A stretch of 64,000 nucleotides of DNA, from positions 1 through 64,000 of IMG/VR virus record IMGVR_UViG_3300025645_000047; one strand, given 5' to 3'. Both the position numbers and the translations under genes were made by a program. The notes under the pieces are model-generated. The model was not told where the DNA came from, did no database searches, and worked only from the letters and a program-made list of their open reading frames with translations. Below are positions 1 to 64,000 of this stretch, in pieces (positions within the stretch are counted from its first letter, which is position 1; every line of letters starts with the position of its first letter). The DNA comes from a virus.

Positions 1-35
1 GACTATGTCTCAAAAAAAAAAAAAAAATAAAAAAT

Positions 36-84
36 TTCAGCTATAACACTCATTTCATTTAGGGCCTATTTAAGCGTACATTTA
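36..84 (+). promoter_or_regulatory. Class B bipartite promoter, copy 1 (TTCAGCTATAACA ... TACATTTA)
   Basis: AGCTATAA at 39 and a -7-like box TACATTTA at 77 (offset 38), the same geometry as four other intergenic copies. Confidence 0.65.
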
Positions 85-87
85 TGT

Positions 88-270
88 ATGATCAAGATAG
101 CCACTAAAATATTCTGTACAGCTGTATATCTGCTTGGTGGTACAGTCAGGATTGAGTTGGTTATACTTCCTAGGACACTGGCAATGTTATCTTTCTTTTA
201 TTTTATATACATAGTGTTTCCTTTGATAAAGCTTGGCTATTATTATTTATTTACTTACATTTGGGCATGA
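88..270 (+). CDS. Small hydrophobic hypothetical protein
   Basis: 60 aa, hydrophobic; its stop overlaps the next ATG (ATGA); start lies very close to the -7 box, so it may be leaderless or spurious. Confidence 0.4.
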   Translation: MIKIATKIFCTAVYLLGGTVRIELVILPRTLAMLSFFYFIYIVFPLIKLGYYYLFTYIWA

Positions 271-482
271 ATTGGAAAGATTACTTAACATCTAAAGGCT
301 TCATATACAATGAGAAGAAGGATTCCTGGATCAAGGGTAAAGGGTGGGGTAAGTCTTATTCAGTTTCTATGATAATGAAAGGATTGTTTGAAATAAAGGA
401 TGCTGGAGATGTAGTATTCTCTGATTACGTAAATAGTCTTGAAGAATTTAAGGCATTAATTAAAAAATACATAGATGAGTAA
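267..482 (+). CDS. Hypothetical protein
   Basis: ATG at 267 (MNWKDYL...); tightly packed with neighbours. Confidence 0.7.
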   Translation: MNWKDYLTSKGFIYNEKKDSWIKGKGWGKSYSVSMIMKGLFEIKDAGDVVFSDYVNSLEEFKALIKKYIDE

Positions 483-780
483 ATACGAATTTAACGACTT
501 AATAGATGGATCTATCAGCACAACATCAAACCCAATTCTAACCCAGACCCATAGCTACTTAAATGGTATACAAGTTAATCATACTGGTATCAATAATCAT
601 ACTAGTATCAATACAAATTATTTAATTAGTATTCCGGATGGTGAGATTACATTTGAGGAATTAAATAAAACTATGAATACTTTGTCTAATGCAGTTGTCC
701 ATATGCAAACCAAGATAAAGGATTTAGAAAAAAAGAAAGAATCTGAAAAGATTAATAAAAGAAATATATTTAAAAAATAA
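475..780 (+). CDS. Hypothetical protein with C-terminal coiled coil
   Basis: 101 aa, overlaps the previous gene. Confidence 0.65.
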   Translation: MSKYEFNDLIDGSISTTSNPILTQTHSYLNGIQVNHTGINNHTSINTNYLISIPDGEITFEELNKTMNTLSNAVVHMQTKIKDLEKKKESEKINKRNIFKK

Positions 781-783
781 AAT

Positions 784-1053
784 ATGATATTATTTATAGA
801 AGCAGTAATAGTACTTGGCTTAATTGCATTTCCAATAGTAAAGACTTACTTTAAGGGTGCTGTAGAATGGATGTGGATAAGTGGACTAGTTCTTGGAATT
901 AATGCAGGAGCAGTAATGTTTAGTGCAATGATTGATGATGAAAAAAGGATCTTTAAGATGTATACTTTTCAATTCCACCTTTTTCTAATAACAGTAAGCA
1001 TGGCCTTTTCAATAGAGAAGCCAGATTATGAACTTGAAGAAGAAGAAGAGTAA
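784..1053 (+). CDS. Small membrane protein
   Basis: About three hydrophobic segments and an acidic tail. Confidence 0.7.
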   Translation: MILFIEAVIVLGLIAFPIVKTYFKGAVEWMWISGLVLGINAGAVMFSAMIDDEKRIFKMYTFQFHLFLITVSMAFSIEKPDYELEEEEE

Positions 1054-1256
1054 TGGAGACAGAAGATTACAACTCAAAAGATTACACCTTGTACAACTCA
1101 TTCCTAGAAGCTGCAGCTGACTTTGTAACAGAACAAGACGAAGAGTGGATAGCTAAAGAAGTAGATAAGACTGTAGATTACTTAAAAGCCATGGAGCCTT
1201 CAAAGACTGCAAAAAGAAATCTTCCTTGGAAGACATCAAAAGATGGTGATATCTAA
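1053..1256 (+). CDS. Hypothetical protein
   Basis: TAATG translational coupling to the upstream gene. Confidence 0.7.
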   Translation: METEDYNSKDYTLYNSFLEAAADFVTEQDEEWIAKEVDKTVDYLKAMEPSKTAKRNLPWKTSKDGDI

Positions 1257-1257
1257 A

Positions 1258-1289
1258 TTTGGATTATAGGTAAATAAGATATATCTTTA
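1258..1289 (+). promoter_or_regulatory. Host-type Bacteroidota -33/-7 promoter
   Basis: TTTG at 1258, 20-nt spacer, TATCTTTA at 1282. Confidence 0.6.
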
Positions 1290-1644
1290 CAAAATAGTTA
1301 TTACAGTGTTTTAACTGATATAAAATCTGCAGCTAATCAATCAACACATATTGAAAGGGTACAGATGATCAGGGAGGTTTAAGTAATAATGTTGAATACA
1401 CAGGAAACCTTTTATACTATACGCTTAAGATTGGACTGGATATGGAACAAGTAATTCCTTCTGAAATAACAGATGTTATCAGTCCTTGGCAATTTTACAC
1501 TGTCTTAAGGAAGGTATAAAGAAAACTGTTCCAGAGAACACTAACCCAGTGATTCTCAAGGGATTTGTGTTTTTAATCGTTAATATTAATAAAGTTGTTT
1601 CACAAATATAATGTCTAGAGAATAATACCTCTAGGCATTTTTTT
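1290..1644 (+). ncRNA. Putative structured non-coding RNA of unknown family
   Basis: 447-bp gap with no ORF of 60 aa or more, bounded by a promoter and terminator; nested helices 1411-1417/1514-1520, 1424-1430/1503-1509, 1433-1438/1480-1485, 1343-1348/1566-1571. Confidence 0.55.
1612..1644 (+). terminator. Intrinsic terminator
   Basis: TGTCTAGAG-loop-CTCTAGGCA followed by a T-run. Confidence 0.8.
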
Positions 1645-1654
1645 ATGGAATATA

Positions 1655-1686
1655 TTAGGATTTAGGTTTTTTTTAATATATATTTG
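1655..1686 (+). promoter_or_regulatory. Host-type -33/-7 promoter
   Basis: TTAGGA at 1655 and TATATTTG at 1679 (offset 24). Confidence 0.65.
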
Positions 1687-1703
1687 GAAAAACCTAAAAG
1701 AAA

Positions 1704-2078
1704 ATGAGTACAGAAAAAGAGCCTAAAGAAATTACAGTTGAAGACATTAAACAACAAATGACTGCTGATGACCTGGCAAAAACCTTAAGGCTTGCTCCTT
1801 CTAAAAGAGTAATACTTGGTCTAACAAATGACCACCTAGTAAAACACAACGCACTTATATTCCACAAAGGATCTTCCTTATCATCTGCACAACGCAAAAT
1901 GGTACAGGAGAGAGTTGCCTATGGATTAAACAAAGGAACTATTACTACTGAGCAAGTTGCGGGAGAGATCAATAAACTAAATGCTCTTATTCAAGGAGAA
2001 TTAATAAAAATTACTAAAGATGACAGTATCACTGAGCACTCAGTTTCAGATAAGGAAGAAACTGGAGAAGATTCTTGA
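1704..2078 (+). CDS. Hypothetical protein
   Basis: 124 aa, A-rich start context immediately after a promoter. Confidence 0.8.
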   Translation: MSTEKEPKEITVEDIKQQMTADDLAKTLRLAPSKRVILGLTNDHLVKHNALIFHKGSSLSSAQRKMVQERVAYGLNKGTITTEQVAGEINKLNALIQGELIKITKDDSITEHSVSDKEETGEDS

Positions 2079-2259
2079 TCTTGCAAAAGAAAGAGAAACT
2101 ACCTGCATAACAATAATGACAAACAGAGATTGGCACATAAAAGTGTTTAATTTCTTTTTAAATCATGATAAGATAGGATGGATGAAGATTGGAGGAAACA
2201 CAATCTTTATAATTAAAGAAATGAGAATAGAACTTAAACCAATAGACTTTTATATATGA
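2020..2259 (+). CDS. Hypothetical protein
   Basis: 79 aa, ATGA overlap with the next gene. Confidence 0.6.
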   Translation: MTVSLSTQFQIRKKLEKILDLAKERETTCITIMTNRDWHIKVFNFFLNHDKIGWMKIGGNTIFIIKEMRIELKPIDFYI

Positions 2260-2480
2260 GTAGATTTAGTCAAATAGTAAGTGGATACAAAAACTTAGTT
2301 AAATCTAAGTTAGGGTTGTCCGATGAAAAAGATGAAGAGATCTTTGAAGCAAGAAGAACAATATGCAACGCATGTAAGTTTAAGTCTGCATTAGATAGAT
2401 GTTTAAAGTGTGGATGCCCATTAGGAGCAAAGACAAGAAGTCTTGATAGTGATAATGGTTGTCCAGAAAAACACTGGTAA
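2256..2480 (+). CDS. Small Cys-rich metal-binding protein (DUF6171-like)
   Basis: RxxICxxC...CxxCGCPLxAKTR...CPxxxW pattern. Confidence 0.7.
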   Translation: MSRFSQIVSGYKNLVKSKLGLSDEKDEEIFEARRTICNACKFKSALDRCLKCGCPLGAKTRSLDSDNGCPEKHW

Positions 2481-2481
2481 T

Positions 2482-2646
2482 ATGATATTAACAATAAATC
2501 TACATCCGGAAGTAGTAAAGTTTCTTGAAGAAACAGGAACAGTCTATTTTGACAATACAGGAGAGAAGTCCTATATAGTTAATGGCACTATGTATAAAGA
2601 AACAAATGAAGAAGGATTATACACAACACAATTCATACAAGATTAA
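2482..2646 (+). CDS. Hypothetical protein
   Basis: Likely start at 2482 (MILTINL); TAATG coupling to groEL. Confidence 0.6.
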   Translation: MILTINLHPEVVKFLEETGTVYFDNTGEKSYIVNGTMYKETNEEGLYTTQFIQD

Positions 2647-4220
2647 TGACAGAAATTAAGTTTGACCAGGAAGTAAGAGATGGCATCAAGGCCGGAGTAG
2701 ATGCCTTGGCCAATGCAGTAAAAGTAACCTTGGGCCCAAGAGGACTCAATGTAATTATACAGAGACACAATCAAGATCCTCAAGTTACTAAAGATGGAGT
2801 TACTGTAGCAAAAGAGATTGAGCTAGAAGATCCTATACAAAACATGGGAGCAACTGTAGTTAAGAGAGTGGCAGAGAAATCTAACGATGATGCTGGTGAC
2901 GGAACTACAACAGCTACTGTCTTGGCCCAAGCAATTCTAAGTGAAGGGCTAAAGCTTGTAGCTGCCGGATATAATCCTGTAGAAATTAAAAGAGGAATAG
3001 ATAAAGCTACACAGGTAATAGTAGGTCACCTTAACAGTTCGGCCATACCGGTAACACACGGATCAGACATGATAGAGCACATTGCTACTATCTCTGCAAA
3101 CAATGATCCTGAAATAGGTAAGATTGTTGCAGAGGCATTTAGAAGAGTAGGGTCAGATGGAGCTGTGAGTGTTGAAGAAGGTGCAGGTTTTGAGACTGTA
3201 GTTCACAGAGTAGACGGATTACAATTTGATAGAGGAATGGCCTCATCATTCTTCTCTACTTCTCCTGATAAGGCAGAAGCAACAATGAGGAACCCCTTAA
3301 TACTAGTAGTAGAGGGAAAGGTAACAACCAAAGAACAAATAATGGCGGTACTAGAACCGGTAATAAAACTAGGGAAACCTTTAGTTATAATAGCGGAGGA
3401 CATTGCCGGAGATGCATTGTCAACACTTATACTAAACAAGTTAAAGGGTGGGCATAGTCTTGCAGCAGTAAAGGCACCAGGATTTGGATCATTAAGAACA
3501 GACCTAACTAAAGACATAGCAATCATTGTAGGAGCACAAGTAGTTCCTGCTGATATGGTGGCTGATATAACATCAGAATACATTGAACAACTATTAGGCA
3601 CGGCAACAACAGTTAAGATTGAAGGTATGTCTACTGTGATAATGGGTGGGAAAAGAAGTGAAGAAGAGGTAGCTGATAGGATAAAAGAAATTGAGGCAAA
3701 GATAGCTGACAATAAGATAACTAAATTTGAGGTAGACAAACTACTTGAAAGAAAGGCAAAATTAGGTGGAGGCGTAGCAATTATAGAAGTTGGGGCAAAG
3801 TCTGAGATTGACATGAAAGAAAAGAAGGATAGAGTTGATGATGCAAAGGAAGCAGTAATATCAGCACTTGAAGAAGGAGTTGTGTTAGGCGGAGGATGTG
3901 CACTACTCAACTGCAAAGACTTAGTAGTGAACGTGTTAGAAAATACCGATGAAAAAATAGGGGTGCAACTAATAATGAAAGCTATAGAGGCACCATTCAG
4001 AACAATATGCGATAACGCAGGTGTTAGTTCAGATTTGAAAATAGAAGGGGTAATGTCTAGGCCTACAGGAACCGGATACAATGCAAAAACAGATGAATAT
4101 GTAGAAATGATTGACGCAGGTATACTTGATCCAAAAAAGGTTACAAGAATAGCACTAGAAAGTGCTGCTAGCGTTTCAGGCACATTGCTCACTACAGCAT
4201 GTGCCATAACAATAAAATAA
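2646..4220 (+). CDS. groEL: Phage-encoded chaperonin GroEL (Cpn60)
   Basis: AVKVTLGPRG, TKDGVTVAKEI, GDGTTTATVLAQ, KAPGFG, EKKDRVDDA, GILDPKKV motifs; no C-terminal GGM tail. Confidence 0.97.
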   Translation: MTEIKFDQEVRDGIKAGVDALANAVKVTLGPRGLNVIIQRHNQDPQVTKDGVTVAKEIELEDPIQNMGATVVKRVAEKSNDDAGDGTTTATVLAQAILSEGLKLVAAGYNPVEIKRGIDKATQVIVGHLNSSAIPVTHGSDMIEHIATISANNDPEIGKIVAEAFRRVGSDGAVSVEEGAGFETVVHRVDGLQFDRGMASSFFSTSPDKAEATMRNPLILVVEGKVTTKEQIMAVLEPVIKLGKPLVIIAEDIAGDALSTLILNKLKGGHSLAAVKAPGFGSLRTDLTKDIAIIVGAQVVPADMVADITSEYIEQLLGTATTVKIEGMSTVIMGGKRSEEEVADRIKEIEAKIADNKITKFEVDKLLERKAKLGGGVAIIEVGAKSEIDMKEKKDRVDDAKEAVISALEEGVVLGGGCALLNCKDLVVNVLENTDEKIGVQLIMKAIEAPFRTICDNAGVSSDLKIEGVMSRPTGTGYNAKTDEYVEMIDAGILDPKKVTRIALESAASVSGTLLTTACAITIK

Positions 4221-4221
4221 G

Positions 4222-4566
4222 ATGAAACATGAAGAACTGATTCGAGAAATTGAAAGAAGAGAACAGCAAAATCAAATGGCTCCTTTTCCAATGCATGACA
4301 CGGAAGTAATTAACGATTTAAAAATACTTAATATGATGACAGCAAAAGAAGGATACGAGCAAGAGCCGGTTACCTATTGCAAAACGTGTATGTCTATACA
4401 CATTAAAACTATAGAGTTTGAAGATGGGCCAGGGGGAGAAGAAAGATATGTGGACTATTGCGTTCCTTGTGGAAACACAGATTTAGATAAAGTTTATTTA
4501 GCAGAGTGGGAAGAACTTTATGCTGAGAAGTATGGTGATAAATTTCTAACCAAAAATAATAAGTAA
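4222..4566 (+). CDS. Zinc-ribbon protein
   Basis: EPVTYCKTC...DYCVPCG (two CxxC pairs); resembles a conserved crAss-like gene found near the terminase. Confidence 0.75.
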   Translation: MKHEELIREIERREQQNQMAPFPMHDTEVINDLKILNMMTAKEGYEQEPVTYCKTCMSIHIKTIEFEDGPGGEERYVDYCVPCGNTDLDKVYLAEWEELYAEKYGDKFLTKNNK

Positions 4567-4567
4567 C

Positions 4568-4846
4568 ATGAATATATTTAGTTTTGACGGATGGAAAGAC
4601 AATGCTTTTAAAGCTAAATATATAGACTCTGATCTTAAGGTCCTGGAAATCAAAGCATCTTGGTTTCACAATCAAGTTGAAGAGATGAATAAACAAATGA
4701 CTAAATTAAAATTATTAATAAACACAGTCATAAGTGGATCTAAAGAAAAAAACAAGTATGAGCTATCAGTTAAAATAAATCAGTATGACGGCAGGAAACA
4801 ACATGAACATAAAGAGAATACACACAGACAAGAAATCAATATTTAG
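4568..4846 (+). CDS. Hypothetical protein
   Basis: 92 aa, tightly packed in the operon. Confidence 0.65.
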   Translation: MNIFSFDGWKDNAFKAKYIDSDLKVLEIKASWFHNQVEEMNKQMTKLKLLINTVISGSKEKNKYELSVKINQYDGRKQHEHKENTHRQEINI

Positions 4847-5171
4847 ATATTGGTTGGCTCTTCTCAAGCCTTATCATAAATTAAGGCAAAAAGAAATAGA
4901 CGCATTAGGGCTGTTGTTATATTATCGATATGAATTGACTAGAGAGATAAAGGATATAGACATGGTTGACATGATTCTATTCTCCACCCAAACTAGAACA
5001 AAAATAAGAGAAGATCTTGGAGGAATGGGTCAAAAGGTTTTTAATAACCTACTTACTTCCTTGAGAAAGAAGAGTGTCATAACAAAAGATAATAAAATAA
5101 ATCCAGTATTAATTCCTAAAATGTCTGAAAATGGATTTAAGTTAATATTTGATTTTGAAGTAAAAAAATGA
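4803..5171 (+). CDS. Putative winged-helix DNA-binding protein
   Basis: Basic; LFSTQTRTKIREDLGGMGQKVFNNLLTSLRKKSVI resembles an HTH plus wing; probable start at 4803. Confidence 0.55.
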   Translation: MNIKRIHTDKKSIFRYWLALLKPYHKLRQKEIDALGLLLYYRYELTREIKDIDMVDMILFSTQTRTKIREDLGGMGQKVFNNLLTSLRKKSVITKDNKINPVLIPKMSENGFKLIFDFEVKK

Positions 5172-5488
5172 AACCAAAGAAAAAAACTTATGCAGATCAA
5201 CTACATAGATCAAATATAGTTGATGGAGAAAAAACTAAAGAGCTAGCAAAGAAATATGACATGGATCTTGGCTTAATGAAAAAGCTCCTGGCTGCACCTT
5301 ATGAGTTTATTCAGAAAAAAACAAGGGAACTTGATTTTAAAGATGGGTTGACTAAAGAAGAATTTGATAAAATAAAAAAAGACTTTAACATTCCTGCATT
5401 AGGAAAAGTTTTTGCATCAAATTACTTGTATAACGAAATACAGAAAAAAAAGAATAAAACTAAAACAATAAGAGATGATAACAGATAA
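5168..5488 (+). CDS. HU/IHF-like DNA-binding protein
   Basis: KELAKKY...FNIPALGKVF pattern resembles the HU/IHF fold. Confidence 0.5.
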   Translation: MKPKKKTYADQLHRSNIVDGEKTKELAKKYDMDLGLMKKLLAAPYEFIQKKTRELDFKDGLTKEEFDKIKKDFNIPALGKVFASNYLYNEIQKKKNKTKTIRDDNR

Positions 5489-5579
5489 AGATTATACCAG
5501 GATAGGTATCGTAGTATTTAAAGTAGCTATTGTAGCATTTGCAATAGGAGTATTAATAGGGTATTTAATTTTTAATTAA
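5475..5579 (+). CDS. 34-aa single-pass membrane peptide (not in ORF track)
   Basis: MITDKDYTRIGIVVFKVAIVAFAIGVLIGYLIFN fills the gap in the operon. Confidence 0.6.
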   Translation: MITDKDYTRIGIVVFKVAIVAFAIGVLIGYLIFN

Positions 5580-5586
5580 TATTAAA

Positions 5587-5754
5587 ATGGAAGAAGCTAA
5601 ATTATTTGTAACAACAGAAGATCTTTTAAATAAAACTTTAAAATATCTTGGAACAAAGCCGTACATTGAAGTCGCTGGATTAATAAAAGGACTTATGGCC
5701 GCAGCACCTTACAAAACAAAAATAGAAGAAAATAATGGAGAAGCAGAATCTTAA
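5587..5754 (+). CDS. 55-aa hypothetical protein (not in ORF track)
   Basis: MEEAKLFVTTEDLLNKTLKYLGTKPYIEVAGLIKGLMAA...; good A-rich start context. Confidence 0.7.
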   Translation: MEEAKLFVTTEDLLNKTLKYLGTKPYIEVAGLIKGLMAAAPYKTKIEENNGEAES

Positions 5755-6337
5755 AAGAGGTCAGGCCTCCAAGGACGTAGAAAGGCTCAAGGGAGAGGAA
5801 GCCAGAGACCTTGGAGTTGCAGACTTCTTCAATACTAGAGATAGATCTAGAAGAGGATCAGGAGGACTTGTTGAGGATACAACTAAAGTTCTTAATGATG
5901 AGGTGACAGTAAAGGAAAGGTTATACGAGGACTCTCACAATGTAAGTGCAATCCCAGCGTATGTAAATCCAATGTTTGCAGGAATCTTTCTAACAGCAAA
6001 AAGAAATAAGATAACAGAGAATGGAATATATCTTCCAACTGCATCGTATGGAAAAGGAACTGATACAGATATGGATGTAGACTTTTCTGAAAAACAATTT
6101 GTATTAGCTGTAGGGCCACACACTCAACAAGTATGTGTTGGTATGGAAGTTGTTTTAAATATGGACAACTTTAAAAAAAGACTTGAGAGTAACATGGCTC
6201 AAAAGCTAAGTAAAGAATTTGAATACATATTGCCTATAGAGGTAATTGAAGGTACAGAATACCTGTACGTAAGCGAAAGAGATATAAAGTATATCTCAAA
6301 TACTAATGGAATATTAAAAATAAAAGACAATGTTTAA
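5735..6337 (+). CDS. GroES-like co-chaperonin with N-terminal extension
   Basis: NPMFAGIFL...ITENGIYLP...VLAVGP..QVCVGMEVVL...EYLYVSERDI parallels the GroES pattern PLxDRV..TxGGIxLP..VxAVGPG..VKVGDxV..EYLIxxExDI. Confidence 0.75.
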   Translation: MEKQNLKRGQASKDVERLKGEEARDLGVADFFNTRDRSRRGSGGLVEDTTKVLNDEVTVKERLYEDSHNVSAIPAYVNPMFAGIFLTAKRNKITENGIYLPTASYGKGTDTDMDVDFSEKQFVLAVGPHTQQVCVGMEVVLNMDNFKKRLESNMAQKLSKEFEYILPIEVIEGTEYLYVSERDIKYISNTNGILKIKDNV

Positions 6338-6551
6338 AGACAAAAAAAAGAAAACAAAAGAGGTTAAATCAGCAAAAGCTGTAGTACAAACTAAAGCTTA
6401 TAGTGAGCAAATTCACGATATGTTGGTAGAAGCAGAATTAATGCTTGACAAAGCACCAAAAACTCTTGAAATTCGTGGAGCATCAAAGAAACTTAACATT
6501 GCAATTGCTAGTCTTGCACAGGCAGGTAAGTTTGCAGAAGTTAAAGAATAA
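6330..6551 (+). CDS. Hypothetical basic protein
   Basis: 73 aa, overlaps the upstream stop. Confidence 0.7.
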   Translation: MFKDKKKKTKEVKSAKAVVQTKAYSEQIHDMLVEAELMLDKAPKTLEIRGASKKLNIAIASLAQAGKFAEVKE

Positions 6552-6576
6552 CTGAATTGTCACACACTTATTAGGA

Positions 6577-6607
6577 TAGCTCTACTTGACAGTAGGGCTA
6601 TTTTTTT
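6577..6607 (+). terminator. Intrinsic terminator overlapping the next promoter
   Basis: TAGCTCTACT-TGAC-AGTAGGGCTA followed by T7; CTTGAC (6585) lies 24 nt before TATATTGC (6609). Confidence 0.75.
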
Positions 6608-6622
6608 GTATATTGCAATACT

Positions 6623-7177
6623 ATGAATATATTTGAGATTGAAAACAACGTAGTAACATTCAGCCCACAAGCATTAATGATAGCACCATTTAGGGCTTTA
6701 TGGGATGCTGATGATTCTAAAGATAAGATACAAGCTACATCAGAATTGTCTTATGTTTATTACATGGCAGATGAGAGAAGTGATTTTATGCACATACTTG
6801 ATAATGACGAAAGAGCAGAAGAAATTATAAGAATACTAGATCCGCCTAAAGGTTTAGACAGGACAAGAAAAGATTTAATCCGTGCTATAGGATATTACAC
6901 AAAAGCATCAGAAACTACAAGTACTAAGTTGCTCCAAAGCACTAGGTTAGTTATTCAAAAGATATCTGAGTTTCTTGATAATGTTAATATGGATGAAAGG
7001 GACGAAAGAACTAAAAAGCCAATCCATGACATTGGAAAAATAACAGGAGCAGTAGAAAAGATACCTAAACTCATTAAGGCAATGAATGAGATTGAGAAAG
7101 AAGTAATAAAAGAAAAAATGCTTAAGGCTCAATCTGGAAACAGAGTTAGCTCTGTGTTTGATGATGATGGAATATGA
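6623..7177 (+). CDS. Conserved crAss-like gene upstream of TerL (possible small terminase subunit)
   Basis: Synteny and ATGA coupling to TerL; helical; ELSYVYYMADERS motif. Confidence 0.6.
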   Translation: MNIFEIENNVVTFSPQALMIAPFRALWDADDSKDKIQATSELSYVYYMADERSDFMHILDNDERAEEIIRILDPPKGLDRTRKDLIRAIGYYTKASETTSTKLLQSTRLVIQKISEFLDNVNMDERDERTKKPIHDIGKITGAVEKIPKLIKAMNEIEKEVIKEKMLKAQSGNRVSSVFDDDGI

Positions 7178-9534
7178 GAAAATTTAATAGTATTCAAACA
7201 GAGCTTACTGATGATCTTCTTCTTTCTATGCCAAGAGAAGAAAGGCAAGACTTGCTTGATAGTATAGACTCTATAATGTTTATACAGAATCTTACCTCTC
7301 CAAAAAGAAACAAAGTAAAAGATCTTATTAGATGGGACAATCCTTTGCTTCCAGAATCAAGTGAAGATCCTGATATGGATTTAAGATTACCAGATCCAAA
7401 TGGTAGAATAGCTGTTAACTTAACAGATCCGCATATACTGGAAGACATGGACTATTTTAGACCAAGTGCTCTTTACTTTGAAAAGCATGGGTGTTACACT
7501 AAGTTGTTTCCAAACAAAAATACCAATTCACTTTATTATAAATTCTGGCAAGAAGAAGCAAGAAGATGCAGAGAAGGATTTATAAGAGAATCTGATGGAG
7601 AATGGATACCCGGTAACTATTACTTTCAATTAAACTTTGCACCACTGCTTAGAGCAGAAATTATAAAAGGAACTAAACAGGCTGACAGGCTTGAAGGCTT
7701 TGCTTACGTGTATGATGCAGATTACTGGTTCTTTCACTATTGTGAACAAGCAAGAGCACAAGGTAAGCATGGTGCCAACTTAAAACGAAGGGGTTGTGGT
7801 TATTCAGTAAAAGCATCTAACATGTTGGCCAAGAACTTTATACTTGGAGACACAGATAAAGCTAGAAAGAAAGTAAAATCATTTGCTATTGCTAATGAGA
7901 AAGAATACCTAATCAAGGATGGTATCTTAAATAAATTTGTTAACGTAATTGACTGGAATGCAACGCATACGCCATGGCCGAGAGTTAGAAGTTTAAAAGA
8001 TTCTTTAAATGATATGCACTGGAGGATGGGTCGTAAAGATAACATCCGTGGTACAGAGATTGGAGTGTTAAACGAAGTGATGGGTGTTACCTTAAAGAAT
8101 GATCCACAGAAAGCAAGGGGAAAAAGGGGTGCACTAGTACTTTGGGAGGAAGCAGGTAAATTCTCTGACTTCCTTACAGCTTGGAAGATTGCACAACCAT
8201 CTGTTGAAGAATCTGGATATGCATTTGGATTTATGATGGCCGGTGGTACAGGTGGTGTTGAAGGTGGAGCATTTGAAGGATTAGAAGAAATATTTTATAA
8301 CTCAGATGGTTATAACATTATGTCAATGCCTAATGTGTTTGACAAGAATACAAATGGTAAAGGTAAGTGTGCATTTTTCTTTGGTACGTATCTTAACTTT
8401 CGTGGAAAAATGGACAAGAATGGTAACAGTGATGTTATTGGTGCCATGATTGAAATCAATAAGAATAGATCTAAGGTAAAGTATGGGTCATCTGACTTAA
8501 ACACAATTGTACAGACTAAAGCAGAGGAGCCTATTACTCCACAAGAAGCAATCATGCGTACTCAAGGTTCGGCTTTTCCTGTAGCAGATCTAAGAGATTA
8601 CTTAGAAGACATAATGCCAAACATGGAAAGATTCTGTGATTCTCACTGGATAGGAAGCTTGTCTTATGATGAAGAAGGGTTTACTAAGTGGGTAAACAGC
8701 ACTGATCAGAATCCTATTAGAGAGTTTCCATTTAAAGTAAAAGGAAACACTAGTGCTGATGGAGCTATTGAGATATTTGAAATGCCTAACAAAGATAGAG
8801 ACGGTAATGTGTTTCAAAATAGATACATTGGCGGAATAGATCCAATTGATAATGATTACACAATTGGTGGGTCATTAGCGTCTATACTTATATTTGATTT
8901 ATGGACAGACAAGATTGTTGCGGAATATACTGGTCGTCCAAGATTGGCAGATGAGTTTTATGAAACATGCTTAAGACTAACTTCATTTTATAACGCACAA
9001 TCAAATTACGAGAATAACCTGAAAGGATTGTTTTCTTACTTCTCCAATCGTAATGCTTTGTATCTGCTTGCAGATAGTCCAGAGATTTTGCGTGACATGG
9101 ACATTGTAAAGAGTGCTCTCTTTGGCAATAGGGCAAAAGGTACTAGAACAACCAAAGAAGTAATTAAGCTCGGTAAAACGCTTCAGAGACAATGGCAACT
9201 TGCTCCGTATGAAGAAGAAAGATATGATGAAGAAACTGGAGAGTCTAGTAACTTTACAATTCCTAATCTAAGAAGGATTAGAAGCATTGGATATATAAAA
9301 GAGTGCATTGCATGGAATCCAGATATAAACACGGATAGGGTATCTGCAATGGACATGGTTATGATATTAAGAGAAGATAGGGCAAAGATGACAGATGCTT
9401 TTGAAGATCAAACTGAAGTAGACTCAAATACTTATTTTCATGACGATCCTTTTCTTGATGAAAACTGGAAAAATGCAGTTACCAAAATGTCCACAGGCTC
9501 AGGCCCCAACAAGAGCTTCATTAATGGGTTTTAG
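7174..9534 (+). CDS. terL: Terminase large subunit (crAss-like)
   Basis: Walker A-like LKRRGCGYS, Walker B LVLWEEAG, motif III GGTGG, nuclease YIGGIDP and DRVSA. Confidence 0.93.
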   Translation: MRKFNSIQTELTDDLLLSMPREERQDLLDSIDSIMFIQNLTSPKRNKVKDLIRWDNPLLPESSEDPDMDLRLPDPNGRIAVNLTDPHILEDMDYFRPSALYFEKHGCYTKLFPNKNTNSLYYKFWQEEARRCREGFIRESDGEWIPGNYYFQLNFAPLLRAEIIKGTKQADRLEGFAYVYDADYWFFHYCEQARAQGKHGANLKRRGCGYSVKASNMLAKNFILGDTDKARKKVKSFAIANEKEYLIKDGILNKFVNVIDWNATHTPWPRVRSLKDSLNDMHWRMGRKDNIRGTEIGVLNEVMGVTLKNDPQKARGKRGALVLWEEAGKFSDFLTAWKIAQPSVEESGYAFGFMMAGGTGGVEGGAFEGLEEIFYNSDGYNIMSMPNVFDKNTNGKGKCAFFFGTYLNFRGKMDKNGNSDVIGAMIEINKNRSKVKYGSSDLNTIVQTKAEEPITPQEAIMRTQGSAFPVADLRDYLEDIMPNMERFCDSHWIGSLSYDEEGFTKWVNSTDQNPIREFPFKVKGNTSADGAIEIFEMPNKDRDGNVFQNRYIGGIDPIDNDYTIGGSLASILIFDLWTDKIVAEYTGRPRLADEFYETCLRLTSFYNAQSNYENNLKGLFSYFSNRNALYLLADSPEILRDMDIVKSALFGNRAKGTRTTKEVIKLGKTLQRQWQLAPYEEERYDEETGESSNFTIPNLRRIRSIGYIKECIAWNPDINTDRVSAMDMVMILREDRAKMTDAFEDQTEVDSNTYFHDDPFLDENWKNAVTKMSTGSGPNKSFINGF

Positions 9535-9578
9535 CTATAATATTAAAACAAATAAAGGAAGAATATTGATTAAATTTA
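9530..9578 (+). promoter_or_regulatory. Class B bipartite promoter, copy 2 (portal)
   Basis: AGCTATAA at 9533 overlapping the TerL stop; TAAATTTA at 9571 (offset 38). Confidence 0.7.
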
Positions 9579-9594
9579 CAGAATATATTTAGAT

Positions 9595-11991
9595 ATGTCA
9601 GATACAAAAAACTTTCCTAGTCAAAAAATACCTTTTAGTAGAAAGGGTAAGCAGTGGCGTAAAGACCACATGGACTGGGCAGACCATAACAGTTACTTAA
9701 GCAACTCAAAGGTTCGTAGAAAATTAAAGCAAAAAAGAATTAACCTCAACCTATACAACGGTAAGGTAGATGTTAATGATATGAAATTGATTCTAAACCC
9801 AGGAGGTATGGAACAATTTTTTGTGCCTGATGCTATACAACATTATCCAATTATAACTCCTAGAGTTAATGTATTAGTTGGAGAAGAAAAGAGAAGAAAG
9901 TTTGACTGGTCTGTACAGATAGTTAATCCTGATACTTTATCTAAAATTAAAGAAGACAAGAAAAAGCTAGTTGATGCTAGACTTATGGAGATGCTACAAT
10001 CGGAAGTGTCTGATGAGGAGCTTGAGCAAGAGTTAATAAAATATGGTGATTACATTAATTTTGATTACCAAGATATGCGTGAAAAAAGAGCTAATCTTTT
10101 AATGAAGCATTACATTGGTAAACTTGACATGAAAATTCAATTCCAACAAGGTTTCAAGGATGCCTTAATAATGGGAGAAGAAGTTTACATGTTTGACATA
10201 GTTAATGGAGAAGTAACATTTGAAAAGCTTAATCCATTAAAAGTACATACGCTACGTGGAGGATTCTCTAACAAGATTGAAGACTCAGACGTAATTGTTC
10301 TTGATGACTTCTGGTCACCTGGTAAAATACAAGATCATTTCTATAATGACCTAAGTGACCTTGATGTAAAAAAATTAGATGAAGGAGAATGGGCTGGAGA
10401 CAACGTCAACTTAGATGGTGTTACAGAAGCTGTTGATGATGTGGCCGGATTAAAACTTCTTGATAGAGAAGGAATGGATTCTTACATAGACTCAACTGGA
10501 ATATACGACAAGGCAGATCAAGCAGGAAGAAACACATATAAAGATGGGAATGGAAACATTCGTGTACTTAGAATGTTTTGGAGATCTATGAAGAAGGTTA
10601 TAAAGGTAACTTACTTTGATGAGCTAGGAAAAGAACAAACAAAATTTAGGTCTGAAGATTATATCATCGATAAAGAGATGGGAGAAACTGCAAAGACCTT
10701 GTGGGTTCCTCAGTGGTGGAAAGGTGTTAAGATAGGTGAAGATACTTACTTACAGATTAAGCCAAGAGAAATACAATACAATAAATTAGATCAGCCAAGC
10801 TACAATTCATGTGGTATTGTTGGTCAAGTATATAATACAGGTGACGAAGAAGCAGTTACAATGGTGGATAGAGCAAAACCTTTCCAATACCTTTATGACA
10901 TTTCTTGGTACAGAGTAAATGAAGCTTTAAGTAAATACTTAGGTTCTATCGTTGAATTAGATTTAGCAAAAGTTCCAACTGGATGGTCAGTGACTAAATG
11001 GTTGTACTTTGCACGTAAGTCTGGAATATCTGTAGTAGATAGTTTCAAGGAAGGACAAAAAGGAATGGCAAAAGGAAGACTAGCAGGATCAGTAGGTAAT
11101 ACAACTGGTAGAGTTCTTGAGCAAAGAGTTGGAGACTTCATACAAACTCACATCGATATGATGGAGTTTGCTAAATCACAAATGGACGAAATAACAGGTG
11201 TTTCTAGACAACGTCTAGGACAAGTCGAGAACAGGGAGACTGTCGGCGGAATAGAAAGAGCTGTTAGCCAGTCCAATCACATTACAGAAGAAATCTTTAC
11301 ACTGCATGACTATTGTAAGAAAAGATGTTTTCAAATACTTATTGAGACAGCTAAAATAGCACTCAAAGGTAAAGACATAAAGTTTTCTTACATTGGAGAC
11401 GACATGACTCGTCAACTAGCAGAAATTGATGGAGATCAGTTTGCTGAAGAAGAATACGGATTAATGGTATCTAATGATGATGAGATAAATAGATTAGAGC
11501 AAAAGTTAGATGGAATGGTACAGATGGGATTACAAAACCAGATGCTTTCTTTCTCTACTGCTATTAAAATCTACAACTCTCCATCAGTAAGAGAAATTCA
11601 GAGACTCATTGAAAGAGGCGAGAATGACATGAAGGAAGCTCAGTCTAAACAAGGGGAAGAAGAGAACAAAAGATTCCAACAGCAAATAGAAGAGACTAAG
11701 AGACTTGACGAAGAGAACAAAAGAATAGAGTTAGAGAAGTTTAATAGAACAGACGAAACTAAAAGATATATTGCCGAGCTTAATGCTGAAACAGCTAGAA
11801 TACAAAAAGAGCAAGGTGATACAGGGCTTGAAAATGATGATGATTTTGAAAAGTTTGAAGAAGAGCTTGGGATAAAAAGACAGGCACTATCTAACGACAT
11901 GTTAAAGCATGATGATAATATGTCAATGAAAGCTAAAGAATTAGATATTAAAAGAAGTCAAGCAGCAAAAGCATCACAAACTAAAAAGTAA
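9595..11991 (+). CDS. Portal protein
   Basis: Follows TerL; FPSQKIP, HYPIITPRVNVLVGEE, GVSRQRLGQ..RETVGGIERAV motifs typical of crAss-like portals. Confidence 0.9.
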   Translation: MSDTKNFPSQKIPFSRKGKQWRKDHMDWADHNSYLSNSKVRRKLKQKRINLNLYNGKVDVNDMKLILNPGGMEQFFVPDAIQHYPIITPRVNVLVGEEKRRKFDWSVQIVNPDTLSKIKEDKKKLVDARLMEMLQSEVSDEELEQELIKYGDYINFDYQDMREKRANLLMKHYIGKLDMKIQFQQGFKDALIMGEEVYMFDIVNGEVTFEKLNPLKVHTLRGGFSNKIEDSDVIVLDDFWSPGKIQDHFYNDLSDLDVKKLDEGEWAGDNVNLDGVTEAVDDVAGLKLLDREGMDSYIDSTGIYDKADQAGRNTYKDGNGNIRVLRMFWRSMKKVIKVTYFDELGKEQTKFRSEDYIIDKEMGETAKTLWVPQWWKGVKIGEDTYLQIKPREIQYNKLDQPSYNSCGIVGQVYNTGDEEAVTMVDRAKPFQYLYDISWYRVNEALSKYLGSIVELDLAKVPTGWSVTKWLYFARKSGISVVDSFKEGQKGMAKGRLAGSVGNTTGRVLEQRVGDFIQTHIDMMEFAKSQMDEITGVSRQRLGQVENRETVGGIERAVSQSNHITEEIFTLHDYCKKRCFQILIETAKIALKGKDIKFSYIGDDMTRQLAEIDGDQFAEEEYGLMVSNDDEINRLEQKLDGMVQMGLQNQMLSFSTAIKIYNSPSVREIQRLIERGENDMKEAQSKQGEEENKRFQQQIEETKRLDEENKRIELEKFNRTDETKRYIAELNAETARIQKEQGDTGLENDDDFEKFEEELGIKRQALSNDMLKHDDNMSMKAKELDIKRSQAAKASQTKK

Positions 11992-11997
11992 AACAAG

Positions 11998-13176
11998 ATG
12001 GCAATAAAGTTAACACAAAACCAATTCTATGGAGATGAACTTGAGAAACCAATTTCATCAATTCCGGGTACTTTATTTATTGCAACAGACACTAATAAAA
12101 TGTTTCTTTACAATGATCTAGGAGTTCCTGTGTTGGTTACTTCTCAAGGAGATTTTGGAGTTCCTTATACTGGAGCTGTACAAGATCTAGACATGGGAGT
12201 TAATGGAGTTATAGCTCAAAGTCTTCAAGTATCTGGTGGTGCAGGAGGAGAAGGCTCACTAACTTGGAATGCAACAGAAGCTACAATGGATCTACAGAGT
12301 GGTGGAGTTACTTATCAGTTAGGACAAGAAATTGCACCATTGGTAAGAAACACTACAGGTAATACAATAGCAAATGGAACGCCTGTTAGGTTTGCAGGAA
12401 CAAATGGTAATTCAGGAAGAATATTAGTTGCACCTGCAATAGCAGATGGAACAATCCCTTCCTCTTACATCTTAGGAGTATCTACGGAAGAGATACTTAA
12501 CGGAGCAGATGGACACGTAACTTGGTTTGGAAAAGTTAGAGGAATACCCACTAATGGTTCAAATTATGGACAGACTTGGATTAATGGAGATTTAATTTAT
12601 GTAAGTGAAGTAACAGCAGGATTTTTAACAAACGTAAAGCCAGAAGCACCAAACGCACAAATATTTATTGGGGTTGTTGTTAATGCTAGTCCATCTAATG
12701 GAACTTTGTTTGTGAGACCATCTTGGAGAGGACTACTTATAGATTTAGAAGATGTTAATGGTCCTGCAACAACTACAGGTCAAATTCCAGTATGGAATGA
12801 CACTCTTAAAGTATTTCAATTTTCAGAAAATATTCTTAAGTACAGTAAATTAGGAACTACAGGCACGCCATTTTTATTAGAGGCTACTCCAAGTGGAACA
12901 TCATCTTACTCAGATTCTAATGGTGTAGTATATCTTAATTGGGTAGGAGCTTCAGGACAATACGACCTTACGCTTCCATCTGCAGCAATAGAACCTTATA
13001 GAGTAATAAGATTTATTAACGATGGGACTATAGGGGCTAACGACAAAGTAAATTTAGTTGCTCCTGGTGCTGAAACAATTGATGGACAACCTGGGTACAT
13101 ATTAAATAAACCTTATGGTGGAGTTCAAGCTTGGTCAGATGGAACCAATTGGATTATAATGCAAGCAAAGGGATAA
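11998..13176 (+). CDS. Fibre/decoration protein with TQNQF N-terminal module
   Basis: Gly-rich beta modules; C-terminal TLPSA...IDG...SDGTNWII tip-like domain. Confidence 0.65.
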   Translation: MAIKLTQNQFYGDELEKPISSIPGTLFIATDTNKMFLYNDLGVPVLVTSQGDFGVPYTGAVQDLDMGVNGVIAQSLQVSGGAGGEGSLTWNATEATMDLQSGGVTYQLGQEIAPLVRNTTGNTIANGTPVRFAGTNGNSGRILVAPAIADGTIPSSYILGVSTEEILNGADGHVTWFGKVRGIPTNGSNYGQTWINGDLIYVSEVTAGFLTNVKPEAPNAQIFIGVVVNASPSNGTLFVRPSWRGLLIDLEDVNGPATTTGQIPVWNDTLKVFQFSENILKYSKLGTTGTPFLLEATPSGTSSYSDSNGVVYLNWVGASGQYDLTLPSAAIEPYRVIRFINDGTIGANDKVNLVAPGAETIDGQPGYILNKPYGGVQAWSDGTNWIIMQAKG

Positions 13177-13182
13177 TCAAAA

Positions 13183-14076
13183 ATGAAGCAAACACAAAAC
13201 CAGTTTTTTGGATTTGATAGAAAAAAAGCTCGTAAAGCCAACCCTGGTACAATATACGTTGCTTCAGATACTAGGAAGCTTTATATTTATGATGAAAATG
13301 GAGATCCTAGAACAGTAAATGCAACTGCTAGTGGTAGTGCAACAATAGTTGATAGGTATTCTGATTTAGATTCAATTGCTGACGAAGGATCTATTGCTTT
13401 TGTCTTATACGATACAGGTACAGCTTGGCTTCCTGGATCTTTAGGAGGAACATACTACCCTATGGGATGGTATGCTTTTTTAGGAAATGTATGGGTATCT
13501 GATAGTAAGTTTATAGATCAGCAGCTAGCCCAAAATGAAATACTAATAGCAGCTAATACTTCAAGTATTAGTAATCATATAGCTGACTTAGAAAATCCTC
13601 ATCAAGTAGACAAGACTGATGTAGGTTTAGGTAATGTAGATAATACTTCTGATGTAAATAAACCTATAGGTTCATTAACTCAATTAGCCCTAGATGGTAA
13701 AGCAGATACAGACCATAATCATGTAAAAGCTGATATAACAGATTTTAATGATGCAGATTACGCAACTGCTGCACAAGGTGCCTTGGCAGATACTGCTATA
13801 CAGTCTGGGGATAATATTTCTGAGTTGTTTAACGATGAAGTGTATTTGCAGGCAACTGACAATGTATCGGCTCTAACAAATGATGCTGGGTATATTTCAG
13901 GAAACACATTAACTGATTATAGAAGTGATGCAGATGGAACTACTGTTTATAGTGGCTATTTATTAAACAGTGTAATTACAATAAAAAAATGTATTGACGG
14001 TGTTGAAACATTTGGACAAAACTTGACTAATCTAGAAACAGATTGGACAAATAGATTGAGTTTAACGTACATATAA
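13183..14076 (+). CDS. Fibre protein with TQNQF N-terminal module
   Basis: Tail-fibre repeat HIADLENPHQVDKTDVGLGNVDNTSD..KP and HNH..DITDF. Confidence 0.7.
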   Translation: MKQTQNQFFGFDRKKARKANPGTIYVASDTRKLYIYDENGDPRTVNATASGSATIVDRYSDLDSIADEGSIAFVLYDTGTAWLPGSLGGTYYPMGWYAFLGNVWVSDSKFIDQQLAQNEILIAANTSSISNHIADLENPHQVDKTDVGLGNVDNTSDVNKPIGSLTQLALDGKADTDHNHVKADITDFNDADYATAAQGALADTAIQSGDNISELFNDEVYLQATDNVSALTNDAGYISGNTLTDYRSDADGTTVYSGYLLNSVITIKKCIDGVETFGQNLTNLETDWTNRLSLTYI

Positions 14077-14129
14077 TTGTACTTAACTATATATATATAT
14101 TATTAATTAATTAACAACAAGAAACAATT

Positions 14130-15842
14130 ATGGCATTCGTAGCATTAGATTGGAGTATTACAAGGAATGGGGCCGCATTAGACGTTCGCTATATTGGCGA
14201 TACGCACACAGGAACCACTCCTTCTTACGCCACAACAATTGAGCTCCACAGGGCTCTAGGAGATTTCGCAGATCAAGAGCAAGACTCTGGAGATGACGAA
14301 CTTTCGATTATCAACAAAACACCTTCGGATCGTGGGGGTGCGGATACAAACATCACGTTATTAAACGGATGTAATTTAGACGATGCGTCTGTAGAATACA
14401 TCTACGATGGATCATTAACTCAAGACGCAGGAGATACTATCTATGATGGTATTCAGACGTTTGGTAACGCAACTAGTATTCAGGTAATACAAAATGGTGC
14501 TAGACTTACTAATGACTTCTGGAACGAAGCAAAAATGATTGCTGCTGTATCAGATGCACTATCTTCTACATCTCACAGGTTCTTAGTTAAAGTAAGAACA
14601 GGTGGATCTGATATTGATGGTCGTAGACTTATTGGTACTCAAAGAGTATTAGGAACTGCCTACACAGAATTCTCTATTGGTGGTGGAACAAACAGAGGTA
14701 ACAACACATTAGCACTTACTGCCAACACGGATGGAAACAACCAGACTGCAGAAGGTACTATTGCTACTTGGACTGACATTGTAAATGACAAAGAAGGTTA
14801 TTCTGCAATTGATGCTGATGGTAACACAGTAGATGAATTTTACTACTCTAACTGGGAACTTGGATCAAGAAGTAAGAATGAGTTTTACGAAAGATCAAAG
14901 TGGATTCAACGTGAAGGTTCAGCTGAAACTATATATGGTCTTAATGGTGATATCTTTAGAGGTATTACTCATCAAATCAATATAGATGGTCCAACAGGAA
15001 CATTTGTAGAACCAGAAGCTTTGTCTTGGTCAGGTGGTACTGGTCAATTGTTAGCAATTGATTCTGTAACAGCAGGTACTCAGATGTGGATTCAATTACT
15101 TTCTGGAGTTATACCAACAAACGATCAAGTAATAACTGGTGCTTCTACAGCAACAGCTACTGTTAATGTGACAATTACACCTAGACTTATTCCAGCTACA
15201 TTTGTAGGAACATCTACAGGTACAGCAATTAACCCAGCAGCCTATGGTATTGGTATTGGTTCGGATGATTTAACTCAGAATGATCTTCTTGAAGATTTAA
15301 CTGGAACTAACAGAACTCCTCCAAACAATATTAGTTACACTGTAAACAACACTGTTTCTGGAGATTATGTTATTACATCTAACAATGCAGCAGGAGACTT
15401 TGATTTAACTCAATTGTCTATTACTAATGCAGAAGCAGGAGCCTCAGTAACATCAATAGTATTTGATGAAACTATTGCATCTGATACTCCAAGACCAGGA
15501 GGTACAGTTCGTGTAGAACAGTCTAACGGAAGTTATAGAAGAATTGCTTATACAAGCATTACTACTACTACCGTTACTGATGATACAATAAACTTCTCTG
15601 CACTTGATTTCTCAGGTACAGGAGCAGATCTAGTAATTGGAGGTAACGCATTTGTTACCTACATTGATAGAGTTGCAACAGGAGTTACTGAAGCTGTAAC
15701 TTACGTATTTAGTTCTCCAAGAACATTATTTACAAGAGTAAGAAATGCTACTCCAGGAAGTGAAATCAAAACCTTTGAAACAACTGCTTTAGTTGGAGCA
15801 GGTGGTGGTGCATCTACTGTTGGTAGAATTGATGACTTCTAG
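14130..15842 (+). CDS. Putative abundant structural protein (T/G/D-rich, beta-rich)
   Basis: 570 aa; strong A-rich start; followed by a double hairpin and terminator. Confidence 0.6.
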   Translation: MAFVALDWSITRNGAALDVRYIGDTHTGTTPSYATTIELHRALGDFADQEQDSGDDELSIINKTPSDRGGADTNITLLNGCNLDDASVEYIYDGSLTQDAGDTIYDGIQTFGNATSIQVIQNGARLTNDFWNEAKMIAAVSDALSSTSHRFLVKVRTGGSDIDGRRLIGTQRVLGTAYTEFSIGGGTNRGNNTLALTANTDGNNQTAEGTIATWTDIVNDKEGYSAIDADGNTVDEFYYSNWELGSRSKNEFYERSKWIQREGSAETIYGLNGDIFRGITHQINIDGPTGTFVEPEALSWSGGTGQLLAIDSVTAGTQMWIQLLSGVIPTNDQVITGASTATATVNVTITPRLIPATFVGTSTGTAINPAAYGIGIGSDDLTQNDLLEDLTGTNRTPPNNISYTVNNTVSGDYVITSNNAAGDFDLTQLSITNAEAGASVTSIVFDETIASDTPRPGGTVRVEQSNGSYRRIAYTSITTTTVTDDTINFSALDFSGTGADLVIGGNAFVTYIDRVATGVTEAVTYVFSSPRTLFTRVRNATPGSEIKTFETTALVGAGGGASTVGRIDDF

Positions 15843-15861
15843 TAGTAACTAGTAAACAACA

Positions 15862-15935
15862 ATACCGTCTCATTCGATTGAGGCGGTATAACTAATAATA
15901 ATCAGGCTCACTCTTTGTTGGGTGGGCCTTTTTTT
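15862..15935 (+). terminator. Double hairpin ending in an intrinsic terminator
   Basis: ATACCGTCTCA/TGAGGCGGTAT, then AGGCTCACTC/GGGTGGGCCT with a T-run. Confidence 0.8.
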
Positions 15936-15956
15936 AGTATATTTAAAAAAAAATAA

Positions 15957-17753
15957 ATGGCAGCACCTACATATACAACAGACTTAGCAACAATAAACCT
16001 CATGACAGGATCTCATGTAGAGCTTACGGGTGCAACGGATGGTAGGATTACTAATAACGATCCAGACAACTTTATTGCTGGTACAAATTGTGCAACGTCA
16101 CAAACACGTACTGGTGGTGATGTATCAATAGGACATCCATCAAATACAGTTACAATACCAGCAGGTTCTGCTGTTTTTTCTTGGACTTATCACGGAGCAA
16201 TGCCTACGGTAGATACGTTTGCTAATGATGGCATAAGAATATGTATAGGAAACTCATCTGCCAATTATAACCAATTTACTATTTATGGTAGAGACACTCT
16301 TCCAAAAGGAGGATGGTATAGCTCTGCAGTAGATCCAACAAGCACTCCGGATTTAACACAAGGAAGTCCAACGTCAGTTACCAGCACTTTTGGCTCAAGA
16401 ACTTTTATGACTGCAGCAGTAAGTAAGGGTAATCCATTTGCTATTGATTATTCAAGATACGGAAGATCCTTAATAGTAGATGAGGGAGAGATTGCAATTC
16501 CTGCAACTTTTTTAGGAGCAGCAACTCAAAATGATTTAGTGGCTAATAAGTGGGGTTTGTTTGAAGTATCTGCAGGTGGTTTTTCACATAAAGGTTTGTT
16601 TCAAATTGGAACAGTTGCATCAGCAGCTTTCTTTGAGGATAGTAATAAAAATATAGTTTTAGAAGATAATATTCATTGTGCTGCAGGATTTACAGAATAT
16701 GAAGTAATAAATACAGGAACAAAAGTTATATGGACAGGTATTCAGATATCTGCATTAGGAACTACTACTAGAGGTTTATTTACAGTAACAGATAATGCAG
16801 TAGTAGAAATAACTGACTGTACTTTTAACGACATGTCAGATTTTAGTTTTCTTTCTAACACAGCAGTTGTAGGAACTGTTTTTAGAAGATGTAATTTAGT
16901 AACCCAGGGAGGTTCATCTATAACTAGCTCTACTTTCTCAAATAGTACAGCTGCAACTTCTTTATTGGCTAGTGACATGACGTTAGTTACAGGAAATAGT
17001 TTTGTCTCTGATGGATCTAATCATGCTGTAGAAATAACTTCTATTGGAGGAGGGTCTATAGATTGGGATAATCAATTGTCTGGATATGTAGCTGGAGTAG
17101 CAGCATCACCAGTTACTGCAACCTCAACAGGAAATGAAGCGATATATGTCAATGTAGCTTCCGGAACACTTACTATAAATGTTGCAGCAGGTGCATCAGT
17201 GCCATCTATAAGATCCGCAGGAGCAATAGTAAATGTTGTAGCAGGAGCTGTAACATACAAAATAACAGTACAAGACACGGCAGGTACAGCAATACAAGAT
17301 GCGAGAGTATTTTTTCCAGTAGCAGCTGGAGGATCATTATTTTTTCAAGCATCTGTAACAATTGCAAGAATTGGAACTGTAGCAACAGTAACTCACACTG
17401 CTCATGGATTAGCAAATGGAGATAAAGTAGTAATAAGAGGAGTTGATCAAAGTGAATATTATGGAATACATACAGTTTCAAATGTTACGACAAACACTTA
17501 TGATTATACAGTAGCTGGTTCTCCTACTACTCCTGCAACAGGAACTATAACGTCAACTTATGTTCTTATTAGTGCACTAACAGATGTGTTAGGTGTAGTT
17601 CAAGGGTCTAAGACATTTGCAACAAATCAACCAATTGGAGGGAATGTTAGAAAGTCTTCTGCTTCTCCTTACTACAAGACGGGAGCAATTGTTGGAAGTA
17701 TAAACAAAGACACTGGACTAGATTTAACTATCACTTTATTAAGTGACGAATAA
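15957..17753 (+). CDS. Structural or spike protein with a probable beta-helix segment
   Basis: Repeats ITDCTF/VGTVF/TSSTF/TGNSF; TVTHTAHGLANGDKVVIRGV module common in phage tail proteins. Confidence 0.6.
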   Translation: MAAPTYTTDLATINLMTGSHVELTGATDGRITNNDPDNFIAGTNCATSQTRTGGDVSIGHPSNTVTIPAGSAVFSWTYHGAMPTVDTFANDGIRICIGNSSANYNQFTIYGRDTLPKGGWYSSAVDPTSTPDLTQGSPTSVTSTFGSRTFMTAAVSKGNPFAIDYSRYGRSLIVDEGEIAIPATFLGAATQNDLVANKWGLFEVSAGGFSHKGLFQIGTVASAAFFEDSNKNIVLEDNIHCAAGFTEYEVINTGTKVIWTGIQISALGTTTRGLFTVTDNAVVEITDCTFNDMSDFSFLSNTAVVGTVFRRCNLVTQGGSSITSSTFSNSTAATSLLASDMTLVTGNSFVSDGSNHAVEITSIGGGSIDWDNQLSGYVAGVAASPVTATSTGNEAIYVNVASGTLTINVAAGASVPSIRSAGAIVNVVAGAVTYKITVQDTAGTAIQDARVFFPVAAGGSLFFQASVTIARIGTVATVTHTAHGLANGDKVVIRGVDQSEYYGIHTVSNVTTNTYDYTVAGSPTTPATGTITSTYVLISALTDVLGVVQGSKTFATNQPIGGNVRKSSASPYYKTGAIVGSINKDTGLDLTITLLSDE

Positions 17754-17764
17754 ACAAAAAAACA

Positions 17765-19636
17765 ATGGCTGTAACAATAGACTGGGCTACTAGAATAATA
17801 AGTGTGTCTAAAGACTTTACTGACTTAGTTCAAACAACACCTCAAGAAATAAGGCAATTAAGTTTGAACACTTTTAGATTGGCTTTAAAAGACTTGGAGG
17901 ATGATGCTGAGGGTATGACTTTTTTAGATACTCATACGCACAACACTGAAGTTTTACTAGGAGGTATTGTGTATGCAAGAGTAGTTGAGATAATAAATGA
18001 TTACACTATTACATTTGAAGATGGACAATATGCTGTCAATTTATTTGGAGCAAACAGTAATGTTGGTGATAAAGTAAATGTAAATCAAGTATCTGTAAGA
18101 ACAGCAAATTCAGCAGGACTGATATCTAACCAAGCAATTGAATATTCTTCTTTTGGTAATGCTGTTCATATAAATGAAAACAGTGGAGTAACAGGAACTG
18201 AATTTCCAAAAGGAACACCTCAATCTCCTGTAAACAACATGGCCGATGCTAAACTGATTGCAGACCTTAGAGGATTTAATACTATTAGAGTTAGTGGTAA
18301 CTTTACGTTTGGATTAGGAGATGACTTAGAGAACTTTTTAATCTTTGGCCAGAATCCAAATAAAAGTTTATTGACATTTCAATCAGGTGCATTAACTCAA
18401 GATGTAGATTTACATAACGCAACAGTACAAGGAGACTTTGATAACCAAGCAACTTTTGTAGACTGCAGATTATTAGATATAAATTTTGTACAAGGATTTG
18501 CAGACAGGTGTGTACTGGCAGGAACATTTGTTTTATCTGGATCTGGTGAAACTGGTTTCTACGATTGTTTTGATGGATATGCTCAAGAATCAATTTTACC
18601 AATAATAGATTGTGGAGGATCAGGAAGAAATGTTTCAATAAGAAATTACCAAGGAGATTTAAAGCTTGTAAATAAAACAGGACCAGAATTTGTAGAAATT
18701 AATGGTAATTCTGGAGGAACTATTATTTTAGATAGTACTATTTCAAATGGAACAGTAAGGCTTACTGGTCTCTTAAAAGTAGATGACAGCTCAGTAGCTC
18801 CAGCAATAATTGATATATCAGAAGTTAGTTTTCCAGATTTAGCACAGTACTCAGCATTTGAAGAAAATAGTGTTTGGTTAGACGAAAGTTCTGGCTTCTC
18901 AGGAACAAAGTTTCCAACAGGAACTGCTAGACAGCCTGTTAACAATGATGCAGATGCTCAAGTAATAGCAGAAGATTTTGCTCATTTTAATATACACATA
19001 GACGCTGCAGCTACAATAAATGCAAATCATTCAAACATAACATTTATAGGTAGGTCTGCTAGAAATACTCAATTAACTATAGCTGGGACTTCATCTTTAT
19101 CTGGTTGTGAGTTCAAGACAATGCTATTAACGGGTGACTTAAATGGAAATGGATCTGCATATTATACAACGGTAGCAATGAAAAATTTAATCGGTGTTTA
19201 TGGACACGCTGAAGGTTGTGTGTTTAGAGAAGGTACTATTACTTTGGCACCTAACGCTATATTAATGGCTAACAGATGTGCCTCTGTAGCTGCACAAGAT
19301 CCTGGAGGAGATGTACCTATAATAGACTGCAATGGATCTGGAAGAATAGCAATGAGAGAATTTAGCGGAGAAGTTATCATAAAAAATAAAACATCTGGAG
19401 CCAATTGTTCTTTAGGATTGTCTGGAGCTGAAGTAACTTTAGACTCAACAATTACATCTGGAACTTGGAGAGTGTTTGGAGTAGGAACGCTAACAGACAA
19501 CAGCATAGGATCAGCAGTAGTTGATAGCAGTGGTTTAGTTTCTAAAGAATGGACTCAAACAGAAATAGATGAATCATTAGCTTACAGTAAAAAAGCAAGT
19601 GATAATGCGGAGCAAGTTAATTTAAAAATAACTTAA
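17765..19636 (+). CDS. Tailspike-like beta-helix protein with internal duplication
   Basis: Two copies of YSxF.N.V...E.SG..GT.FP.GT...PVNN..DA..IA and PIIDC.GSGR. Confidence 0.6.
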   Translation: MAVTIDWATRIISVSKDFTDLVQTTPQEIRQLSLNTFRLALKDLEDDAEGMTFLDTHTHNTEVLLGGIVYARVVEIINDYTITFEDGQYAVNLFGANSNVGDKVNVNQVSVRTANSAGLISNQAIEYSSFGNAVHINENSGVTGTEFPKGTPQSPVNNMADAKLIADLRGFNTIRVSGNFTFGLGDDLENFLIFGQNPNKSLLTFQSGALTQDVDLHNATVQGDFDNQATFVDCRLLDINFVQGFADRCVLAGTFVLSGSGETGFYDCFDGYAQESILPIIDCGGSGRNVSIRNYQGDLKLVNKTGPEFVEINGNSGGTIILDSTISNGTVRLTGLLKVDDSSVAPAIIDISEVSFPDLAQYSAFEENSVWLDESSGFSGTKFPTGTARQPVNNDADAQVIAEDFAHFNIHIDAAATINANHSNITFIGRSARNTQLTIAGTSSLSGCEFKTMLLTGDLNGNGSAYYTTVAMKNLIGVYGHAEGCVFREGTITLAPNAILMANRCASVAAQDPGGDVPIIDCNGSGRIAMREFSGEVIIKNKTSGANCSLGLSGAEVTLDSTITSGTWRVFGVGTLTDNSIGSAVVDSSGLVSKEWTQTEIDESLAYSKKASDNAEQVNLKIT

Positions 19637-19643
19637 TACATAC

Positions 19644-19692
19644 TTTAGCTATAATATAGAAGTTCCCTTTTTGAAAAAAAAGGGTATTTTTG
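19644..19692 (+). promoter_or_regulatory. Class B bipartite promoter, copy 3
   Basis: AGCTATAA at 19647, TATTTTTG at 19685 (offset 38); the spacer holds a CCCTTTTT/AAAAAGGG hairpin. Confidence 0.72.
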
Positions 19693-19711
19693 TTTATACG
19701 ACAATTTCACA

Positions 19712-20452
19712 ATGGGCCTAATAACACTAGACATATCAGCTAAACTTAATCAGCGACCAAACTCTTCTGGGTGGGTATCTATTAATATAGACAATGGGGC
19801 TATACATACATTCACTCTTGCAAATTTTACTACAGAAACAAATCCTGCGTACGGTGACCCTGAAGGAGATCCATTAGAATCAATAAATATTCTTAGCCTA
19901 CCTTCACAAGGAGTTTTAAAACTTTCTGCAGTTGCAGTAACTGTGCCTCAGATAGTAACGTCAGCAGAATTAGTAGCTGGTGATTTAACCTATGAGTCAG
20001 ATGTTTTAGATACTGATGGATACACTGACAGTTATATGTACTTTGTAGTTTCTGATACTGGATCTAGTTTGTTTACACTTAAGTCAAACCCTGTTTCACT
20101 TAGAGTAGCAACATCTATAAACCTTGCACCAAATCAAGTTGGAAATACAGAAATAACAATTCCTCATGGATCAACAACAGTTATAACTACAGCAATGCTT
20201 ACTACGGGGTTAAACCCACCATACGAGGATCCAGAAGGAGATGCAGCGTCTATGTTATTAATTGAGAGTTTGCCTATATACGGTGTTCTTCTTCTTAATG
20301 GTATTAGAGTTTATGTTGATCAAGAGATATCATTTACTGATATAACTTCAGGATTATTTACTTATGTAAATAGCAACTTAGAAGAAAAAGGAATAAAAGA
20401 AGAATTTAATTTTAAAATCTCTGACGCTGGTTCAGGGGAATACAGAGGATAA
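19712..20452 (+). CDS. Tandem cadherin/Ig-like repeat protein
   Basis: Two repeats of FT...P.Y.DPEGD....I.SLP..G.L...F.VSD.GS; paralog of 34706..35446. Confidence 0.7.
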   Translation: MGLITLDISAKLNQRPNSSGWVSINIDNGAIHTFTLANFTTETNPAYGDPEGDPLESINILSLPSQGVLKLSAVAVTVPQIVTSAELVAGDLTYESDVLDTDGYTDSYMYFVVSDTGSSLFTLKSNPVSLRVATSINLAPNQVGNTEITIPHGSTTVITTAMLTTGLNPPYEDPEGDAASMLLIESLPIYGVLLLNGIRVYVDQEISFTDITSGLFTYVNSNLEEKGIKEEFNFKISDAGSGEYRG

Positions 20453-21171
20453 TGGCAAATTTTATATTTAATATAGAAGAATCATCGTTTAAAGTAAAAC
20501 AACTAGCTAGTGTAGTTACTGAGTGTGCAACAATATTTTCATTTCAACTTACTGCAACTGTAGGAAACAGTGTAAGAATAAGTTTAGACAATGCAGTTCA
20601 GACTACCCTAAATTATGACAATGCATTTTTTACTATACTAGGAGTAGACACGCCTTGGGATGGTGCTGATAAAGTATTTACGTATAGTACTCCTATATCC
20701 TTCTCCTACTCAATTTCCAATTCAGGAACTCCTGGGTTGTTTAAAAAAGTAAAAGCTGAAGCATGGGATGATACTACTGTTGATCCTTTTAACTATTGGA
20801 ATCAAATTACAGAAAGATCCAACGATAATTTACCCTGTGACAATCCAACTGGAGTAGGTGCTACTTATGATGAATTAATAGACACTCCAACAAACAAAAC
20901 TGGAAGTGCACTAAAACTAGTTAGAGTTAATGCCGCTGAAGATGCACATGAATATGTAGATGCAGGATTACTTGGTGTTGACCTCAATTACACGCACGTG
21001 CAAGCAAGTAGTGCTTCTTGGGTAATAGCACATAACTTAGGAAAGATACCTTCTGTAACAGTACAGGATGGGGCAGGCAATAGAGTTCATGGAGATGTAG
21101 CCTACACAGATTTAAACAATTTAACAATAACATTTAACATAGCATTTGCTGGAACGGCTTATCTTAATTAA
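20452..21171 (+). CDS. Fibre-associated protein
   Basis: C-terminal YTH.Q..S.W.I.HNLG..PSVTV...AYLN domain shared with 21357..21761. Confidence 0.65.
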   Translation: MANFIFNIEESSFKVKQLASVVTECATIFSFQLTATVGNSVRISLDNAVQTTLNYDNAFFTILGVDTPWDGADKVFTYSTPISFSYSISNSGTPGLFKKVKAEAWDDTTVDPFNYWNQITERSNDNLPCDNPTGVGATYDELIDTPTNKTGSALKLVRVNAAEDAHEYVDAGLLGVDLNYTHVQASSASWVIAHNLGKIPSVTVQDGAGNRVHGDVAYTDLNNLTITFNIAFAGTAYLN

Positions 21172-21356
21172 TGGAGAAACTAGGAACAGATCTTGACCTT
21201 AATGGCAACCATATAAAACAGCTAAAGGTTGAACCTTTGTTGGCACTACCAACAGGATTGGGTGCGAGTGATGCAGGTACAATAGTATTTATATCTCCTG
21301 TAGTTGCTTTTTATGGATGGGACGGAACGATGTGGACTAAACTAACAAATGAATAG
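21171..21356 (+). CDS. Small fibre adaptor-like protein
   Basis: N-terminus DLDLNGNHIK similar to the 21782 N-terminus [10 protein letters not shown]; YGWDGTMW end. Confidence 0.6.
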   Translation: MEKLGTDLDLNGNHIKQLKVEPLLALPTGLGASDAGTIVFISPVVAFYGWDGTMWTKLTNE

Positions 21357-21761
21357 ATGAGCGAAATATTTAACAAAGACGTAAGTATATTAGGAGATAC
21401 TACTACTTCAGGAAAGCTTGGAGTTGGTGTTCCTAACCCTGTTGAAAAGGTAGAAGTAGATGGTAAAGTAAAGTCTGATGCTTTTATAACAGGCGGAGGT
21501 ACTAGTACTGATTTTGTGAAAGGTGATGGAACACTGGATACAAATACTTATCTAGTACAAGCAGATGTAGATACTTACATACATGATCAAGGCTTACCAA
21601 ATTCAGTCTGGACAATAACACATAATCTTGACAACTATCCAAGCGTTACGGTTGTGGATACAGCTAACACGGTAGTAATAGGTCAAGTAGATTACGTATC
21701 ATTAAATTCTATAACAATAACATTTAGTAGTGGCTTTTCTGGTAAAGCCTACTTAAATTAA
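21357..21761 (+). CDS. Fibre-associated protein
   Basis: GKLGVGVPNP shaft motif; FITGGGTSTDFVKGDG shared with 25160; HNL...AYLN C-terminal domain. Confidence 0.65.
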   Translation: MSEIFNKDVSILGDTTTSGKLGVGVPNPVEKVEVDGKVKSDAFITGGGTSTDFVKGDGTLDTNTYLVQADVDTYIHDQGLPNSVWTITHNLDNYPSVTVVDTANTVVIGQVDYVSLNSITITFSSGFSGKAYLN

Positions 21762-21781
21762 TAATAAATAAATAATAAAAA

Positions 21782-24121
21782 ATGGCAGATATTAAATTTT
21801 TAGTAGATTTAGATTTATCAAAAAATCAACTACTTAATGCAGTAGTTCAAAACTTAGCTACGGCCCCTTCAACACCTGCAGATGGTCAGATATACTGGGA
21901 TACAGATGACAATACGCTTTATGTGTATAATGCAGATGGTCCAGCTTGGATTGATTTAGGAGAAAGCGGTATTACAAATCTTGGCTACACAGCAGGAGTA
22001 TCTAATGGAACTGTAACATCAAGTTCAGGAACTAACGCAACTATTCCTTTAGCAGATGGTACTAATGCAGGTCTTCTTACTGCAGCTGAAAAAACTGTCA
22101 TAGGAAACACAACAAACATAAACAGCGGAGATAACGCAACTAACTCACAGTATAGTGGATTAGTTTCTAACGTAAGCACAAACTTATCTGAAGGTACAAC
22201 CACCTTAACAACTGTTGATGTAAATTCTTCAGACGGAACAAACGCAACTTTGGCATCAGCATCTACTTCAAGAGCAGGTGTAATGAGCAAAGCTAAATTT
22301 GACGAAGTAGTAGCCAACAACGCTAAAGTTTCTGACATTAATCACAATGTAACTACAAACCTTAGTGAAGGTACAACTACAACTACTACTGTAGTAGTAG
22401 AGTCTTCAGATGGTACTGACGCTACATTAGCACAAGCATCTTCAAGTAGAGCTGGTTTATTAAGCTCAGCAAAGTTTGACGAAATAGTTGCCAACTCATT
22501 AAAAGTAAGTGACATTCCTGATAACGTCACTACTAACTTATCTGTTACCACAACTTCAACAACAAATACTGTTGTATCTAGTGATGGTACAAATGCAACT
22601 CTTCCAGCAGCAACTACTACAGTAGCCGGTGTAATGACAGGTGCAGACAAGTTAAAGCTAAATCTCATTGAACCTTTAGCAGATGTAACGGATGCAACAA
22701 ATGTAAATGCAGCAGGAGCTGTAATGAATTCAGATTCAACAACCGCATCAATGAGCTTTGTAATTGACGAAGATGCTATGACATCTGACTCAGCAACTAA
22801 AGTTCCAACACAACAAAGTGTTAAGGCTTATGTAGACACTGAGGTTGGAGCAGTAGTTCCTAACTCACCTACAGCATTAAGTACAGGTACCGTTACCAAC
22901 ACAACTTACGGTATTACTTCTGACGGATCTGCCAATGATGTTATAATAGCAGCAGCAACTATATCTGCATCTGGTGTAATGACTGGAACTGACAAAACTA
23001 AGCTTAATACAATAGAGACAGGAGCAAACGTTACTGACGCTACCAATGTTAATGCTGCCGGAGCAGTTATGAATAGTGATACTAGTACAGCGGCTATGTC
23101 ATTTGTTATTGATGAAGATGCCATGGGAAGTAACTCTTCTACTAAGGTTCCTACTCAACAATCTGTTAAAGCTTATGTAGATGCAAACTTAGCAGCTAAT
23201 GATGCAATGATATTTAAAGGTACAATCGGTACAGGTGGTACTTTAACACTAGCAGCATTTAATGCTCTAGTTGTTTATGATGCAGGTTGGTCTTACAAAG
23301 TTATTACAGCAGGAACTTACAAAGGAGTTGTTTCTGAGATTGGAGATATGTTTATAGCTACAGTTGATAGAGCTTCTGGTGGAATTAATGCAGACTGGAC
23401 AGTAGTTCAAGCTAATCTTGACGGAGCAGTAATTGGGCCAGCTTCAGCAGGGTCTGGAAATGTGGCTACATTTGACGGAACATCTGGAAAATTAATACAA
23501 GATTCAGGATTAACATTAACAGGATCAAATACAGGTGATGAGCCTAATGCTAGTACTACTGAAAGAGGTATTATTGAAATAGCAACAATTGCTGAGACTA
23601 ATACAGGAACAGATGCTACTAGAGCAGTTTCTCCTGATGGATTAGATGGATGGACAGGTTCTGCACAAGTAACCACAGTTGGAACAATAGCTGCTGGAAC
23701 TTGGCAAGGTACTGCTATAAACCAAACTTACTTAGTTGGTCAAAGTGGAACTAACACTGGTGATGAGCCACCAGCTTCAACAACTGTAGCTGGTATTTCT
23801 GAACTAGCTACAAACACAGAAGCTAATACAGGTACTGCTACTAACAGAGTTCTTACTCCAGCAAACCTTAGGAGTGTTCTTGGAACAACAGGAACTCTTT
23901 CTACTGTATTAAAATATACTGAGTTAATTGGAGATGCAGCAGCTACCACAATAGTAGTTACCCACTCAATAGGACAAAAGCATGTTCAATCAACAGTGCT
24001 TGTTGAATCTACAGGAGATGTAGTAATTTGCGAAGTAGAAAATACAAGTACAACTACAACAACTTTTAAATTCAATGTTGCTCCAACATTAAATCAGTAC
24101 AGAGTAATTATAGTAGGATAA
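21782..24121 (+). CDS. Long tail fibre with internal repeats
   Basis: T/A/S-rich; repeated SSDGT.ATL..A....[16 protein letters not shown] x2, AST...GI.E.AT..E.NTGT x2. Confidence 0.8.
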
Positions 24122-24124
24122 TAT

Positions 24125-25150
24125 ATGGCCATACAGAAAATCTTAACAGACTTGGAAGTTTCAGGTGCCGTGACAATTGACTCAGATACAGATACAATCT
24201 TGAAGCTGAACTCAACAGACAACGGTGCACTCTATGTAAATTACGCTAGAAGTGACGACAGGCATGCCTATGTTGGATTTGGTGGGGCTAGTGATAACTT
24301 TACTATAATGAGTGAAGAGGTTGGCGGTCAGTTAATACTAGGAACTGCGGCAACTACAAGAATGACTATTGATGAGACTGGAAATGTAGGTGTAGGTACA
24401 GATCCTCAATCTAAATTTCACGTCAGATCTTCAAGTTCAGGAGCTTCAACTCATGCAGGAACTTTAATTGTAGAGGCAGGTTCAGCTCCTTCTATACAGA
24501 TTCTTTCAGCAAATACACAAACACAAAGTATTAAGTTTGGAGATGCCGAAGATGGAGATGTGGGAAGAATTACATATAGTCATGCTACTAATGAAATGAC
24601 ACTAGTTACTGCAGCAGCAACTAGAATGACTATTGATAGTGTTGGCCATGTAGGTATAAATGAAACAAATCCTTCTGAAGAATTACACGTAACAGGTAGA
24701 GCTATAATAACTGATAGGTTAGGAATTGGTGGAGACTTTGTTCCACAAAAAGCTCTTCACTTAAAAAATGCTGCTCCTATATTTAGGATGGAAGATACTG
24801 ATACAGCAAGTTATGCTGAGTTTGTAAAAACTTCAAGTAGATTTACAATTAGATTAGATCCAACTGATACAGAGACAGCAAGCGAGATAACACTTGAATT
24901 AGATGGAACTGAAAGGTTTGTGGTAAAACCTGATGGTGTAGGAGTAGGAGTGACAAATCCAAAATCAGCACTAGATGTTAATGGAGGAGTTAAAGTAGCT
25001 AATGACCCGGCTACTACTGCTTTAGATACAAAAGTAGGAACTATAAGATATAGAGTTCTTAATAGCATTTCGTATATGGAAATGTGTATGCAAACAGATG
25101 GAAGTACGTATGAGTGGGTTATCATTGTTAAAAATGATTGGACTTTATAA
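24125..25150 (+). CDS. Tail fibre protein
   Basis: RMTID..GNVGVG.P / HVGINETNP / GVGVTNP..ALDV.G repeats typical of Bacteroidota and phage fibre shafts. Confidence 0.75.
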   Translation: MAIQKILTDLEVSGAVTIDSDTDTILKLNSTDNGALYVNYARSDDRHAYVGFGGASDNFTIMSEEVGGQLILGTAATTRMTIDETGNVGVGTDPQSKFHVRSSSSGASTHAGTLIVEAGSAPSIQILSANTQTQSIKFGDAEDGDVGRITYSHATNEMTLVTAAATRMTIDSVGHVGINETNPSEELHVTGRAIITDRLGIGGDFVPQKALHLKNAAPIFRMEDTDTASYAEFVKTSSRFTIRLDPTDTETASEITLELDGTERFVVKPDGVGVGVTNPKSALDVNGGVKVANDPATTALDTKVGTIRYRVLNSISYMEMCMQTDGSTYEWVIIVKNDWTL

Positions 25151-25159
25151 AATAAAGCT

Positions 25160-25672
25160 ATGGGAGCAAAAATATTTAATGCAGATAAATTTATTGTAGA
25201 TGGAGGAACATCTGGTCAGTTTTTAAAAGCTGATGGATCAACACAAGCAATAACACCATTAACTACTGCGGAAGAAATACAAGACATAGTTGGTGCTATG
25301 GTTAATGGAAATGTAGAAACTAACATCTCTGTAACATACAGTGATGGAGATGGTAAGTTAAATTTTGTAGGTAATCCTACAGATACATTTTTAGAAGCTG
25401 TTGGGACACCAGTTGCAAAACAATTGGGAATTTGGAGTACTGCAGGTACATTAGAAGGAGACTCAGATCTTACATATAATTCAACAACAACAACACTTAC
25501 TGTATCAGGAGAAATATCAACTTCACAATATAACTTAACAGCAATGCAAATAGTTCCTCTTGCTAGAAATGCAACAGGAGTTTTAGGGGAGATAAGAATA
25601 AATGCAACAGGTATATATGTATGCAGTGCTACAAATTCCTGGAGCAAAGTAACCTTGGCAACTTCTTGGTAG
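25160..25672 (+). CDS. Short fibre protein
   Basis: EEIQDIVGAMV..N.ET.ISVTY.D motif; C-terminal GEIR....IYVC.ATNSW. Confidence 0.7.
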   Translation: MGAKIFNADKFIVDGGTSGQFLKADGSTQAITPLTTAEEIQDIVGAMVNGNVETNISVTYSDGDGKLNFVGNPTDTFLEAVGTPVAKQLGIWSTAGTLEGDSDLTYNSTTTTLTVSGEISTSQYNLTAMQIVPLARNATGVLGEIRINATGIYVCSATNSWSKVTLATSW

Positions 25673-25698
25673 TTTTTTCCTACTTTTCCAAAATCTAT

Positions 25699-25747
25699 TT
25701 TAGCTATAATAAATAAATAAAAACTAATCCATTCTTACATATATTTG
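25699..25747 (+). promoter_or_regulatory. Class B bipartite promoter, copy 4 (lysis cassette)
   Basis: AGCTATAA at 25702, TATATTTG at 25740 (offset 38). Confidence 0.75.
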
Positions 25748-25770
25748 TATAGACGTACACACTTAATATC

Positions 25771-26286
25771 ATGAAATCAACAATGCTTTTTTTTAAAGAA
25801 ATGACAGTAGGCAAAAGTCTTCTGCTGTCTTTGAGTCCCGTCCTAATAATGATATTAAGCATGAAAACAATTTTATTCGCATTATTTATAATTATAATAA
25901 TTGACCTTTTAACTGGAATAAGAAAATCACATTATACAGAAGGTGTTTTATTTCAACCATTTAAAAAAGAATTCTGGAAAGTAATAAAGTCAAAAGAACT
26001 TCGCAGGACTTGGACTAAAGCAGTTGAATATATAACAGGAATTATAGCTTTCACAATCTTAGATACAATGGTTCTAGGAAGCTCTAGTATACAGATGCTA
26101 GGAAATGATTACTCAATAGCAGAACTAGCAGTAACAGTTGCCTGCTTAGTTGAAGTGTACAGCATTTATGAAAACATGGAAGCTGTTAGTGGAAACAATT
26201 TATTTAAAAAGATTCTTGGATTCTTACCAAGAGCATTTAAGTCTGCATTCGCACCTAGGAGAAGAAGGGGACAAGATGAAAAATAG
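25771..26286 (+). CDS. Holin (phage holin 4-like)
   Basis: TM segments; IIDLLTGIRKS, S..LRRT..K..EY, EVYSIYEN motifs; basic C-terminus. Confidence 0.8.
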   Translation: MKSTMLFFKEMTVGKSLLLSLSPVLIMILSMKTILFALFIIIIIDLLTGIRKSHYTEGVLFQPFKKEFWKVIKSKELRRTWTKAVEYITGIIAFTILDTMVLGSSSIQMLGNDYSIAELAVTVACLVEVYSIYENMEAVSGNNLFKKILGFLPRAFKSAFAPRRRRGQDEK

Positions 26287-26710
26287 ACTAGAAATATCAA
26301 GATTCTCAGAAGATGAGTTTCAAACATTAGCTAAGTTCTTTGTGCTTGACGATTGTGAACTAGAAGTGCTTGAAGGATACATACTAGAGCTACCAGATAA
26401 AGACAATAAGACTAGCATATCAAGAATTCCACAAGGATCTTATACTTGTGTAAAAAGAAATTCCCCAAAGTATGGTGATCACTTTCACGTATTAGACGTT
26501 GAAGAAAGAAGCTACATACTTATACATCACGGAAATTATAACACTGATACAAGAGGATGTCTACTTCCAGGAAAAGATCTTATAGATATAAATGGAGATG
26601 GATTAAAAGACGTTACAAGTAGTAAAAAAACTATGGCAAAGCTTAATGAATTATTGCCAGATGAATTTGAACTATGTATCATAAATGAATTTAAAGATGA
26701 GTCAAAATAA
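26276..26710 (+). CDS. DUF5675-like (L,D-transpeptidase-fold) putative endolysin
   Basis: ILELP....SRIPQGSY...SPKYG...RSYILIHHGNYNTDTRGCLLPG; probable ATG at 26276. Confidence 0.8.
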   Translation: MKNRLEISRFSEDEFQTLAKFFVLDDCELEVLEGYILELPDKDNKTSISRIPQGSYTCVKRNSPKYGDHFHVLDVEERSYILIHHGNYNTDTRGCLLPGKDLIDINGDGLKDVTSSKKTMAKLNELLPDEFELCIINEFKDESK

Positions 26711-27194
26711 TGATAACCCAAAGTTAAAAAAAAATGGAGGCTCTGGCACTAATGTAGGTAATGCACTTAGATTCCTTGTTAAGCAAGGTAAAGAAGTAGC
26801 TCCTGAACTATTAGATCTTGCTGGAAGTCTTACGGGTATTAAACAATTAAACTCATTAGGAACGGCCATAAGAGGTGACAAGAGCCTTAGTGAACCAGAC
26901 AAAAGTATTCTTCTTCAAGAAATGGAGAATGATATGATTGAGATGGTTGAGGTTACCAAGCGTTTACAGATAGATAGTGAGCACGCTATTACTAGAATGA
27001 TTAGACCTGTAAGCTATGCAGCTATGTTTGTTTTATTTATGTCTGTAGTATTACTAGATGGTAACTTAGGAGCTTTTACAATAGATAAAGCATACGTACC
27101 TGTGATACAATCCTTATTTGGAACTATGACTATATTTTATTTTGGCTCAAGAGGTATTGAAAAAGTAATGAAGACTCTTAAGAAATCAGAATGA
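26697..27194 (+). CDS. Second holin-like membrane protein
   Basis: ITRMIRP followed by two TM helices, then FYFGSRGIEK; resembles GTA/3TM holin-like proteins. Confidence 0.65.
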   Translation: MSQNNDNPKLKKNGGSGTNVGNALRFLVKQGKEVAPELLDLAGSLTGIKQLNSLGTAIRGDKSLSEPDKSILLQEMENDMIEMVEVTKRLQIDSEHAITRMIRPVSYAAMFVLFMSVVLLDGNLGAFTIDKAYVPVIQSLFGTMTIFYFGSRGIEKVMKTLKKSE

Positions 27195-27400
27195 GTAGGT
27201 TAGAAACCTTTCTTAAAGACAATATAATATTTGTTGTCACTTTTGTTTTTTCTTGTGGAATAATGTATTCTGAAATTCAAAGCTTAAGAACTGTAGAAGA
27301 TAGATTAGGCAAAAAAATTAAAGTAATATCACAAATGTCTGGTCAAATAAATGAATTAGAAAATAGAATAATTGTTTTAGAGACTACCAAGTGTAATTAG
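27191..27400 (+). CDS. Membrane-anchored coiled-coil protein (spanin-like or lysis accessory)
   Basis: N-terminal TM, coiled coil, terminal Cys. Confidence 0.5.
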   Translation: MSRLETFLKDNIIFVVTFVFSCGIMYSEIQSLRTVEDRLGKKIKVISQMSGQINELENRIIVLETTKCN

Positions 27401-27412
27401 CTTATTAAATAT

Positions 27413-27461
27413 TTTAGCTATAACATATAATAGCGTTGACTTACATTATGTTATACTTTTG
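27413..27461 (+). promoter_or_regulatory. Class B bipartite promoter, copy 5 (scaffold/MCP)
   Basis: AGCTATAA at 27416, TACTTTTG at 27454 (offset 38). Confidence 0.75.
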
Positions 27462-27490
27462 TTGAAGGAGAATAATATAAAAATATTTCA

Positions 27491-28630
27491 ATGGAAGAAT
27501 TAAATTTAGGAGATTTGAATTTTGACACGGACACTCTTCAGTTATTTGATGAGTCAACAGGAGTGCAAGAACCAAAAGCAGACGGGACTACTCCTCCGTC
27601 AACAACAGTTGCAGATGCTGCAGTAGCTAATGTAACAAACGATACAAACACTGATGGTGAAGGTGATGATCCAGTGGATCCAAACCTAGAGAGCGTAGCT
27701 GATCAGAGTAAAGACAAAAATCAAGTTCAGGCAGGTAAAACACCTAATGGAAAAGAAGGCAGCGATTCTTCCTCTCCTAAACTGAATGAGACTGAACAGC
27801 TTTATTCAAACTTAGCTGCCGAATTCAAAGCCAAAGGTATTTTACCTGAGCTTGATGATGTTTCTTCTATAAAGTCTATGAAAGACATAGAAGAAGCAAT
27901 TAAGAAATCAGTCGATTCTAGACTAACAGAACGACAGAAAGTTATTGAAGATGCACAGAAAGCTGGAGCACCAATAACAGAGGTTTCTCAAAAAGTAGAC
28001 ACCATAGATAAACTTAAGCAGGTTACTCCTGAGTTTATTAGAGATGACAATAACATTCAGTTTAGAAAGACTGCAATTGTTCAAGATTTCATTGAAAAAG
28101 GATATGGTGCTGAAAGAGCTGAAGCAATGGCTCAAAGAAGTATTGATGCTGGTACAGATATTGAAGATGCAGAATTTGCATTAGAGAGTCTTATTAAATC
28201 AGAAGAGGCTTCTTTAAAAATTATAATTGATAATGCAAAGGCTGGAGAAAAAGAAAGCCTAAATAACATTAAAGATTATATTGCTAAAACATCAGAAGTA
28301 ATTCCTGGTATTGAATTAACTGATTCTCAAAAGGATGAGTTATACAATCAGATTACTACTGACTTAGGTAATAAGGACAACGCATTTATGGTTGCCCAAA
28401 AAGCTGATCCAATTGGATCTAGAATTAAACTCGAAGCTTTATTTTACTTAACTGGTGGTCTAAAAGACTTTTCTATATTTGGAAACAAAGCAGAAAGTAA
28501 GATTACTAATAACATAGAAAATTTATTAAGAGGTGCTAATTTTACGCAAGAAGGTTCAGTAGATACTAATGTAGCTGATGGAAATTCTAACTTTAAATTA
28601 TCAGATCTTAAGGATTTAACAATAGAGTAA
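27491..28630 (+). CDS. Acidic scaffold-like protein upstream of the MCP
   Basis: Disordered acidic N-terminus and helical C-terminus; conserved position in the crAss-like capsid module. Confidence 0.7.
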   Translation: MEELNLGDLNFDTDTLQLFDESTGVQEPKADGTTPPSTTVADAAVANVTNDTNTDGEGDDPVDPNLESVADQSKDKNQVQAGKTPNGKEGSDSSSPKLNETEQLYSNLAAEFKAKGILPELDDVSSIKSMKDIEEAIKKSVDSRLTERQKVIEDAQKAGAPITEVSQKVDTIDKLKQVTPEFIRDDNNIQFRKTAIVQDFIEKGYGAERAEAMAQRSIDAGTDIEDAEFALESLIKSEEASLKIIIDNAKAGEKESLNNIKDYIAKTSEVIPGIELTDSQKDELYNQITTDLGNKDNAFMVAQKADPIGSRIKLEALFYLTGGLKDFSIFGNKAESKITNNIENLLRGANFTQEGSVDTNVADGNSNFKLSDLKDLTIE

Positions 28631-28655
28631 ACAACTTTTTAAAAACAATTAAATT

Positions 28656-30155
28656 ATGCAATTAGGACGGTTCCAAGTAACTGACGCAAAAGCGTTTGCT
28701 GGTATGATTAATCCTGAAAACACATTAGGTGCTATCTGGAAAACATCTCCAACAAAGATTAATGATGCTATGATCAAATTGTTAGCAATCAATAGAGGTA
28801 AGTCTCTAGAGAACATGCTAGCTAAATTTGAGACTAAGCAAGTAGAGAATGACAATGAGTTCTATTGGGAGCTTATAGGCTCTTCTCGTAGAAACATTCC
28901 ATTAGTGGAAGCTTCTTTCAAAGGTGCAACTGTTACAGGTAGTGACAACAACATTGGAGAAGGTGGCCAAGAATTTGAATTAACATTTGACGAGCAGTGG
29001 TTCTTCAAAGGTGAATTGATTGTTGGTGAAAAAAATGAAGTGTATCCAATTAGACTATTAGATGATGGTTATCCATCAGGAAGTCAGTGGGTTCATACTG
29101 CAGAAATTGCAGGTTCAGATCGTTCAGGTATCCCTGGTTCTGAATTGGTAGCTGGAAAAAGATTTACTGAAGAGTTCGCTCCTGTAGGTAAAGGTTTATC
29201 TCGTGAAGTAGGTGGAATTCGTAGAGTTACTCCTGTCGCTATGAGAGGTGAGTTAACTACTATTCGTATTGACCACAAACTTCCAGGTGATGCTACAAAC
29301 AAGCAAGTTGTAATGGGTCTTCCTGTTATTGACAAGGCTGGTAACAAAAAAGTATTTGGTGCATTATCATTATACGAGGATTGGTTAGTAGAGCAAGAAT
29401 TTTCTCTTTACAAAAACAAATTCCTTATGTATGGTAAGACAAACAGAACTTCTGATGGTCAGTACCATAACAAAGATGTTTCTGGACGTAGTATCAAAAT
29501 TGGATCAGGTATCCGTGAGCAAATGGAGCAATCTAACACTTACTTCTACAATGATTTCTCAATTGAGTTATTAGAAGAAATCCTTTTCGGATTATCAGAA
29601 GGTAAGTTAGGATTCAACCAACGTGTTTTCATTCTTCGTACAGGAGAAAGAGGAGCTGCAGAATTCCACAAAGCTGTCTTACAGACAACTTCAGGATGGT
29701 CAGCTAACATGAGTACTCCAGGAACTAACCCTGCAACTGTAAAAAGCACTAGCTCTGAGTTACATAGTAACGCAATGGCTGCTGGATTCCAGTTCGTAGA
29801 GTATATGGCTCCAAACGGTGTAACTGTTAAGTTAGAAGTAGATGATTTCTATGATGATAAAATTCGTAACACAATCAAGATCCCTGGATCTAATGGTGTA
29901 GCTGAATCTTACAGATTTGATATCTTTTACATGGGTACTATGGAAGATCCAAACATCCAAAAAGTACAAGTTAAAGGTAAGGAAGAGTACCGTGGATATC
30001 AGTATGGTTTCAGAAATCCTTTTACAGGAGCTGTAAACAACGAGAACATGGGAACTTTAGAGGACAGTGGAACTATCACCAAATGGTGTCAGTTAGGAGT
30101 TGTGGTTTATGACCCAAGTCGTACCGCTTCAATCATCCCTTACGTATTAGCGTAA
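28656..30155 (+). CDS. Major capsid protein
   Basis: 499 aa; FYWELIGSSRRNIPL, GSGIREQME, LRTGERGA..F, GFQFVEY.APNG motifs of the crAss-like MCP; biased codon use; terminator downstream. Confidence 0.92.
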   Translation: MQLGRFQVTDAKAFAGMINPENTLGAIWKTSPTKINDAMIKLLAINRGKSLENMLAKFETKQVENDNEFYWELIGSSRRNIPLVEASFKGATVTGSDNNIGEGGQEFELTFDEQWFFKGELIVGEKNEVYPIRLLDDGYPSGSQWVHTAEIAGSDRSGIPGSELVAGKRFTEEFAPVGKGLSREVGGIRRVTPVAMRGELTTIRIDHKLPGDATNKQVVMGLPVIDKAGNKKVFGALSLYEDWLVEQEFSLYKNKFLMYGKTNRTSDGQYHNKDVSGRSIKIGSGIREQMEQSNTYFYNDFSIELLEEILFGLSEGKLGFNQRVFILRTGERGAAEFHKAVLQTTSGWSANMSTPGTNPATVKSTSSELHSNAMAAGFQFVEYMAPNGVTVKLEVDDFYDDKIRNTIKIPGSNGVAESYRFDIFYMGTMEDPNIQKVQVKGKEEYRGYQYGFRNPFTGAVNNENMGTLEDSGTITKWCQLGVVVYDPSRTASIIPYVLA

Positions 30156-30167
30156 TTGATAAAGACT

Positions 30168-30204
30168 TAATTACCCTCGTTTGTTCGATGAGGGTAATTA
30201 TTTT
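30168..30204 (+). terminator. Intrinsic terminator after the MCP
   Basis: TAATTACCCTC/GAGGGTAATTA then TTTT; second hairpin TTGGGAG/CTCCCAA at about 30216-30239. Confidence 0.75.
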
Positions 30205-30272
30205 AAAGTAACAGTTGGGAGATCTGTAAACACTCCCAAACATAAGGAAGGAAGAATCATAAATAAGATAAC

Positions 30273-31175
30273 ATGGCAACAGCTAAAAAAAGTGCAGCTT
30301 CAAATGAATCTGCAAAACAAATAAGAACTGATTTCTTAGAAGATAGGATAGTATCAGTAAAGCATATTCCAAATGAGACAAATGGAATTAAAGATATTAA
30401 GCACGTAGCATACGGAGGCTTATTGAATGGAGCAGAGGTAGCAATACCAGCACCAACAATGGATAATGGGAAGATGAAAAATCTTCTTACCAATGTAGAG
30501 AAAGAAGGATTAGAGCACGTATTGAATGGGGTTGACTTATCAATATACGGGCCATTCTGGAAAACTGGAGGAGATGCATATAGCATGGGTATTCTTCCTA
30601 TATACTTAGGTAAAGATGAATTAAGATTAGACTTGTCTGATCCTTATGATTACATCAAGTACAAAGTGTTATTAGCATGTCCAGTAGTTGCAAACACTCT
30701 TGATGAGATTAAGCACAGGGCTACTAACAAATTTGTACTAACATCAGCTTCTGAGCAAATGGCTAAAGAAATTGATAAAGTTGGAAACAAAGTACAAGCA
30801 TACAAGTTGTATGTAAAGTATGAAGAAGACAAAGAAATATTAAGATACACTTTAAGAAACCTTGGTAGAAATACTAACAGATCTCATAAGCTAGATTTCT
30901 TGCAGTCTGAATTACATAAAGAACTTGAGAAGAACCCAAGTTTACTTTGTTCTATTATGGGTGATGATTTTCTAAAAATGAAAGTGTTGTTAGAATCTTG
31001 TTACGAATTTGGAGCAATTAATAAAGTAGAGAAGAAGTTTTATACTTTAGATGATGAGCCTATTTCTGATGGAGATGCTCCAATCCTACAAACTGCTGCT
31101 GAATTTTTAGCATCTAATTTAGGACAAGAAATGAGGTTAGCATTGCAAGCAAAGCTTAAGCATAACTTAAAGTAG
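30273..31175 (+). CDS. Conserved crAss-like capsid-module protein
   Basis: Directly after the MCP; LDLSDPYDYIKYKVLLA motif. Confidence 0.75.
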   Translation: MATAKKSAASNESAKQIRTDFLEDRIVSVKHIPNETNGIKDIKHVAYGGLLNGAEVAIPAPTMDNGKMKNLLTNVEKEGLEHVLNGVDLSIYGPFWKTGGDAYSMGILPIYLGKDELRLDLSDPYDYIKYKVLLACPVVANTLDEIKHRATNKFVLTSASEQMAKEIDKVGNKVQAYKLYVKYEEDKEILRYTLRNLGRNTNRSHKLDFLQSELHKELEKNPSLLCSIMGDDFLKMKVLLESCYEFGAINKVEKKFYTLDDEPISDGDAPILQTAAEFLASNLGQEMRLALQAKLKHNLK

Positions 31176-31185
31176 GATATAGACA

Positions 31186-31968
31186 ATGACTGCATCAGAA
31201 ACAAAAGAAGAGTTTAATTTAAGATATAACAATGCACTGGAAGGTGCACCTGGTTTAGACACTTTTGAAATAAGTTCTTACTTAACTATTGCACAAGAGC
31301 AATTTGTAAAGCTTATGTATGATGCGTCAAAAGATCCTGCTAATTCTTTTGAACTTCACGAGAGAGCTCGTAGATCATTAAATGAGTTGGTTGTAAACGA
31401 GAAGGTAACACTTCCGGTTGCGTCTGCTAGAGGATTAGTTGATGAGTCGGTATTTTATGAGATAGGTGCAGGTGGTGGTATTCAAGCTGCTGAGGTTAGA
31501 ACTCCAATGTATATTGTTTTAGAGACAGTAAGGATAGATGTTAAACGAGGTAGTAATGAAGAGTTTAATTACTCAAACAGAGTAATACCTGTATTGCCAA
31601 CAACTCATGATGAGTTTATGATTAACTATAGAAATCCATTTAGAAAGCCAAACAATAATAAAGTATGGCGTGTAGATCTTTCTAAAGAAAACTCTAAGAC
31701 TACTGTAGAATTAGTAGCAACAGTGGCTATTAAGGAATACAATGTCCGATATATTGCTTATCCTTTTCCTATCATAGTGGAAAACTTAAGTACAGCTGAG
31801 GATACTGCTGGACTTGGATTGTCAATTAATGGTAAGGTAGCACAAGCTGCATGTCAGTTAAATGAGGCAGCTCAAAGAGAGATAATTAACATTGCTGTAG
31901 AAAATGCAGTTCTAGATTATAGAGACGGAACTTTACAGTCTAGAATGTCATTAGACGCAAGAGTATAA
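31186..31968 (+). CDS. Tail ring / head-tail connector protein
   Basis: EFNLRYNN...APGLD.FEIS.YLT.AQE...Y.VRYI.YP.PII...EIINIAVE pattern of crAss-like ring proteins. Confidence 0.75.
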   Translation: MTASETKEEFNLRYNNALEGAPGLDTFEISSYLTIAQEQFVKLMYDASKDPANSFELHERARRSLNELVVNEKVTLPVASARGLVDESVFYEIGAGGGIQAAEVRTPMYIVLETVRIDVKRGSNEEFNYSNRVIPVLPTTHDEFMINYRNPFRKPNNNKVWRVDLSKENSKTTVELVATVAIKEYNVRYIAYPFPIIVENLSTAEDTAGLGLSINGKVAQAACQLNEAAQREIINIAVENAVLDYRDGTLQSRMSLDARV

Positions 31969-31982
31969 TAAATTAAAAAATA

Positions 31983-32014
31983 TTAGGAGGTTTGATACGT
32001 CCACCTTATATTTA
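31983..32014 (+). promoter_or_regulatory. Host-type -33/-7 promoter
   Basis: TTAGGA at 31983, TATATTTA at 32007 (offset 24). Confidence 0.55.
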
Positions 32015-32066
32015 CATAAACGATTGTATCAAAAACAATTTATATTAATTAAACACAATTTTTATT

Positions 32067-33035
32067 ATGGGATTAGCCGGTCAAAATCAGGTTAGACACA
32101 TGTACGTAGGTGCTCCAGTAGACGTAGCAACTGTAGCTTTATTAAAAGCTGAAGCTGTAAATAGCTTGCAACTTTTAGGAGCAACAGGTGAAGCAGTAGC
32201 AGCTGGAAAAGCTTTTAAAATGTACCAAAAGGATGCACTAGGAAACATTATCTCTAGTGATACCATTAAGCCAGATAATGTAACTCATGTAGCATCAGTA
32301 GCTTACCAAGCTGCAACAGACAAAGCTGTAACAATTTCTGCTTTAACAGTAGACGTTAACAGTCTTTATACTGTATCTATCGAGATAGTAGGACATGGTT
32401 CTTTGTCTCCAGAAGACACTTACCTAAAGCAAGCTTTTTACAAAGCAGTTGCAGGTGATGATCAAGAAGCTATCGTTGATGGTTTAATTGCATCTTTGAA
32501 TCGTAACTTTTCTCGTGAGATTGGAGCAACAGCAACAAGCAACCCTGCATTTGCATTTAGCAAAACTGGAACTGGAGCTGCAGCAGCTTTAGTAGTTACA
32601 GGTAAAGCTCAATCAGCAGGATTTGATGGAAACAAAAAGACTCGTGTATACGATGCTTTTGAAGTAGATATCAAATGTGAAACTTATCCAACTGTAGCAG
32701 TTACTACTCCAGCATTTGCAGGTGTAGGAACAGGATTCCAAATTGTTGAGATGGAATACTTCCTTCTTGGTGAAAGAGGAGATGCTTACAGAACTAATGG
32801 TTACCCGTTCAACCTAGTTGGGCCAGACCTAGTTTCTAACGCAGCTGGAACTTACAACATCATTGAGATTGTTTATTTTGATGAAGGTAGAGATGAAGCT
32901 AAGAAGTCTAAGAAAGGTTTAACTATCGTTGCACCATTCACTAACTTAGCAGGTAATGCAGCTTTAAACACTGTAATTGCAGATCTTAATACTATATTAG
33001 GAGCAGGTTCAGTAGACGCACTAGCAGAAGCATAG
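32067..33035 (+). CDS. Abundant structural protein (auxiliary capsid protein-like)
   Basis: NQVRHMYV and G.G..I.EMEYF..GERGD.YR..GYP motifs; own promoter and terminator; MCP-like codon bias. Confidence 0.72.
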   Translation: MGLAGQNQVRHMYVGAPVDVATVALLKAEAVNSLQLLGATGEAVAAGKAFKMYQKDALGNIISSDTIKPDNVTHVASVAYQAATDKAVTISALTVDVNSLYTVSIEIVGHGSLSPEDTYLKQAFYKAVAGDDQEAIVDGLIASLNRNFSREIGATATSNPAFAFSKTGTGAAAALVVTGKAQSAGFDGNKKTRVYDAFEVDIKCETYPTVAVTTPAFAGVGTGFQIVEMEYFLLGERGDAYRTNGYPFNLVGPDLVSNAAGTYNIIEIVYFDEGRDEAKKSKKGLTIVAPFTNLAGNAALNTVIADLNTILGAGSVDALAEA

Positions 33036-33060
33036 TAGTCTAAACTAAACTAAAATTACC

Positions 33061-33099
33061 AAAGGGACTGGAATTTAATTTTCCCAGTCCCTTTTTTTT
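33061..33099 (+). terminator. Intrinsic terminator
   Basis: AAAGGGACTGG/CCAGTCCCTTT followed by a T-run. Confidence 0.88.
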
Positions 33100-33123
33100 A
33101 TTCATTATAACAAAAAAAACATT

Positions 33124-33705
33124 ATGTCAATAACAGTAAATACATTTATGGTCTCTAATGACCTTAGTACTATACAGCTTGACGTAGAAGTAACTGCTGG
33201 CCAAGTTGTAGATAATTTACTACTATGGGATCAGGATACCTACAAGAACCCAGCTACTGCGGTAAGTCTAACATCTTTAATTTCTGGTGCTAGCAATGTT
33301 GAGAGTATTGAAATTACAGCAGCACAAGCAGGTGTTTCATCTTTTAGTGGTATTTATTTTCTACAAATAGAAACAGATGACGAAGAGGCTATTGTTGTAG
33401 CTACATTTAATCTAACACAATACTATATAATTCAAGCTAAGCTTATTGCAAACATTGACTTGTCTTGCTTAAACTGTAATGGCAACTTTCAGAATGCAAT
33501 CTTATTTGACATGTACTTGGAAGCAACTAAACAGTCATTAGTACTTGGAAGATTCCAAGATGCTATTGACAATCTAAAAAAATTAATAATCACAGTAGAC
33601 ACATCTGATTGTGACACTTGTAATGATATAGAGCCATTGGTTTCAACGGCAGGAAATATTGTATCAGTAGGTGTTATAGATTGCTTACTTACAGAAACAC
33701 CTTAA
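33124..33705 (+). CDS. Virion structural protein with CxxC pairs
   Basis: Ig-like N-terminus, CLNC..FQNAIL, CDTC; crAss-like tail-module synteny. Confidence 0.6.
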   Translation: MSITVNTFMVSNDLSTIQLDVEVTAGQVVDNLLLWDQDTYKNPATAVSLTSLISGASNVESIEITAAQAGVSSFSGIYFLQIETDDEEAIVVATFNLTQYYIIQAKLIANIDLSCLNCNGNFQNAILFDMYLEATKQSLVLGRFQDAIDNLKKLIITVDTSDCDTCNDIEPLVSTAGNIVSVGVIDCLLTETP

Positions 33706-33706
33706 G

Positions 33707-34687
33707 ATGAAAGAAAAAGATGCGAGAATATTTGTCACATCAGTATCTAATGCTTCTAAAAGGTTAGAGTATTATGGTGATGCACAAATAGAAGGAATAA
33801 CTTTACTTAAGTTAATATATAAGTATGCAAGTTATTGTACAACATATAAGCAGCTACAACGCCTTAACTCTATGGTTTCAACACTACAGACCACTGATCA
33901 TTTAATATGCATGGAGTATCAAGCACTTCCTGCTTACAATGTGCCTTTAAGCGGAACAGGAGAAGTAGTGATAGGTGCAGGAAGCCCTAATCAGCCTCCT
34001 ACACTTGGAGATATATCAATAACTCTTCTTGAAGGAATAACTGCGTTTGGATTTGCAGATGTAGTGTTGTATGAAAATTATGTAGATGATGCTGGTGGTT
34101 CTCCATCAGGCTTTGTAATAAAAACACTTCCTGCTAACGGAGGATTATATTATGGTAATGAGATAGTAACTTTAAATACTATATTGCCTATTTCTGCTTT
34201 CTTAATATTTGAAAGATATCCAGATGGAATATCAGGAGTGGATGATGCATATGTAACTACGTTTACATTTTCAGCATTTGATGACAACACACAACTTCCA
34301 CTTGAATCTAACATAGCAACAGTAACAGTCAATGTAGACGCATTAGGAGTAACAAATGAACCAGCAACAGTGGGAGATAGAGCACAGTATTCAGACAACA
34401 GAGCTACAACAGTATTTACAGTAGCTGATTTTACAGTTAATGCAATAGCACCATACTTTGATCCAGAAGGAAATGATCTTGATGCAATTCGTATTGATGA
34501 GGTGTCAGACGCTAACACTGGAGTTTATTATTTCTTTGATGCTGAAGTAACTGTAGGACAAGTTATAACCAATGCAGAAATAGCTGCAGGTGCTTTTTAT
34601 CACGTTGCAGCAGATCAGAATGAAATATCAACAGACACGTTTGAGGCAAGTGTAAGAGACACTGGCTCTATGATATGGGTAAGTTAA
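33707..34687 (+). CDS. Structural protein: helical N-terminus plus two cadherin/Ig-like repeats
   Basis: YFDPEGNDLDAIRI and IKTLPANGGLY repeats related to 19712 and 34706. Confidence 0.65.
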   Translation: MKEKDARIFVTSVSNASKRLEYYGDAQIEGITLLKLIYKYASYCTTYKQLQRLNSMVSTLQTTDHLICMEYQALPAYNVPLSGTGEVVIGAGSPNQPPTLGDISITLLEGITAFGFADVVLYENYVDDAGGSPSGFVIKTLPANGGLYYGNEIVTLNTILPISAFLIFERYPDGISGVDDAYVTTFTFSAFDDNTQLPLESNIATVTVNVDALGVTNEPATVGDRAQYSDNRATTVFTVADFTVNAIAPYFDPEGNDLDAIRIDEVSDANTGVYYFFDAEVTVGQVITNAEIAAGAFYHVAADQNEISTDTFEASVRDTGSMIWVS

Positions 34688-34705
34688 TTTAAAACAAATA
34701 AAATA

Positions 34706-35446
34706 ATGTTATATACACTAACTAATGGTGGGCTTCAAAATGGTAGGCCCACCGCAATAGGATCAGTTTCAATAGGAATGAGCTCTGTACAAACTCATGT
34801 ATTTACTGTTGCTAATTTTACAACAGAGACATCTCCTGCTTATTCTGACCCTGAAAATGATCCATTAGCATACATAAAAATATTAAGTCTACCAGACACA
34901 GGAACTTTAGCTGTACAGGGTATTATATCTCAAGCAGTTACTGTTGGAACTCTTATTCAAGTAGGAGTTATCACATCAGGAAATTTTGTATACATAGCCA
35001 CAGGTGTTGAAAGCTATACTAGTACTTGGAACTTTGATGCTGCTGATACGGGATCTAATTCACTTAGTGGATTAAATTCAGGTACTGTAGCAATGGCTGT
35101 AATAGGAGTGGCTAATGAAAAGCCATCTCTTGTTGGAGACAATACTATAGCAAAAAATTACTCAGAGTCACACGTGTTTAGCTTAGCAGATTTTACAAGT
35201 AATACTACGCCAGCTTACACTGACCCGGAAGGTGATTTACCACAAGCTGTAAAGATATTAAGCATCCCTTCAAATGGATCTCTTCAGTTTAATGGTTCTA
35301 ACGTAATAGTTAACCAGATAATAAAAGCCAATGAAGTTGACTTAGGTTATTTGGTATACGTGCCTAACCTGGCCACCACTACAGTTCAAACTTTAACTTT
35401 TAACTTTGCAGTATCTGATGTAGGATCTGGAGAATTTACAGAATAA
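34706..35446 (+). CDS. Tandem cadherin/Ig-like repeat protein
   Basis: Paralog of 19712..20452, both 246 aa; HVFTVANFTTETSPAYSDPENDPL. Confidence 0.72.
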   Translation: MLYTLTNGGLQNGRPTAIGSVSIGMSSVQTHVFTVANFTTETSPAYSDPENDPLAYIKILSLPDTGTLAVQGIISQAVTVGTLIQVGVITSGNFVYIATGVESYTSTWNFDAADTGSNSLSGLNSGTVAMAVIGVANEKPSLVGDNTIAKNYSESHVFSLADFTSNTTPAYTDPEGDLPQAVKILSIPSNGSLQFNGSNVIVNQIIKANEVDLGYLVYVPNLATTTVQTLTFNFAVSDVGSGEFTE

Positions 35447-35447
35447 T

Positions 35448-35834
35448 ATGGGAGTAATGACATTGTTTATTGGAGAAGAATATATAGTAGGAACTGGACA
35501 GCATGGTGATATAGATACGGTAATAAGTACTGTGTCTGTATGCGAAGGAGTATGGAGTCTTCAAGTTGTTTGTACCTCATCATTGTGGGTTGAGTTTGAT
35601 TTGTCAGATGCATTTTGCACTGTGACAAGAGCAGATAATGATCCTTTTGTGAATGGAGAAACACTTACTGGAAACAGAGAATACATTATATCTATCACTG
35701 GCTTTCAATCATTTGCTGGTCAACAAAATACTACTGAGTCACAAGTAGTGTGTACTGTAAAGAATACTGAACTTGGAGCAGAGATAAACTCTTCAGAAAT
35801 GACTAGGCTTCATGCTAGTTTAAATTGTAATTAA
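35448..35834 (+). CDS. Small beta-rich structural protein
   Basis: Resembles the N-terminal half of 20452..21171. Confidence 0.55.
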   Translation: MGVMTLFIGEEYIVGTGQHGDIDTVISTVSVCEGVWSLQVVCTSSLWVEFDLSDAFCTVTRADNDPFVNGETLTGNREYIISITGFQSFAGQQNTTESQVVCTVKNTELGAEINSSEMTRLHASLNCN

Positions 35835-35837
35835 TAA

Positions 35838-35898
35838 AGGTGTATCACTTGTTTGTGATATGCCTACTTGACTTCTCTATTTAATTTTTATATATTTG
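35838..35898 (+). promoter_or_regulatory. Hairpin followed by a host-type -33/-7 promoter
   Basis: AGGTGTATCAC/GTGATATGCCT hairpin; CTTGAC at 35867, TATATTTG at 35891 (offset 24). Confidence 0.7.
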
Positions 35899-35902
35899 TT
35901 AC

Positions 35903-36943
35903 ATGGAAGATAAAATTATTAAAGACTTTTTACTGAGCAAAAGAGGATACCTCAAAAAAGGAAATGTAACAATCCAAGCTGCACTGGCAAAAAAATATGG
36001 GATGGCATTTCATACAGATGACATTAGAAGCTGCAAGAAGGCAGTCAAGAAATCACTTAAGAAAATAAGAAACCTTGATGTAATTACAGAAGACTTTAGA
36101 GAGAATATACAAAGAGTAGAGGCCATGGTTTTTACTCCAATTAAAAAAGCTCCTAAGGTAGCATTAAGTACAAACATAGCACCGGATATTGCAGATCAAG
36201 AAGGAATGCATATACTAATGGGATGTAATCATGTTCCATTTCATCATAAAAGATTACATGATGGAATAAGAAAGATGATGCTTGATCATTCAGATAAGAT
36301 CGTAGGCTTTCATCTAATGGGTGATTTTGCAGACATTAATACTTTGTCATCACATGACAAAGGAAGGTTCACTGCGGTGCCTGGATTAACTCTTGACGAT
36401 GAGTATGCAGCTTGTAATGATGAGCTAGATATGTTTGCTCAAGCAATGAGTCCAAATGTATGGAAAACATATTTATATGGTAACCATGAAGACAGACATA
36501 ATAGATGGATGTCTAATATGGATAATGCTAAAACACCATTAACTGCTCCTAGAGAAGGTATGGATTTAGTAGAAAGAGGTTACCATGTTAAAAACAAATG
36601 GTCACAAGATTACTTTACACTTGGTAATGATTTTGAGATTTTTCACGGAATTTACTTTAGCATACATAATGCTAAGGCTCACCTAGACAAACTAAGAACA
36701 TCTTGTGCTTATGTACATACTCATAGAATCCAGAACTACCGTGAAGGAAGGATGGCCGCCTTTAATATTGGTGCGTGTGCAGACTTTACGACCTCAGCCT
36801 TTAATTATGCCACGAGACCAATGAAGGCTCAATGGGCTAATGGTTTTGCTATTAACATGATTGACCATAAAGGTAATTCAAACATAACACAAATTAATGT
36901 AAATCCTGACGGAAGATTTTGGTTCGGAGGAATACGTTACTAA
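35903..36943 (+). CDS. Calcineurin-like metallophosphoesterase
   Basis: Motifs CNH (in place of DxH), GDFAD, GNHED, FHG, VHTH; basic N-terminal domain. Confidence 0.85.
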   Translation: MEDKIIKDFLLSKRGYLKKGNVTIQAALAKKYGMAFHTDDIRSCKKAVKKSLKKIRNLDVITEDFRENIQRVEAMVFTPIKKAPKVALSTNIAPDIADQEGMHILMGCNHVPFHHKRLHDGIRKMMLDHSDKIVGFHLMGDFADINTLSSHDKGRFTAVPGLTLDDEYAACNDELDMFAQAMSPNVWKTYLYGNHEDRHNRWMSNMDNAKTPLTAPREGMDLVERGYHVKNKWSQDYFTLGNDFEIFHGIYFSIHNAKAHLDKLRTSCAYVHTHRIQNYREGRMAAFNIGACADFTTSAFNYATRPMKAQWANGFAINMIDHKGNSNITQINVNPDGRFWFGGIRY

Positions 36944-36953
36944 TAAATAACAA

Positions 36954-37676
36954 ATGGTTAAAAGAGAGCTTATATATACAATATTTGAAAAGCTAAACAT
37001 CAACAGTGACGACACACATGTTACTGAAGAATTAGTTAGCTCACTTATTGATACAAAGAGAGCAATGTTGTTAAAGCAGCAATATGCAAAGAATGCTTGG
37101 CACATGCCAATTGAAATTAAGCAAGAGCTTTGCCTAGATTTAGAACTCGTTAACAATGTTAGTGGGTATTCTTGTGCTGGAAAGGTACTCTCTACTAAAC
37201 TGGAACTACCTAGGTCTATTAAGATTAAAGGTAAAGAAGGTCCATTAATAGTAAGGAAAGAAGATGGAGGAGAAATAGCAATAAACATTGTGCCAATAGA
37301 AAGGGTTCCATTCTTATTCTCTAATAAATTTACGCAACATTTAATATACTGTGCAGTTGATTATAATGGAAAGTTATTTTTAATGTCTAATGACAACAAG
37401 ATTAAGTTTTTAAAAAGCATAAAAGTAACTGATGTATTTGAGCAACCAGATATTGCAAGACAACTTACTTGTACTTATGATAACACTGTAGAGGTGTGGG
37501 ACGCTGACTATCCTGTAGAGTCAGCAATGTCAGATGTAATTGTACAAATGGTAGTACAAGATTTAACTAGGTCTCTTCAAGTACCTGCAGATGTTACTAA
37601 TAACGCTTCTGATGACAGAGAGGAGCAAGCACTTCCACAATATGCAAGAAGACCACAACGACAAAGAAGAAGATAA
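36954..37676 (+). CDS. Tail ring / tubular protein
   Basis: RELIY.I.E.L...SDD...RAMLLKQ.Y...Q.LCLDLE...VFEQP...DYPVE pattern; synteny. Confidence 0.72.
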   Translation: MVKRELIYTIFEKLNINSDDTHVTEELVSSLIDTKRAMLLKQQYAKNAWHMPIEIKQELCLDLELVNNVSGYSCAGKVLSTKLELPRSIKIKGKEGPLIVRKEDGGEIAINIVPIERVPFLFSNKFTQHLIYCAVDYNGKLFLMSNDNKIKFLKSIKVTDVFEQPDIARQLTCTYDNTVEVWDADYPVESAMSDVIVQMVVQDLTRSLQVPADVTNNASDDREEQALPQYARRPQRQRRR

Positions 37677-38169
37677 AAGAAACCATAAGATAAAGACTGA
37701 CTATGGTAGCGGTGATTACTACAAGCACTTTATAAAAGAGACTGGAGCAACACACATATCAAGAGCAATGTTTGGATCAATAATCCGAGAATTCAATACT
37801 CATATAAGAGATAGAATTTCTACTAGAGGTGCTGAATATATTCTTCCCCAACGAGTAGGAAAGATTGAACTAAGGAAGGTAAAGACTGAAGTTAAGATAG
37901 ATGAGGATGGTATTATTATAAACAACCTTCCAGTAAATTGGAAAGCAACAAGAGAGTTGTGGGCTGAAAACTCAAAGGCGAAGGAAAGGAAAGTAAAGAT
38001 TAGGTATACTAACGAGCATACTGATGGTCACACTTTTAGAATATATTACAGAAAGTCAAAAGCTAACTTTAAAAATAAAAGCATCTACAAGATGCAATTT
38101 AATAGAACTATGAAGCGTCAGTTGTCTGCATCTATATTTGCAGGAAAGATTGATGCTTTCTTAAATTAA
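37642..38169 (+). CDS. IHF/HU-like protein of the crAss-like tail module
   Basis: LPQRVGKIELRK...LPVNWKAT..LW...NEHTDG; very basic; probable ATG at 37642. Confidence 0.75.
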   Translation: MQEDHNDKEEDKRNHKIKTDYGSGDYYKHFIKETGATHISRAMFGSIIREFNTHIRDRISTRGAEYILPQRVGKIELRKVKTEVKIDEDGIIINNLPVNWKATRELWAENSKAKERKVKIRYTNEHTDGHTFRIYYRKSKANFKNKSIYKMQFNRTMKRQLSASIFAGKIDAFLN

Positions 38170-38174
38170 ACAAT

Positions 38175-38885
38175 ATGGCAAGCACAGGGAATTTAGTTAG
38201 CATCAAAATGATTGCTGATAGGTTATTTCAAAATCCTTTGATGAAGGATCTTAATTATGAATTTATTGTGGATAATGCAATTGAAGTTCTTAGAATACTA
38301 GATGCTCCGGCAATTTATGTAACAAGAAGAGAAGCTATCAATGTAGAAAACTTTAGAGCACTTAAGCCTATTGACATGGTAAAGGTTGAAGGAATAGTAA
38401 GAACTGACAGAAATGGCCACCCGGAAACATTAAGCCACAGTGAAGATATATCACAAGAATTCTTTCATGTTGGAAATAAACTACCATCAAGAGATGACGG
38501 CACATATACATTAAACAGTAAGTACGTTAATGTAAACTTTGAAAAAGGAGTAATCAATGTAATATACAAAGCTATTGCAACTGATGAGGAGTGCTATCCA
38601 TTAATACTTGACAACGCAATCTTATTAAGATGTGTGCAAAGTTATATTAAATGGAAATGGTTTGACATCATGAACGATATGGATATGATATCAAATCAAA
38701 AGCTAAGCAAAGCTGAGATTGATTATTGTTTTAATGTTGCTCAAGCTGATGCAAATCTTAAGCTTCCAAGCATAGATGAGATGGAGTCTTTAACAAATAT
38801 GATAACCCAAATACTACCAAGTAGAACTGAATTCAAAAGAAGATTTGAATTTCTAGGTGCTCAAGAGTATACAAGAATACACTAA
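38175..38885 (+). CDS. Tail tubular protein (P22 gp4-like ring)
   Basis: VSIK.I.DRL...PL.KDL, Y.AI.TDEE.YPLI.DN, PS.DEMES motifs; directly upstream of the muzzle gene. Confidence 0.75.
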   Translation: MASTGNLVSIKMIADRLFQNPLMKDLNYEFIVDNAIEVLRILDAPAIYVTRREAINVENFRALKPIDMVKVEGIVRTDRNGHPETLSHSEDISQEFFHVGNKLPSRDDGTYTLNSKYVNVNFEKGVINVIYKAIATDEECYPLILDNAILLRCVQSYIKWKWFDIMNDMDMISNQKLSKAEIDYCFNVAQADANLKLPSIDEMESLTNMITQILPSRTEFKRRFEFLGAQEYTRIH

Positions 38886-38886
38886 T

Positions 38887-41800
38887 ATGATAAAGCAACA
38901 CGAGGGAAAGTACTTAGGAATGAGCAAGGATGTCGCAAGTGACTTGCAAATTGATAAGTATTTTGATGCAAAGAATATACGTATTATTGCAACTGATCAA
39001 AAAAGTTCTTTTGCACTTACTAATGAAGTAGGTAATGAACTTATTTTTTCTATTCCCATACCTGAATTAAACTTACTAACTACTAGTATAGATTATGTTG
39101 TTTCAAATCAGTTTGCAGCAAATCAAACTAAAAAACTTTTTTACTCTACATCAACTGGACTTGATGGTGCTACACCTCCAAGGTGTGAGATAGAGAGAAC
39201 GTATCAGGGACTAACTTCTGGAACCCAAGTAATCATAGGTACAAAAGAACTTAGGAACTCAGCGTTAATTATATCAACTGATAACAATGGGTTTGATTGT
39301 TTTTGGGAAGTGACCAACTTAAATGGAAGTCAATTTGAACTTGAATTGTTGTACATGGGTGACTTAGACTTATCTACTCAAAATTTAGTTCAGATATTAT
39401 ATAACTATGAGAATTCAGTTATAGAAAAAGTGTATTTTGTTGATGGCATACATCAAATAAGATTCATGAATATTCGTCAAAGTATTGATAATGGAGATTC
39501 AAGAAACCTAATTGACGTTAGCCCTAATGCACTTGATGTAGTAGGTACGTTTGATTTATCTCAACCATCAATTGAAGGAATTGTTTCTGGTGGTACTCAT
39601 ACTTCAGGTAAGATACAGTATGCTTATGGACTCTATGTTCTTAATGGTGCTCAAACAACTATATCACCTGTGTCTGAATTAGTATCAATTGATAAAGGTC
39701 CAGGAGAAGGAGGAGGAGATGTGAACGAAGTGTTAGGAAGATCTGTTAGAATAAAGATTCCTAATCTTGACAATCAATTTAGTCACGTAAAAATATATTC
39801 TATAAAGTATACATCTCTTGACCAGTTGCCAGAAGTAAAAATTGTAGCTGACAAAGAGATTGATGATTTTGAAGAATTCTCATTTACTGATGACAACTCT
39901 TCTTTAGAAGGAATATCATTAGAAGCTTTCTTATTCCTAGGCTCAGCACCTATTATACCACAGCACATCGTAACTAAAGACAATAGATTATTTCCTATAA
40001 ACATTAAAGAGGTGCCATTTGACATTGACTTAGATACAAGGGCCTATTCATTTGATGATCAACAACAAGCCTTTGTTATAGATTCCCCATACGTTGATGA
40101 CAACTTAGAGCTTCAAGGAAATACTCAGGATGCATCAAATTTTCTTTTATCAAGATCTCTTGATTCAATTAATGCAGATTATGGTGCACAAAAATATCAA
40201 AGCGATGGAATTACTTTAGGTGCTACAGGTCTTTACACAGAAGTAGAAATAATACAAAATACTGATCTTACAGAGTCACAGATAGATGAACTCCAGTTTT
40301 TTAAAGATAGAGAACTATACAGGATAGGTATTAAGTTTTACAACAGAAGAGGACAAAGCTCAGAGCCTTCTTGGATAATGGATTTAAGAGCACCTGGAGA
40401 ATCAAACTTATTTGGAAAATATAGTCAACTAAAAGTTACACTAACACCAGAATTCTATACATGGCTAAACACATCTTCTAATTTTGCATCAGAAGATGAA
40501 AAGCCAGTTGGGTATAAGATATTAAGGGCTGACAGAAAACTAAGTGATCAGACAATACATTCTCAAGGAATGATAAATCCAATGATTGCAAACTGGTTGT
40601 CTAATGACAAGCCACAGAGTAAGCCTGATTGGAAAGAAATAGTTAATGGAGGTGGATCAAACAAAGTAGACATACTTCCTTCGATGACAAGGATGTTTCA
40701 AAATATAGTTCCATTTAATGCATGTGAAGATTACTTACCATTAGTAGTAGATAACTTAGGTGGTGGTAATATATTAGGTCAAGGAACATTTAGAGAAGGA
40801 TTCTATGCAAATAATACTGAAGATAATTTAGCAATGAATTTTCAGCACAGCAGAATGATGCAGTATTTTAGCCCAGAAGTTTCATTTAGAAATAATGTTA
40901 TTGATGCTAGTTATATATTAAATATTGTTGGACTAGAAAGACAATCAGAGATAGAATGCTGGTCAACAGAGACAAATCCAATTAGTGCAGTATCTTCAAC
41001 AGAAGTTATATTTAGAAATGGAATAAACATAGACTCTCCTGGGGTTGATTCTAGTGAAGTTTTTTCAGGAAGTGCAACTAATCTAGATGATTATGGTTTC
41101 TTTGGCCCAGCTAACGATGATACAGCAGCTACTACTCACCAAGTATATAGAGAGTTTTTGTCAGACTTTGCTCCTGCTTCAGGTCCTCTTGAGAATAGAC
41201 AGTGGGAAGTTTATGGATCTCCTGAAATTACACAAGAAGGTGCAGACTTTAAAGAGTATAATGGTAATCCAAAGTTAAGATACTCAAACAATTTAAAGAC
41301 AATGAAGGTTGACAACTTCACTGGAGATGATGGACCAAACAATGATTCTGATGTAAGAATAAAAGGATGTAACACCATTGGTGCAAAGTGTATTACTTTT
41401 GCTTTAGGTGCTGCTGATTTAGAATTAGATCAGAGACCTAGTATTGAACAAATACATCAACAGGCACAAACAGTTTCAGGTGTAACAAATAATATTGCTA
41501 ATGATGGAGTTTTAATTGCTGAATTTGTAAGACCAGAATACTTGTTGTATACTGGAGGGTTTTATGGCGGAATGTCTAGTGAAGCTAAAGGAGTGTCAAG
41601 CTATATAGAAATAGGATCTTATACAGGGATAGATCAAAACACAGTTACAATAGAATCTCCTGGAGATACTTTTGTAAACGTCTTTAAATTTGCAAAAATG
41701 ACAAAGGCTGACTTAGAAATTCAAAGTCAAGATTATAACATAATGTCAGAAATAGTTTCTGTAAGACTTGAGACAACAGTTGATCTTAAAAATAGAAATG

Positions 41801-42993
41801 ACTTATCTTTAATTAATTGGGACAATAGATGGCAACCAAGAATGGAAGAGTACAACAACTACAATACTGTATACTCTCAACAGCCAACATTAATAAAATC
41901 TGTAGACACCGGAACTAAGCTTAAAAAGATTAAAGAGTTTGATGCAAGGTTAGTAGCTTCAAAAGAAAAGATACCTGGAGAATTCATTGATAGTTGGACA
42001 GACTTTTTAGAAAATGAAGTGATGGATCTTGATGGAAAGTACGGACCAATTAATGCAGTCGTAAACTTAAAGGATGAAATATTTTGTCTTCAAGATACTG
42101 CTGTTGCACAAATATCTATAAACCCTAGAGTTCAAATACAAGGAAATGATGGCTTATCTTTAGAGTTAGGTACCGGAGGAGTTCTTAATGATTACTCTTA
42201 TAGAACAACAACTGTTGGTTGCTTAAACAAATTTGGAGTAGTAACATCAGAGATGGCATTCTATTTTATTGATGTAATTAACCGGGGCATAATGACTTTT
42301 GATGGACAAAAGATTGGTAGGTTAACAGACTCTAAAGGACTTCACTACGAGATGTTAGAAAGAATGAATTACGAAGAGTTAATAAAAGATAATGCTGTAT
42401 TAGGAACAGGTGTTTCACTTGGTTACAATCCTGTAAATGCAGATGTGTACTTTACATTCTTACAACCAGGAGATAACTTTACGTTAGGATTTAACGAAAA
42501 GATGTCAGAGTTTGTTTCTTTTTATGATTACACTCCTGCTTGGTATATAAACAAAGGATCTGTATTAATTAGTACAAACCCAAATAGTGTTTCATTATGG
42601 GAGCACTTTAAAGGTAAGCCTAATTACTTTTATGGAACTCATTATCCTAGTAGTGTTACATTACATGTTGCACCAGCAGGAAATGAAATCATACTTAACA
42701 ATGCAGGATACAAGATGGAACTTGTAGATGAATCTACAGGATTAGAAATCCCAAACAAAGGATTAACTGGAGTAAGAGTCTATAATGACTATCAAGATTC
42801 AGGACTAGTTGACTTACAATTAAGAAAGAATGTGTTTAAAAGGTTTAGAAACTGGAAGATTAATTTCCCAAGACAAGCTGGCTCTAGAGATAGAGTACGC
42901 AGTGCATGGGGCTTTGCTGAGTTTGTCTTTGAAAACACGGATGGTAACAAATTAACCTTACATAACATATCAATATTTTACACACAGTATTAA
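38887..42993 (+). CDS. Tail stabilisation / muzzle protein (P22 gp10-like)
   Basis: GMSKD, YFDAKNIRI, KVYFVDG, QYAY, K..GE.IDSWTDF...DLDGKYGPIN, KRFRNWKI motifs; about 1368 aa. Confidence 0.85.
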   Translation: MIKQHEGKYLGMSKDVASDLQIDKYFDAKNIRIIATDQKSSFALTNEVGNELIFSIPIPELNLLTTSIDYVVSNQFAANQTKKLFYSTSTGLDGATPPRCEIERTYQGLTSGTQVIIGTKELRNSALIISTDNNGFDCFWEVTNLNGSQFELELLYMGDLDLSTQNLVQILYNYENSVIEKVYFVDGIHQIRFMNIRQSIDNGDSRNLIDVSPNALDVVGTFDLSQPSIEGIVSGGTHTSGKIQYAYGLYVLNGAQTTISPVSELVSIDKGPGEGGGDVNEVLGRSVRIKIPNLDNQFSHVKIYSIKYTSLDQLPEVKIVADKEIDDFEEFSFTDDNSSLEGISLEAFLFLGSAPIIPQHIVTKDNRLFPINIKEVPFDIDLDTRAYSFDDQQQAFVIDSPYVDDNLELQGNTQDASNFLLSRSLDSINADYGAQKYQSDGITLGATGLYTEVEIIQNTDLTESQIDELQFFKDRELYRIGIKFYNRRGQSSEPSWIMDLRAPGESNLFGKYSQLKVTLTPEFYTWLNTSSNFASEDEKPVGYKILRADRKLSDQTIHSQGMINPMIANWLSNDKPQSKPDWKEIVNGGGSNKVDILPSMTRMFQNIVPFNACEDYLPLVVDNLGGGNILGQGTFREGFYANNTEDNLAMNFQHSRMMQYFSPEVSFRNNVIDASYILNIVGLERQSEIECWSTETNPISAVSSTEVIFRNGINIDSPGVDSSEVFSGSATNLDDYGFFGPANDDTAATTHQVYREFLSDFAPASGPLENRQWEVYGSPEITQEGADFKEYNGNPKLRYSNNLKTMKVDNFTGDDGPNNDSDVRIKGCNTIGAKCITFALGAADLELDQRPSIEQIHQQAQTVSGVTNNIANDGVLIAEFVRPEYLLYTGGFYGGMSSEAKGVSSYIEIGSYTGIDQNTVTIESPGDTFVNVFKFAKMTKADLEIQSQDYNIMSEIVSVRLETTVDLKNRNDLSLINWDNRWQPRMEEYNNYNTVYSQQPTLIKSVDTGTKLKKIKEFDARLVASKEKIPGEFIDSWTDFLENEVMDLDGKYGPINAVVNLKDEIFCLQDTAVAQISINPRVQIQGNDGLSLELGTGGVLNDYSYRTTTVGCLNKFGVVTSEMAFYFIDVINRGIMTFDGQKIGRLTDSKGLHYEMLERMNYEELIKDNAVLGTGVSLGYNPVNADVYFTFLQPGDNFTLGFNEKMSEFVSFYDYTPAWYINKGSVLISTNPNSVSLWEHFKGKPNYFYGTHYPSSVTLHVAPAGNEIILNNAGYKMELVDESTGLEIPNKGLTGVRVYNDYQDSGLVDLQLRKNVFKRFRNWKINFPRQAGSRDRVRSAWGFAEFVFENTDGNKLTLHNISIFYTQY

Positions 42994-43011
42994 TTCTGTA
43001 TGATACCAAAT

Positions 43012-43043
43012 ATTGACAACAGAGTATAGATAACTTATATTTG
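43012..43043 (+). promoter_or_regulatory. Host-type -33/-7 promoter
   Basis: ATTGAC at 43012, TATATTTG at 43036 (offset 24). Confidence 0.68.
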
Positions 43044-43047
43044 CATT

Positions 43048-45603
43048 ATGGCATTAGAAAAAGATCCAAAAAATAATAAACCTTCATTTAACGTGAAGGC
43101 TTATAAGCATGCCATCTCTATGATAGAATCTAATGGAGGTAAATTACTAGAAGCAGGCAGGAGCAAAACAACTGGAGAACTATTATCATCTGCAGCTGGT
43201 AAGTATCATTTTCTTTATGATGAAATAATGCATGATCCTTCTATGAAGGGTGTATCTAAAAGAGAGTTTATAAATGATCCTGAACTTCAGGAAGAAATAA
43301 TGGACAAGGCTCTTAATGGAAACCTTAAGGGATACACTTATGGAATAGATTACGCAAAACAATTAAAAGAAGAATTTAACACAAATCATACTGCAGAAGA
43401 GCTTGCAGCTTTAACTCATTTCTTAGGAGCAGGAGGAGTTAAGACTTACTTAAGAGATCCTGATTATGTAGTTCCGGGAGAATTAAATGCAACAGGTCAA
43501 CAATACGCAGATAGGTTTACAAAGAATTATAACACTTATACTCCTCCTGAAGAAGAGGCTTTAATAGAAGGTGCACCTGTAGATACACCTGTAGCTGAGC
43601 CTACACAAGCTTTACCTAATCAACCTATGCAATCAAGAAGGAGAAGTAGTAGAGATGCAGCACAATCAAGTAGGCCAAGAATAGAAAATTTACCCATGAG
43701 CTCTAGAAATCTCATGAAGAAAAATATTACCATACAAGATTTGCCACCAATGCAAGGTATGAATCCAGTGCAAGCTATGGATCCAATGTCAAATCCTCTT
43801 CAGTTTGGAGGTTATAATAAACTTGTAATGGGAGGTCCCACAGGTGCAGATGATGCAGCAGAAGATGCATCAGGCCCTGGTGCTGGTGCTTATGTAGCAG
43901 CTGCAGGAACTGCAATGGAATTAGGTAATATGGCGTTTGGAGCCACAGGTATTAGTAGAGATGGATCAACCCCTCCACCAGATGTTCCTTCTCAAGGAGC
44001 AGCAGCAGCAGCAGGTATGTTAAAGGGTGCAGCAGCAGGTGCAGCATTTGGGCCATGGGGTGCAGCAATAGGAGGTGGAGTTGGAGCAGTAGCAGGATTT
44101 GTTGGACAAGGAAAACAAAAAGATGATGCAGCTGAGGCTGCGTTTCAATACGAAGCAAACATGCATAACCAAGCAAGTAATAGTTATGCTAAAGGTGGTA
44201 TGTTAAAAAGAGCTGATGGTTCTTATTCTAAAAGAGGGCTATGGGATAACATAAGAGATAATAAAGGATCTGGAAAGAAACCTACTGAACAAATGTTAGC
44301 TCAAGAAAGAAAGATAAACAGCAAGGAAGAAGGTGGGCCATTAGATCCTCTTACTAATACTGGAACTAAGACTCTTGAAGACAAAAAACCAAAACCAGCA
44401 TATACTGAACAACAAGAGAAAGCTATACAGGACTCAATAAAAGCAATCAAGCAAATATATGGTGAAAATGTTGATCAAGGAACTATCAATACTATACTAA
44501 GTAATATAGAAATTGAAACTGGATTTAGAGATCTAAGAGAAAAGGCTTATTCATTTGATAGAATTAAAGAGTTAGGAGATGGTGACTTATACAGTGCTAA
44601 CAAGAACTTAGATAAATGGGGTAAAGGTAAAGCTGCCTATAACAAACTTAGCAAACCAGAAAGAATATCTGTTATGTATTATGGTGATACAGATCACGCA
44701 GACATTGCTGGAGGTACTGGTGTATTACAATTAACTAGTGCTAACTATGGTGGTAACAGCAAAACAGAAGATGAAATAACCAAAGCTTCTAATCAGCTAG
44801 GCTTAAGTAATAGCAAGTTAGCTGACAACTTCTATGACAGTACATTGTTAACTCTTCAAGTAATGAAAGATAGAGGCCATGACTTTTCTGGTTTTGGTAA
44901 TGCAAAAGATGCAAGATTCTCTGTAGTTAATCCTGGACAGAATTATGATAAGATGGACGCAAAAAAGCAAGCTATACTTGATAATGATTACTCTAGCTAT
45001 TATGGAAACATGAACCAGTCAGTTGACCCAAGTATCATAACAAACAATACTGGATTAGATCAAAGTACTAAAGATAGATTTTTAAAAACAAATGAAGCGA
45101 CAGGACTCACTCCTGACATAGTTGAAAAGCTAACTCAGCAAGCACCAATAAGGGAAACAAATCCAATGCTAGCTGCATTCACATCAGACCCTAACAAAGA
45201 CTTATTCTCAGGAATAGGAATGAACTACCAAAAGCAAAAAATGTCTTCTTACGAAGAAGATGAGATGATGAAAAATATTCAAGGGCAAAATCAAAATCAA
45301 TTTATGAGTGGTGGAGAAATGAACTCTCAAGTAAGACCAGGAGGAGGAGCATCAGAATTAGTTACTTTGTTTGAGAACGGAGGTTCACATAGTCAAAACT
45401 CTTTAGGCGGAATACCTCAAGGTGTAGGTGCTAATGGTAAACCAAACTTAGTAGAAGAAGGAGAAACAAAATGGAATGATTACATATTTTCAAACTCTAT
45501 TGACATGGATGGTAACTTTACTGGTGAAGATGGAAAGAAAACTAATGTATTTAAAAAGAATAAAGAAAAAAATTCTTTTAATATTGAAAACTTTAAATTA
45601 TAA
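43048..45603 (+). CDS. Ejection/cargo protein with two lysozyme-like domains and a glycine-zipper TM
   Basis: AISMIESNGG...SSAAGKYHF; GAAAGAAFGPWGAAIGGGVG; ILSNIEIETG...GVLQLTSANY; C-terminal GGIPQG...NLVEEGET..DYIFSN. Confidence 0.72.
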   Translation: MALEKDPKNNKPSFNVKAYKHAISMIESNGGKLLEAGRSKTTGELLSSAAGKYHFLYDEIMHDPSMKGVSKREFINDPELQEEIMDKALNGNLKGYTYGIDYAKQLKEEFNTNHTAEELAALTHFLGAGGVKTYLRDPDYVVPGELNATGQQYADRFTKNYNTYTPPEEEALIEGAPVDTPVAEPTQALPNQPMQSRRRSSRDAAQSSRPRIENLPMSSRNLMKKNITIQDLPPMQGMNPVQAMDPMSNPLQFGGYNKLVMGGPTGADDAAEDASGPGAGAYVAAAGTAMELGNMAFGATGISRDGSTPPPDVPSQGAAAAAGMLKGAAAGAAFGPWGAAIGGGVGAVAGFVGQGKQKDDAAEAAFQYEANMHNQASNSYAKGGMLKRADGSYSKRGLWDNIRDNKGSGKKPTEQMLAQERKINSKEEGGPLDPLTNTGTKTLEDKKPKPAYTEQQEKAIQDSIKAIKQIYGENVDQGTINTILSNIEIETGFRDLREKAYSFDRIKELGDGDLYSANKNLDKWGKGKAAYNKLSKPERISVMYYGDTDHADIAGGTGVLQLTSANYGGNSKTEDEITKASNQLGLSNSKLADNFYDSTLLTLQVMKDRGHDFSGFGNAKDARFSVVNPGQNYDKMDAKKQAILDNDYSSYYGNMNQSVDPSIITNNTGLDQSTKDRFLKTNEATGLTPDIVEKLTQQAPIRETNPMLAAFTSDPNKDLFSGIGMNYQKQKMSSYEEDEMMKNIQGQNQNQFMSGGEMNSQVRPGGGASELVTLFENGGSHSQNSLGGIPQGVGANGKPNLVEEGETKWNDYIFSNSIDMDGNFTGEDGKKTNVFKKNKEKNSFNIENFKL

Positions 45604-45611
45604 TAACTAAG

Positions 45612-45878
45612 ATGAAACAAACGCAAAATCAATTTTACGGAAAACTGGAAGAGCTTAAAGATCTTCCAACTGGATCAACATTCTTAGACGTAGAGTCAGG
45701 AGATATGTATTACGGTGTGGCAGGAACAATGGTAAAGGCTGGGAACTTTGTAGCTAACTCTACCATAGGAGAACCTACGGGATCTAGTCCAGTACTTAAT
45801 GCAGTATCACTCACTCAGGCAGAGTACAATGCAGGAACTCCATTAAATGGAACCTTGTATATGATAACAGACGCATAA
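45612..45878 (+). CDS. Small adaptor protein with TQNQF module
   Basis: MKQTQNQFYG start; C-terminal SLTQAEYNA...GTLYMIT fibre-joint motif. Confidence 0.7.
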   Translation: MKQTQNQFYGKLEELKDLPTGSTFLDVESGDMYYGVAGTMVKAGNFVANSTIGEPTGSSPVLNAVSLTQAEYNAGTPLNGTLYMITDA

Positions 45879-45881
45879 GCT

Positions 45882-48755
45882 ATGAGTCTAAAACTAAAGT
45901 CTACGGACATAAATAAGTTATACCTGGGGGATGCCAGTATTAACAGAGCTTACTTAGGGACTAACCTTGCATTTGGAGAAGAGAACTTATTTAGTTTTGA
46001 AGCTGTCACCACAGAAGCGACTCAATCATTTCACATGCCATTACTATCTACTAGTACAGTTAATGCAACTGTAGACTGGGGAGATGGTACTATAAACACA
46101 ATCACATCATACGATGATCCTAATGCAATTCATGAATATGCCGTGGCAGACACATACAATGTAGTCGTTACTGGCGAATTGAATGGATGGTCATTTGGAG
46201 AGTATAAGGCAGCAGGAGATAATGATCCAGCTCCTGTTTCATTTGAAGATGTACAAATAGGTTCTGGATTAACACTTACACTTGATGACGGCACTAGTAC
46301 TGACTTCGAAGTTGATATAACTGCTGCAAATGGTGGAACTCCAATAACTTTACCGGCAGGAAATTATTGGATAAGTTTTGCACCTAGAGTAACGGGTGCT
46401 TCTGCTGGTTCTGGACGTTGGAACTGGAATGGTTCTGATTATGTTGCTCCCTATGAAGGAGTATTAATTGATCCGGGTAATTTATTTGGAGGAGGATTTA
46501 CCTCTTGGACTGGTCTTGAATCAACAATAGGTACTGGTTATAATTCTTTGAATGGAGTGTTAACTGATTCTTTGGGTAATGATTTATACAACGTTACACC
46601 AAATACCGCTGGTATAATTTCTACTAATGGATCAACTGATGATGGTGTACTATGTAGTACTTATATCACGCTTACACAAGAAGCAACATTAGGTACATTT
46701 TCAGTTCAGGGGATGATGAGTGGGGTTGACAATACTATAGCCGCCCTATTGACTGGTGCAGACTTCTTTATATATGAAGATGCAAATTTAGGAGTTCCGG
46801 TTACTCCAGGTACTAGCTTATACTCTACCCTTATAGGTGACGTTTCAAATTGGGGACAATTTGATATTACTGAACCAGGTGCCTTTTCTCAATGTGTTAA
46901 CATGACAATTACAGCTACAGACACGCCCAGCATCTCAGGAGATAGTCTTGCAGATACATTTAGTAACTGCGCTAGCTTAACAACCATACCTAGTATTGGT
47001 TACTGGAATGTTTCAAATGTACTATACATGAATTCCTGCTTTAATGATTGTTCTATAACCAATATAAATGATATAAACAACTGGGGTTCTACTACATCTA
47101 ACGTTGTAGATGCAACATCTATGTTTTCAGTTTTAAATGCAACATCACTAAACCTATCAAGCTGGGACGTATCAAGTCTTACTAATATAAGTGATATGTT
47201 TTTTAATAGTAGTTTAGTTTCAATTAATCTTACAAACTGGAGTTCAAATGTTATAACTAACTTTATTAGTGCTTTTCAAGGTTGTAATTCCCTAACAACA
47301 GTGACAGGTATTGAAACATTAATTAATAGTAACGCAACAGATATAAGCACACTATTTGATGACTGTAGTTCTTTAGCTGCCATAAACGCAAGTGCATGGG
47401 ATACAAGTAGTGTTGTAACTGCAACACAGGTTTTCAATAGGTGTACAAGTTTGACGTCAATAAATATGTCTAATTTGGATTTATCAAGTATGACGAATAT
47501 GTCACAGATGTTTCGCAACTGTTCTTCCTTAACTACACTAGATGTATCAGGATGGAAAAATGGTGGTTCAATTATTATGGCTTTTTTATTTTCAAACGCT
47601 TCACAGTTAGTATCTATTGATTTAAGTGCTTCAGTTTGTACTCCATCAAATACATCAGGTATGTATTCTGGTTGTACAAATCTTGTATCAACTGATATGA
47701 CAGGTTGGGACTTTACTAATACTGTTGCAGTTTCAAGCATGTTTTCTAATGCTAGTAACCTCGAAACAATAACAGGTCATGAAGACTTTAGATTTACTGG
47801 GCTCACTACAAGCATGAACTATATGTTCACCAATTGCTCTAGCTTAACTACACTTGACACTTCACTATGGGCTGTCACAGGAGTTACGAGTTTTCAATAT
47901 ACTTTTAGTGGGTGCACAGTATTAACGGCTCTTGATTTATCAGGCTGGAATACAACTAACGCTACTGACATGACTTGGACATTTGCTCAAATGCAGAGTC
48001 TAGTTTCATTAGATTTAACTGGATGGGATACCAGTAATGTAACTACCACACTAGCTGCATTCTATGACCTTAGATCTGTAACCTCTACATCCTTAATAGG
48101 ATTTGAAGATTTAGATGTGTCTTCTGTTGTAAATGCTGAATTTATGTTTGGTGGCACTACGCAAAATGACGGGTTCCCTTCAGGAGGAGGAAATAACTTT
48201 GATCTTAGTAACTGGAGATTTACATCTCTGGTAAATGGAAATCAAATGTTTAAAAATAATAGATTGATTTCAACGTTGGATGTCTCTAATTGGGATATGA
48301 GTCTCGTAACAAACATAGATAGTATTTTTGAAACATTAGATTTTTGTACTTCAATGATAGGATTAAATACTTGGAACACAGGTCTTGTACAAAATTTTGA
48401 GGCTGCATTCCAGAACAATAAGATTAACCCAAATATTGATATAGCTGGATGGGATGTAAGTTCTGCTACCAATATGAAAGACATGGTGTATGATTGTGAT
48501 TTATTTGATCAAGATCTTTCAGGATGGGATATAAATCAAGTTAGTAATTTTACTTCCTTTATGACTAATTCTTCAGGAATGTCAACAGCTAACTATGATG
48601 CAACCTTAATTGGTTGGGCTGCACAGATTCCATTGGCTTACAATGGTACTCTAGACTTTGGTGGATCACAATATACTTTAGGTGGAGCAGCAGCTACAGC
48701 TCACGCAAACTTAATTACAGATGTAGGAGCTATCTCAGACGGTGGTGGAATATAA
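45882..48755 (+). CDS. BspA-like / DUF285 leucine-rich-repeat protein with PKD domain
   Basis: TVDWGDGT PKD motif; many ~25-aa repeats L..LD.S.WDTS.VT.M..MF..C; C-terminal NYDATLIGW. Confidence 0.85.
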   Translation: MSLKLKSTDINKLYLGDASINRAYLGTNLAFGEENLFSFEAVTTEATQSFHMPLLSTSTVNATVDWGDGTINTITSYDDPNAIHEYAVADTYNVVVTGELNGWSFGEYKAAGDNDPAPVSFEDVQIGSGLTLTLDDGTSTDFEVDITAANGGTPITLPAGNYWISFAPRVTGASAGSGRWNWNGSDYVAPYEGVLIDPGNLFGGGFTSWTGLESTIGTGYNSLNGVLTDSLGNDLYNVTPNTAGIISTNGSTDDGVLCSTYITLTQEATLGTFSVQGMMSGVDNTIAALLTGADFFIYEDANLGVPVTPGTSLYSTLIGDVSNWGQFDITEPGAFSQCVNMTITATDTPSISGDSLADTFSNCASLTTIPSIGYWNVSNVLYMNSCFNDCSITNINDINNWGSTTSNVVDATSMFSVLNATSLNLSSWDVSSLTNISDMFFNSSLVSINLTNWSSNVITNFISAFQGCNSLTTVTGIETLINSNATDISTLFDDCSSLAAINASAWDTSSVVTATQVFNRCTSLTSINMSNLDLSSMTNMSQMFRNCSSLTTLDVSGWKNGGSIIMAFLFSNASQLVSIDLSASVCTPSNTSGMYSGCTNLVSTDMTGWDFTNTVAVSSMFSNASNLETITGHEDFRFTGLTTSMNYMFTNCSSLTTLDTSLWAVTGVTSFQYTFSGCTVLTALDLSGWNTTNATDMTWTFAQMQSLVSLDLTGWDTSNVTTTLAAFYDLRSVTSTSLIGFEDLDVSSVVNAEFMFGGTTQNDGFPSGGGNNFDLSNWRFTSLVNGNQMFKNNRLISTLDVSNWDMSLVTNIDSIFETLDFCTSMIGLNTWNTGLVQNFEAAFQNNKINPNIDIAGWDVSSATNMKDMVYDCDLFDQDLSGWDINQVSNFTSFMTNSSGMSTANYDATLIGWAAQIPLAYNGTLDFGGSQYTLGGAAATAHANLITDVGAISDGGGI

Positions 48756-48782
48756 AATTAAAAATATTTTAAAAAAAAGATT

Positions 48783-50120
48783 ATGGATATAATGTCAAAG
48801 TTTAACTTGCCTAAATATGTAAAAGGAAAATCCTTTTCTGAGGCAAGTGCTATTATTGCAAAAAAGTTTGAGGACAGGTCTGATCCAGAATCTGTTGCAA
48901 CACTTAATGACCTACAAGGAAGACTTCAACAAGCTCAAGAGTTTGTAAAAGCTGAACAAGAAAAAGCATCTCAACCAGAAGGAGCACCAGCAGAAGGAGC
49001 AGCTCAACATCAAATGCCTGATGGCAGTATGATGCCAGGAGCAGAGCATGGTGGTCAAGGTGGTGCAGAAGAACTTGCTGCAATGGCTGCAATGCAAGGA
49101 GGCCCAGGTCAAATGCCTCAGCAACCTATGGGACAAGAAGCTATGCCACAAGCTATGCCACAAGATCCAAACATGATGACATACGGAGGTATGAAGTACA
49201 TGTACGGAGGTAAAAAATATATGTCTGGAGGAAAGATGTACAAGAGTGGTGGAAGCATGCTAGCTAATATGTATGATGATGGAGGGCCAGTTCACAATGC
49301 TACTCCTCATCCACATTCTGAACAACAAAGGCCAATGATTGATGCACCTTATGCTATTCCTGATTCAGATGGAATATCTACAATGGGTTTTAATACACCT
49401 GAAATGCCTACTATAGCAAATTCTCCTTCTAAATTAGACTCTTACGGAATATCAGATAGTCTTAATAATGTTATGGAAACACCTAACGAGCTGTTTCAAA
49501 AAGATCAAGAAACTATTGCTAAAGAATATGCACAACATTTAAAAGATAAAAAGAAATCAGATAGAGAAAAAAAGACTAAATTTAACCCGGCAGAAGCTTT
49601 AAGGTATGCTCCAACATTAATGAGTGCTTTTAAACTAGCAGATTTAAAAAAGCCTACGCAAGTAGGAATGGATAGATTAGGAAATAGATACAACGAACAA
49701 TTAGTTGATGAAAGAGGATTACAGAACGCTGTTCAACAAGGTGCAATAAATCAAAGAGATGCAATACTTGGTTCCTCTGGTGGTTCTGGAGCTGCAGCTA
49801 GAGCTAACTTGTTAGCTAGTCAGTTGCAATCACAGAAAGGACTGTCAGCTGCAAACATGCAGGCAACAGAAATGAATAGAGCAGAGAATAGAGCTGGTCA
49901 AACGTTTAATAGAGATACAGATAAAGCTAATCTACAGCAATCTAATATGCAAACTGAATTTCAATTAGAACAGGATGCAGCATACGATAAAAACAGATCT
50001 AAACTTCTTGCTCAAATAGGAGCAGATTTAGGAGGAATAGGTCAAGAAGAATTATTTAAAAGATACCCTGAGTTAATGGGACTTAGCTACAGCTCAAGAG
50101 GTAAACATATAAAACCATAA
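48783..50120 (+). CDS. Ejection/cargo protein
   Basis: KGKSFSEAS...LQQAQE N-terminus, low-complexity Q/M/G linker, LRYAP...SSGGSGAAARANLLA helical C-terminus. Confidence 0.65.
   Translation: MDIMSKFNLPKYVKGKSFSEASAIIAKKFEDRSDPESVATLNDLQGRLQQAQEFVKAEQEKASQPEGAPAEGAAQHQMPDGSMMPGAEHGGQGGAEELAAMAAMQGGPGQMPQQPMGQEAMPQAMPQDPNMMTYGGMKYMYGGKKYMSGGKMYKSGGSMLANMYDDGGPVHNATPHPHSEQQRPMIDAPYAIPDSDGISTMGFNTPEMPTIANSPSKLDSYGISDSLNNVMETPNELFQKDQETIAKEYAQHLKDKKKSDREKKTKFNPAEALRYAPTLMSAFKLADLKKPTQVGMDRLGNRYNEQLVDERGLQNAVQQGAINQRDAILGSSGGSGAAARANLLASQLQSQKGLSAANMQATEMNRAENRAGQTFNRDTDKANLQQSNMQTEFQLEQDAAYDKNRSKLLAQIGADLGGIGQEELFKRYPELMGLSYSSRGKHIKP
49176..49259 (+). repeat. Degenerate 21-nt tandem repeat (7-aa GG motif x4)
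   Basis: MTYGGMK/YMYGGKK/YMSGGKM/YKSGGSM; TACGGAGGT at 49182 and 49203. Confidence 0.75.
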
Positions 50121-50131
50121 TAAAAACAATC

Positions 50132-52165
50132 ATGGCTGGACGTACATACGAAGAAGTTACATCAGGATTTAAACCATTATCACTAGACGAGATAATGGCA
50201 ATTCCATTAGCAAAGCAAGCTCAAGAAGACGCATCTCAATTGTATTTTGATGATCTTCAATTGCTAGAAGAAAATGCATTAGCATCAGATAAAGATTATG
50301 TTCAAGGACAAGTTGGTGCATTGAAAGATGAGGCTACTAGTCTTTCTGATCAAATGATGGAGCAAGGTGTAGACAGAGGCTTTATGAATAAAGTTAAGGG
50401 ATTACGCACTAGAAAGAATAGAGAGTTTAGTGCAAGTGGTAAAACAGGAAAAGCTAATGCTGCTTATAATGAGTTTCAAGCTAATAAGCAAAACATTATG
50501 AATCGTAAAGATTTAAGTGATGCTCAAAAAAGAGCAGGTTTGCAAAGAGCACAAGACAACTATACAGGTGTAGAGGCAGGAGGAGAATATGAAGAATACA
50601 TAGGTACGGCAGAAGTAGATCTTATGGATAAAGGAAGAAAGATTGTAGCACAAATGACTCCAGTAGAAAGAGCAAGTGCTCTAGGTATGAGTTATGATCC
50701 GGAAACTGGAATATACTCAAGAGGTAGTTATGAAACAAGACAATTAGAGCCTGCTGATATGCAAAGGATTGTTTATAATGCATTAAAAAATGATCAAGGA
50801 GTAGCAGATTATTTATCAGAAGTAGACTCTCTAGGAATAGGAAACTCAGAACAGATGCTTATTACAGCTTCACAATCTGCAGGAGAAGTAGGAAATGTGG
50901 ATGTTTATAAAGAAACATTTACTCCTCTTCCAGCAAATTCTGCAGTTTACGGACAAGGAACTCCAACTGGAGATTTAAGAGAAAAGTGGGACACTAAAAC
51001 ATTGTACCAAGGAAGAGGATTGTGGGCTAATGAGGATACTTTTAATTTAGATGTAGCAGGAAAGCCATCTAAGTATTTTAAAGATGGAAATGTTATTCCA
51101 GTAATGGCTTCATACGATGAAGGATATGAAGAAGCATTAGTGAAAAAAAGAGCAAATTTTGAAGAAATATTACGTAAAAGTAATATGAGTACAAAAGAAA
51201 AGACTTATCAAAGAATGGCTTTTGATAATAACAACAAATCTGCAGATCAAATTGAAAAAGATCGCTTAAGACTAAAAGAAACTATTGACAAGATAAGAGA
51301 AAGCTATACAACTATTAAAGGAAATAATCCTGCATCAGCAAGACCAGCAGTAGGAAGTCCAGGAAGTAGAACGTACACTCCAGCAGTTGAAGCAAGTCCA
51401 TATACAGATCAAGAGATATATGATATATACACTCAAGGTGCTGAAAAAGCAGAGGCTTCTTACACTACAGCTATAGCTCCTTTAAATCCAAGTAACTTGT
51501 ATTATGGTCAACAAGACATGATAAAAGGAACAGAAGATGCTCCTGGAACATTTGCTAGTTCTACTTTAAAAATAGCTGGATTCCCATCGGGAGGTGCTGA
51601 TGTTATAGCTAAGCAATTAGGTATGTCTGAAGAGGAGTTTACAGCTCAGGTAGGGAAAACAGGTGCTCATCTTGGTTTTGCTCCAGGACATGTTGATATG
51701 CCAGGAGCACATGCTATGCAATTTAAACACAAAGATGGGTCTAGTTTTATACTTTATGTACAAAATGGAGGAGAATCAAAAGCTGTTCTTGAGCCAGTAA
51801 GTTGGATGAATAAAGCAATACAAGAAACTAAGCCTTTTACAACTTACAAAAGAAGGGCTCCAAGTGGAAAAATTAGATATGATCATATTATTACTGACCT
51901 TAATCCTAATACAAAAAGTTTTGACGCTTATACTGTAAGAACTACAGGTGAATATACTGAAAAAGAAATATCTGATATGAAATTTCAATATCTTCCAAAA
52001 TTTAACGCACAAGTTGCTGTAGATGATCAAGGCTTTCCCAAAGTTCCTCATGTATTAAAAAGAAACTACGATCAAGAAATGCAGTGGGCTACTGACGAAA
52101 TTACAACTATGTATGACACAAATGCTCATGGCAAAACATCAAAAACTTTAGCTAGCAAAAACTAG
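50132..52165 (+). CDS. Virion cargo protein
   Basis: FKPLSLDEIMAIPL N-terminus; helical; lies before the giant genes as in crAss-like genomes. Confidence 0.65.
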   Translation: MAGRTYEEVTSGFKPLSLDEIMAIPLAKQAQEDASQLYFDDLQLLEENALASDKDYVQGQVGALKDEATSLSDQMMEQGVDRGFMNKVKGLRTRKNREFSASGKTGKANAAYNEFQANKQNIMNRKDLSDAQKRAGLQRAQDNYTGVEAGGEYEEYIGTAEVDLMDKGRKIVAQMTPVERASALGMSYDPETGIYSRGSYETRQLEPADMQRIVYNALKNDQGVADYLSEVDSLGIGNSEQMLITASQSAGEVGNVDVYKETFTPLPANSAVYGQGTPTGDLREKWDTKTLYQGRGLWANEDTFNLDVAGKPSKYFKDGNVIPVMASYDEGYEEALVKKRANFEEILRKSNMSTKEKTYQRMAFDNNNKSADQIEKDRLRLKETIDKIRESYTTIKGNNPASARPAVGSPGSRTYTPAVEASPYTDQEIYDIYTQGAEKAEASYTTAIAPLNPSNLYYGQQDMIKGTEDAPGTFASSTLKIAGFPSGGADVIAKQLGMSEEEFTAQVGKTGAHLGFAPGHVDMPGAHAMQFKHKDGSSFILYVQNGGESKAVLEPVSWMNKAIQETKPFTTYKRRAPSGKIRYDHIITDLNPNTKSFDAYTVRTTGEYTEKEISDMKFQYLPKFNAQVAVDDQGFPKVPHVLKRNYDQEMQWATDEITTMYDTNAHGKTSKTLASKN

Positions 52166-52191
52166 TAAATAATAATAGAAATCAAATTAGT

Positions 52192-55100
52192 ATGCTTGAA
52201 GAAAACTTAATTGGTATAGATGAATTGCTAGATAGCAGTCTTGAGATTGTTGAGGACCCACGTGACGATTTAATTAGTGATGAAGAGTATCAAGAGTTAT
52301 CAAATTACGGAATACAAAAAAAGGGTGCTCAATGGAGAGAAAACATTGACGTAGGTGATACTGGATTTGGAGATTCTCAATGGGATGAAGGAGCTACTAT
52401 AGAAGAAGTTCAAGGAACCGCAGGTACTGCAGGACTACAGGGCAGAAGATCTACTCTTCAGCCTTGGCAAGACCAGCTTGCTAATGCGGTAACCCAAGCA
52501 GTTGTTGGAGAGATAATTGGTGGTACTATAGAAGGAGTTGGTTATTTATTAGACTGGCAAGGTATGGCCAACTTGGCTAATGGTTCAGAAAAAGAATACA
52601 CTAACTGGTTTTCAAATATAGGAAAAGGAATAAGAGAAAAAACTCAAGATCTTACTCAGATACATGAAAGATCTCCAGGAGAGATGGATCTATTTGATTC
52701 TGGATACTGGTTTAAAAACTCTGTATCTGTTGCATCTACTTTGTCTATGATGTTGCCTTCTATGGCTGCAGCTAAGGGGTTAGGTATGCTTGGTAGAGGA
52801 GCAAGTAAGCTTATTGGTAAAGGAATGGCTAGAGGAGCCAAAAAGATTGGTAGAGAACTTTCTGAAGAAGCTTTTGATGTAGCTACTAAAATGGGCGTTC
52901 AAGCTGAATGGATGACTAGTGGTATTAGTGAAGCTGTTGTTTCTAGACATATAGAAAACAGCATGGAAGCTTCAGGTACATTTGAAGAAATTTATGAAGA
53001 AAGATTAAAACAAGTTAATCCAAAAACAGGAGCATACTTTACAGAAGGTGAAGCAAGACAAAGTGCTGCAAATGCAGCTTCCGAAAATTACAAAAATGGT
53101 TGGGCAATGCTTGCACAAGATATGTTACAGTACTTATCTATTGGTAAAGTATTTAATCCCGTTACAAGACAGATGGAAGTTGCTAGAAAATTTACAACAG
53201 CATCAAAAGCACCTGCATGGTTAAAGAAAGCTGGAGCTGTTACAGGAACATTTGCATCAGAAGCAGGGGAAGAAGGATACCAACATTTTATAGCATCTAA
53301 AGCTGCATTAAACAGCGAGTTAAATGCTGGATTAATATCTGAAGAAGAATACAAATCTCAACTTGGAGAAGTAATGAGTTCTGACGAAGCTATGACATCA
53401 ATGTTATTTGGTGGATTAGGTGGTTCTGTATTTCAAATGGTTGGACCAAAAGCAAACCAGCTATTTAAGTCTAAAAGTAAAAAGGAATTTGAAGAAAATG
53501 CAGGTCAATTATTTTCTACTGCTTTAGAAAACAGAGCTAAGATTCATGCTGCATTGCAAGTTCAGAAAAATAATGCAGAAGAATTTGGTACTGAAGAAGA
53601 AATACAGGCAGCACAAGATGACATTATATTAAACATGGTTCTTGACGGAATTGATACTGATAATGTAGAAATGACAATGGAGGCTATGAAAAATGAGCCT
53701 GAAATGACTGCTGAAGAAATAGCAAAATTTAAAGAGGAGACTGACCTTGAATGGGATCCAGCTGTTGCAAAAGCAGGAGCAGAAAGAGCACTTGAAGTTG
53801 CTGCACGAGTTAAAGAAATTCATTACAGGAATAGAAACAAAGCTAAGAATAAAAATGTAGCTCCATCTATTGTTCAAGACATGACTCGTATTGAATTCCA
53901 GAATGAAGAGTATGGAAAACAAATTACGAAGATTAAAAAAGATAACAAGAAAAGAATAGATGATATTCAGTTTGATTCTTTTCTTAAGCCAATGGATAAT
54001 TTCCGTGAGAAAAAAGATCTTGAAGCAAAAATTGCTGCTACTAAAGAAGTTATAGGACGTACAGAAGAAAGGCTTGCAAAAAGTAAAGATGAAGATTCTA
54101 TAAAAACCAAAAAGGATTTAATAAAGTCACACAACTCTAATCTTCTTAAGATGCAAAATAGAGTAAGTGAGATAGGAAAAGAAGATATAGACCCTAAAAC
54201 TGGAAAGACAAATAGAGATGCTGATCAAATAGAAGCAAACAAAAAAGGAGAAGTTGTTTACAATGATGGTTTAATGGCAGAAATTGCTGGAGGGTATTTA
54301 AGAGAGCTTCAGTTAAATGATGCTATTACTGAAAATCAAAACAGTTTAAAAAGACTTAATGACAAAGCCTTTCAAAAACAAAAGGTTGTAAAAGATGGTA
54401 TAAGAGGAATTAAAGAAGCAACCGATATATCAGCTTTAGAAAACTATCAAGCTGGTATTGAATCTGGTCAAGTACAAGGGTATGAAAATGCTGAAGACAA
54501 GAAAAAAATAGATGAAGCTATAAAAGAAAAAATAGCAGAGCTTAAAGAGAAAGAATTAAAAGACAACCAGGCAATTGAGGAAGAAAAAATAAAAGCTGAG
54601 CTTTTGGCTAAAGCTGCTGCAGAAAATGCAAAACTTAATTCAGTTGGAGAAACTGTAACTACACCTGTAGATGAAGCAGTTGAAGATACATTCTTTTTTG
54701 AAGAAGCTTTAATTGAAGAAGAATTACAAGATAAAGCTGAAGAGCACACTGAAGTGTTAACAGGTAATGGAAAAACTGTATCTCCTTTAGATGACAATGA
54801 AAACACTAGTGGCCCATATAGAGAATGGATTCACAATGGGTTTGACAAGATAGGCACAGTAATTACCTATGCTTCTCATACTAGAAGAGGGTTTCATAGA
54901 GCTTATCAAAACAGAAAGACTCCAGCAGGTAGAGCATACAATACTTATAATGATCTTTTAGAGAGAGCAAAAAAAGGAGAAAAAATTACAGTACCACAAA
55001 ATGTATATGACAACTTACCAATTGCAGCTAATGTAGGAGAGGTTGGAGGAAGTATATATACGGTTATGCCTTCTTATCCACGTAAGACAAAACAAGATGG

Positions 55101-57582
55101 CCCAAAAAGATATGCAGAAAAATTAAGAAAGTATCAAGAAAACTACGCAGCAGAAAGAAAGCACATAATTGATGCAATGCTTGCCAATGAAGGTAAAGCA
55201 GAAACAACTATTAAGCACACTGGTGGAGGTGAGTTACAAATACAGCCTAGTGTAAAAGGAGTTAAGGCAGAGAATAACATAAAAGATCTTAAGCAGGTTA
55301 AGGCAGAACAGAAAAAAGGTAATCCTCCTAGAATATTATTTTCTGATATAGATGGAGCGTTAAATGAAATAGATGAAAGTAAGAGTACTCTTGCTAATGA
55401 GTTTAGAAAAATAAAACTTGTTGCTGGAAACAATTCAGAAGGCCAGAAAGTCCCATACAAAGGTGGTTTATTTCTTGTATTAAAGAAAGCTGATGGAACT
55501 CCTTTTCCTGTACGTCTAAACTTAAAATACAATACTAAAGATCAATCAGAGGTATTGGCTGACTTGCTTTTGGATGTTAGTGTTCCTGGAAAAATAGGAG
55601 AGAAAACCAAATACTCACTTACTGATCCACTATCATTCCTTGACCAAGACTTACAAGATAGGATTAAATTAGAAATGGGACCTGAAATAGAAATGCTTGG
55701 TGGTGTTTCAAGCGATCCAACTTTGACTGACATAATAAATGCTTTTGTATTTGTTAATGAAAGCACTCAGGGATCTAAGTCTCAATTGTTTATGAAGTCT
55801 GGTGAATTGCACTTTGGAGAAATGGGTAACAGTATTTCAGCAGAGAGTGCATTAGGAAGAAGAGAAGAGTTAGTTACGTTTTTAACAGAAGTTAAAAGAA
55901 GACAGTTTAGTATTAAGATGTGGAATGACACTGAAAACTATCCTGGATATAGAGATTTTATGATGGACAATGGTATTATAAATACTAATGTTGTTGTTGG
56001 CCAAGATGAATTTCAATCAAGTCAGCCTGAAGAAGGTACAGGAAAAGTAGCCAGAAGAGTTCAGATATACATGGCACCTCTTGCACCAGTAGCGTCAGAT
56101 AAGCCAGCAGAAGTTGTTCAAAATAAAGAATCAGTTACTAAAACTGTTGTTGATTCATCTAACAGCTTACCTAGTGATCCTTCTACAGATGTTAAAGAAA
56201 AGACTGAGCCAGCACCATTTGAAGTAAATGCTGCTATTAAAAAGAAGTTTAAAGGTATTCTGTATCTTGACGGTAAGTTTGTGCAACTTCAGGGAATGAA
56301 GGAAGTGACTGACAAAGAAACTCTTAAAGAGCTTAACAAGATTAAAGACGATTTATTTAAAGACTTTAATGACAAAAAAGAAAAAGCAAAAAAAGTTGTA
56401 ACTGAAGCTAAAGAAAAAGAGATAGCTTCTGAAATGACAGAAAAAGAAACGTCATTAAAAGATGCTAAAGATCAACTAGATTTTGAAATAGAAAGATTAG
56501 ATGACATAGATACTTCTGAAGAAGCAAACATAGTAAGCAAAGATGAGGTTGCAGAAAAGAAGAGACAAGCTAGAGAGAGATATGTTCAGAAAGTACAAGA
56601 GATAAAAAAGGAATATGCTCCTGCACCTGTAACGCCAGCTCCATCTGAAAAGCAAACAATTACAAAGAAAATCTTTGATGTAATGGGTAATGAAGAAATG
56701 GGTTATGATGTCATGGAACTTACTGAGGATGGTTTAATCACTGATGGCCAAGGATCCCTTAGTAAGGATGAGGCAGAAGAGTATGCAGCTAAGCTTCAGT
56801 ATGATGCAAACAAGGCACCAACACCACAAACTAGTGAGGTTGAAACAAATGAGGCTAAGATAAAAGAGTTAAGGGATCAAGAACAAAATGAGTTACTTGA
56901 CGCTATTCCTAACGCTGAAAAGTATCTTACAAATGGAAAAGTAGACAAGACTAAAATAAAAAATAAAAAGTACATAGCTAAGTTTGAAAAGATATACAAC
57001 AAGTATGATAAGCTTATATCTCCTTTAATGGTAGAAGAGACATCTCCAGCTAATGAAACCTCTACAACTACTATAGAAAGGTTAAAAGAAATAGGGTTTG
57101 TATATCCTTTTTCAGAAAATGACAAAAGTGGTGCGTATTATGAGAACCATCCTGAATATAAAATAACTATAGACGGTACTAAAGTTACAACTTTTCCATG
57201 GTCTGAAAGCACTAGTGAAGCAAACATCTCTGACAATAGCCAAAAAGTAACATCTGGAAAAGCTGTTGATGATAGCAATCCTACTGTATACAAATTTGAC
57301 ACAGCTGCAGAAGCTAGATTAAAAGCAGAAGAGTTGTCTAGAATAACCCCAAAAGCTGATGATACCAAAATTAGTAAGAAAGACAGTAAAGACTTACCTT
57401 TAACAAATAATAGAAAAGTAAGAAAGCAATCTAATTCTAGTTCATTAATAGTAGATACCGGTGCTTCTAGAAGAAGACCTAGAAATACTGAAGAAGTAAC
57501 TGATGATGATGTTAAACCTAAAGATGAAAAGAAAAATATAGAATGTACTCCAGGAGGAGGGCAAATGAAAATAGATTTTTAA
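52192..57582 (+). CDS. Giant virion/ejection protein (1796 aa), RNAP-associated
   Basis: GFGDSQWD, hydrophobic Gly/Ala segments, ASEAGEEGYQ motif, long coiled coils; directly upstream of the RNAP. Confidence 0.75.
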   Translation: MLEENLIGIDELLDSSLEIVEDPRDDLISDEEYQELSNYGIQKKGAQWRENIDVGDTGFGDSQWDEGATIEEVQGTAGTAGLQGRRSTLQPWQDQLANAVTQAVVGEIIGGTIEGVGYLLDWQGMANLANGSEKEYTNWFSNIGKGIREKTQDLTQIHERSPGEMDLFDSGYWFKNSVSVASTLSMMLPSMAAAKGLGMLGRGASKLIGKGMARGAKKIGRELSEEAFDVATKMGVQAEWMTSGISEAVVSRHIENSMEASGTFEEIYEERLKQVNPKTGAYFTEGEARQSAANAASENYKNGWAMLAQDMLQYLSIGKVFNPVTRQMEVARKFTTASKAPAWLKKAGAVTGTFASEAGEEGYQHFIASKAALNSELNAGLISEEEYKSQLGEVMSSDEAMTSMLFGGLGGSVFQMVGPKANQLFKSKSKKEFEENAGQLFSTALENRAKIHAALQVQKNNAEEFGTEEEIQAAQDDIILNMVLDGIDTDNVEMTMEAMKNEPEMTAEEIAKFKEETDLEWDPAVAKAGAERALEVAARVKEIHYRNRNKAKNKNVAPSIVQDMTRIEFQNEEYGKQITKIKKDNKKRIDDIQFDSFLKPMDNFREKKDLEAKIAATKEVIGRTEERLAKSKDEDSIKTKKDLIKSHNSNLLKMQNRVSEIGKEDIDPKTGKTNRDADQIEANKKGEVVYNDGLMAEIAGGYLRELQLNDAITENQNSLKRLNDKAFQKQKVVKDGIRGIKEATDISALENYQAGIESGQVQGYENAEDKKKIDEAIKEKIAELKEKELKDNQAIEEEKIKAELLAKAAAENAKLNSVGETVTTPVDEAVEDTFFFEEALIEEELQDKAEEHTEVLTGNGKTVSPLDDNENTSGPYREWIHNGFDKIGTVITYASHTRRGFHRAYQNRKTPAGRAYNTYNDLLERAKKGEKITVPQNVYDNLPIAANVGEVGGSIYTVMPSYPRKTKQDGPKRYAEKLRKYQENYAAERKHIIDAMLANEGKAETTIKHTGGGELQIQPSVKGVKAENNIKDLKQVKAEQKKGNPPRILFSDIDGALNEIDESKSTLANEFRKIKLVAGNNSEGQKVPYKGGLFLVLKKADGTPFPVRLNLKYNTKDQSEVLADLLLDVSVPGKIGEKTKYSLTDPLSFLDQDLQDRIKLEMGPEIEMLGGVSSDPTLTDIINAFVFVNESTQGSKSQLFMKSGELHFGEMGNSISAESALGRREELVTFLTEVKRRQFSIKMWNDTENYPGYRDFMMDNGIINTNVVVGQDEFQSSQPEEGTGKVARRVQIYMAPLAPVASDKPAEVVQNKESVTKTVVDSSNSLPSDPSTDVKEKTEPAPFEVNAAIKKKFKGILYLDGKFVQLQGMKEVTDKETLKELNKIKDDLFKDFNDKKEKAKKVVTEAKEKEIASEMTEKETSLKDAKDQLDFEIERLDDIDTSEEANIVSKDEVAEKKRQARERYVQKVQEIKKEYAPAPVTPAPSEKQTITKKIFDVMGNEEMGYDVMELTEDGLITDGQGSLSKDEAEEYAAKLQYDANKAPTPQTSEVETNEAKIKELRDQEQNELLDAIPNAEKYLTNGKVDKTKIKNKKYIAKFEKIYNKYDKLISPLMVEETSPANETSTTTIERLKEIGFVYPFSENDKSGAYYENHPEYKITIDGTKVTTFPWSESTSEANISDNSQKVTSGKAVDDSNPTVYKFDTAAEARLKAEELSRITPKADDTKISKKDSKDLPLTNNRKVRKQSNSSSLIVDTGASRRRPRNTEEVTDDDVKPKDEKKNIECTPGGGQMKIDF

Positions 57583-57595
57583 AACTTAATATATA

Positions 57596-60500
57596 ATGAA
57601 ATACTGTAGCGTTAAAAACCCGGCAAATGGGAAAAAATCCGAATTGCACGAACAATTAGCAGATGTATTTAAAGACCTTCAATTAGCTGAAACTGCATAC
57701 GCAGAAGTAACAGGTCCAACTTTTAAAGAAAGGTTTGGAGACTGGGAAAAAGCTTTTAAAGAGGGCTACCCTGATGGTCTTAAAGACATAGGGTTAGTAG
57801 ACCCAAAAAATGGAGAGCCAGTCTTGAAGAAAAATTTAGCTAATGGAATGTGGTATTACACAGAAGCTGATGGCATAACAAAAGATTACTTAAACATGGT
57901 ATCTCTTGCTGCTTTTACTGCACAACAAATAGAAGAGGTTACTGATCATCTTTTATTTAGATTTATATTAGACGGAGGGCCTAGCAAATCTTTAAATGAA
58001 TACAATCCAAACGAGCTTGAGAAAGGTCGTGTAATGGAGTCTATTGAGCAAAGTATAGCAGCATATAAAGAATCTATAAAAGACAAACCTAACAGGGCTG
58101 AGTTGCTAGAAAAGATAGAGCTAGTTGAAAGTAATAAAGAAGAGTATAGAAAAAATCTAATTTCATACATAGAGTCTTTAGGTATGAAAGTTAGAGAAAG
58201 AGTTACTGATGCCCAGGGTAATCCAGTAACTGAAGTATCAGCTGAAGATAAAGGAGGAGGATTGAACATGCAAGATTCTTTTGAAACCAACTCTAAAGAT
58301 ACAGCAAGCGTAAACACAAAAATATTTCTATCTCAAATTGAAAATAGAGTTTACGGAGAAGTAATAGATCCAGAAACAGGAAAGACCTTACTTAAAGAAG
58401 ACGGAACACCAGACTTACAGTCTATTCCATTATCTAATGGATATCTAGAAACAGAATCATTTGCTAAATTTGATGACGTATGGGATACACTAAAAAGTGT
58501 TCTTACAGACGAAGTTGGTTATGGCTATGGGGAAAATGTTGTTGATATATTTGATGTAATGTACAACAAGCTTGACAACATAAAAGAGTCTAAGCTTTGG
58601 ATGCACGACTTGCTAGATAAGCTTGACAGGATGAGAAGTGATCCTAATTCTAGGAACAAAATTACTCAGTTTGTACAGGCAATGACAGGGACACAAGTAA
58701 ACTTCTATGTAACACAACACGATAACGGTAACTACACTGTTATGAATGCTACTTCTACAAATAGCAAGCAAAGTAAAGTTACAAATAAATGGTATAATTC
58801 TTTTGACGCAAGGTATTTAACCGAGGGTGTATTAAAAGAAAATGAAAGAGCACAACTAGAAAAGGAATATGATGAGCTTGTTTATCTTCAAGAACAATAC
58901 AATGAAGATATAGCAAAGATAGGTATAAAGGCTAACACTCCTCTTACTGAAATACAGGAGGAGCAAAGAAGAATAGCAGTTAATTATGCAGCATTAGATC
59001 TTTCTACTGTCTATAACAAATTAGGAGCTGACGAGGTTAGACCTAAAGATTTCCAAACAATGTTTAACTTAAATGGAGGAGATAATAAGGCAATAGACAT
59101 TCTTGATGACCAATACAAAAGAGCATTATACTTGTTTAAAACTATATTAGATAAAGATTTTAAGTTTAAAGATGCAGAAGGTAATCAAGAAAATATATTT
59201 AACAAAGAAGTGTCTACTAAGCTTCTAGCAAATGCTATTGGTTGGGATACTGGAGACATGTCTGAAATGTCTGTATTATTAACTAATGGTAAAACAGGTT
59301 ACGCAGTAACAAATCCTACTTATGTTTCTAATAAAATTAATGAATGGAAAAAAGATCCAACTGAATTAGAAAATTTATTGCTAGATAAAGGAAAGCAAAA
59401 CTCTAGATGGATTAATTACTTGCTTGCAAAGGATGAGCCAAACAGGAATAAAAGAAAAGTAAAGATGCAAAAAAGACTTGATGATTTTGGCCATGGGCTT
59501 GACTCTGCATTTAAGTCTAAAGGAAAAAATGACGGTGTTTCTAATGTAGAGATTACTTTAAATGACCAGATTAATGCTAATATGGTTCAGATGCTTAATG
59601 ACAAATTAGGAGCAAATGAAAAGTCATTTTTTCCAACAATAATTGCTGCTGACAAATCAAGAAGAATATTATTCTCAGGTATTAAATCATTTGATTCAGG
59701 TATAAGAAAAAGCCCACAAGGTGATATTTACATATCTCCTAGCTCTATTAATGTTGCTTTTGGGTATTTCCTAGATGAATACAACAGAATGAAAAGGGTT
59801 AATCGTGAAAACAACGACCCAAATATAAAGAAAGCCATTCACTATCACGCTAGAATAGTTGATGGTAAGGTAGAAGATATTGGAAATGGACAAAGATCCC
59901 AAATATTTCCTCAGTTTGACAAAGACAGCAAGGATCCAAAATATGCAGATTTAAGAAGAATGCTTTATGGTGATTCGTTTAAGGATGATAAGTTTGACAA
60001 ACTTAGTTCATCTCAAGAAGAAATTGTAAAGAAACACATTAAAGAAAGTATTCAAGAAAGAGTACAAGAAACTGCAGATAGACTTAAAGGAATTAGCGGA
60101 ACTAGTAAAGCTTTAATAAAGCACTATGGTATTAATGAGGGAGGCCTTGACCCTGATTACACAACATTAGCTGGTGATTATTTTATGAATGGGCTTATAT
60201 CTTCTGTTGAGTATACTAAAATGTTTTCAGGTGATCCAGCTTATTACAAAAACAATGCGGATTTAATTAAGCGTATTCCTGCTACTTACACAGATGGACT
60301 ACAGCTTAGAATAGATAGTAAAGATGCACTTATATTTAACCAAGCAACAATAAATGGTGTTGAAGTTGCTTCAAGATATGTTGACAAGATATTAGCTTCT
60401 GTTACAGATAAATCTATTGCACTAGCTTATGGTAAGACTGTAGATGAGAAGGGTAATCCAATAGGAAACAATGTTAATACTACTGATGCACAAGCATGGA

Positions 60501-63500
60501 TTACTCCACGTAGATGGAGATTCATTAAGCAAAAGCTTGGCCAGTGGGGACCTCAGCATGATAAGGTTTATAAGAAAATGAGAGAAGGTAAGCAGCTAGA
60601 GCCTAATGAGGCAAAATTAGCAGCACAGCCTCTTAAAGGTGTTTACTTTGAAATTAATGAAGGAAGACCAGTGTATTTAAAGTATTCTCAAGCTGTATTA
60701 ATACCTTCTTTAGTTAAAGGTACTCCAATGCAAGCTTTGTATGATAAAATGACAAAAGATCCTGAGACTGGAAAAGAGTACGCAGACAATGAGGCTCACT
60801 TAGAGATCCATGAAGTTGTAACTTTAGATGGTATAAAAGTAGGTGCTATTGAACCAACAACTATCAACAAGCCAGGAACAACTGAATTAGCAGATGAGTT
60901 TGAATTAAATCCTCAAGTGTTAAACAACAGGGGATGGAAGCTTCAACAGGATTTGCCTATTAAAAACATGAAAGAAACAAATGTTGGTTCTCAAATTCAA
61001 AAGAATATTTTTGAAGGAATGGACATGACTGGTGAGTATGTTGTAAATGGGAAAACAGTAGATGGAACTACATTAGCTCAAAATATGCATGATGCTGTAT
61101 CTAGATTATCTGATTTAGGTAAGGAAAAATTAATAGAAGACTACGGCATTGATGCAAATGGAAAAATTACAAACAAAGATAAAATATACGCTGCACTCAT
61201 AAGAGAGTTTAAAGATAGGGGAGGTAATGACAATATTGTTACTGCACTTGAAAAAGGAACTCCATTTGATGCAATGCCTCAAATTAGAGGTAAAGTTGAA
61301 AGTATCTTTATGTCTATAATGAACAGGGCACTTACCAAGATTACCACACAAGGTGGTAGCTTTATTCAGGTATCTCCATTTGGATTTGAAAAGATAGATC
61401 CAAAAGATTCTGGAATTATAGTAGTGTCAGAAGACTACAATGGTGAAGGTCTACTTCCCCCAAGAATTGTAGATGGCAAAGTATTACCTGGCCAAGCAAT
61501 GATACCTCACTCACAAGCTATAAAGCTTTTGAAAAAGCACGGTATTACATTAGAAGGTAAGACTATGAAGTCTGCAATGTCATTGTTAGATCCTAGTGTA
61601 TTAGAGTTAGTTACATATAGAATACCTAACCAAGGGATGTCTTCTAATGACTACTTACAGATAGTTGGTGTATTGCCACAAGGTGTTGGAGATAGTATAT
61701 TAGTGTACGATGGATTGCCTGCAAAGACAGGTAGTGATTTTGATATTGACAAATTGTTTGTAATGCAAAACAATATTGTATACGATACAGAAACAGGAAA
61801 AGTAACAAAGCTAACTAGAGAAAACTCACATCTTGCTGTTAAGACTTTAGGTAAGCGTGCATACACTGACAAGAAAACTGGAAAGAAAGTTCCAGCTACT
61901 CCAGACATTATGTACAGTAGTGTTGAAATAGAAAAAATGCTAGTTCAAAATGACCTTGTAGCAAACTATAAGGCTGTATTGAACTCTCCAAAAAACTATG
62001 ACGCAATGATGAGGTCTATTGATGGAGCTCAACTAAAAGATGATATTGTAGGTACTAAAAAGAATGGGTTTAAAGATGGATTATTTCCTGCACCTGTAAT
62101 GAAAAATATGGAGTTGTTTTCTCCACTTGTACAGCTTGAAACTAAAAACGCTTATTTATCAGGTAAAATGGGCGTAGGGCAGACTGCCAATCATTTAGTT
62201 GACCATGTAATGAATCAATCATTAAATATTGAGTTCAATAGATGGATAGGAGTAGGAAACGTAAGATACGAGAAGATTACCACAGGAAAAAGAAAAGGCC
62301 AAATGAAGCCAATAACTTTCTTTGATCGTGAAACAACAGATAAGCATTCAATTGCTGATAATCTATCTGCATTCCTTAATGCTTATGTTGATATTGCAAA
62401 AGATCCTTATATTTCTCGTGCTAACCACAACTCTATTACAGCAAACACATCTTTTATGTTGCTTAGAGCAGGTGCTAGCATGAAGTTTGTAAACAGATTT
62501 ATTGGACAGCCAATACTAAGAGAACTTGTACAGTTGCAAATGGAGCAGCAAAGTATTACTGCTTCAGAATTAACTAATATGGATGAACAAGGAAACAAGG
62601 ATCCATTTAAAGTAGCTCCAATGGATGCTATACTTTCTAAGTATTTTGGTAATCGTAAGATTCCATCAGTAGTTAGTGGTAAAACTGTAGCTGACCTTAG
62701 TGACTCTAAATTAGAAGCAAACATAAAAAACAGAGATGCAGGTTCTGAAATGGAGTTTAATGTATTAAAAGCTTGGTCAATGCTTCAGGAGCAAGGTAAA
62801 ATATTTGGTGAAGCAGTAATTGCTGCCAAATCTGACACTGCTGGTGCAGGTGGTTCTAATGTTGACAGAATGGTTAATGAAAACAAAATAAAAAAAATTA
62901 TTAGTACAGGTGAAGTAGTTAACTTTTCTGAAAAGTACAAGGACACTATGCTTGGAACTTATAAAGAAAATACTCTAGACTGGGTTAAAAGTGTAGTAAA
63001 AAATTCTGATTTATTTTTATCAGGAACTCAGATGGCTGAAAATGTATTTAATAACATATCATCTTTAACTGCAAATGGAGAATACCTTGTAGATGCAAAG
63101 CTTGGTAAGTCTATTGATGCTGGGTTTTACTCATACATAATGTCTGGAACTAAATTATTTAAGGATAGTTTTAAAAAGTATAATTCAATAACTACAAATG
63201 TACCTTTATCAGTAGAAAAGAAACAAGAAGGTATAATAGCAGGAACTGAAGAAAGAAATCATCTTATAGAAAATTTAGAAATTGAAATACGTAAGGGAAA
63301 AAAATACTTAGGAATAAACAATAAAGATAAACCAAAGCATTACCAAGAGCAAATATATAGAGGATGGATGCAGCTGTACAATAAATTTTACAAGAATGAA
63401 GACGGCAGTATAAATAAAGATAAAATACATCCTGATAGAAAGTTAGCTTTAGATCTTGCTAGGTATTCATTTATTGGATCTGGATTTCAAAATAATCTAA

Positions 63501-64000
63501 CTCAATTCTTTACACATATACCTCATCAAATACTTAAAGACAATAACTTAAATAAAGAGATTAAAGACATCATAAGAAATAACAATAATGAAAATAATCT
63601 AGAAAGTGACTCTGAGTTTGTTGATCAACTATTAAGACATAGTATAAAAGATCCAAAAGTAATTAAAAGTCTTAAGATTAAGAACATGGATGGTTCAGCA
63701 ACTGCTTTTACATATAAACCAGCTAAAATTAAAAGTCAAGAGTTTGGTAATGTTCAAAACAATGAAAGAATATTTCCTAAATTTGTAGCAGGAAGAGTAG
63801 GTTATGATTCTTTTTTGTACGAAATGAAAGGTACTGTAGAAAAAACAGATGCTGATGGAGGTACTATGAGAGTTCCAGTTTATATTCGTACATTTACACT
63901 AGGAACTAAAGAGGGAAAATATAATACTGTTGAGTATAGTAGAGGGACTAAAATTAGTGAGTCTAATAATAATGCAAACAACGTTCTGCCATCAATTCAA
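57596..64000 (+). CDS. Virion-packaged DNA-dependent RNA polymerase, crAss-type (truncated by window end; not in ORF track)
   Basis: ATG at 57596 (MKYCSVKNP), open for 2135 codons; in-frame FSGDPAYYK..DLIKR, NTTDAQAW, QPLKG, LQQDLP, GSQIQK, YRIPNQ and catalytic GSDFDIDK at 61730-61753. Confidence 0.93.
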   Translation, partial: MKYCSVKNPANGKKSELHEQLADVFKDLQLAETAYAEVTGPTFKERFGDWEKAFKEGYPDGLKDIGLVDPKNGEPVLKKNLANGMWYYTEADGITKDYLNMVSLAAFTAQQIEEVTDHLLFRFILDGGPSKSLNEYNPNELEKGRVMESIEQSIAAYKESIKDKPNRAELLEKIELVESNKEEYRKNLISYIESLGMKVRERVTDAQGNPVTEVSAEDKGGGLNMQDSFETNSKDTASVNTKIFLSQIENRVYGEVIDPETGKTLLKEDGTPDLQSIPLSNGYLETESFAKFDDVWDTLKSVLTDEVGYGYGENVVDIFDVMYNKLDNIKESKLWMHDLLDKLDRMRSDPNSRNKITQFVQAMTGTQVNFYVTQHDNGNYTVMNATSTNSKQSKVTNKWYNSFDARYLTEGVLKENERAQLEKEYDELVYLQEQYNEDIAKIGIKANTPLTEIQEEQRRIAVNYAALDLSTVYNKLGADEVRPKDFQTMFNLNGGDNKAIDILDDQYKRALYLFKTILDKDFKFKDAEGNQENIFNKEVSTKLLANAIGWDTGDMSEMSVLLTNGKTGYAVTNPTYVSNKINEWKKDPTELENLLLDKGKQNSRWINYLLAKDEPNRNKRKVKMQKRLDDFGHGLDSAFKSKGKNDGVSNVEITLNDQINANMVQMLNDKLGANEKSFFPTIIAADKSRRILFSGIKSFDSGIRKSPQGDIYISPSSINVAFGYFLDEYNRMKRVNRENNDPNIKKAIHYHARIVDGKVEDIGNGQRSQIFPQFDKDSKDPKYADLRRMLYGDSFKDDKFDKLSSSQEEIVKKHIKESIQERVQETADRLKGISGTSKALIKHYGINEGGLDPDYTTLAGDYFMNGLISSVEYTKMFSGDPAYYKNNADLIKRIPATYTDGLQLRIDSKDALIFNQATINGVEVASRYVDKILASVTDKSIALAYGKTVDEKGNPIGNNVNTTDAQAWITPRRWRFIKQKLGQWGPQHDKVYKKMREGKQLEPNEAKLAAQPLKGVYFEINEGRPVYLKYSQAVLIPSLVKGTPMQALYDKMTKDPETGKEYADNEAHLEIHEVVTLDGIKVGAIEPTTINKPGTTELADEFELNPQVLNNRGWKLQQDLPIKNMKETNVGSQIQKNIFEGMDMTGEYVVNGKTVDGTTLAQNMHDAVSRLSDLGKEKLIEDYGIDANGKITNKDKIYAALIREFKDRGGNDNIVTALEKGTPFDAMPQIRGKVESIFMSIMNRALTKITTQGGSFIQVSPFGFEKIDPKDSGIIVVSEDYNGEGLLPPRIVDGKVLPGQAMIPHSQAIKLLKKHGITLEGKTMKSAMSLLDPSVLELVTYRIPNQGMSSNDYLQIVGVLPQGVGDSILVYDGLPAKTGSDFDIDKLFVMQNNIVYDTETGKVTKLTRENSHLAVKTLGKRAYTDKKTGKKVPATPDIMYSSVEIEKMLVQNDLVANYKAVLNSPKNYDAMMRSIDGAQLKDDIVGTKKNGFKDGLFPAPVMKNMELFSPLVQLETKNAYLSGKMGVGQTANHLVDHVMNQSLNIEFNRWIGVGNVRYEKITTGKRKGQMKPITFFDRETTDKHSIADNLSAFLNAYVDIAKDPYISRANHNSITANTSFMLLRAGASMKFVNRFIGQPILRELVQLQMEQQSITASELTNMDEQGNKDPFKVAPMDAILSKYFGNRKIPSVVSGKTVADLSDSKLEANIKNRDAGSEMEFNVLKAWSMLQEQGKIFGEAVIAAKSDTAGAGGSNVDRMVNENKIKKIISTGEVVNFSEKYKDTMLGTYKENTLDWVKSVVKNSDLFLSGTQMAENVFNNISSLTANGEYLVDAKLGKSIDAGFYSYIMSGTKLFKDSFKKYNSITTNVPLSVEKKQEGIIAGTEERNHLIENLEIEIRKGKKYLGINNKDKPKHYQEQIYRGWMQLYNKFYKNEDGSINKDKIHPDRKLALDLARYSFIGSGFQNNLTQFFTHIPHQILKDNNLNKEIKDIIRNNNNENNLESDSEFVDQLLRHSIKDPKVIKSLKIKNMDGSATAFTYKPAKIKSQEFGNVQNNERIFPKFVAGRVGYDSFLYEMKGTVEKTDADGGTMRVPVYIRTFTLGTKEGKYNTVEYSRGTKISESNNNANNVLPSIQ

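Follow-up and report, generated by a model that had tools for sequence, protein, structure and literature searches.

Five copies of a two-part signal form a real class with fixed geometry in this DNA of an uncultured aquatic crAss-like phage, in which a window of 64,000 nt (the whole stretch that was analysed) was examined together with the complete 90,570-bp record. Each copy consists of the box AGCTATAA and, exactly 38 nt after its first letter, a TAnnTTT(G/A) element. The signal probably marks promoters that are switched on by a phage-made protein. On balance we favour the prediction that the five sites are host sigma-A promoters lacking the -33 element and dependent on an upstream box bound by a phage factor. 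Their parts are as follows.

35..48, + strand: promoter 1, upstream box TTTCAGCTATAACA, ahead of the first small-gene block, which starts at 88
77..84, + strand: promoter 1, -7 box TACATTTA; predicted start at about 88-89
9529..9542, + strand: promoter 2 (portal), upstream box TTTTAGCTATAATA, conserved upstream of portal genes
9571..9578, + strand: promoter 2, -7 box TAAATTTA; predicted start at about 9583, ATG at 9595
19643..19656, + strand: promoter 3, upstream box CTTTAGCTATAATA, ahead of the virion-protein/tail-fibre block
19664..19684, + strand: terminator-like hairpin CCCTTTTT-GA-AAAAAAGGG within the spacer of promoter 3, its T-run being the -7 box
19685..19692, + strand: promoter 3, -7 box TATTTTTG; predicted start at about 19697, ATG at 19712
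25698..25711, + strand: promoter 4 (lysis cassette), upstream box TTTTAGCTATAATA, found in most relatives
25740..25747, + strand: promoter 4, -7 box TATATTTG; predicted start at about 25752, ATG at 25771
27412..27425, + strand: promoter 5, upstream box TTTTAGCTATAACA, ahead of the g092 homologue and the major capsid protein gene, kept in all 19 relatives compared
27454..27461, + strand: promoter 5, -7 box TACTTTTG; predicted start at about 27466, ATG at 27491

The first-pass annotation had reported the five box copies and their exact spacing, and a gapped search bears this out. In the window, AGCTATAA-N30-TAnnTTT has five matches against 0.03 expected, all on the plus strand, which is the coding strand, and none of 100 shuffles reached five. 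The whole record gave five forward and no reverse matches, with no copies beyond these five, while a backward-read control of the record gave 0 and 0. The box alone is present 12 times in the window (5.4 expected); besides the copies starting at 39, 9533, 19647, 25702 and 27416 (+), there are three on the plus and four on the minus strand. When up to two mismatches were allowed in a box at offset 38, no further copy appeared. With its flanks, the box of the five sites reads (T/C)TT(T/C)AGCTATAA(T/C)A, and the corresponding -7 boxes, starting at 77, 9571, 19685, 25740 and 27454, end in TTTG at three sites and in TTTA at two. The intervening spacers are unrelated, as had been claimed (mean pairwise identity 0.32, compared with 0.31 expected from composition).

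Each site sits at the junction of a gene end and the block of genes that follows, and the downstream genes are those named earlier: the small-gene block, portal, fibre block, lysis genes and scaffold-like/major capsid protein genes. The block behind promoter 1 corresponds to the middle genes of phage phi14:2. The predicted start of this promoter coincides with the ATG at 88, so its mRNA is predicted to be near-leaderless. The distance from TA to ATG (11 nt) is identical in the related genome G004, where the orthologous promoter lies behind the same poly-A run with an offset of 39. The promoter 2 box shares bases with the stop codon (TAG) of the gene for the large terminase (7174-9534), and the portal gene that follows (9595-11991) encodes a protein with 42% identity to phi14:2 g093. 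The lysis cassette is opened by a holin-family gene (25771-26286; Pfam score 31.6 bits, cut-off 22.2), and promoter 5 precedes the scaffold-like g092 homologue (27491-28630) and the major capsid protein gene (28656-30155).

The downstream half of the signal fits the promoter grammar of the Bacteroidota. According to the available text of PMC9723704, TAnnTTTG occupies positions -12 to -5 in Flavobacterium/Bacteroidota sigma-A promoters, and 5' leaders in Flavobacterium have a median length of 24 nt, with 5.5% of transcripts leaderless. This geometry agrees with the earlier assignment of TAnnTTT(G/A) as a sigma-A -7 box, and the predicted leaders of the five promoters (-1 to 25 nt) fall within the range given there. 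The -7 box and short leaders are shared with canonical promoters of this type; the difference is that the latter have a -33 TTG, about 19-21 nt upstream of the -7 box, whereas the five sites lack it and carry an additional box at about -54 to -41. Inspection of the sequences revealed no TTG 21-25 nt upstream of the -7 TA at any of the five sites, and only 3 of 80 distinct sites across relatives have a -33 TTG, in line with the absence noted at first. Promoters of the TTGAC-N20-TAnnTTTG type without the box are present elsewhere in the same genome, which therefore has two promoter classes. Two of them served as comparators.

35868..35898, + strand: box-less canonical promoter TTGAC-N-TATATTTG, preceding the operon with an IHF-like gene
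43013..43043, + strand: canonical promoter TTGAC-N-TATATTTG without the box, of the TTGAC-N20-TAnnTTTG type

Conservation was counted in relatives picked by protein similarity and not by the motif. Box and spacing are present in 43 of 45 distinct portal-gene upstream regions and upstream of the scaffold-like (g092) gene in 19/19 relatives, while the box precedes the lysis block in 14/19, with an offset of 38 or 39. Among 236 distinct box-bearing segments, 71 have TAnnTTT at offset 38 and 9 at offset 39, every other offset from 10 to 73 being represented by at most 7 segments. The flanks, on which the search was not conditioned, are also kept (TTT at -3 to -1, about 0.8; T at +8, 0.72; A at +9, 0.83), and the sequence upstream of the box (-30 to -5) is not conserved across sites. 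Spacers of orthologues are 0.47-0.65 identical compared with 0.79-0.97 for the box region, whose core was conditioned on. The -7 boxes of the 43 portal orthologues end in TTTA (28), TTTG (9) or TTCG (6). Four orthologous sites were found in G004, and three in a genome of 97 kb whose portal is 66% identical. The motif and its spacing are therefore conserved upstream of orthologous genes, and the original proposal withstood the test that it had set itself. One of its details did not survive: the palindromic core TAGCTA is not kept, as the clade with 66% portal identity has AGCCATAA or AGCAATAA instead. Recognition of the box consequently looks asymmetric.

The box lies at about -54 to -41, which is the region of UP elements and of class I/II activator sites, as would be expected if the host recognized this cis element by itself, with no phage factor involved, whether as an UP-like element (contacted by the alpha C-terminal domain) or as the borrowed site of a host regulator. 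The Pfam and PHROGs searches of 40 small proteins, which identified no phage factor (no transcription-factor domain above the cut-off), also agree with this explanation, which we nevertheless consider improbable. G and C are invariant in the box, which is thus no A/T tract, and 401 genomes from a single Flavobacteriaceae-type family, which may not be that of the host, show no enrichment of the pattern; the 446 matches there amount to about 1.1 per genome of about 3 Mb (control counts per genome span the same range), as against 5 per 90 kb in the phage. An UP element, meaning an A/T-rich tract at -40 to -60 of general use in host promoters, was rejected on these two grounds, its fitting position notwithstanding, and the bipartite element, judged from these counts, is not a general host one. 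Moreover, the box varies by clade (AGCTATAA, AGCCATAA/AGCAATAA, and another in phi14:2), and such differences between phage clades are better explained by a co-evolving phage factor than by a conserved host surface.

A conserved box at a fixed distance is equally what an operator would look like, if a repressor or timing factor bound there held promoters with only a -7 box off early and played no part in recruiting polymerase. The -7 box alone may be sufficient for initiation in this phylum (PMC9723704, available text), and since it is the dominant element there, the missing -33 is no proof that an activator is needed. To the operator we nonetheless assign a small chance. A site centred at about -47 is clear of the -7 box and the start, making steric repression less natural, and strict helical phasing (38 or 39 only) is more typical of protein-protein contact. 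In addition, the -33 TTG is missing precisely in the class with the box, whereas the box-less promoters of this genome possess it.

Finally, the box has TATAAT or TATAAC inside it (AGCTATAAT holds TATAAT at three of the five sites), and one RNA contig starts at 19657, directly after the box of promoter 3. The box might on these grounds serve a modified or alternative polymerase as its -10-like core element, in the manner of T4-type late promoters, with TAnnTTT acting as a second, tandem promoter or leader element. This seems very unlikely to us. The T at +8 is found in only 0.72 of sites, the region from -30 to -5 is not conserved, and the fixed 38-nt distance to a leader element would have no obvious reason. 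Folding detected no RNA structure in four of the five spacers. In the remaining one, at 19647, a terminator hairpin with its T-run directly follows the box (-14.2 kcal/mol, z -4.0) and would stop such a transcript. It is kept in relatives, with differing stem sequences; orthologues of promoter 3 were recognized in G004, L126/L032, L132/L095 and L133. The location of this hairpin between the two boxes agrees with initiation downstream of the T-run and speaks against initiation at the box. Furthermore, in phi14:2, genes of the middle and late classes are rifampicin-sensitive and read by the host polymerase, according to the available text of the preprint of Drobysheva et al. (bioRxiv 10.1101/2020.03.07.982082).

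The metatranscriptome data consist of assembled RNA contigs, which cannot show 5' ends and whose depth is unsuited to ranking genes; mean contig depth rises across 27416 in all four runs (X1, 10.8 to 102; X2, about 2 to 30.6; X3, about 2-5 to 38.7; X4, about 3 to 10.6 and 31.7), which is a weak hint of activity of promoter 5. A contig of X3 (9460-9992) bridges the portal site, and contigs of X2 and X3 begin at 27328 and 27397, upstream of the promoter 5 site. Contigs that cross the sites or begin upstream of them indicate that read-through transcription or library DNA exists.

Four proteins encoded in the window are candidates for the postulated phage factor.

4222..4566, + strand: 114-aa protein with a CxxC-N24-CxxC (zinc-ribbon) motif
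4785..5171, + strand: 128-aa predicted winged-helix protein
5168..5488, + strand: 106-aa homologue of the IAS virus 'protein HU' (BLASTP, 33% identity, E 9e-10)
37591..38169, + strand: homologue of the phi14:2 g073 'IHF subunit' (BLASTP, 41% identity, E 6e-41)

BLASTP matched the 128-aa protein to the IAS virus 'VpsT-like putative transcriptional regulator' and to phi14:2 g098 (E 1.5e-26 and 5e-21). Its family comprises 592 clusters at E <= 0.001, including phi14:2 g098 and IAS virus gp091, and at most 4 of 112 members match any one HTH Pfam family. The AF2 model has a pLDDT of 93.9; VIA-align matched it to numerous winged-helix chains that were tied at Z scores of 5.8-7.2, all below 8, and the best Foldseek match has an E value of 2.2. 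The 114-aa protein is 40% identical (E 7e-15) to a 'putative transcription factor' of IAS virus. For the IHF-subunit homologue the AF2 model is weak (pLDDT 61), with IHF/HU in the top Foldseek rows (E >= 0.08).

The mechanism that we propose is as follows. The five sites would be recognized by the host's RNA polymerase carrying the primary sigma factor, with TAnnTTT(G/A) as the -7 element and initiation near the predicted positions given above. In place of the -33 TTG there would be an asymmetric, phage-specific box, TTT(T/C)AGCTATAA(Y)A, kept on a single helical face, 38 nt and seldom 39 nt ahead of the -7 box. The putative activator, a DNA-binding protein with sequence specificity that the phage encodes and expresses earlier from promoters lacking the box, would bind this box and contact the polymerase at sigma region 4 or at the C-terminal domain of alpha. 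Such a contact would turn on the virion, lysis and first-block genes together. The late timing of these genes is inferred by analogy with the gene classes of phi14:2.

A search of the literature found no published description of such a box class for crAss-like phages, and the word "promoter" is absent from the text of a 2023 review (PMC10136315). The class makes the missing late switch by which these phages turn on virion genes accessible to concrete tests, as it points to the DNA to mutate, the spacing to change and four candidate proteins. The signal also helps to annotate operons of aquatic Crassvirales that are uncultured; should the factor be identified, promoter and factor could make up a compact, orthogonal pair for Flavobacteriia.

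Comparison with known systems places the class among several partial parallels. In coliphage N4 early genes are likewise separated from late genes, the former being read by the virion polymerase and the latter by the host polymerase; N4 SSB, however, is not known to require a specific DNA site for activation, whereas the conserved box described here implies sequence-specific control. The transcription programme of Crassvirales has been described as broadly N4-like (PMC10136315). The only experimental work on middle and late transcription in crAss-like phages, the preprint on phi14:2 (bioRxiv 10.1101/2020.03.07.982082), gives in its available text a sigma-70-like promoter motif for the primary-sigma holoenzyme, built of blocks akin to -35 and -10 elements, with promoters upstream of g092 and g093 homologues. 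We read this motif from the sequence upstream of the genes named there and not from the published logo. The genomes are colinear, and in both phages homologues of g092, g093 (portal) and the small-gene block are preceded by host-polymerase promoters (predicted in the present phage) that carry a box of the TAnnTTTG type; the sites analysed here retain the -10/-7-like block of the phi14:2 type and lack its -35-like TTG block. By contrast, phi14:2 P070, P075, P108 and P110, as well as the portal promoters of IAS virus and PhiCrAssBcn4, have a -33/-35-like TTG that precedes the -7 box by about 20 nt. Ahead of g092 and g093, phi14:2 has another shared box, TAAACGCTATTAAAA, which goes without mention in the available text of Drobysheva et al. 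and which lies 68 nt before TATATTTG, compared with 38 nt here.

Among the sites of this class, a fixed-distance upstream box is combined with a poor -35, as is typical of activator-dependent late promoters. In Proteobacteria, such promoters are used by P2/186/P4 (Ogr, B, Delta) and Mu (C, Mor). They too have a weak or absent -35 and a conserved upstream box in fixed phase, and several virion operons are switched on together, although their boxes are dyads, to which dimers or zinc-finger proteins bind, unlike the asymmetric box found here, and the sigma-A promoter grammar of their hosts differs from that of the present host phylum. T4 middle promoters (sigma appropriation by MotA/AsiA) resemble the class in having an asymmetric phage-specific box of 8-9 bp that takes the place of the -35 contact; the centre of the MotA box is at about -30, that of the box described here at about -47. 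The tied structural matches of the 4785-5171 protein include PDB 6k4y and 1bja; the match to the MotA N-terminal domain (Z 6.5-6.8) is tied with many winged-helix proteins and is not specific. As a tentative and rather doubtful generalization, the late switch of Crassvirales might consist of clade-specific pairs of a small phage DNA-binding protein and a fixed-phase box before the host -7 element. The 4785-5171 protein would then act here as a MotA-like adaptor at -47, a surrogate for the missing contact between sigma region 4 and -33, and the phi14:2 box at -80 would represent a variant of the same arrangement.

The two-part motif, in which the upstream box AGCTATAA is followed 38 nt further on by a TAnnTTT element (the -7 box), is a real, conserved cis-regulatory class. 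AGCTATAA alone occurs in the window 12 times on both strands (5.4 copies expected), and the gapped form AGCTATAA-N30-TAnnTTT gives five matches, at 39, 9533, 19647, 25702 and 27416, all on the plus strand, against an expectation of 0.03. None of 100 shuffles reached five gapped matches, and the whole 90,570-bp record contains no further copies of the gapped motif; a backward-read control also gave none. The five-copy motif with fixed spacing proposed in the first-pass annotation is thus borne out, as are two properties ascribed to it: the five 28-nt spacers are unrelated (0.32 alike, versus 0.31 predicted from composition), and a TTG 21-25 nt upstream of the TA is missing from all five sites. 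The box itself is present at each site, but its extent had been drawn too short, the full form being (T/C)TT(T/C)AGCTATAA(T/C)A. Weaker copies were sought with TTAGCTATAA on both strands, allowing up to two mismatches. An extra exact copy at 51610 (minus strand, inside a gene, TAnnTTT at 36) and a two-mismatch copy at 28784 in the capsid gene (offset 39) were judged to be due to chance.

The source of the window, which is the first 64 kb of the full IMG/VR record of 90,570 bp, is a crAss-like phage. It encodes tail ring proteins 1 and 2, a Cpn60 chaperonin and the following structural protein:

28656-30155, plus strand: major capsid protein (Pfam Crass_capsid, 521 bits)

The gene order is colinear with the right arm of phage phi14:2, and the portal proteins of the two phages share 42% identity. 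Every gene from 88 to 68340 is located on the plus strand, while the replication arm (68442-89592) occupies the minus strand. A megablast search of positions 1-12000 against phage records gave no match to a named close relative, and the nearest named phages by portal protein show only about 42% identity. The distance from the end of the preceding gene to the site is -1 to 30 nt, and that from the site to the next ATG is 11 to 37 nt; at 9533 the box and the terminase stop codon share bases. The blocks that follow are those originally named, i.e. small genes, the portal gene, a block of virion-protein and tail-fibre genes, the lysis genes (a holin-family gene with DUF5675 and a second holin-like gene), and the homologue of phi14:2 g092 together with the capsid gene.

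Conservation was assessed in relatives picked by protein and not by motif. The portal set comprised 62 loci (66-100% amino-acid identity), of which 57 had upstream DNA, 45 of these being distinct; L137, L177, L179, L180 and L183 were excluded, because the match began at the locus edge and left no upstream DNA. Among the 45 distinct regions, 34 carry AGCTATAA at offset 38 (box start to TAnnTTT start), eight carry AGCCATAA at 38 and one has AGCAATAA at 39. Two of the 45 fail the strict rule; in one of these (L136) the box is retained and is followed by TAAATAT at 38. Upstream of the g092-like gene, all 19 loci (63-100% identity) contain (C/T)TTTAGCTATAA(T/C)A and TAnnTTTG at offset 38, and their spacers vary between subgroups. 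Of the same 19 loci, 14 also carry the lysis-block site, which lies 1.0-2.2 kb upstream and has an offset of 38 or 39. The 31.6-kb relative G004 has four of the five sites, including the first, which is placed behind the same poly-A run and has offset 39. Three orthologous sites are present in the complete 97-kb genome G001 (66% portal identity): AGCCATAA at 38 (portal), AGCCATAA at 39 (lysis) and AGCAATAA at 39 (g092-like). The lysis-block -7 box of G001 (reverse complement, 91856-91935) sits within an inverted repeat, GGTGGTG...CACCACC. Five more partial relatives gave eight matches, on a single strand in each record, and the control gave none.

The loci together yield 236 distinct segments with AGCNATAA; the offset to TAnnTT(T/C) is 38 in 71 of them and 39 in nine, compared with 0-7 segments for each remaining offset from 10 to 73. 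Flanking positions on which the search was not conditioned are also kept: TTT precedes the box at about 0.8 of sites, with T at +8 in 0.72 and A at +9 in 0.83. Conservation of motif and spacing in relatives, set beforehand as a refutation test, therefore holds across the portal, g092-like and lysis loci. Region 475-780 has no relatives and region 19712-20452 has only one, an identical contig, so that orthologue support for sites 39 and 19647 is small (G004, L126, L132 and L133). The palindromic core TAGCTA, originally thought to be part of the box, does not survive in relatives, because core position 4 may be T, C or A; an asymmetric box is the better description.

According to the consulted parts of a study of Flavobacterium psychrophilum (PMC9723704), TAnnTTTG is the sigma-A box there and occupies positions -12 to -5; leaders have a median length of 24 nt, and 5.5% of the mRNAs have no leader. 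This geometry would place the core box at about -50 to -43 and the extended box at about -54 to -41, with the following predicted starts:

Site 39, plus strand: predicted start about 89, predicted leader -1 nt
Site 9533, plus strand: predicted start about 9583, predicted leader 12 nt
Site 19647, plus strand: predicted start about 19697, predicted leader 15 nt
Site 25702, plus strand: predicted start about 25752, predicted leader 19 nt
Site 27416, plus strand: predicted start about 27466, predicted leader 25 nt

The transcript of the first gene of the plus arm (ATG at 88) would be leaderless or nearly so. The distance from the TA of its -7 box to the ATG is 11 nt (window 77-90), and is equal in G004. 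Both the record start and the G004 contig end are located about 40 nt before this first box, at a long poly-A run (A16-T-A6 at window 1-38); the shared start may reflect either a homopolymer assembly break or a true genome end. A GGAGAA sequence (27467-27472) lies a few bases past the start predicted for site 27416 and about 20 nt before the g092-like ATG, and is kept in all 19 g092-like relatives (L201-L219) and in the G001 orthologue. This conservation is odd, since the host phylum is considered to lack Shine-Dalgarno use.

RNA structure as the cause of the fixed spacing was considered and rejected, since only the 19647 spacer folds, while the other four show no fold (0 to -3.1 kcal/mol, z -0.9 to 1.1). 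The single structure is:

19664-19692, plus strand: terminator-like hairpin within the promoter spacer, including the -7 box (-14.2 kcal/mol, z -4.0)

The T-run of this hairpin serves at the same time as the -7 box, and orthologues have hairpins with other stem letters (CCCTTTTT/AAAAAGGG, GCCTTTTTT/AAAAAAGGT, GCCTTTTT/AAAAAGGC and ATAGC/GCTAT). With a terminator directly behind it, the box is less likely to be a core promoter, since its transcript would have to pass this terminator; the hairpin fits termination of the upstream operon and re-initiation just downstream.

The same genome also contains canonical promoters without the box: TTGAC-N20-TATATTTG ahead of 35903 and 43048, and TTGACAG-N-TATATTGC ahead of 6623. 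These resemble the promoters of phi14:2 g070, g075, g108 and g110, the motif of which we read from the phi14:2 sequence. The preprint text on that phage classes them as middle promoters, with one block like a -35 and one like a -10 element, and reports their in vitro transcription by the E. coli sigma-70 holoenzyme (bioRxiv 10.1101/2020.03.07.982082). Canonical promoters, with TTG 20 nt ahead of TAACTTTG or TACTTTTG, also precede the portal genes of IAS virus and PhiCrAssBcn4. In the box class, TTG occupies the -33 position in just 3 of 80 distinct sites which, with canonical promoters elsewhere, argues that at a subset of promoters the window clade has swapped the -33 contact for the upstream box. 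An ORF-free stretch within 1258-1700 is flanked by TAAATTTG near 1258 and TATATTTG near 1683-1690, both without the box and without TTG at -33.

Parts of 25000-31000 were found in 17 RNA runs, six of which contain at least half of the sampled words. These data are assembled contigs, whose starts do not reveal 5' ends and whose uncovered stretches are uninformative. Mean contig depth is several-fold higher downstream than upstream of 27416 in four of four runs, a weak hint that the scaffold and capsid genes have a strong promoter and that the material is RNA rather than DNA. Contig starts at 9606, 19716 (runs X2 and X4), 25787 and 27480 fall 14-35 nt past the predicted starts; other contigs run across the portal site or have their start 19-88 nt ahead of the 27416 box, and the contigs as a whole give a weak hint of box promoters. 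Gene 14130-15842 is covered by RNA contigs at 2-4 times the depth of its neighbours in four of four runs, starting at 14035-14211, and the 53-nt gap before it (14077-14129) lacks both the box and a canonical -33/-7 pair; another type of promoter may therefore exist there.

The box could in principle be a general host element, and the exact pattern is indeed scattered over many unrelated AT-rich taxa (genome contigs, among the matches listed). In 401 genomes from the family of one Flavobacteriaceae genome, which may not be that of the phage host, there are 446 matches, about 1.1 per genome, and the range per genome (0-7) is similar to that of the backward-read control (0-5); the phage has five in 90 kb on one strand. 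The lack of host excess, and the difference in the box between phage clades, favour a phage-specific factor as its probable reader.

Candidates that may bind the box are encoded partly in the small-gene block upstream of the terminase gene. The counterpart of this block in IAS virus and PhiCrAssBcn4 is annotated with "putative transcription factor", "VpsT-like putative transcriptional regulator" and "protein HU".

4222-4566, plus strand: candidate with CxxC-N24-CxxC (local BLASTP to block homologue, E 7e-15)
4785-5171, plus strand: candidate 128-aa protein (local BLASTP, E 1.5e-26; phi14:2 g098, E 5e-21)
5168-5488, plus strand: candidate (local BLASTP to block homologue, E 9e-10)
37591-38169, plus strand: candidate, homologue of the phi14:2 "IHF subunit", behind a canonical promoter

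Each of the four is kept either in G001 or in G001 plus G003-G005. The viral family of the 4785-5171 protein is very large (592 clusters at 50% identity, E <= 0.001), and the model of this protein is confident (pLDDT 93.9). VIA-align matched it to winged-helix DNA-binding proteins (Z 5.8-7.2), among them the N-terminal domains of LexA and T4 MotA, plasmid initiators and Crp/Fnr HTH domains; the matches are tied and stay below the family-specific level. Foldseek gave no match at E <= 0.001, no Pfam model was found (the commonest HTH family was weakly matched by 4 of 112 members), and Atlas leads included Sigma70_r4_2 in 18% of one cluster (score 0.90). The IHF-like protein (37591-38169) has no PDB sequence match, a weak model (pLDDT 61) and IHF/HU structure rows at E >= 0.08. 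Domain searches with 40 small proteins gave none above curated cut-offs, the one near-cut-off match being Bac_DnaA_C in G000 (69541-70101, minus strand; 31.2 versus 31.5 bits). Since the candidate genes are behind box-less promoters, their products could be made before the box class fires, if the order we infer is correct.

In phi14:2 (L007), TAAACGCTATTAAAA occurs only twice, upstream of two late genes, and in both copies GCTAT lies exactly 68 nt before TATATTTG:

89257-89243, minus strand: TAAACGCTATTAAAA, ahead of portal gene g093
86800-86786, minus strand: TAAACGCTATTAAAA, ahead of g092

This box differs from that of the window in sequence and distance and, unlike the window box class, the g093 and g092 promoters have TTG at -33. 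The comparison suggests that an upstream box on head-gene promoters extends beyond the window clade. We found no description of an upstream-box class lacking the -33 element in crAss-like or Flavobacterium phages, the consulted passages of the phi14:2 preprint included; the word "promoter" is absent from the 2023 Crassvirales review (PMC10136315), and the crAss001 paper discusses only host promoters. Most likely, the class described here represents activator-dependent promoters for virion, lysis and first-block genes, a mechanism which, beyond the DNA pattern, we infer. Such a design is classical for phages, and no description of it was found for the crAss-like group; its particular form here would be that an asymmetric box at -47 substitutes for the -33 contact.

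Follow-up and report, generated by a model that had tools for sequence, protein, structure and literature searches.

The window analysed here, the whole stretch of 64,000 nucleotides taken from a virus genome record, very probably contains a genuine structured RNA gene of an uncatalogued family at positions 1294-1644. An earlier note on this DNA had proposed a new phage non-coding RNA with its own promoter and terminator at this place, and the proposal has held: base pairs of the RNA covary, the sequence is conserved above its flanking genes, no reading frame in it is conserved, and no Rfam family, tRNA or tmRNA matches it. More tentatively, we describe the locus as a stand-alone RNA gene of about 350 nt, in an aquatic crAss-like phage, that sits in an exchangeable slot and would encode a trans-acting, protein-binding fold.

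Genomic context

The window represents the first 64 kb of an IMG/VR virus record of 90,570 bp, which is 92% complete and has 35% G+C. Terminase, portal and major capsid protein of the phage were named by PHROG families. The major capsid protein shares 48-50% identity with its counterparts in cr108_1, DAC15, PhiCrAssBcn and other crAss-like phages, which makes the source an uncultured crAss-like phage. Neither megablast nor blastn found close relatives of the window among cultured phages, tblastn found none there for the 74-aa protein encoded next to the RNA locus, and GroEL of the window phage is at most 48.6% identical to proteins of cultured phages. The neighbouring genes match no Pfam family above the curated cut-off and suggest no partner protein.

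Over the whole record, genes lie on the plus strand from 0 to about 67 kb and on the minus strand from about 67 to 90 kb, and GC skew agrees with this arrangement. The RNA locus is thus located 1.3 kb from the contig end, where gene blocks and GC skew would diverge.

A predicted transcription unit in the intergenic gap

The region was singled out in the earlier note as the largest ORF-free gap, and rightly so: 1257-1703 is the sole gap of at least 250 nt between ORFs of at least 60 aa in the plus-strand gene block. All six frames of 1200-1720 contain TAA, TAG and TGA stops in mixture, which rules out an alternative genetic code opening the gap. The unit and its surroundings comprise the following features.

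1258-1261, plus strand: -33 element TTTG of the Bacteroidota sigma-A type, with a 20-nt spacer to the -7 box
1282-1289, plus strand: -7 box TATCTTTA, which reads TATATTTG in 13 other homologues
1294-1644, plus strand: predicted RNA of about 351 nt, its ends inferred from promoter geometry and terminator
1294-1577, plus strand: conserved core of about 285 nt
1592-1600, plus strand: tail motif AAGUUGUUU between core and terminator, predicted to be single-stranded
1610-1644, plus strand: intrinsic terminator with an 11-bp stem (1610-1639), an 8-nt loop and a T run
1679-1686, plus strand: separate -7 box TATATTTG of the next gene (1704-2078), marking the 3' boundary of the RNA unit

The promoter had been called host-type. 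The sigma-A pattern of Bacteroidota fits the window and its homologues (14 of 14), and a scan for E. coli-type sigma-70 promoters detected none on the plus strand at 1258-1289. Spacing of the two elements is exactly 20 nt in all 14 homologues, the upstream element being TTTG in ten of them (called by regular expression) and TTAG in the other four (called by eye). A TA(T)nTTT(G/A) box precedes the conserved 5' AUAG by 4-7 nt in the 14 copies. PMC9723704 gives the Bacteroidota -7 consensus as TAnnTTTG at -12 to -5, and the RNA is therefore predicted to start near 1294. Host RNA polymerase would be its maker. A tie between this promoter and the AGCTATAA promoter box of the earlier note, to which GCAGCUAAU of the RNA bears only half a resemblance, was considered and rejected. 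As a separate observation, AGCTATAA occurs 12 times against 5.4 expected, and TGCAGCTAAT with at most one mismatch 16 times against 7.8 expected.

At the other end of the unit, the terminator recognized in the earlier note at 1612-1644 proved to be a well-conserved feature. Of the 13 homologues whose flanks are long enough, 12 have a strong hairpin (-10.4 to -15.5 kcal/mol) followed by T7-T9; in L012 the terminator sits further downstream. In 11 of 12 loci the next gene has a -7-like box of its own, located past the RNA terminator and 12-38 nt upstream of the start codon.

The RNA unit carries no conserved reading frame. Three small ORFs (1389-1454, 1442-1519 and 1486-1611) lose their starts or acquire stops or frameshifts in most homologues. 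Conservation thus does not follow these ORFs; had it done so, the earlier note would have counted this against a non-coding RNA. In metatranscriptome runs X16, X17, X18 and X20, depth over positions 1-6000 is low and even, with values of 0-6.5 over the RNA, and their contigs cannot resolve a discrete RNA.

Occurrence in other viruses

We call the RNA of the window type 1; some related loci carry a different RNA, type 2, described below. Relatives in IMG/VR were collected through the conserved 74-aa neighbour, and three of them contain copies of 1290-1580 that are about 80% identical. A covariance model was built from the first four type-1 sequences. Scanning of metagenomes with a two-block pattern yielded 17 stretches, in 14 of which the model matches the RNA, some of these being identical to earlier copies; L090, L099 and L101 turned out to be chance matches in unrelated sequence. 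Fourteen distinct type-1 sequences were aligned by MAFFT without reference to a structure (alignment A7). Further type-1 copies, some scoring only 161-184 bits, came from a later survey that used a conserved 128-aa protein as its anchor.

Other searches were less productive. A 16-mer scan of IMG/VR returned 75 stretches, with the RNA in only three contigs; L064 was rejected as a type-1 carrier, having 34 nt in common but no model match. With the 124-aa neighbour as anchor, 28 pattern-matched stretches were obtained from IMG/VR and none was confirmed. The gene of this neighbour is kept in L009, where the RNA is absent. In cellular genomes the type-1 pattern gave no stretch at all, and a type-2 18-mer gave 15 in unrelated phyla, about the number expected by chance (estimated by hand). 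None of the latter matches extends past 21 nt, and no RNA family is found at the matched sites. The sole Rfam match among these 15 stretches is a tRNA in L110, far from the matched site.

The type-1 core is 75-88% identical to that of the window, compared with 65-72% for groEL DNA. It is the best-conserved segment, above every neighbouring gene, in all nine of nine loci. Unpaired stretches of the core are also nearly invariant, as would be expected if they took part in a tertiary fold or in contacts with a protein.

Consensus structure

The consensus fold consists of two multi-branched domains joined by a pseudoknot that connects a loop to the 3' end. Its elements, as deduced from the alignments, are listed here.

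1297-1390, plus strand: 5' domain with helices P1 (1297-1304/1383-1390), P2 (1315-1319/1368-1372) and P3 (1326-1341/1350-1365)
1408-1561, plus strand: 3' domain with seven helices (1408-1411/1558-1561, 1412-1416/1515-1519, 1422-1431/1502-1510, 1433-1439/1479-1485, 1444-1446/1456-1458, 1460-1463/1470-1473 and 1534-1541/1549-1557) and a variable hairpin site
1487-1499, plus strand: the variable hairpin site, occupied in L010 and L088 by a longer hairpin with a GAAA loop
1344-1348, plus strand: 5' arm of the pseudoknot, ACACA, in the P3 loop; partner 1566-1570
1566-1570, plus strand: 3' arm of the pseudoknot, UGUGU; alternative partner 1398-1404 (ACACAGG)

Covariation among homologous intergenic regions, named as a check in the earlier note, is evident. 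In A7, the 76 pairs of 12 helices are 97.5% paired, compared with 39-47% in controls that slide the partners by 1-3 columns, and 31 of the 76 change on both sides among the 14 sequences, compared with 1-9 in the slid controls. None of 500 shuffles reaches the observed paired percentage, number of both-side changes or covariation score, and 457 of 500 reach the count of further pair types; since the homologues share ancestry and represent few lineages, shuffle statistics overstate their independence. A model-fitted alignment of 20 sequences, which leans towards the model's own structure, is 94.5% paired, with both-side changes in 42 of 78 pairs against 9-15 in slid controls.

Folding energy on its own is weak evidence. 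The comparison with shuffled sequences suggested in the earlier note gave z -2.10 for the plus strand, with 2 of 100 shuffles as good, and z -2.76 for the minus strand. The strand is indicated by invariant G-U pairs instead (A7 columns 33:100, 57:80 and 164:206, for example). They would become A-C mismatches if the other strand were transcribed, and the plus strand is therefore the RNA strand.

In the 5' domain, changes on both sides affect five of the eight pairs of P1, four pairs of P2 and two of P3, and the helices are 94-100% paired. The diverged copies G001 and G005 have P1 and P2 rebuilt from other letters. This domain was missed in the earlier note. Each helix of the 3' domain contains 1-7 covarying pairs, with the exception of 1408-1411/1558-1561, which shows no covariation. 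Here the pairings TTTATAC/GTATAAA, CTTAAGA/TCTTAAG and GGACTG/CAGTCC, all listed in the earlier note, are kept through compensatory changes, as are its hairpins GGAA/TTCC, TCTG/CAGA and 1534-1557.

Others of its pairings need revision. AACACA/TGTGTT does pair and covary; it had been assumed to be nested, and instead connects the P3 loop with the 3' end as a pseudoknot. AGGTTT/AAACCT is 100% complementary but invariant, which makes covariation uninformative, and it clashes with other helices. Two crossing pairings, TGGAACA/TGTTCCA (78.6% paired) and GGGT/ACCC (80.4%), have to be abandoned: they display no covariation and most shuffles match them.

Pairing of the pseudoknot is complete (100%) in the 14 sequences and reaches 98% in the set of 20, in which none of 500 shuffles matches its paired percentage or covariation score. 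Its variants include ACGCA/UGCGU, ACAAA/UUUGU, an expanded CAGGAG/CUCCUG in L151 and AGAA/UUCU in G001/G005. A rival helix, 1398-1404/1564-1570, is 95.8% paired and has one covarying pair. With two partners for the 3' strand UGUGU, both showing some covariation, a switch is possible. Two further candidates for long-range pairing, 1304-1309/1497-1502 and 1372-1379/1406-1413, are invariant.

Relation to known RNA families

The Rfam search proposed in the earlier note assigned no family to the RNA: at curated gathering scores, Rfam 15 has no match in the whole window. At E<=10 there are only eight weak matches, driven by the terminator, the best of them to VrrA with 20 bits against a cut-off of 50. 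ARAGORN detected no tRNA or tmRNA genes in the window, and models of 6S RNA, tmRNA, RNase P and ribozymes gave no match at E<=10; the RNase P models likewise gave none on either type 1 or type 2. The same tools do detect the tmRNA of phage phi14:2. The earlier note, which had seen no tRNA, tmRNA or RNase P signature, was correct in this respect.

That the RNA is a ribozyme, serves in RNA processing or is a degenerate form of a known RNA such as RNase P RNA or tmRNA is very improbable in the light of these searches. Highly conserved unpaired bases and a compact pseudoknotted fold would suit a ribozyme, and phi14:2 has a tmRNA in a comparable region. Yet ARAGORN and all RNase P, tmRNA and ribozyme models at E<=10 were negative, a tRNA-like end is missing and the locus is dispensable. 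Type 2 was considered as RNase P because of P4-like letters seen by eye in L006 (judged against the P4 consensus), and rejected: these letters vary in L004 and L007, the resemblance thus not being conserved among type-2 sequences.

6S RNA (RF00013) is a stable non-coding RNA acting through a protein, the RNA polymerase holoenzyme, for which it also templates product RNAs, and protein binding is what we propose for the type-1 RNA. That the latter is itself a 6S-like decoy of host RNA polymerase is nevertheless hardly credible. General points alone speak for it, namely that a stable RNA is predicted to be made by the phage and that host polymerase is described as transcribing middle and late genes of crAss-like phages. 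6S RNA forms a long irregular rod with a large central bubble, whereas the type-1 fold is branched and pseudoknotted with no long rod or central bubble, and the 6S model does not match it at E<=10; moreover, host polymerase is needed by the phage.

GOLLD and ROOL are RNAs of about 600-800 nt. Like the type-1 RNA, they are intricately folded orphan RNAs linked to phages or prophages and have transcription units of their own; unlike them, the type-1 RNA has only about 350 nt, and the GOLLD (RF01998) and ROOL (RF03087) models do not match it. The pRNA of phi29, also a phage-encoded structured RNA, has loop pairings and is encoded near the genome end, traits that recur in the type-1 RNA. Here the resemblance ends: there is no similarity or family match, the type-1 RNA is dispensable and exchangeable, and crAss-like phages are not phi29-like.

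In our comparison, the nearest published parallel is a pair of RNAs from phi14:2, a cultured crAss-like phage of Cellulophaga. The report on them (bioRxiv 10.1101/2020.03.07.982082) describes two lncRNAs at the g004-g005 and g005-g006 junctions whose transcription exceeds that of most genes from the first time point onwards; they stay abundant, and their functions are 'to be determined'. Both phages are crAss-like phages of aquatic Bacteroidota, and in both the units are free of ORFs, several hundred nucleotides long and close to where the rightward gene block begins. Abundance has been measured for the phi14:2 RNAs, which are early transcripts, whereas the type-1 RNA is a predicted transcript with a host-type promoter. 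One of the phi14:2 pair is a tmRNA (by ARAGORN and a near-threshold Rfam match), and the type-1 RNA is not. Applied with filters off to the g004-g006 region, the type-1 model R1 reached at best 6.1 bits (E 0.16), and blastn of the region against type 1 and type 2 found only short chance matches.

Our literature searches, which covered main texts, found no description of the type-1 RNA. A catalogue of 'over ten thousand candidate structured RNAs in viruses and phages' (PMC10690425) was mined from IMG/VR and could include the motif. The main text of that paper does not mention crAss, groEL or chaperonin; its supplementary catalogue may still list the motif.

Related loci and a second RNA type

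Downstream of the slot that the RNA occupies lie a small gene and groEL, in the same direction. Of 20 related IMG/VR loci with the downstream gene, several being contigs already in the homologue set, 19 have an RNA at this place: ten carry type 1, nine carry type 2 and one has neither. L004, L006 and L007 lack the type-1 RNA and contain another promoter-to-terminator unit instead. Aligned from eight sequences, type 2 is 95% paired, compared with 34-48% in slid controls, and 25 of its 68 pairs covary. Types 1 and 2 have in common only the promoter, tail, terminator and short words, among them AGUGU, AGGUUAAAGU and ACCUUUU. The idea that they form one family was rejected, as model and profile searches reveal no core homology: R1 does not match type-2 loci (filters off for L004 and L007), and nhmmer profiles, run both ways between the types, give no significant core match.

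In a GroEL tree of 12 rows, representing one gene with midpoint rooting only, the type-2 locus L007 is sister to the type-1 pair L010 and L012 (100/99), and type-2 L004 and L006 group with type-1 L088, L092 and L102 (100/99). The types are interleaved, which implies either an exchange of cores or recombination at the locus. The slot is without RNA in L009/L146. In two complete, more distant genomes, G002 and G003, it is filled by ordinary genes, the RNA being absent from the 6.5 kb of each that were examined. Taken together, the comparisons indicate that the locus is an accessory, exchangeable RNA cassette.

This pattern bears on another explanation, by which the locus works at the level of DNA or in replication, for instance as an origin, as a primer RNA of the ColE1 RNA II kind or as a packaging RNA. 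Its distance of 1.3 kb from the divergence of gene blocks and GC skew, which is also the contig end, would fit such a role. We give it only a slim chance: the G-U pairs are strand-specific, the element is missing at the slot in L009/L146 and in the two complete relatives, and an unrelated fold substitutes for it in sister phages, while essential elements are not expected to be optional.

A few loci contain an ORF within the unit. Between core and tail, type-2 L007 has an 83-aa membrane-protein ORF and the diverged type-1 loci G001 and G005 have one of 70 aa. The L007 and G005 ORFs are unrelated (blastp E 0.39) and therefore look like independent insertions. In these three loci the structured part is thus a 5' leader, which favours a role in cis or as an 'expression platform'. 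Generalized to the whole family, this would mean a leader or attenuator whose fold senses a signal and controls either read-through of the terminator at 1610-1644, and with it entry into the cluster of the small gene and groEL, or translation of an adjacent ORF. The RNA always lies upstream of, and codirectional with, the 1704 gene and groEL, and the competing partners of the 3' strand 1566-1570 would be in keeping with attenuation. We nonetheless hold this unlikely. In the window and most homologues the unit contains no ORF, a variable spacer lies between the core and a strong terminator, and inspection by eye revealed neither a conserved anti-terminator nor a conserved pairing with a terminator arm. 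The own promoter box of the next gene in 11 of 12 loci and the unrelatedness of the L007 and G005 ORFs also argue against it.

The tail motif and the capsid leader

The tail AAGUUGUUU is located 12-24 nt past the core in 12 of 14 type-1 loci, and is present after type-2 cores too. As to the exceptions, L012 has AAGGTTGTTT, and the flank of L098 is cut. Five other copies of AAGUUGUUU in the window lie outside the RNA unit, and no terminator was seen after them in the stretches inspected. An exact complement of the tail, AAACAACUUU, occurs at 28629-28637 in the 25-nt leader of the major capsid gene (capsid ATG at 28656), and a second copy is found 5 nt before the start of a minus-strand gene at genome position 79469. 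Among 31 distinct relatives, we counted by eye 16 with ACAACTT in the capsid leader; the exact 9-mer is found in 9 of 31. G002 and G003, the two complete genomes with a different capsid leader, have no RNA at the slot.

The RNA might accordingly be viewed as a base-pairing riboregulator, whose tail AAAGUUGUUU would pair with AAACAACUUU of the capsid leader and tune late capsid synthesis, the fold serving for stability or recruitment of a helper. That the tail alone is shared by both core types, that it has its exact complement in the capsid leader and again near the start at 79469, and that ACAACTT recurs in capsid leaders all suit this explanation, to which we assign a small chance. When duplex energies are ranked, the capsid leader comes only fifth of 93, in 4 of 60 trials a shuffled tail does as well as the best energy observed, and AU-rich 9-mers often match. 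Moreover, G001 and G005 have changed their tail to AAAUUGUUUAAA and kept ACAACUU in the capsid leader. The putative pairing of tail and capsid leader is a lead, not a finding.

Discussion

Our preferred, still tentative reading is that the type-1 RNA is a trans-acting fold that binds protein. It would act through its three-dimensional shape, most likely as a scaffold or decoy for a protein of the host or the phage, and the two core types would be alternative versions of this protein-binding function.

Swapping of unrelated folds within one frame of promoter, tail and terminator is the pattern to be expected of arms-race modules. The two pseudoknotted folds could then be exchanged decoys or adaptors for host factors, involved for instance in defence or takeover, with the tail AAAGUUGUUU as a working end that pairs with AAACAACUUU. 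We regard this elaboration as speculative and rather unlikely to be right in full.

In guts and waters, crAss-like phages rank with the most abundant phages that infect Bacteroidota; little is known of their early biology. For one of their orphan RNAs, a secondary structure backed by covariation, pseudoknot included, can now be offered. The second, unrelated fold in the same frame makes the locus a tractable test case, and its present value is that of a well-documented lead. It hints that structured RNAs may be a regular, exchangeable part of the crAss-like toolkit and not a curiosity.

Structured RNAs and associated elements in related phages

In sister phages, the slot and frame that hold the type-1 RNA (the predicted structured RNA upstream of groEL) are taken by another structured RNA, type 2, which is unrelated to type 1 and has a core of ~300 nt. 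Its helices are 95% paired, and 25 of the 68 pairs covary.

Type-2 RNAs in sister-phage loci
L004 3262-3575, type-2 RNA
L006 2546-2860, type-2 RNA
L007 672-975, type-2 RNA
L107, L108, L134, L138, L141 and L144, type-2 RNA also present

Upstream of the type-2 promoter in L107 and L108 stands AGCTATAA, the box designated class B in the earlier note. It occurs 12 times in the window against 5.4 expected; 2 of 100 shuffles attain 12 occurrences.

Occurrences of AGCTATAA in the window
39, 9533, 19647, 24700, 25702, 27416, 54516 and 61516, plus strand
four further sites, minus strand

Another box, (A)AACAACUUU, is conserved directly 3´ of the stop codon of the gene preceding the major capsid gene, and in some relatives a GC-rich hairpin is inserted between it and the start codon.

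Capsid leader box
window 28629-28637, box; the capsid gene ATG follows at 28656
loci L158-L201, around 1430-1500, box in relatives

Other RNA genes and ORF-poor regions

In the cultured phage phi14:2, the lncRNA region "g005-g006 junction" contains a tmRNA by ARAGORN and a near-threshold Rfam score (46 bits against the Rfam tmRNA model, cut-off 47, E 2.6e-16), with the tag peptide GSSVQKLAMVA* according to ARAGORN. The phi14:2 preprint gives the function of these lncRNAs as undetermined (bioRxiv 10.1101/2020.03.07.982082).

L125 (NC_021806) 4031-4500, plus strand, lncRNA region with the tmRNA

Across the divergence point, outside the window, genome 88216-90570 (L126) has three further gaps poor in ORFs, 334, 551 and 978 nt long; beyond a tRNA, these gaps gave no Rfam match at E<=0.1.

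genome 89849-89920, minus strand, tRNA-Leu(UAA) within these gaps

In the complete relative G003, L208 3300-4040, upstream of the small-gene cluster, contains only short, odd-looking ORFs and might be a cluster of RNA genes.

Reading frames inserted in the RNA unit

Small membrane-protein ORFs separate the RNA core from the tail and terminator in some relatives; those of 83 and 70 aa are mutually unrelated.

L007 973-1224, ORF of 83 aa
L207 2242-2454 (complete genome G005), ORF of 70 aa
L206 (complete genome G001), ORF at the corresponding position

These insertions look as if the RNA unit served as an expression platform.
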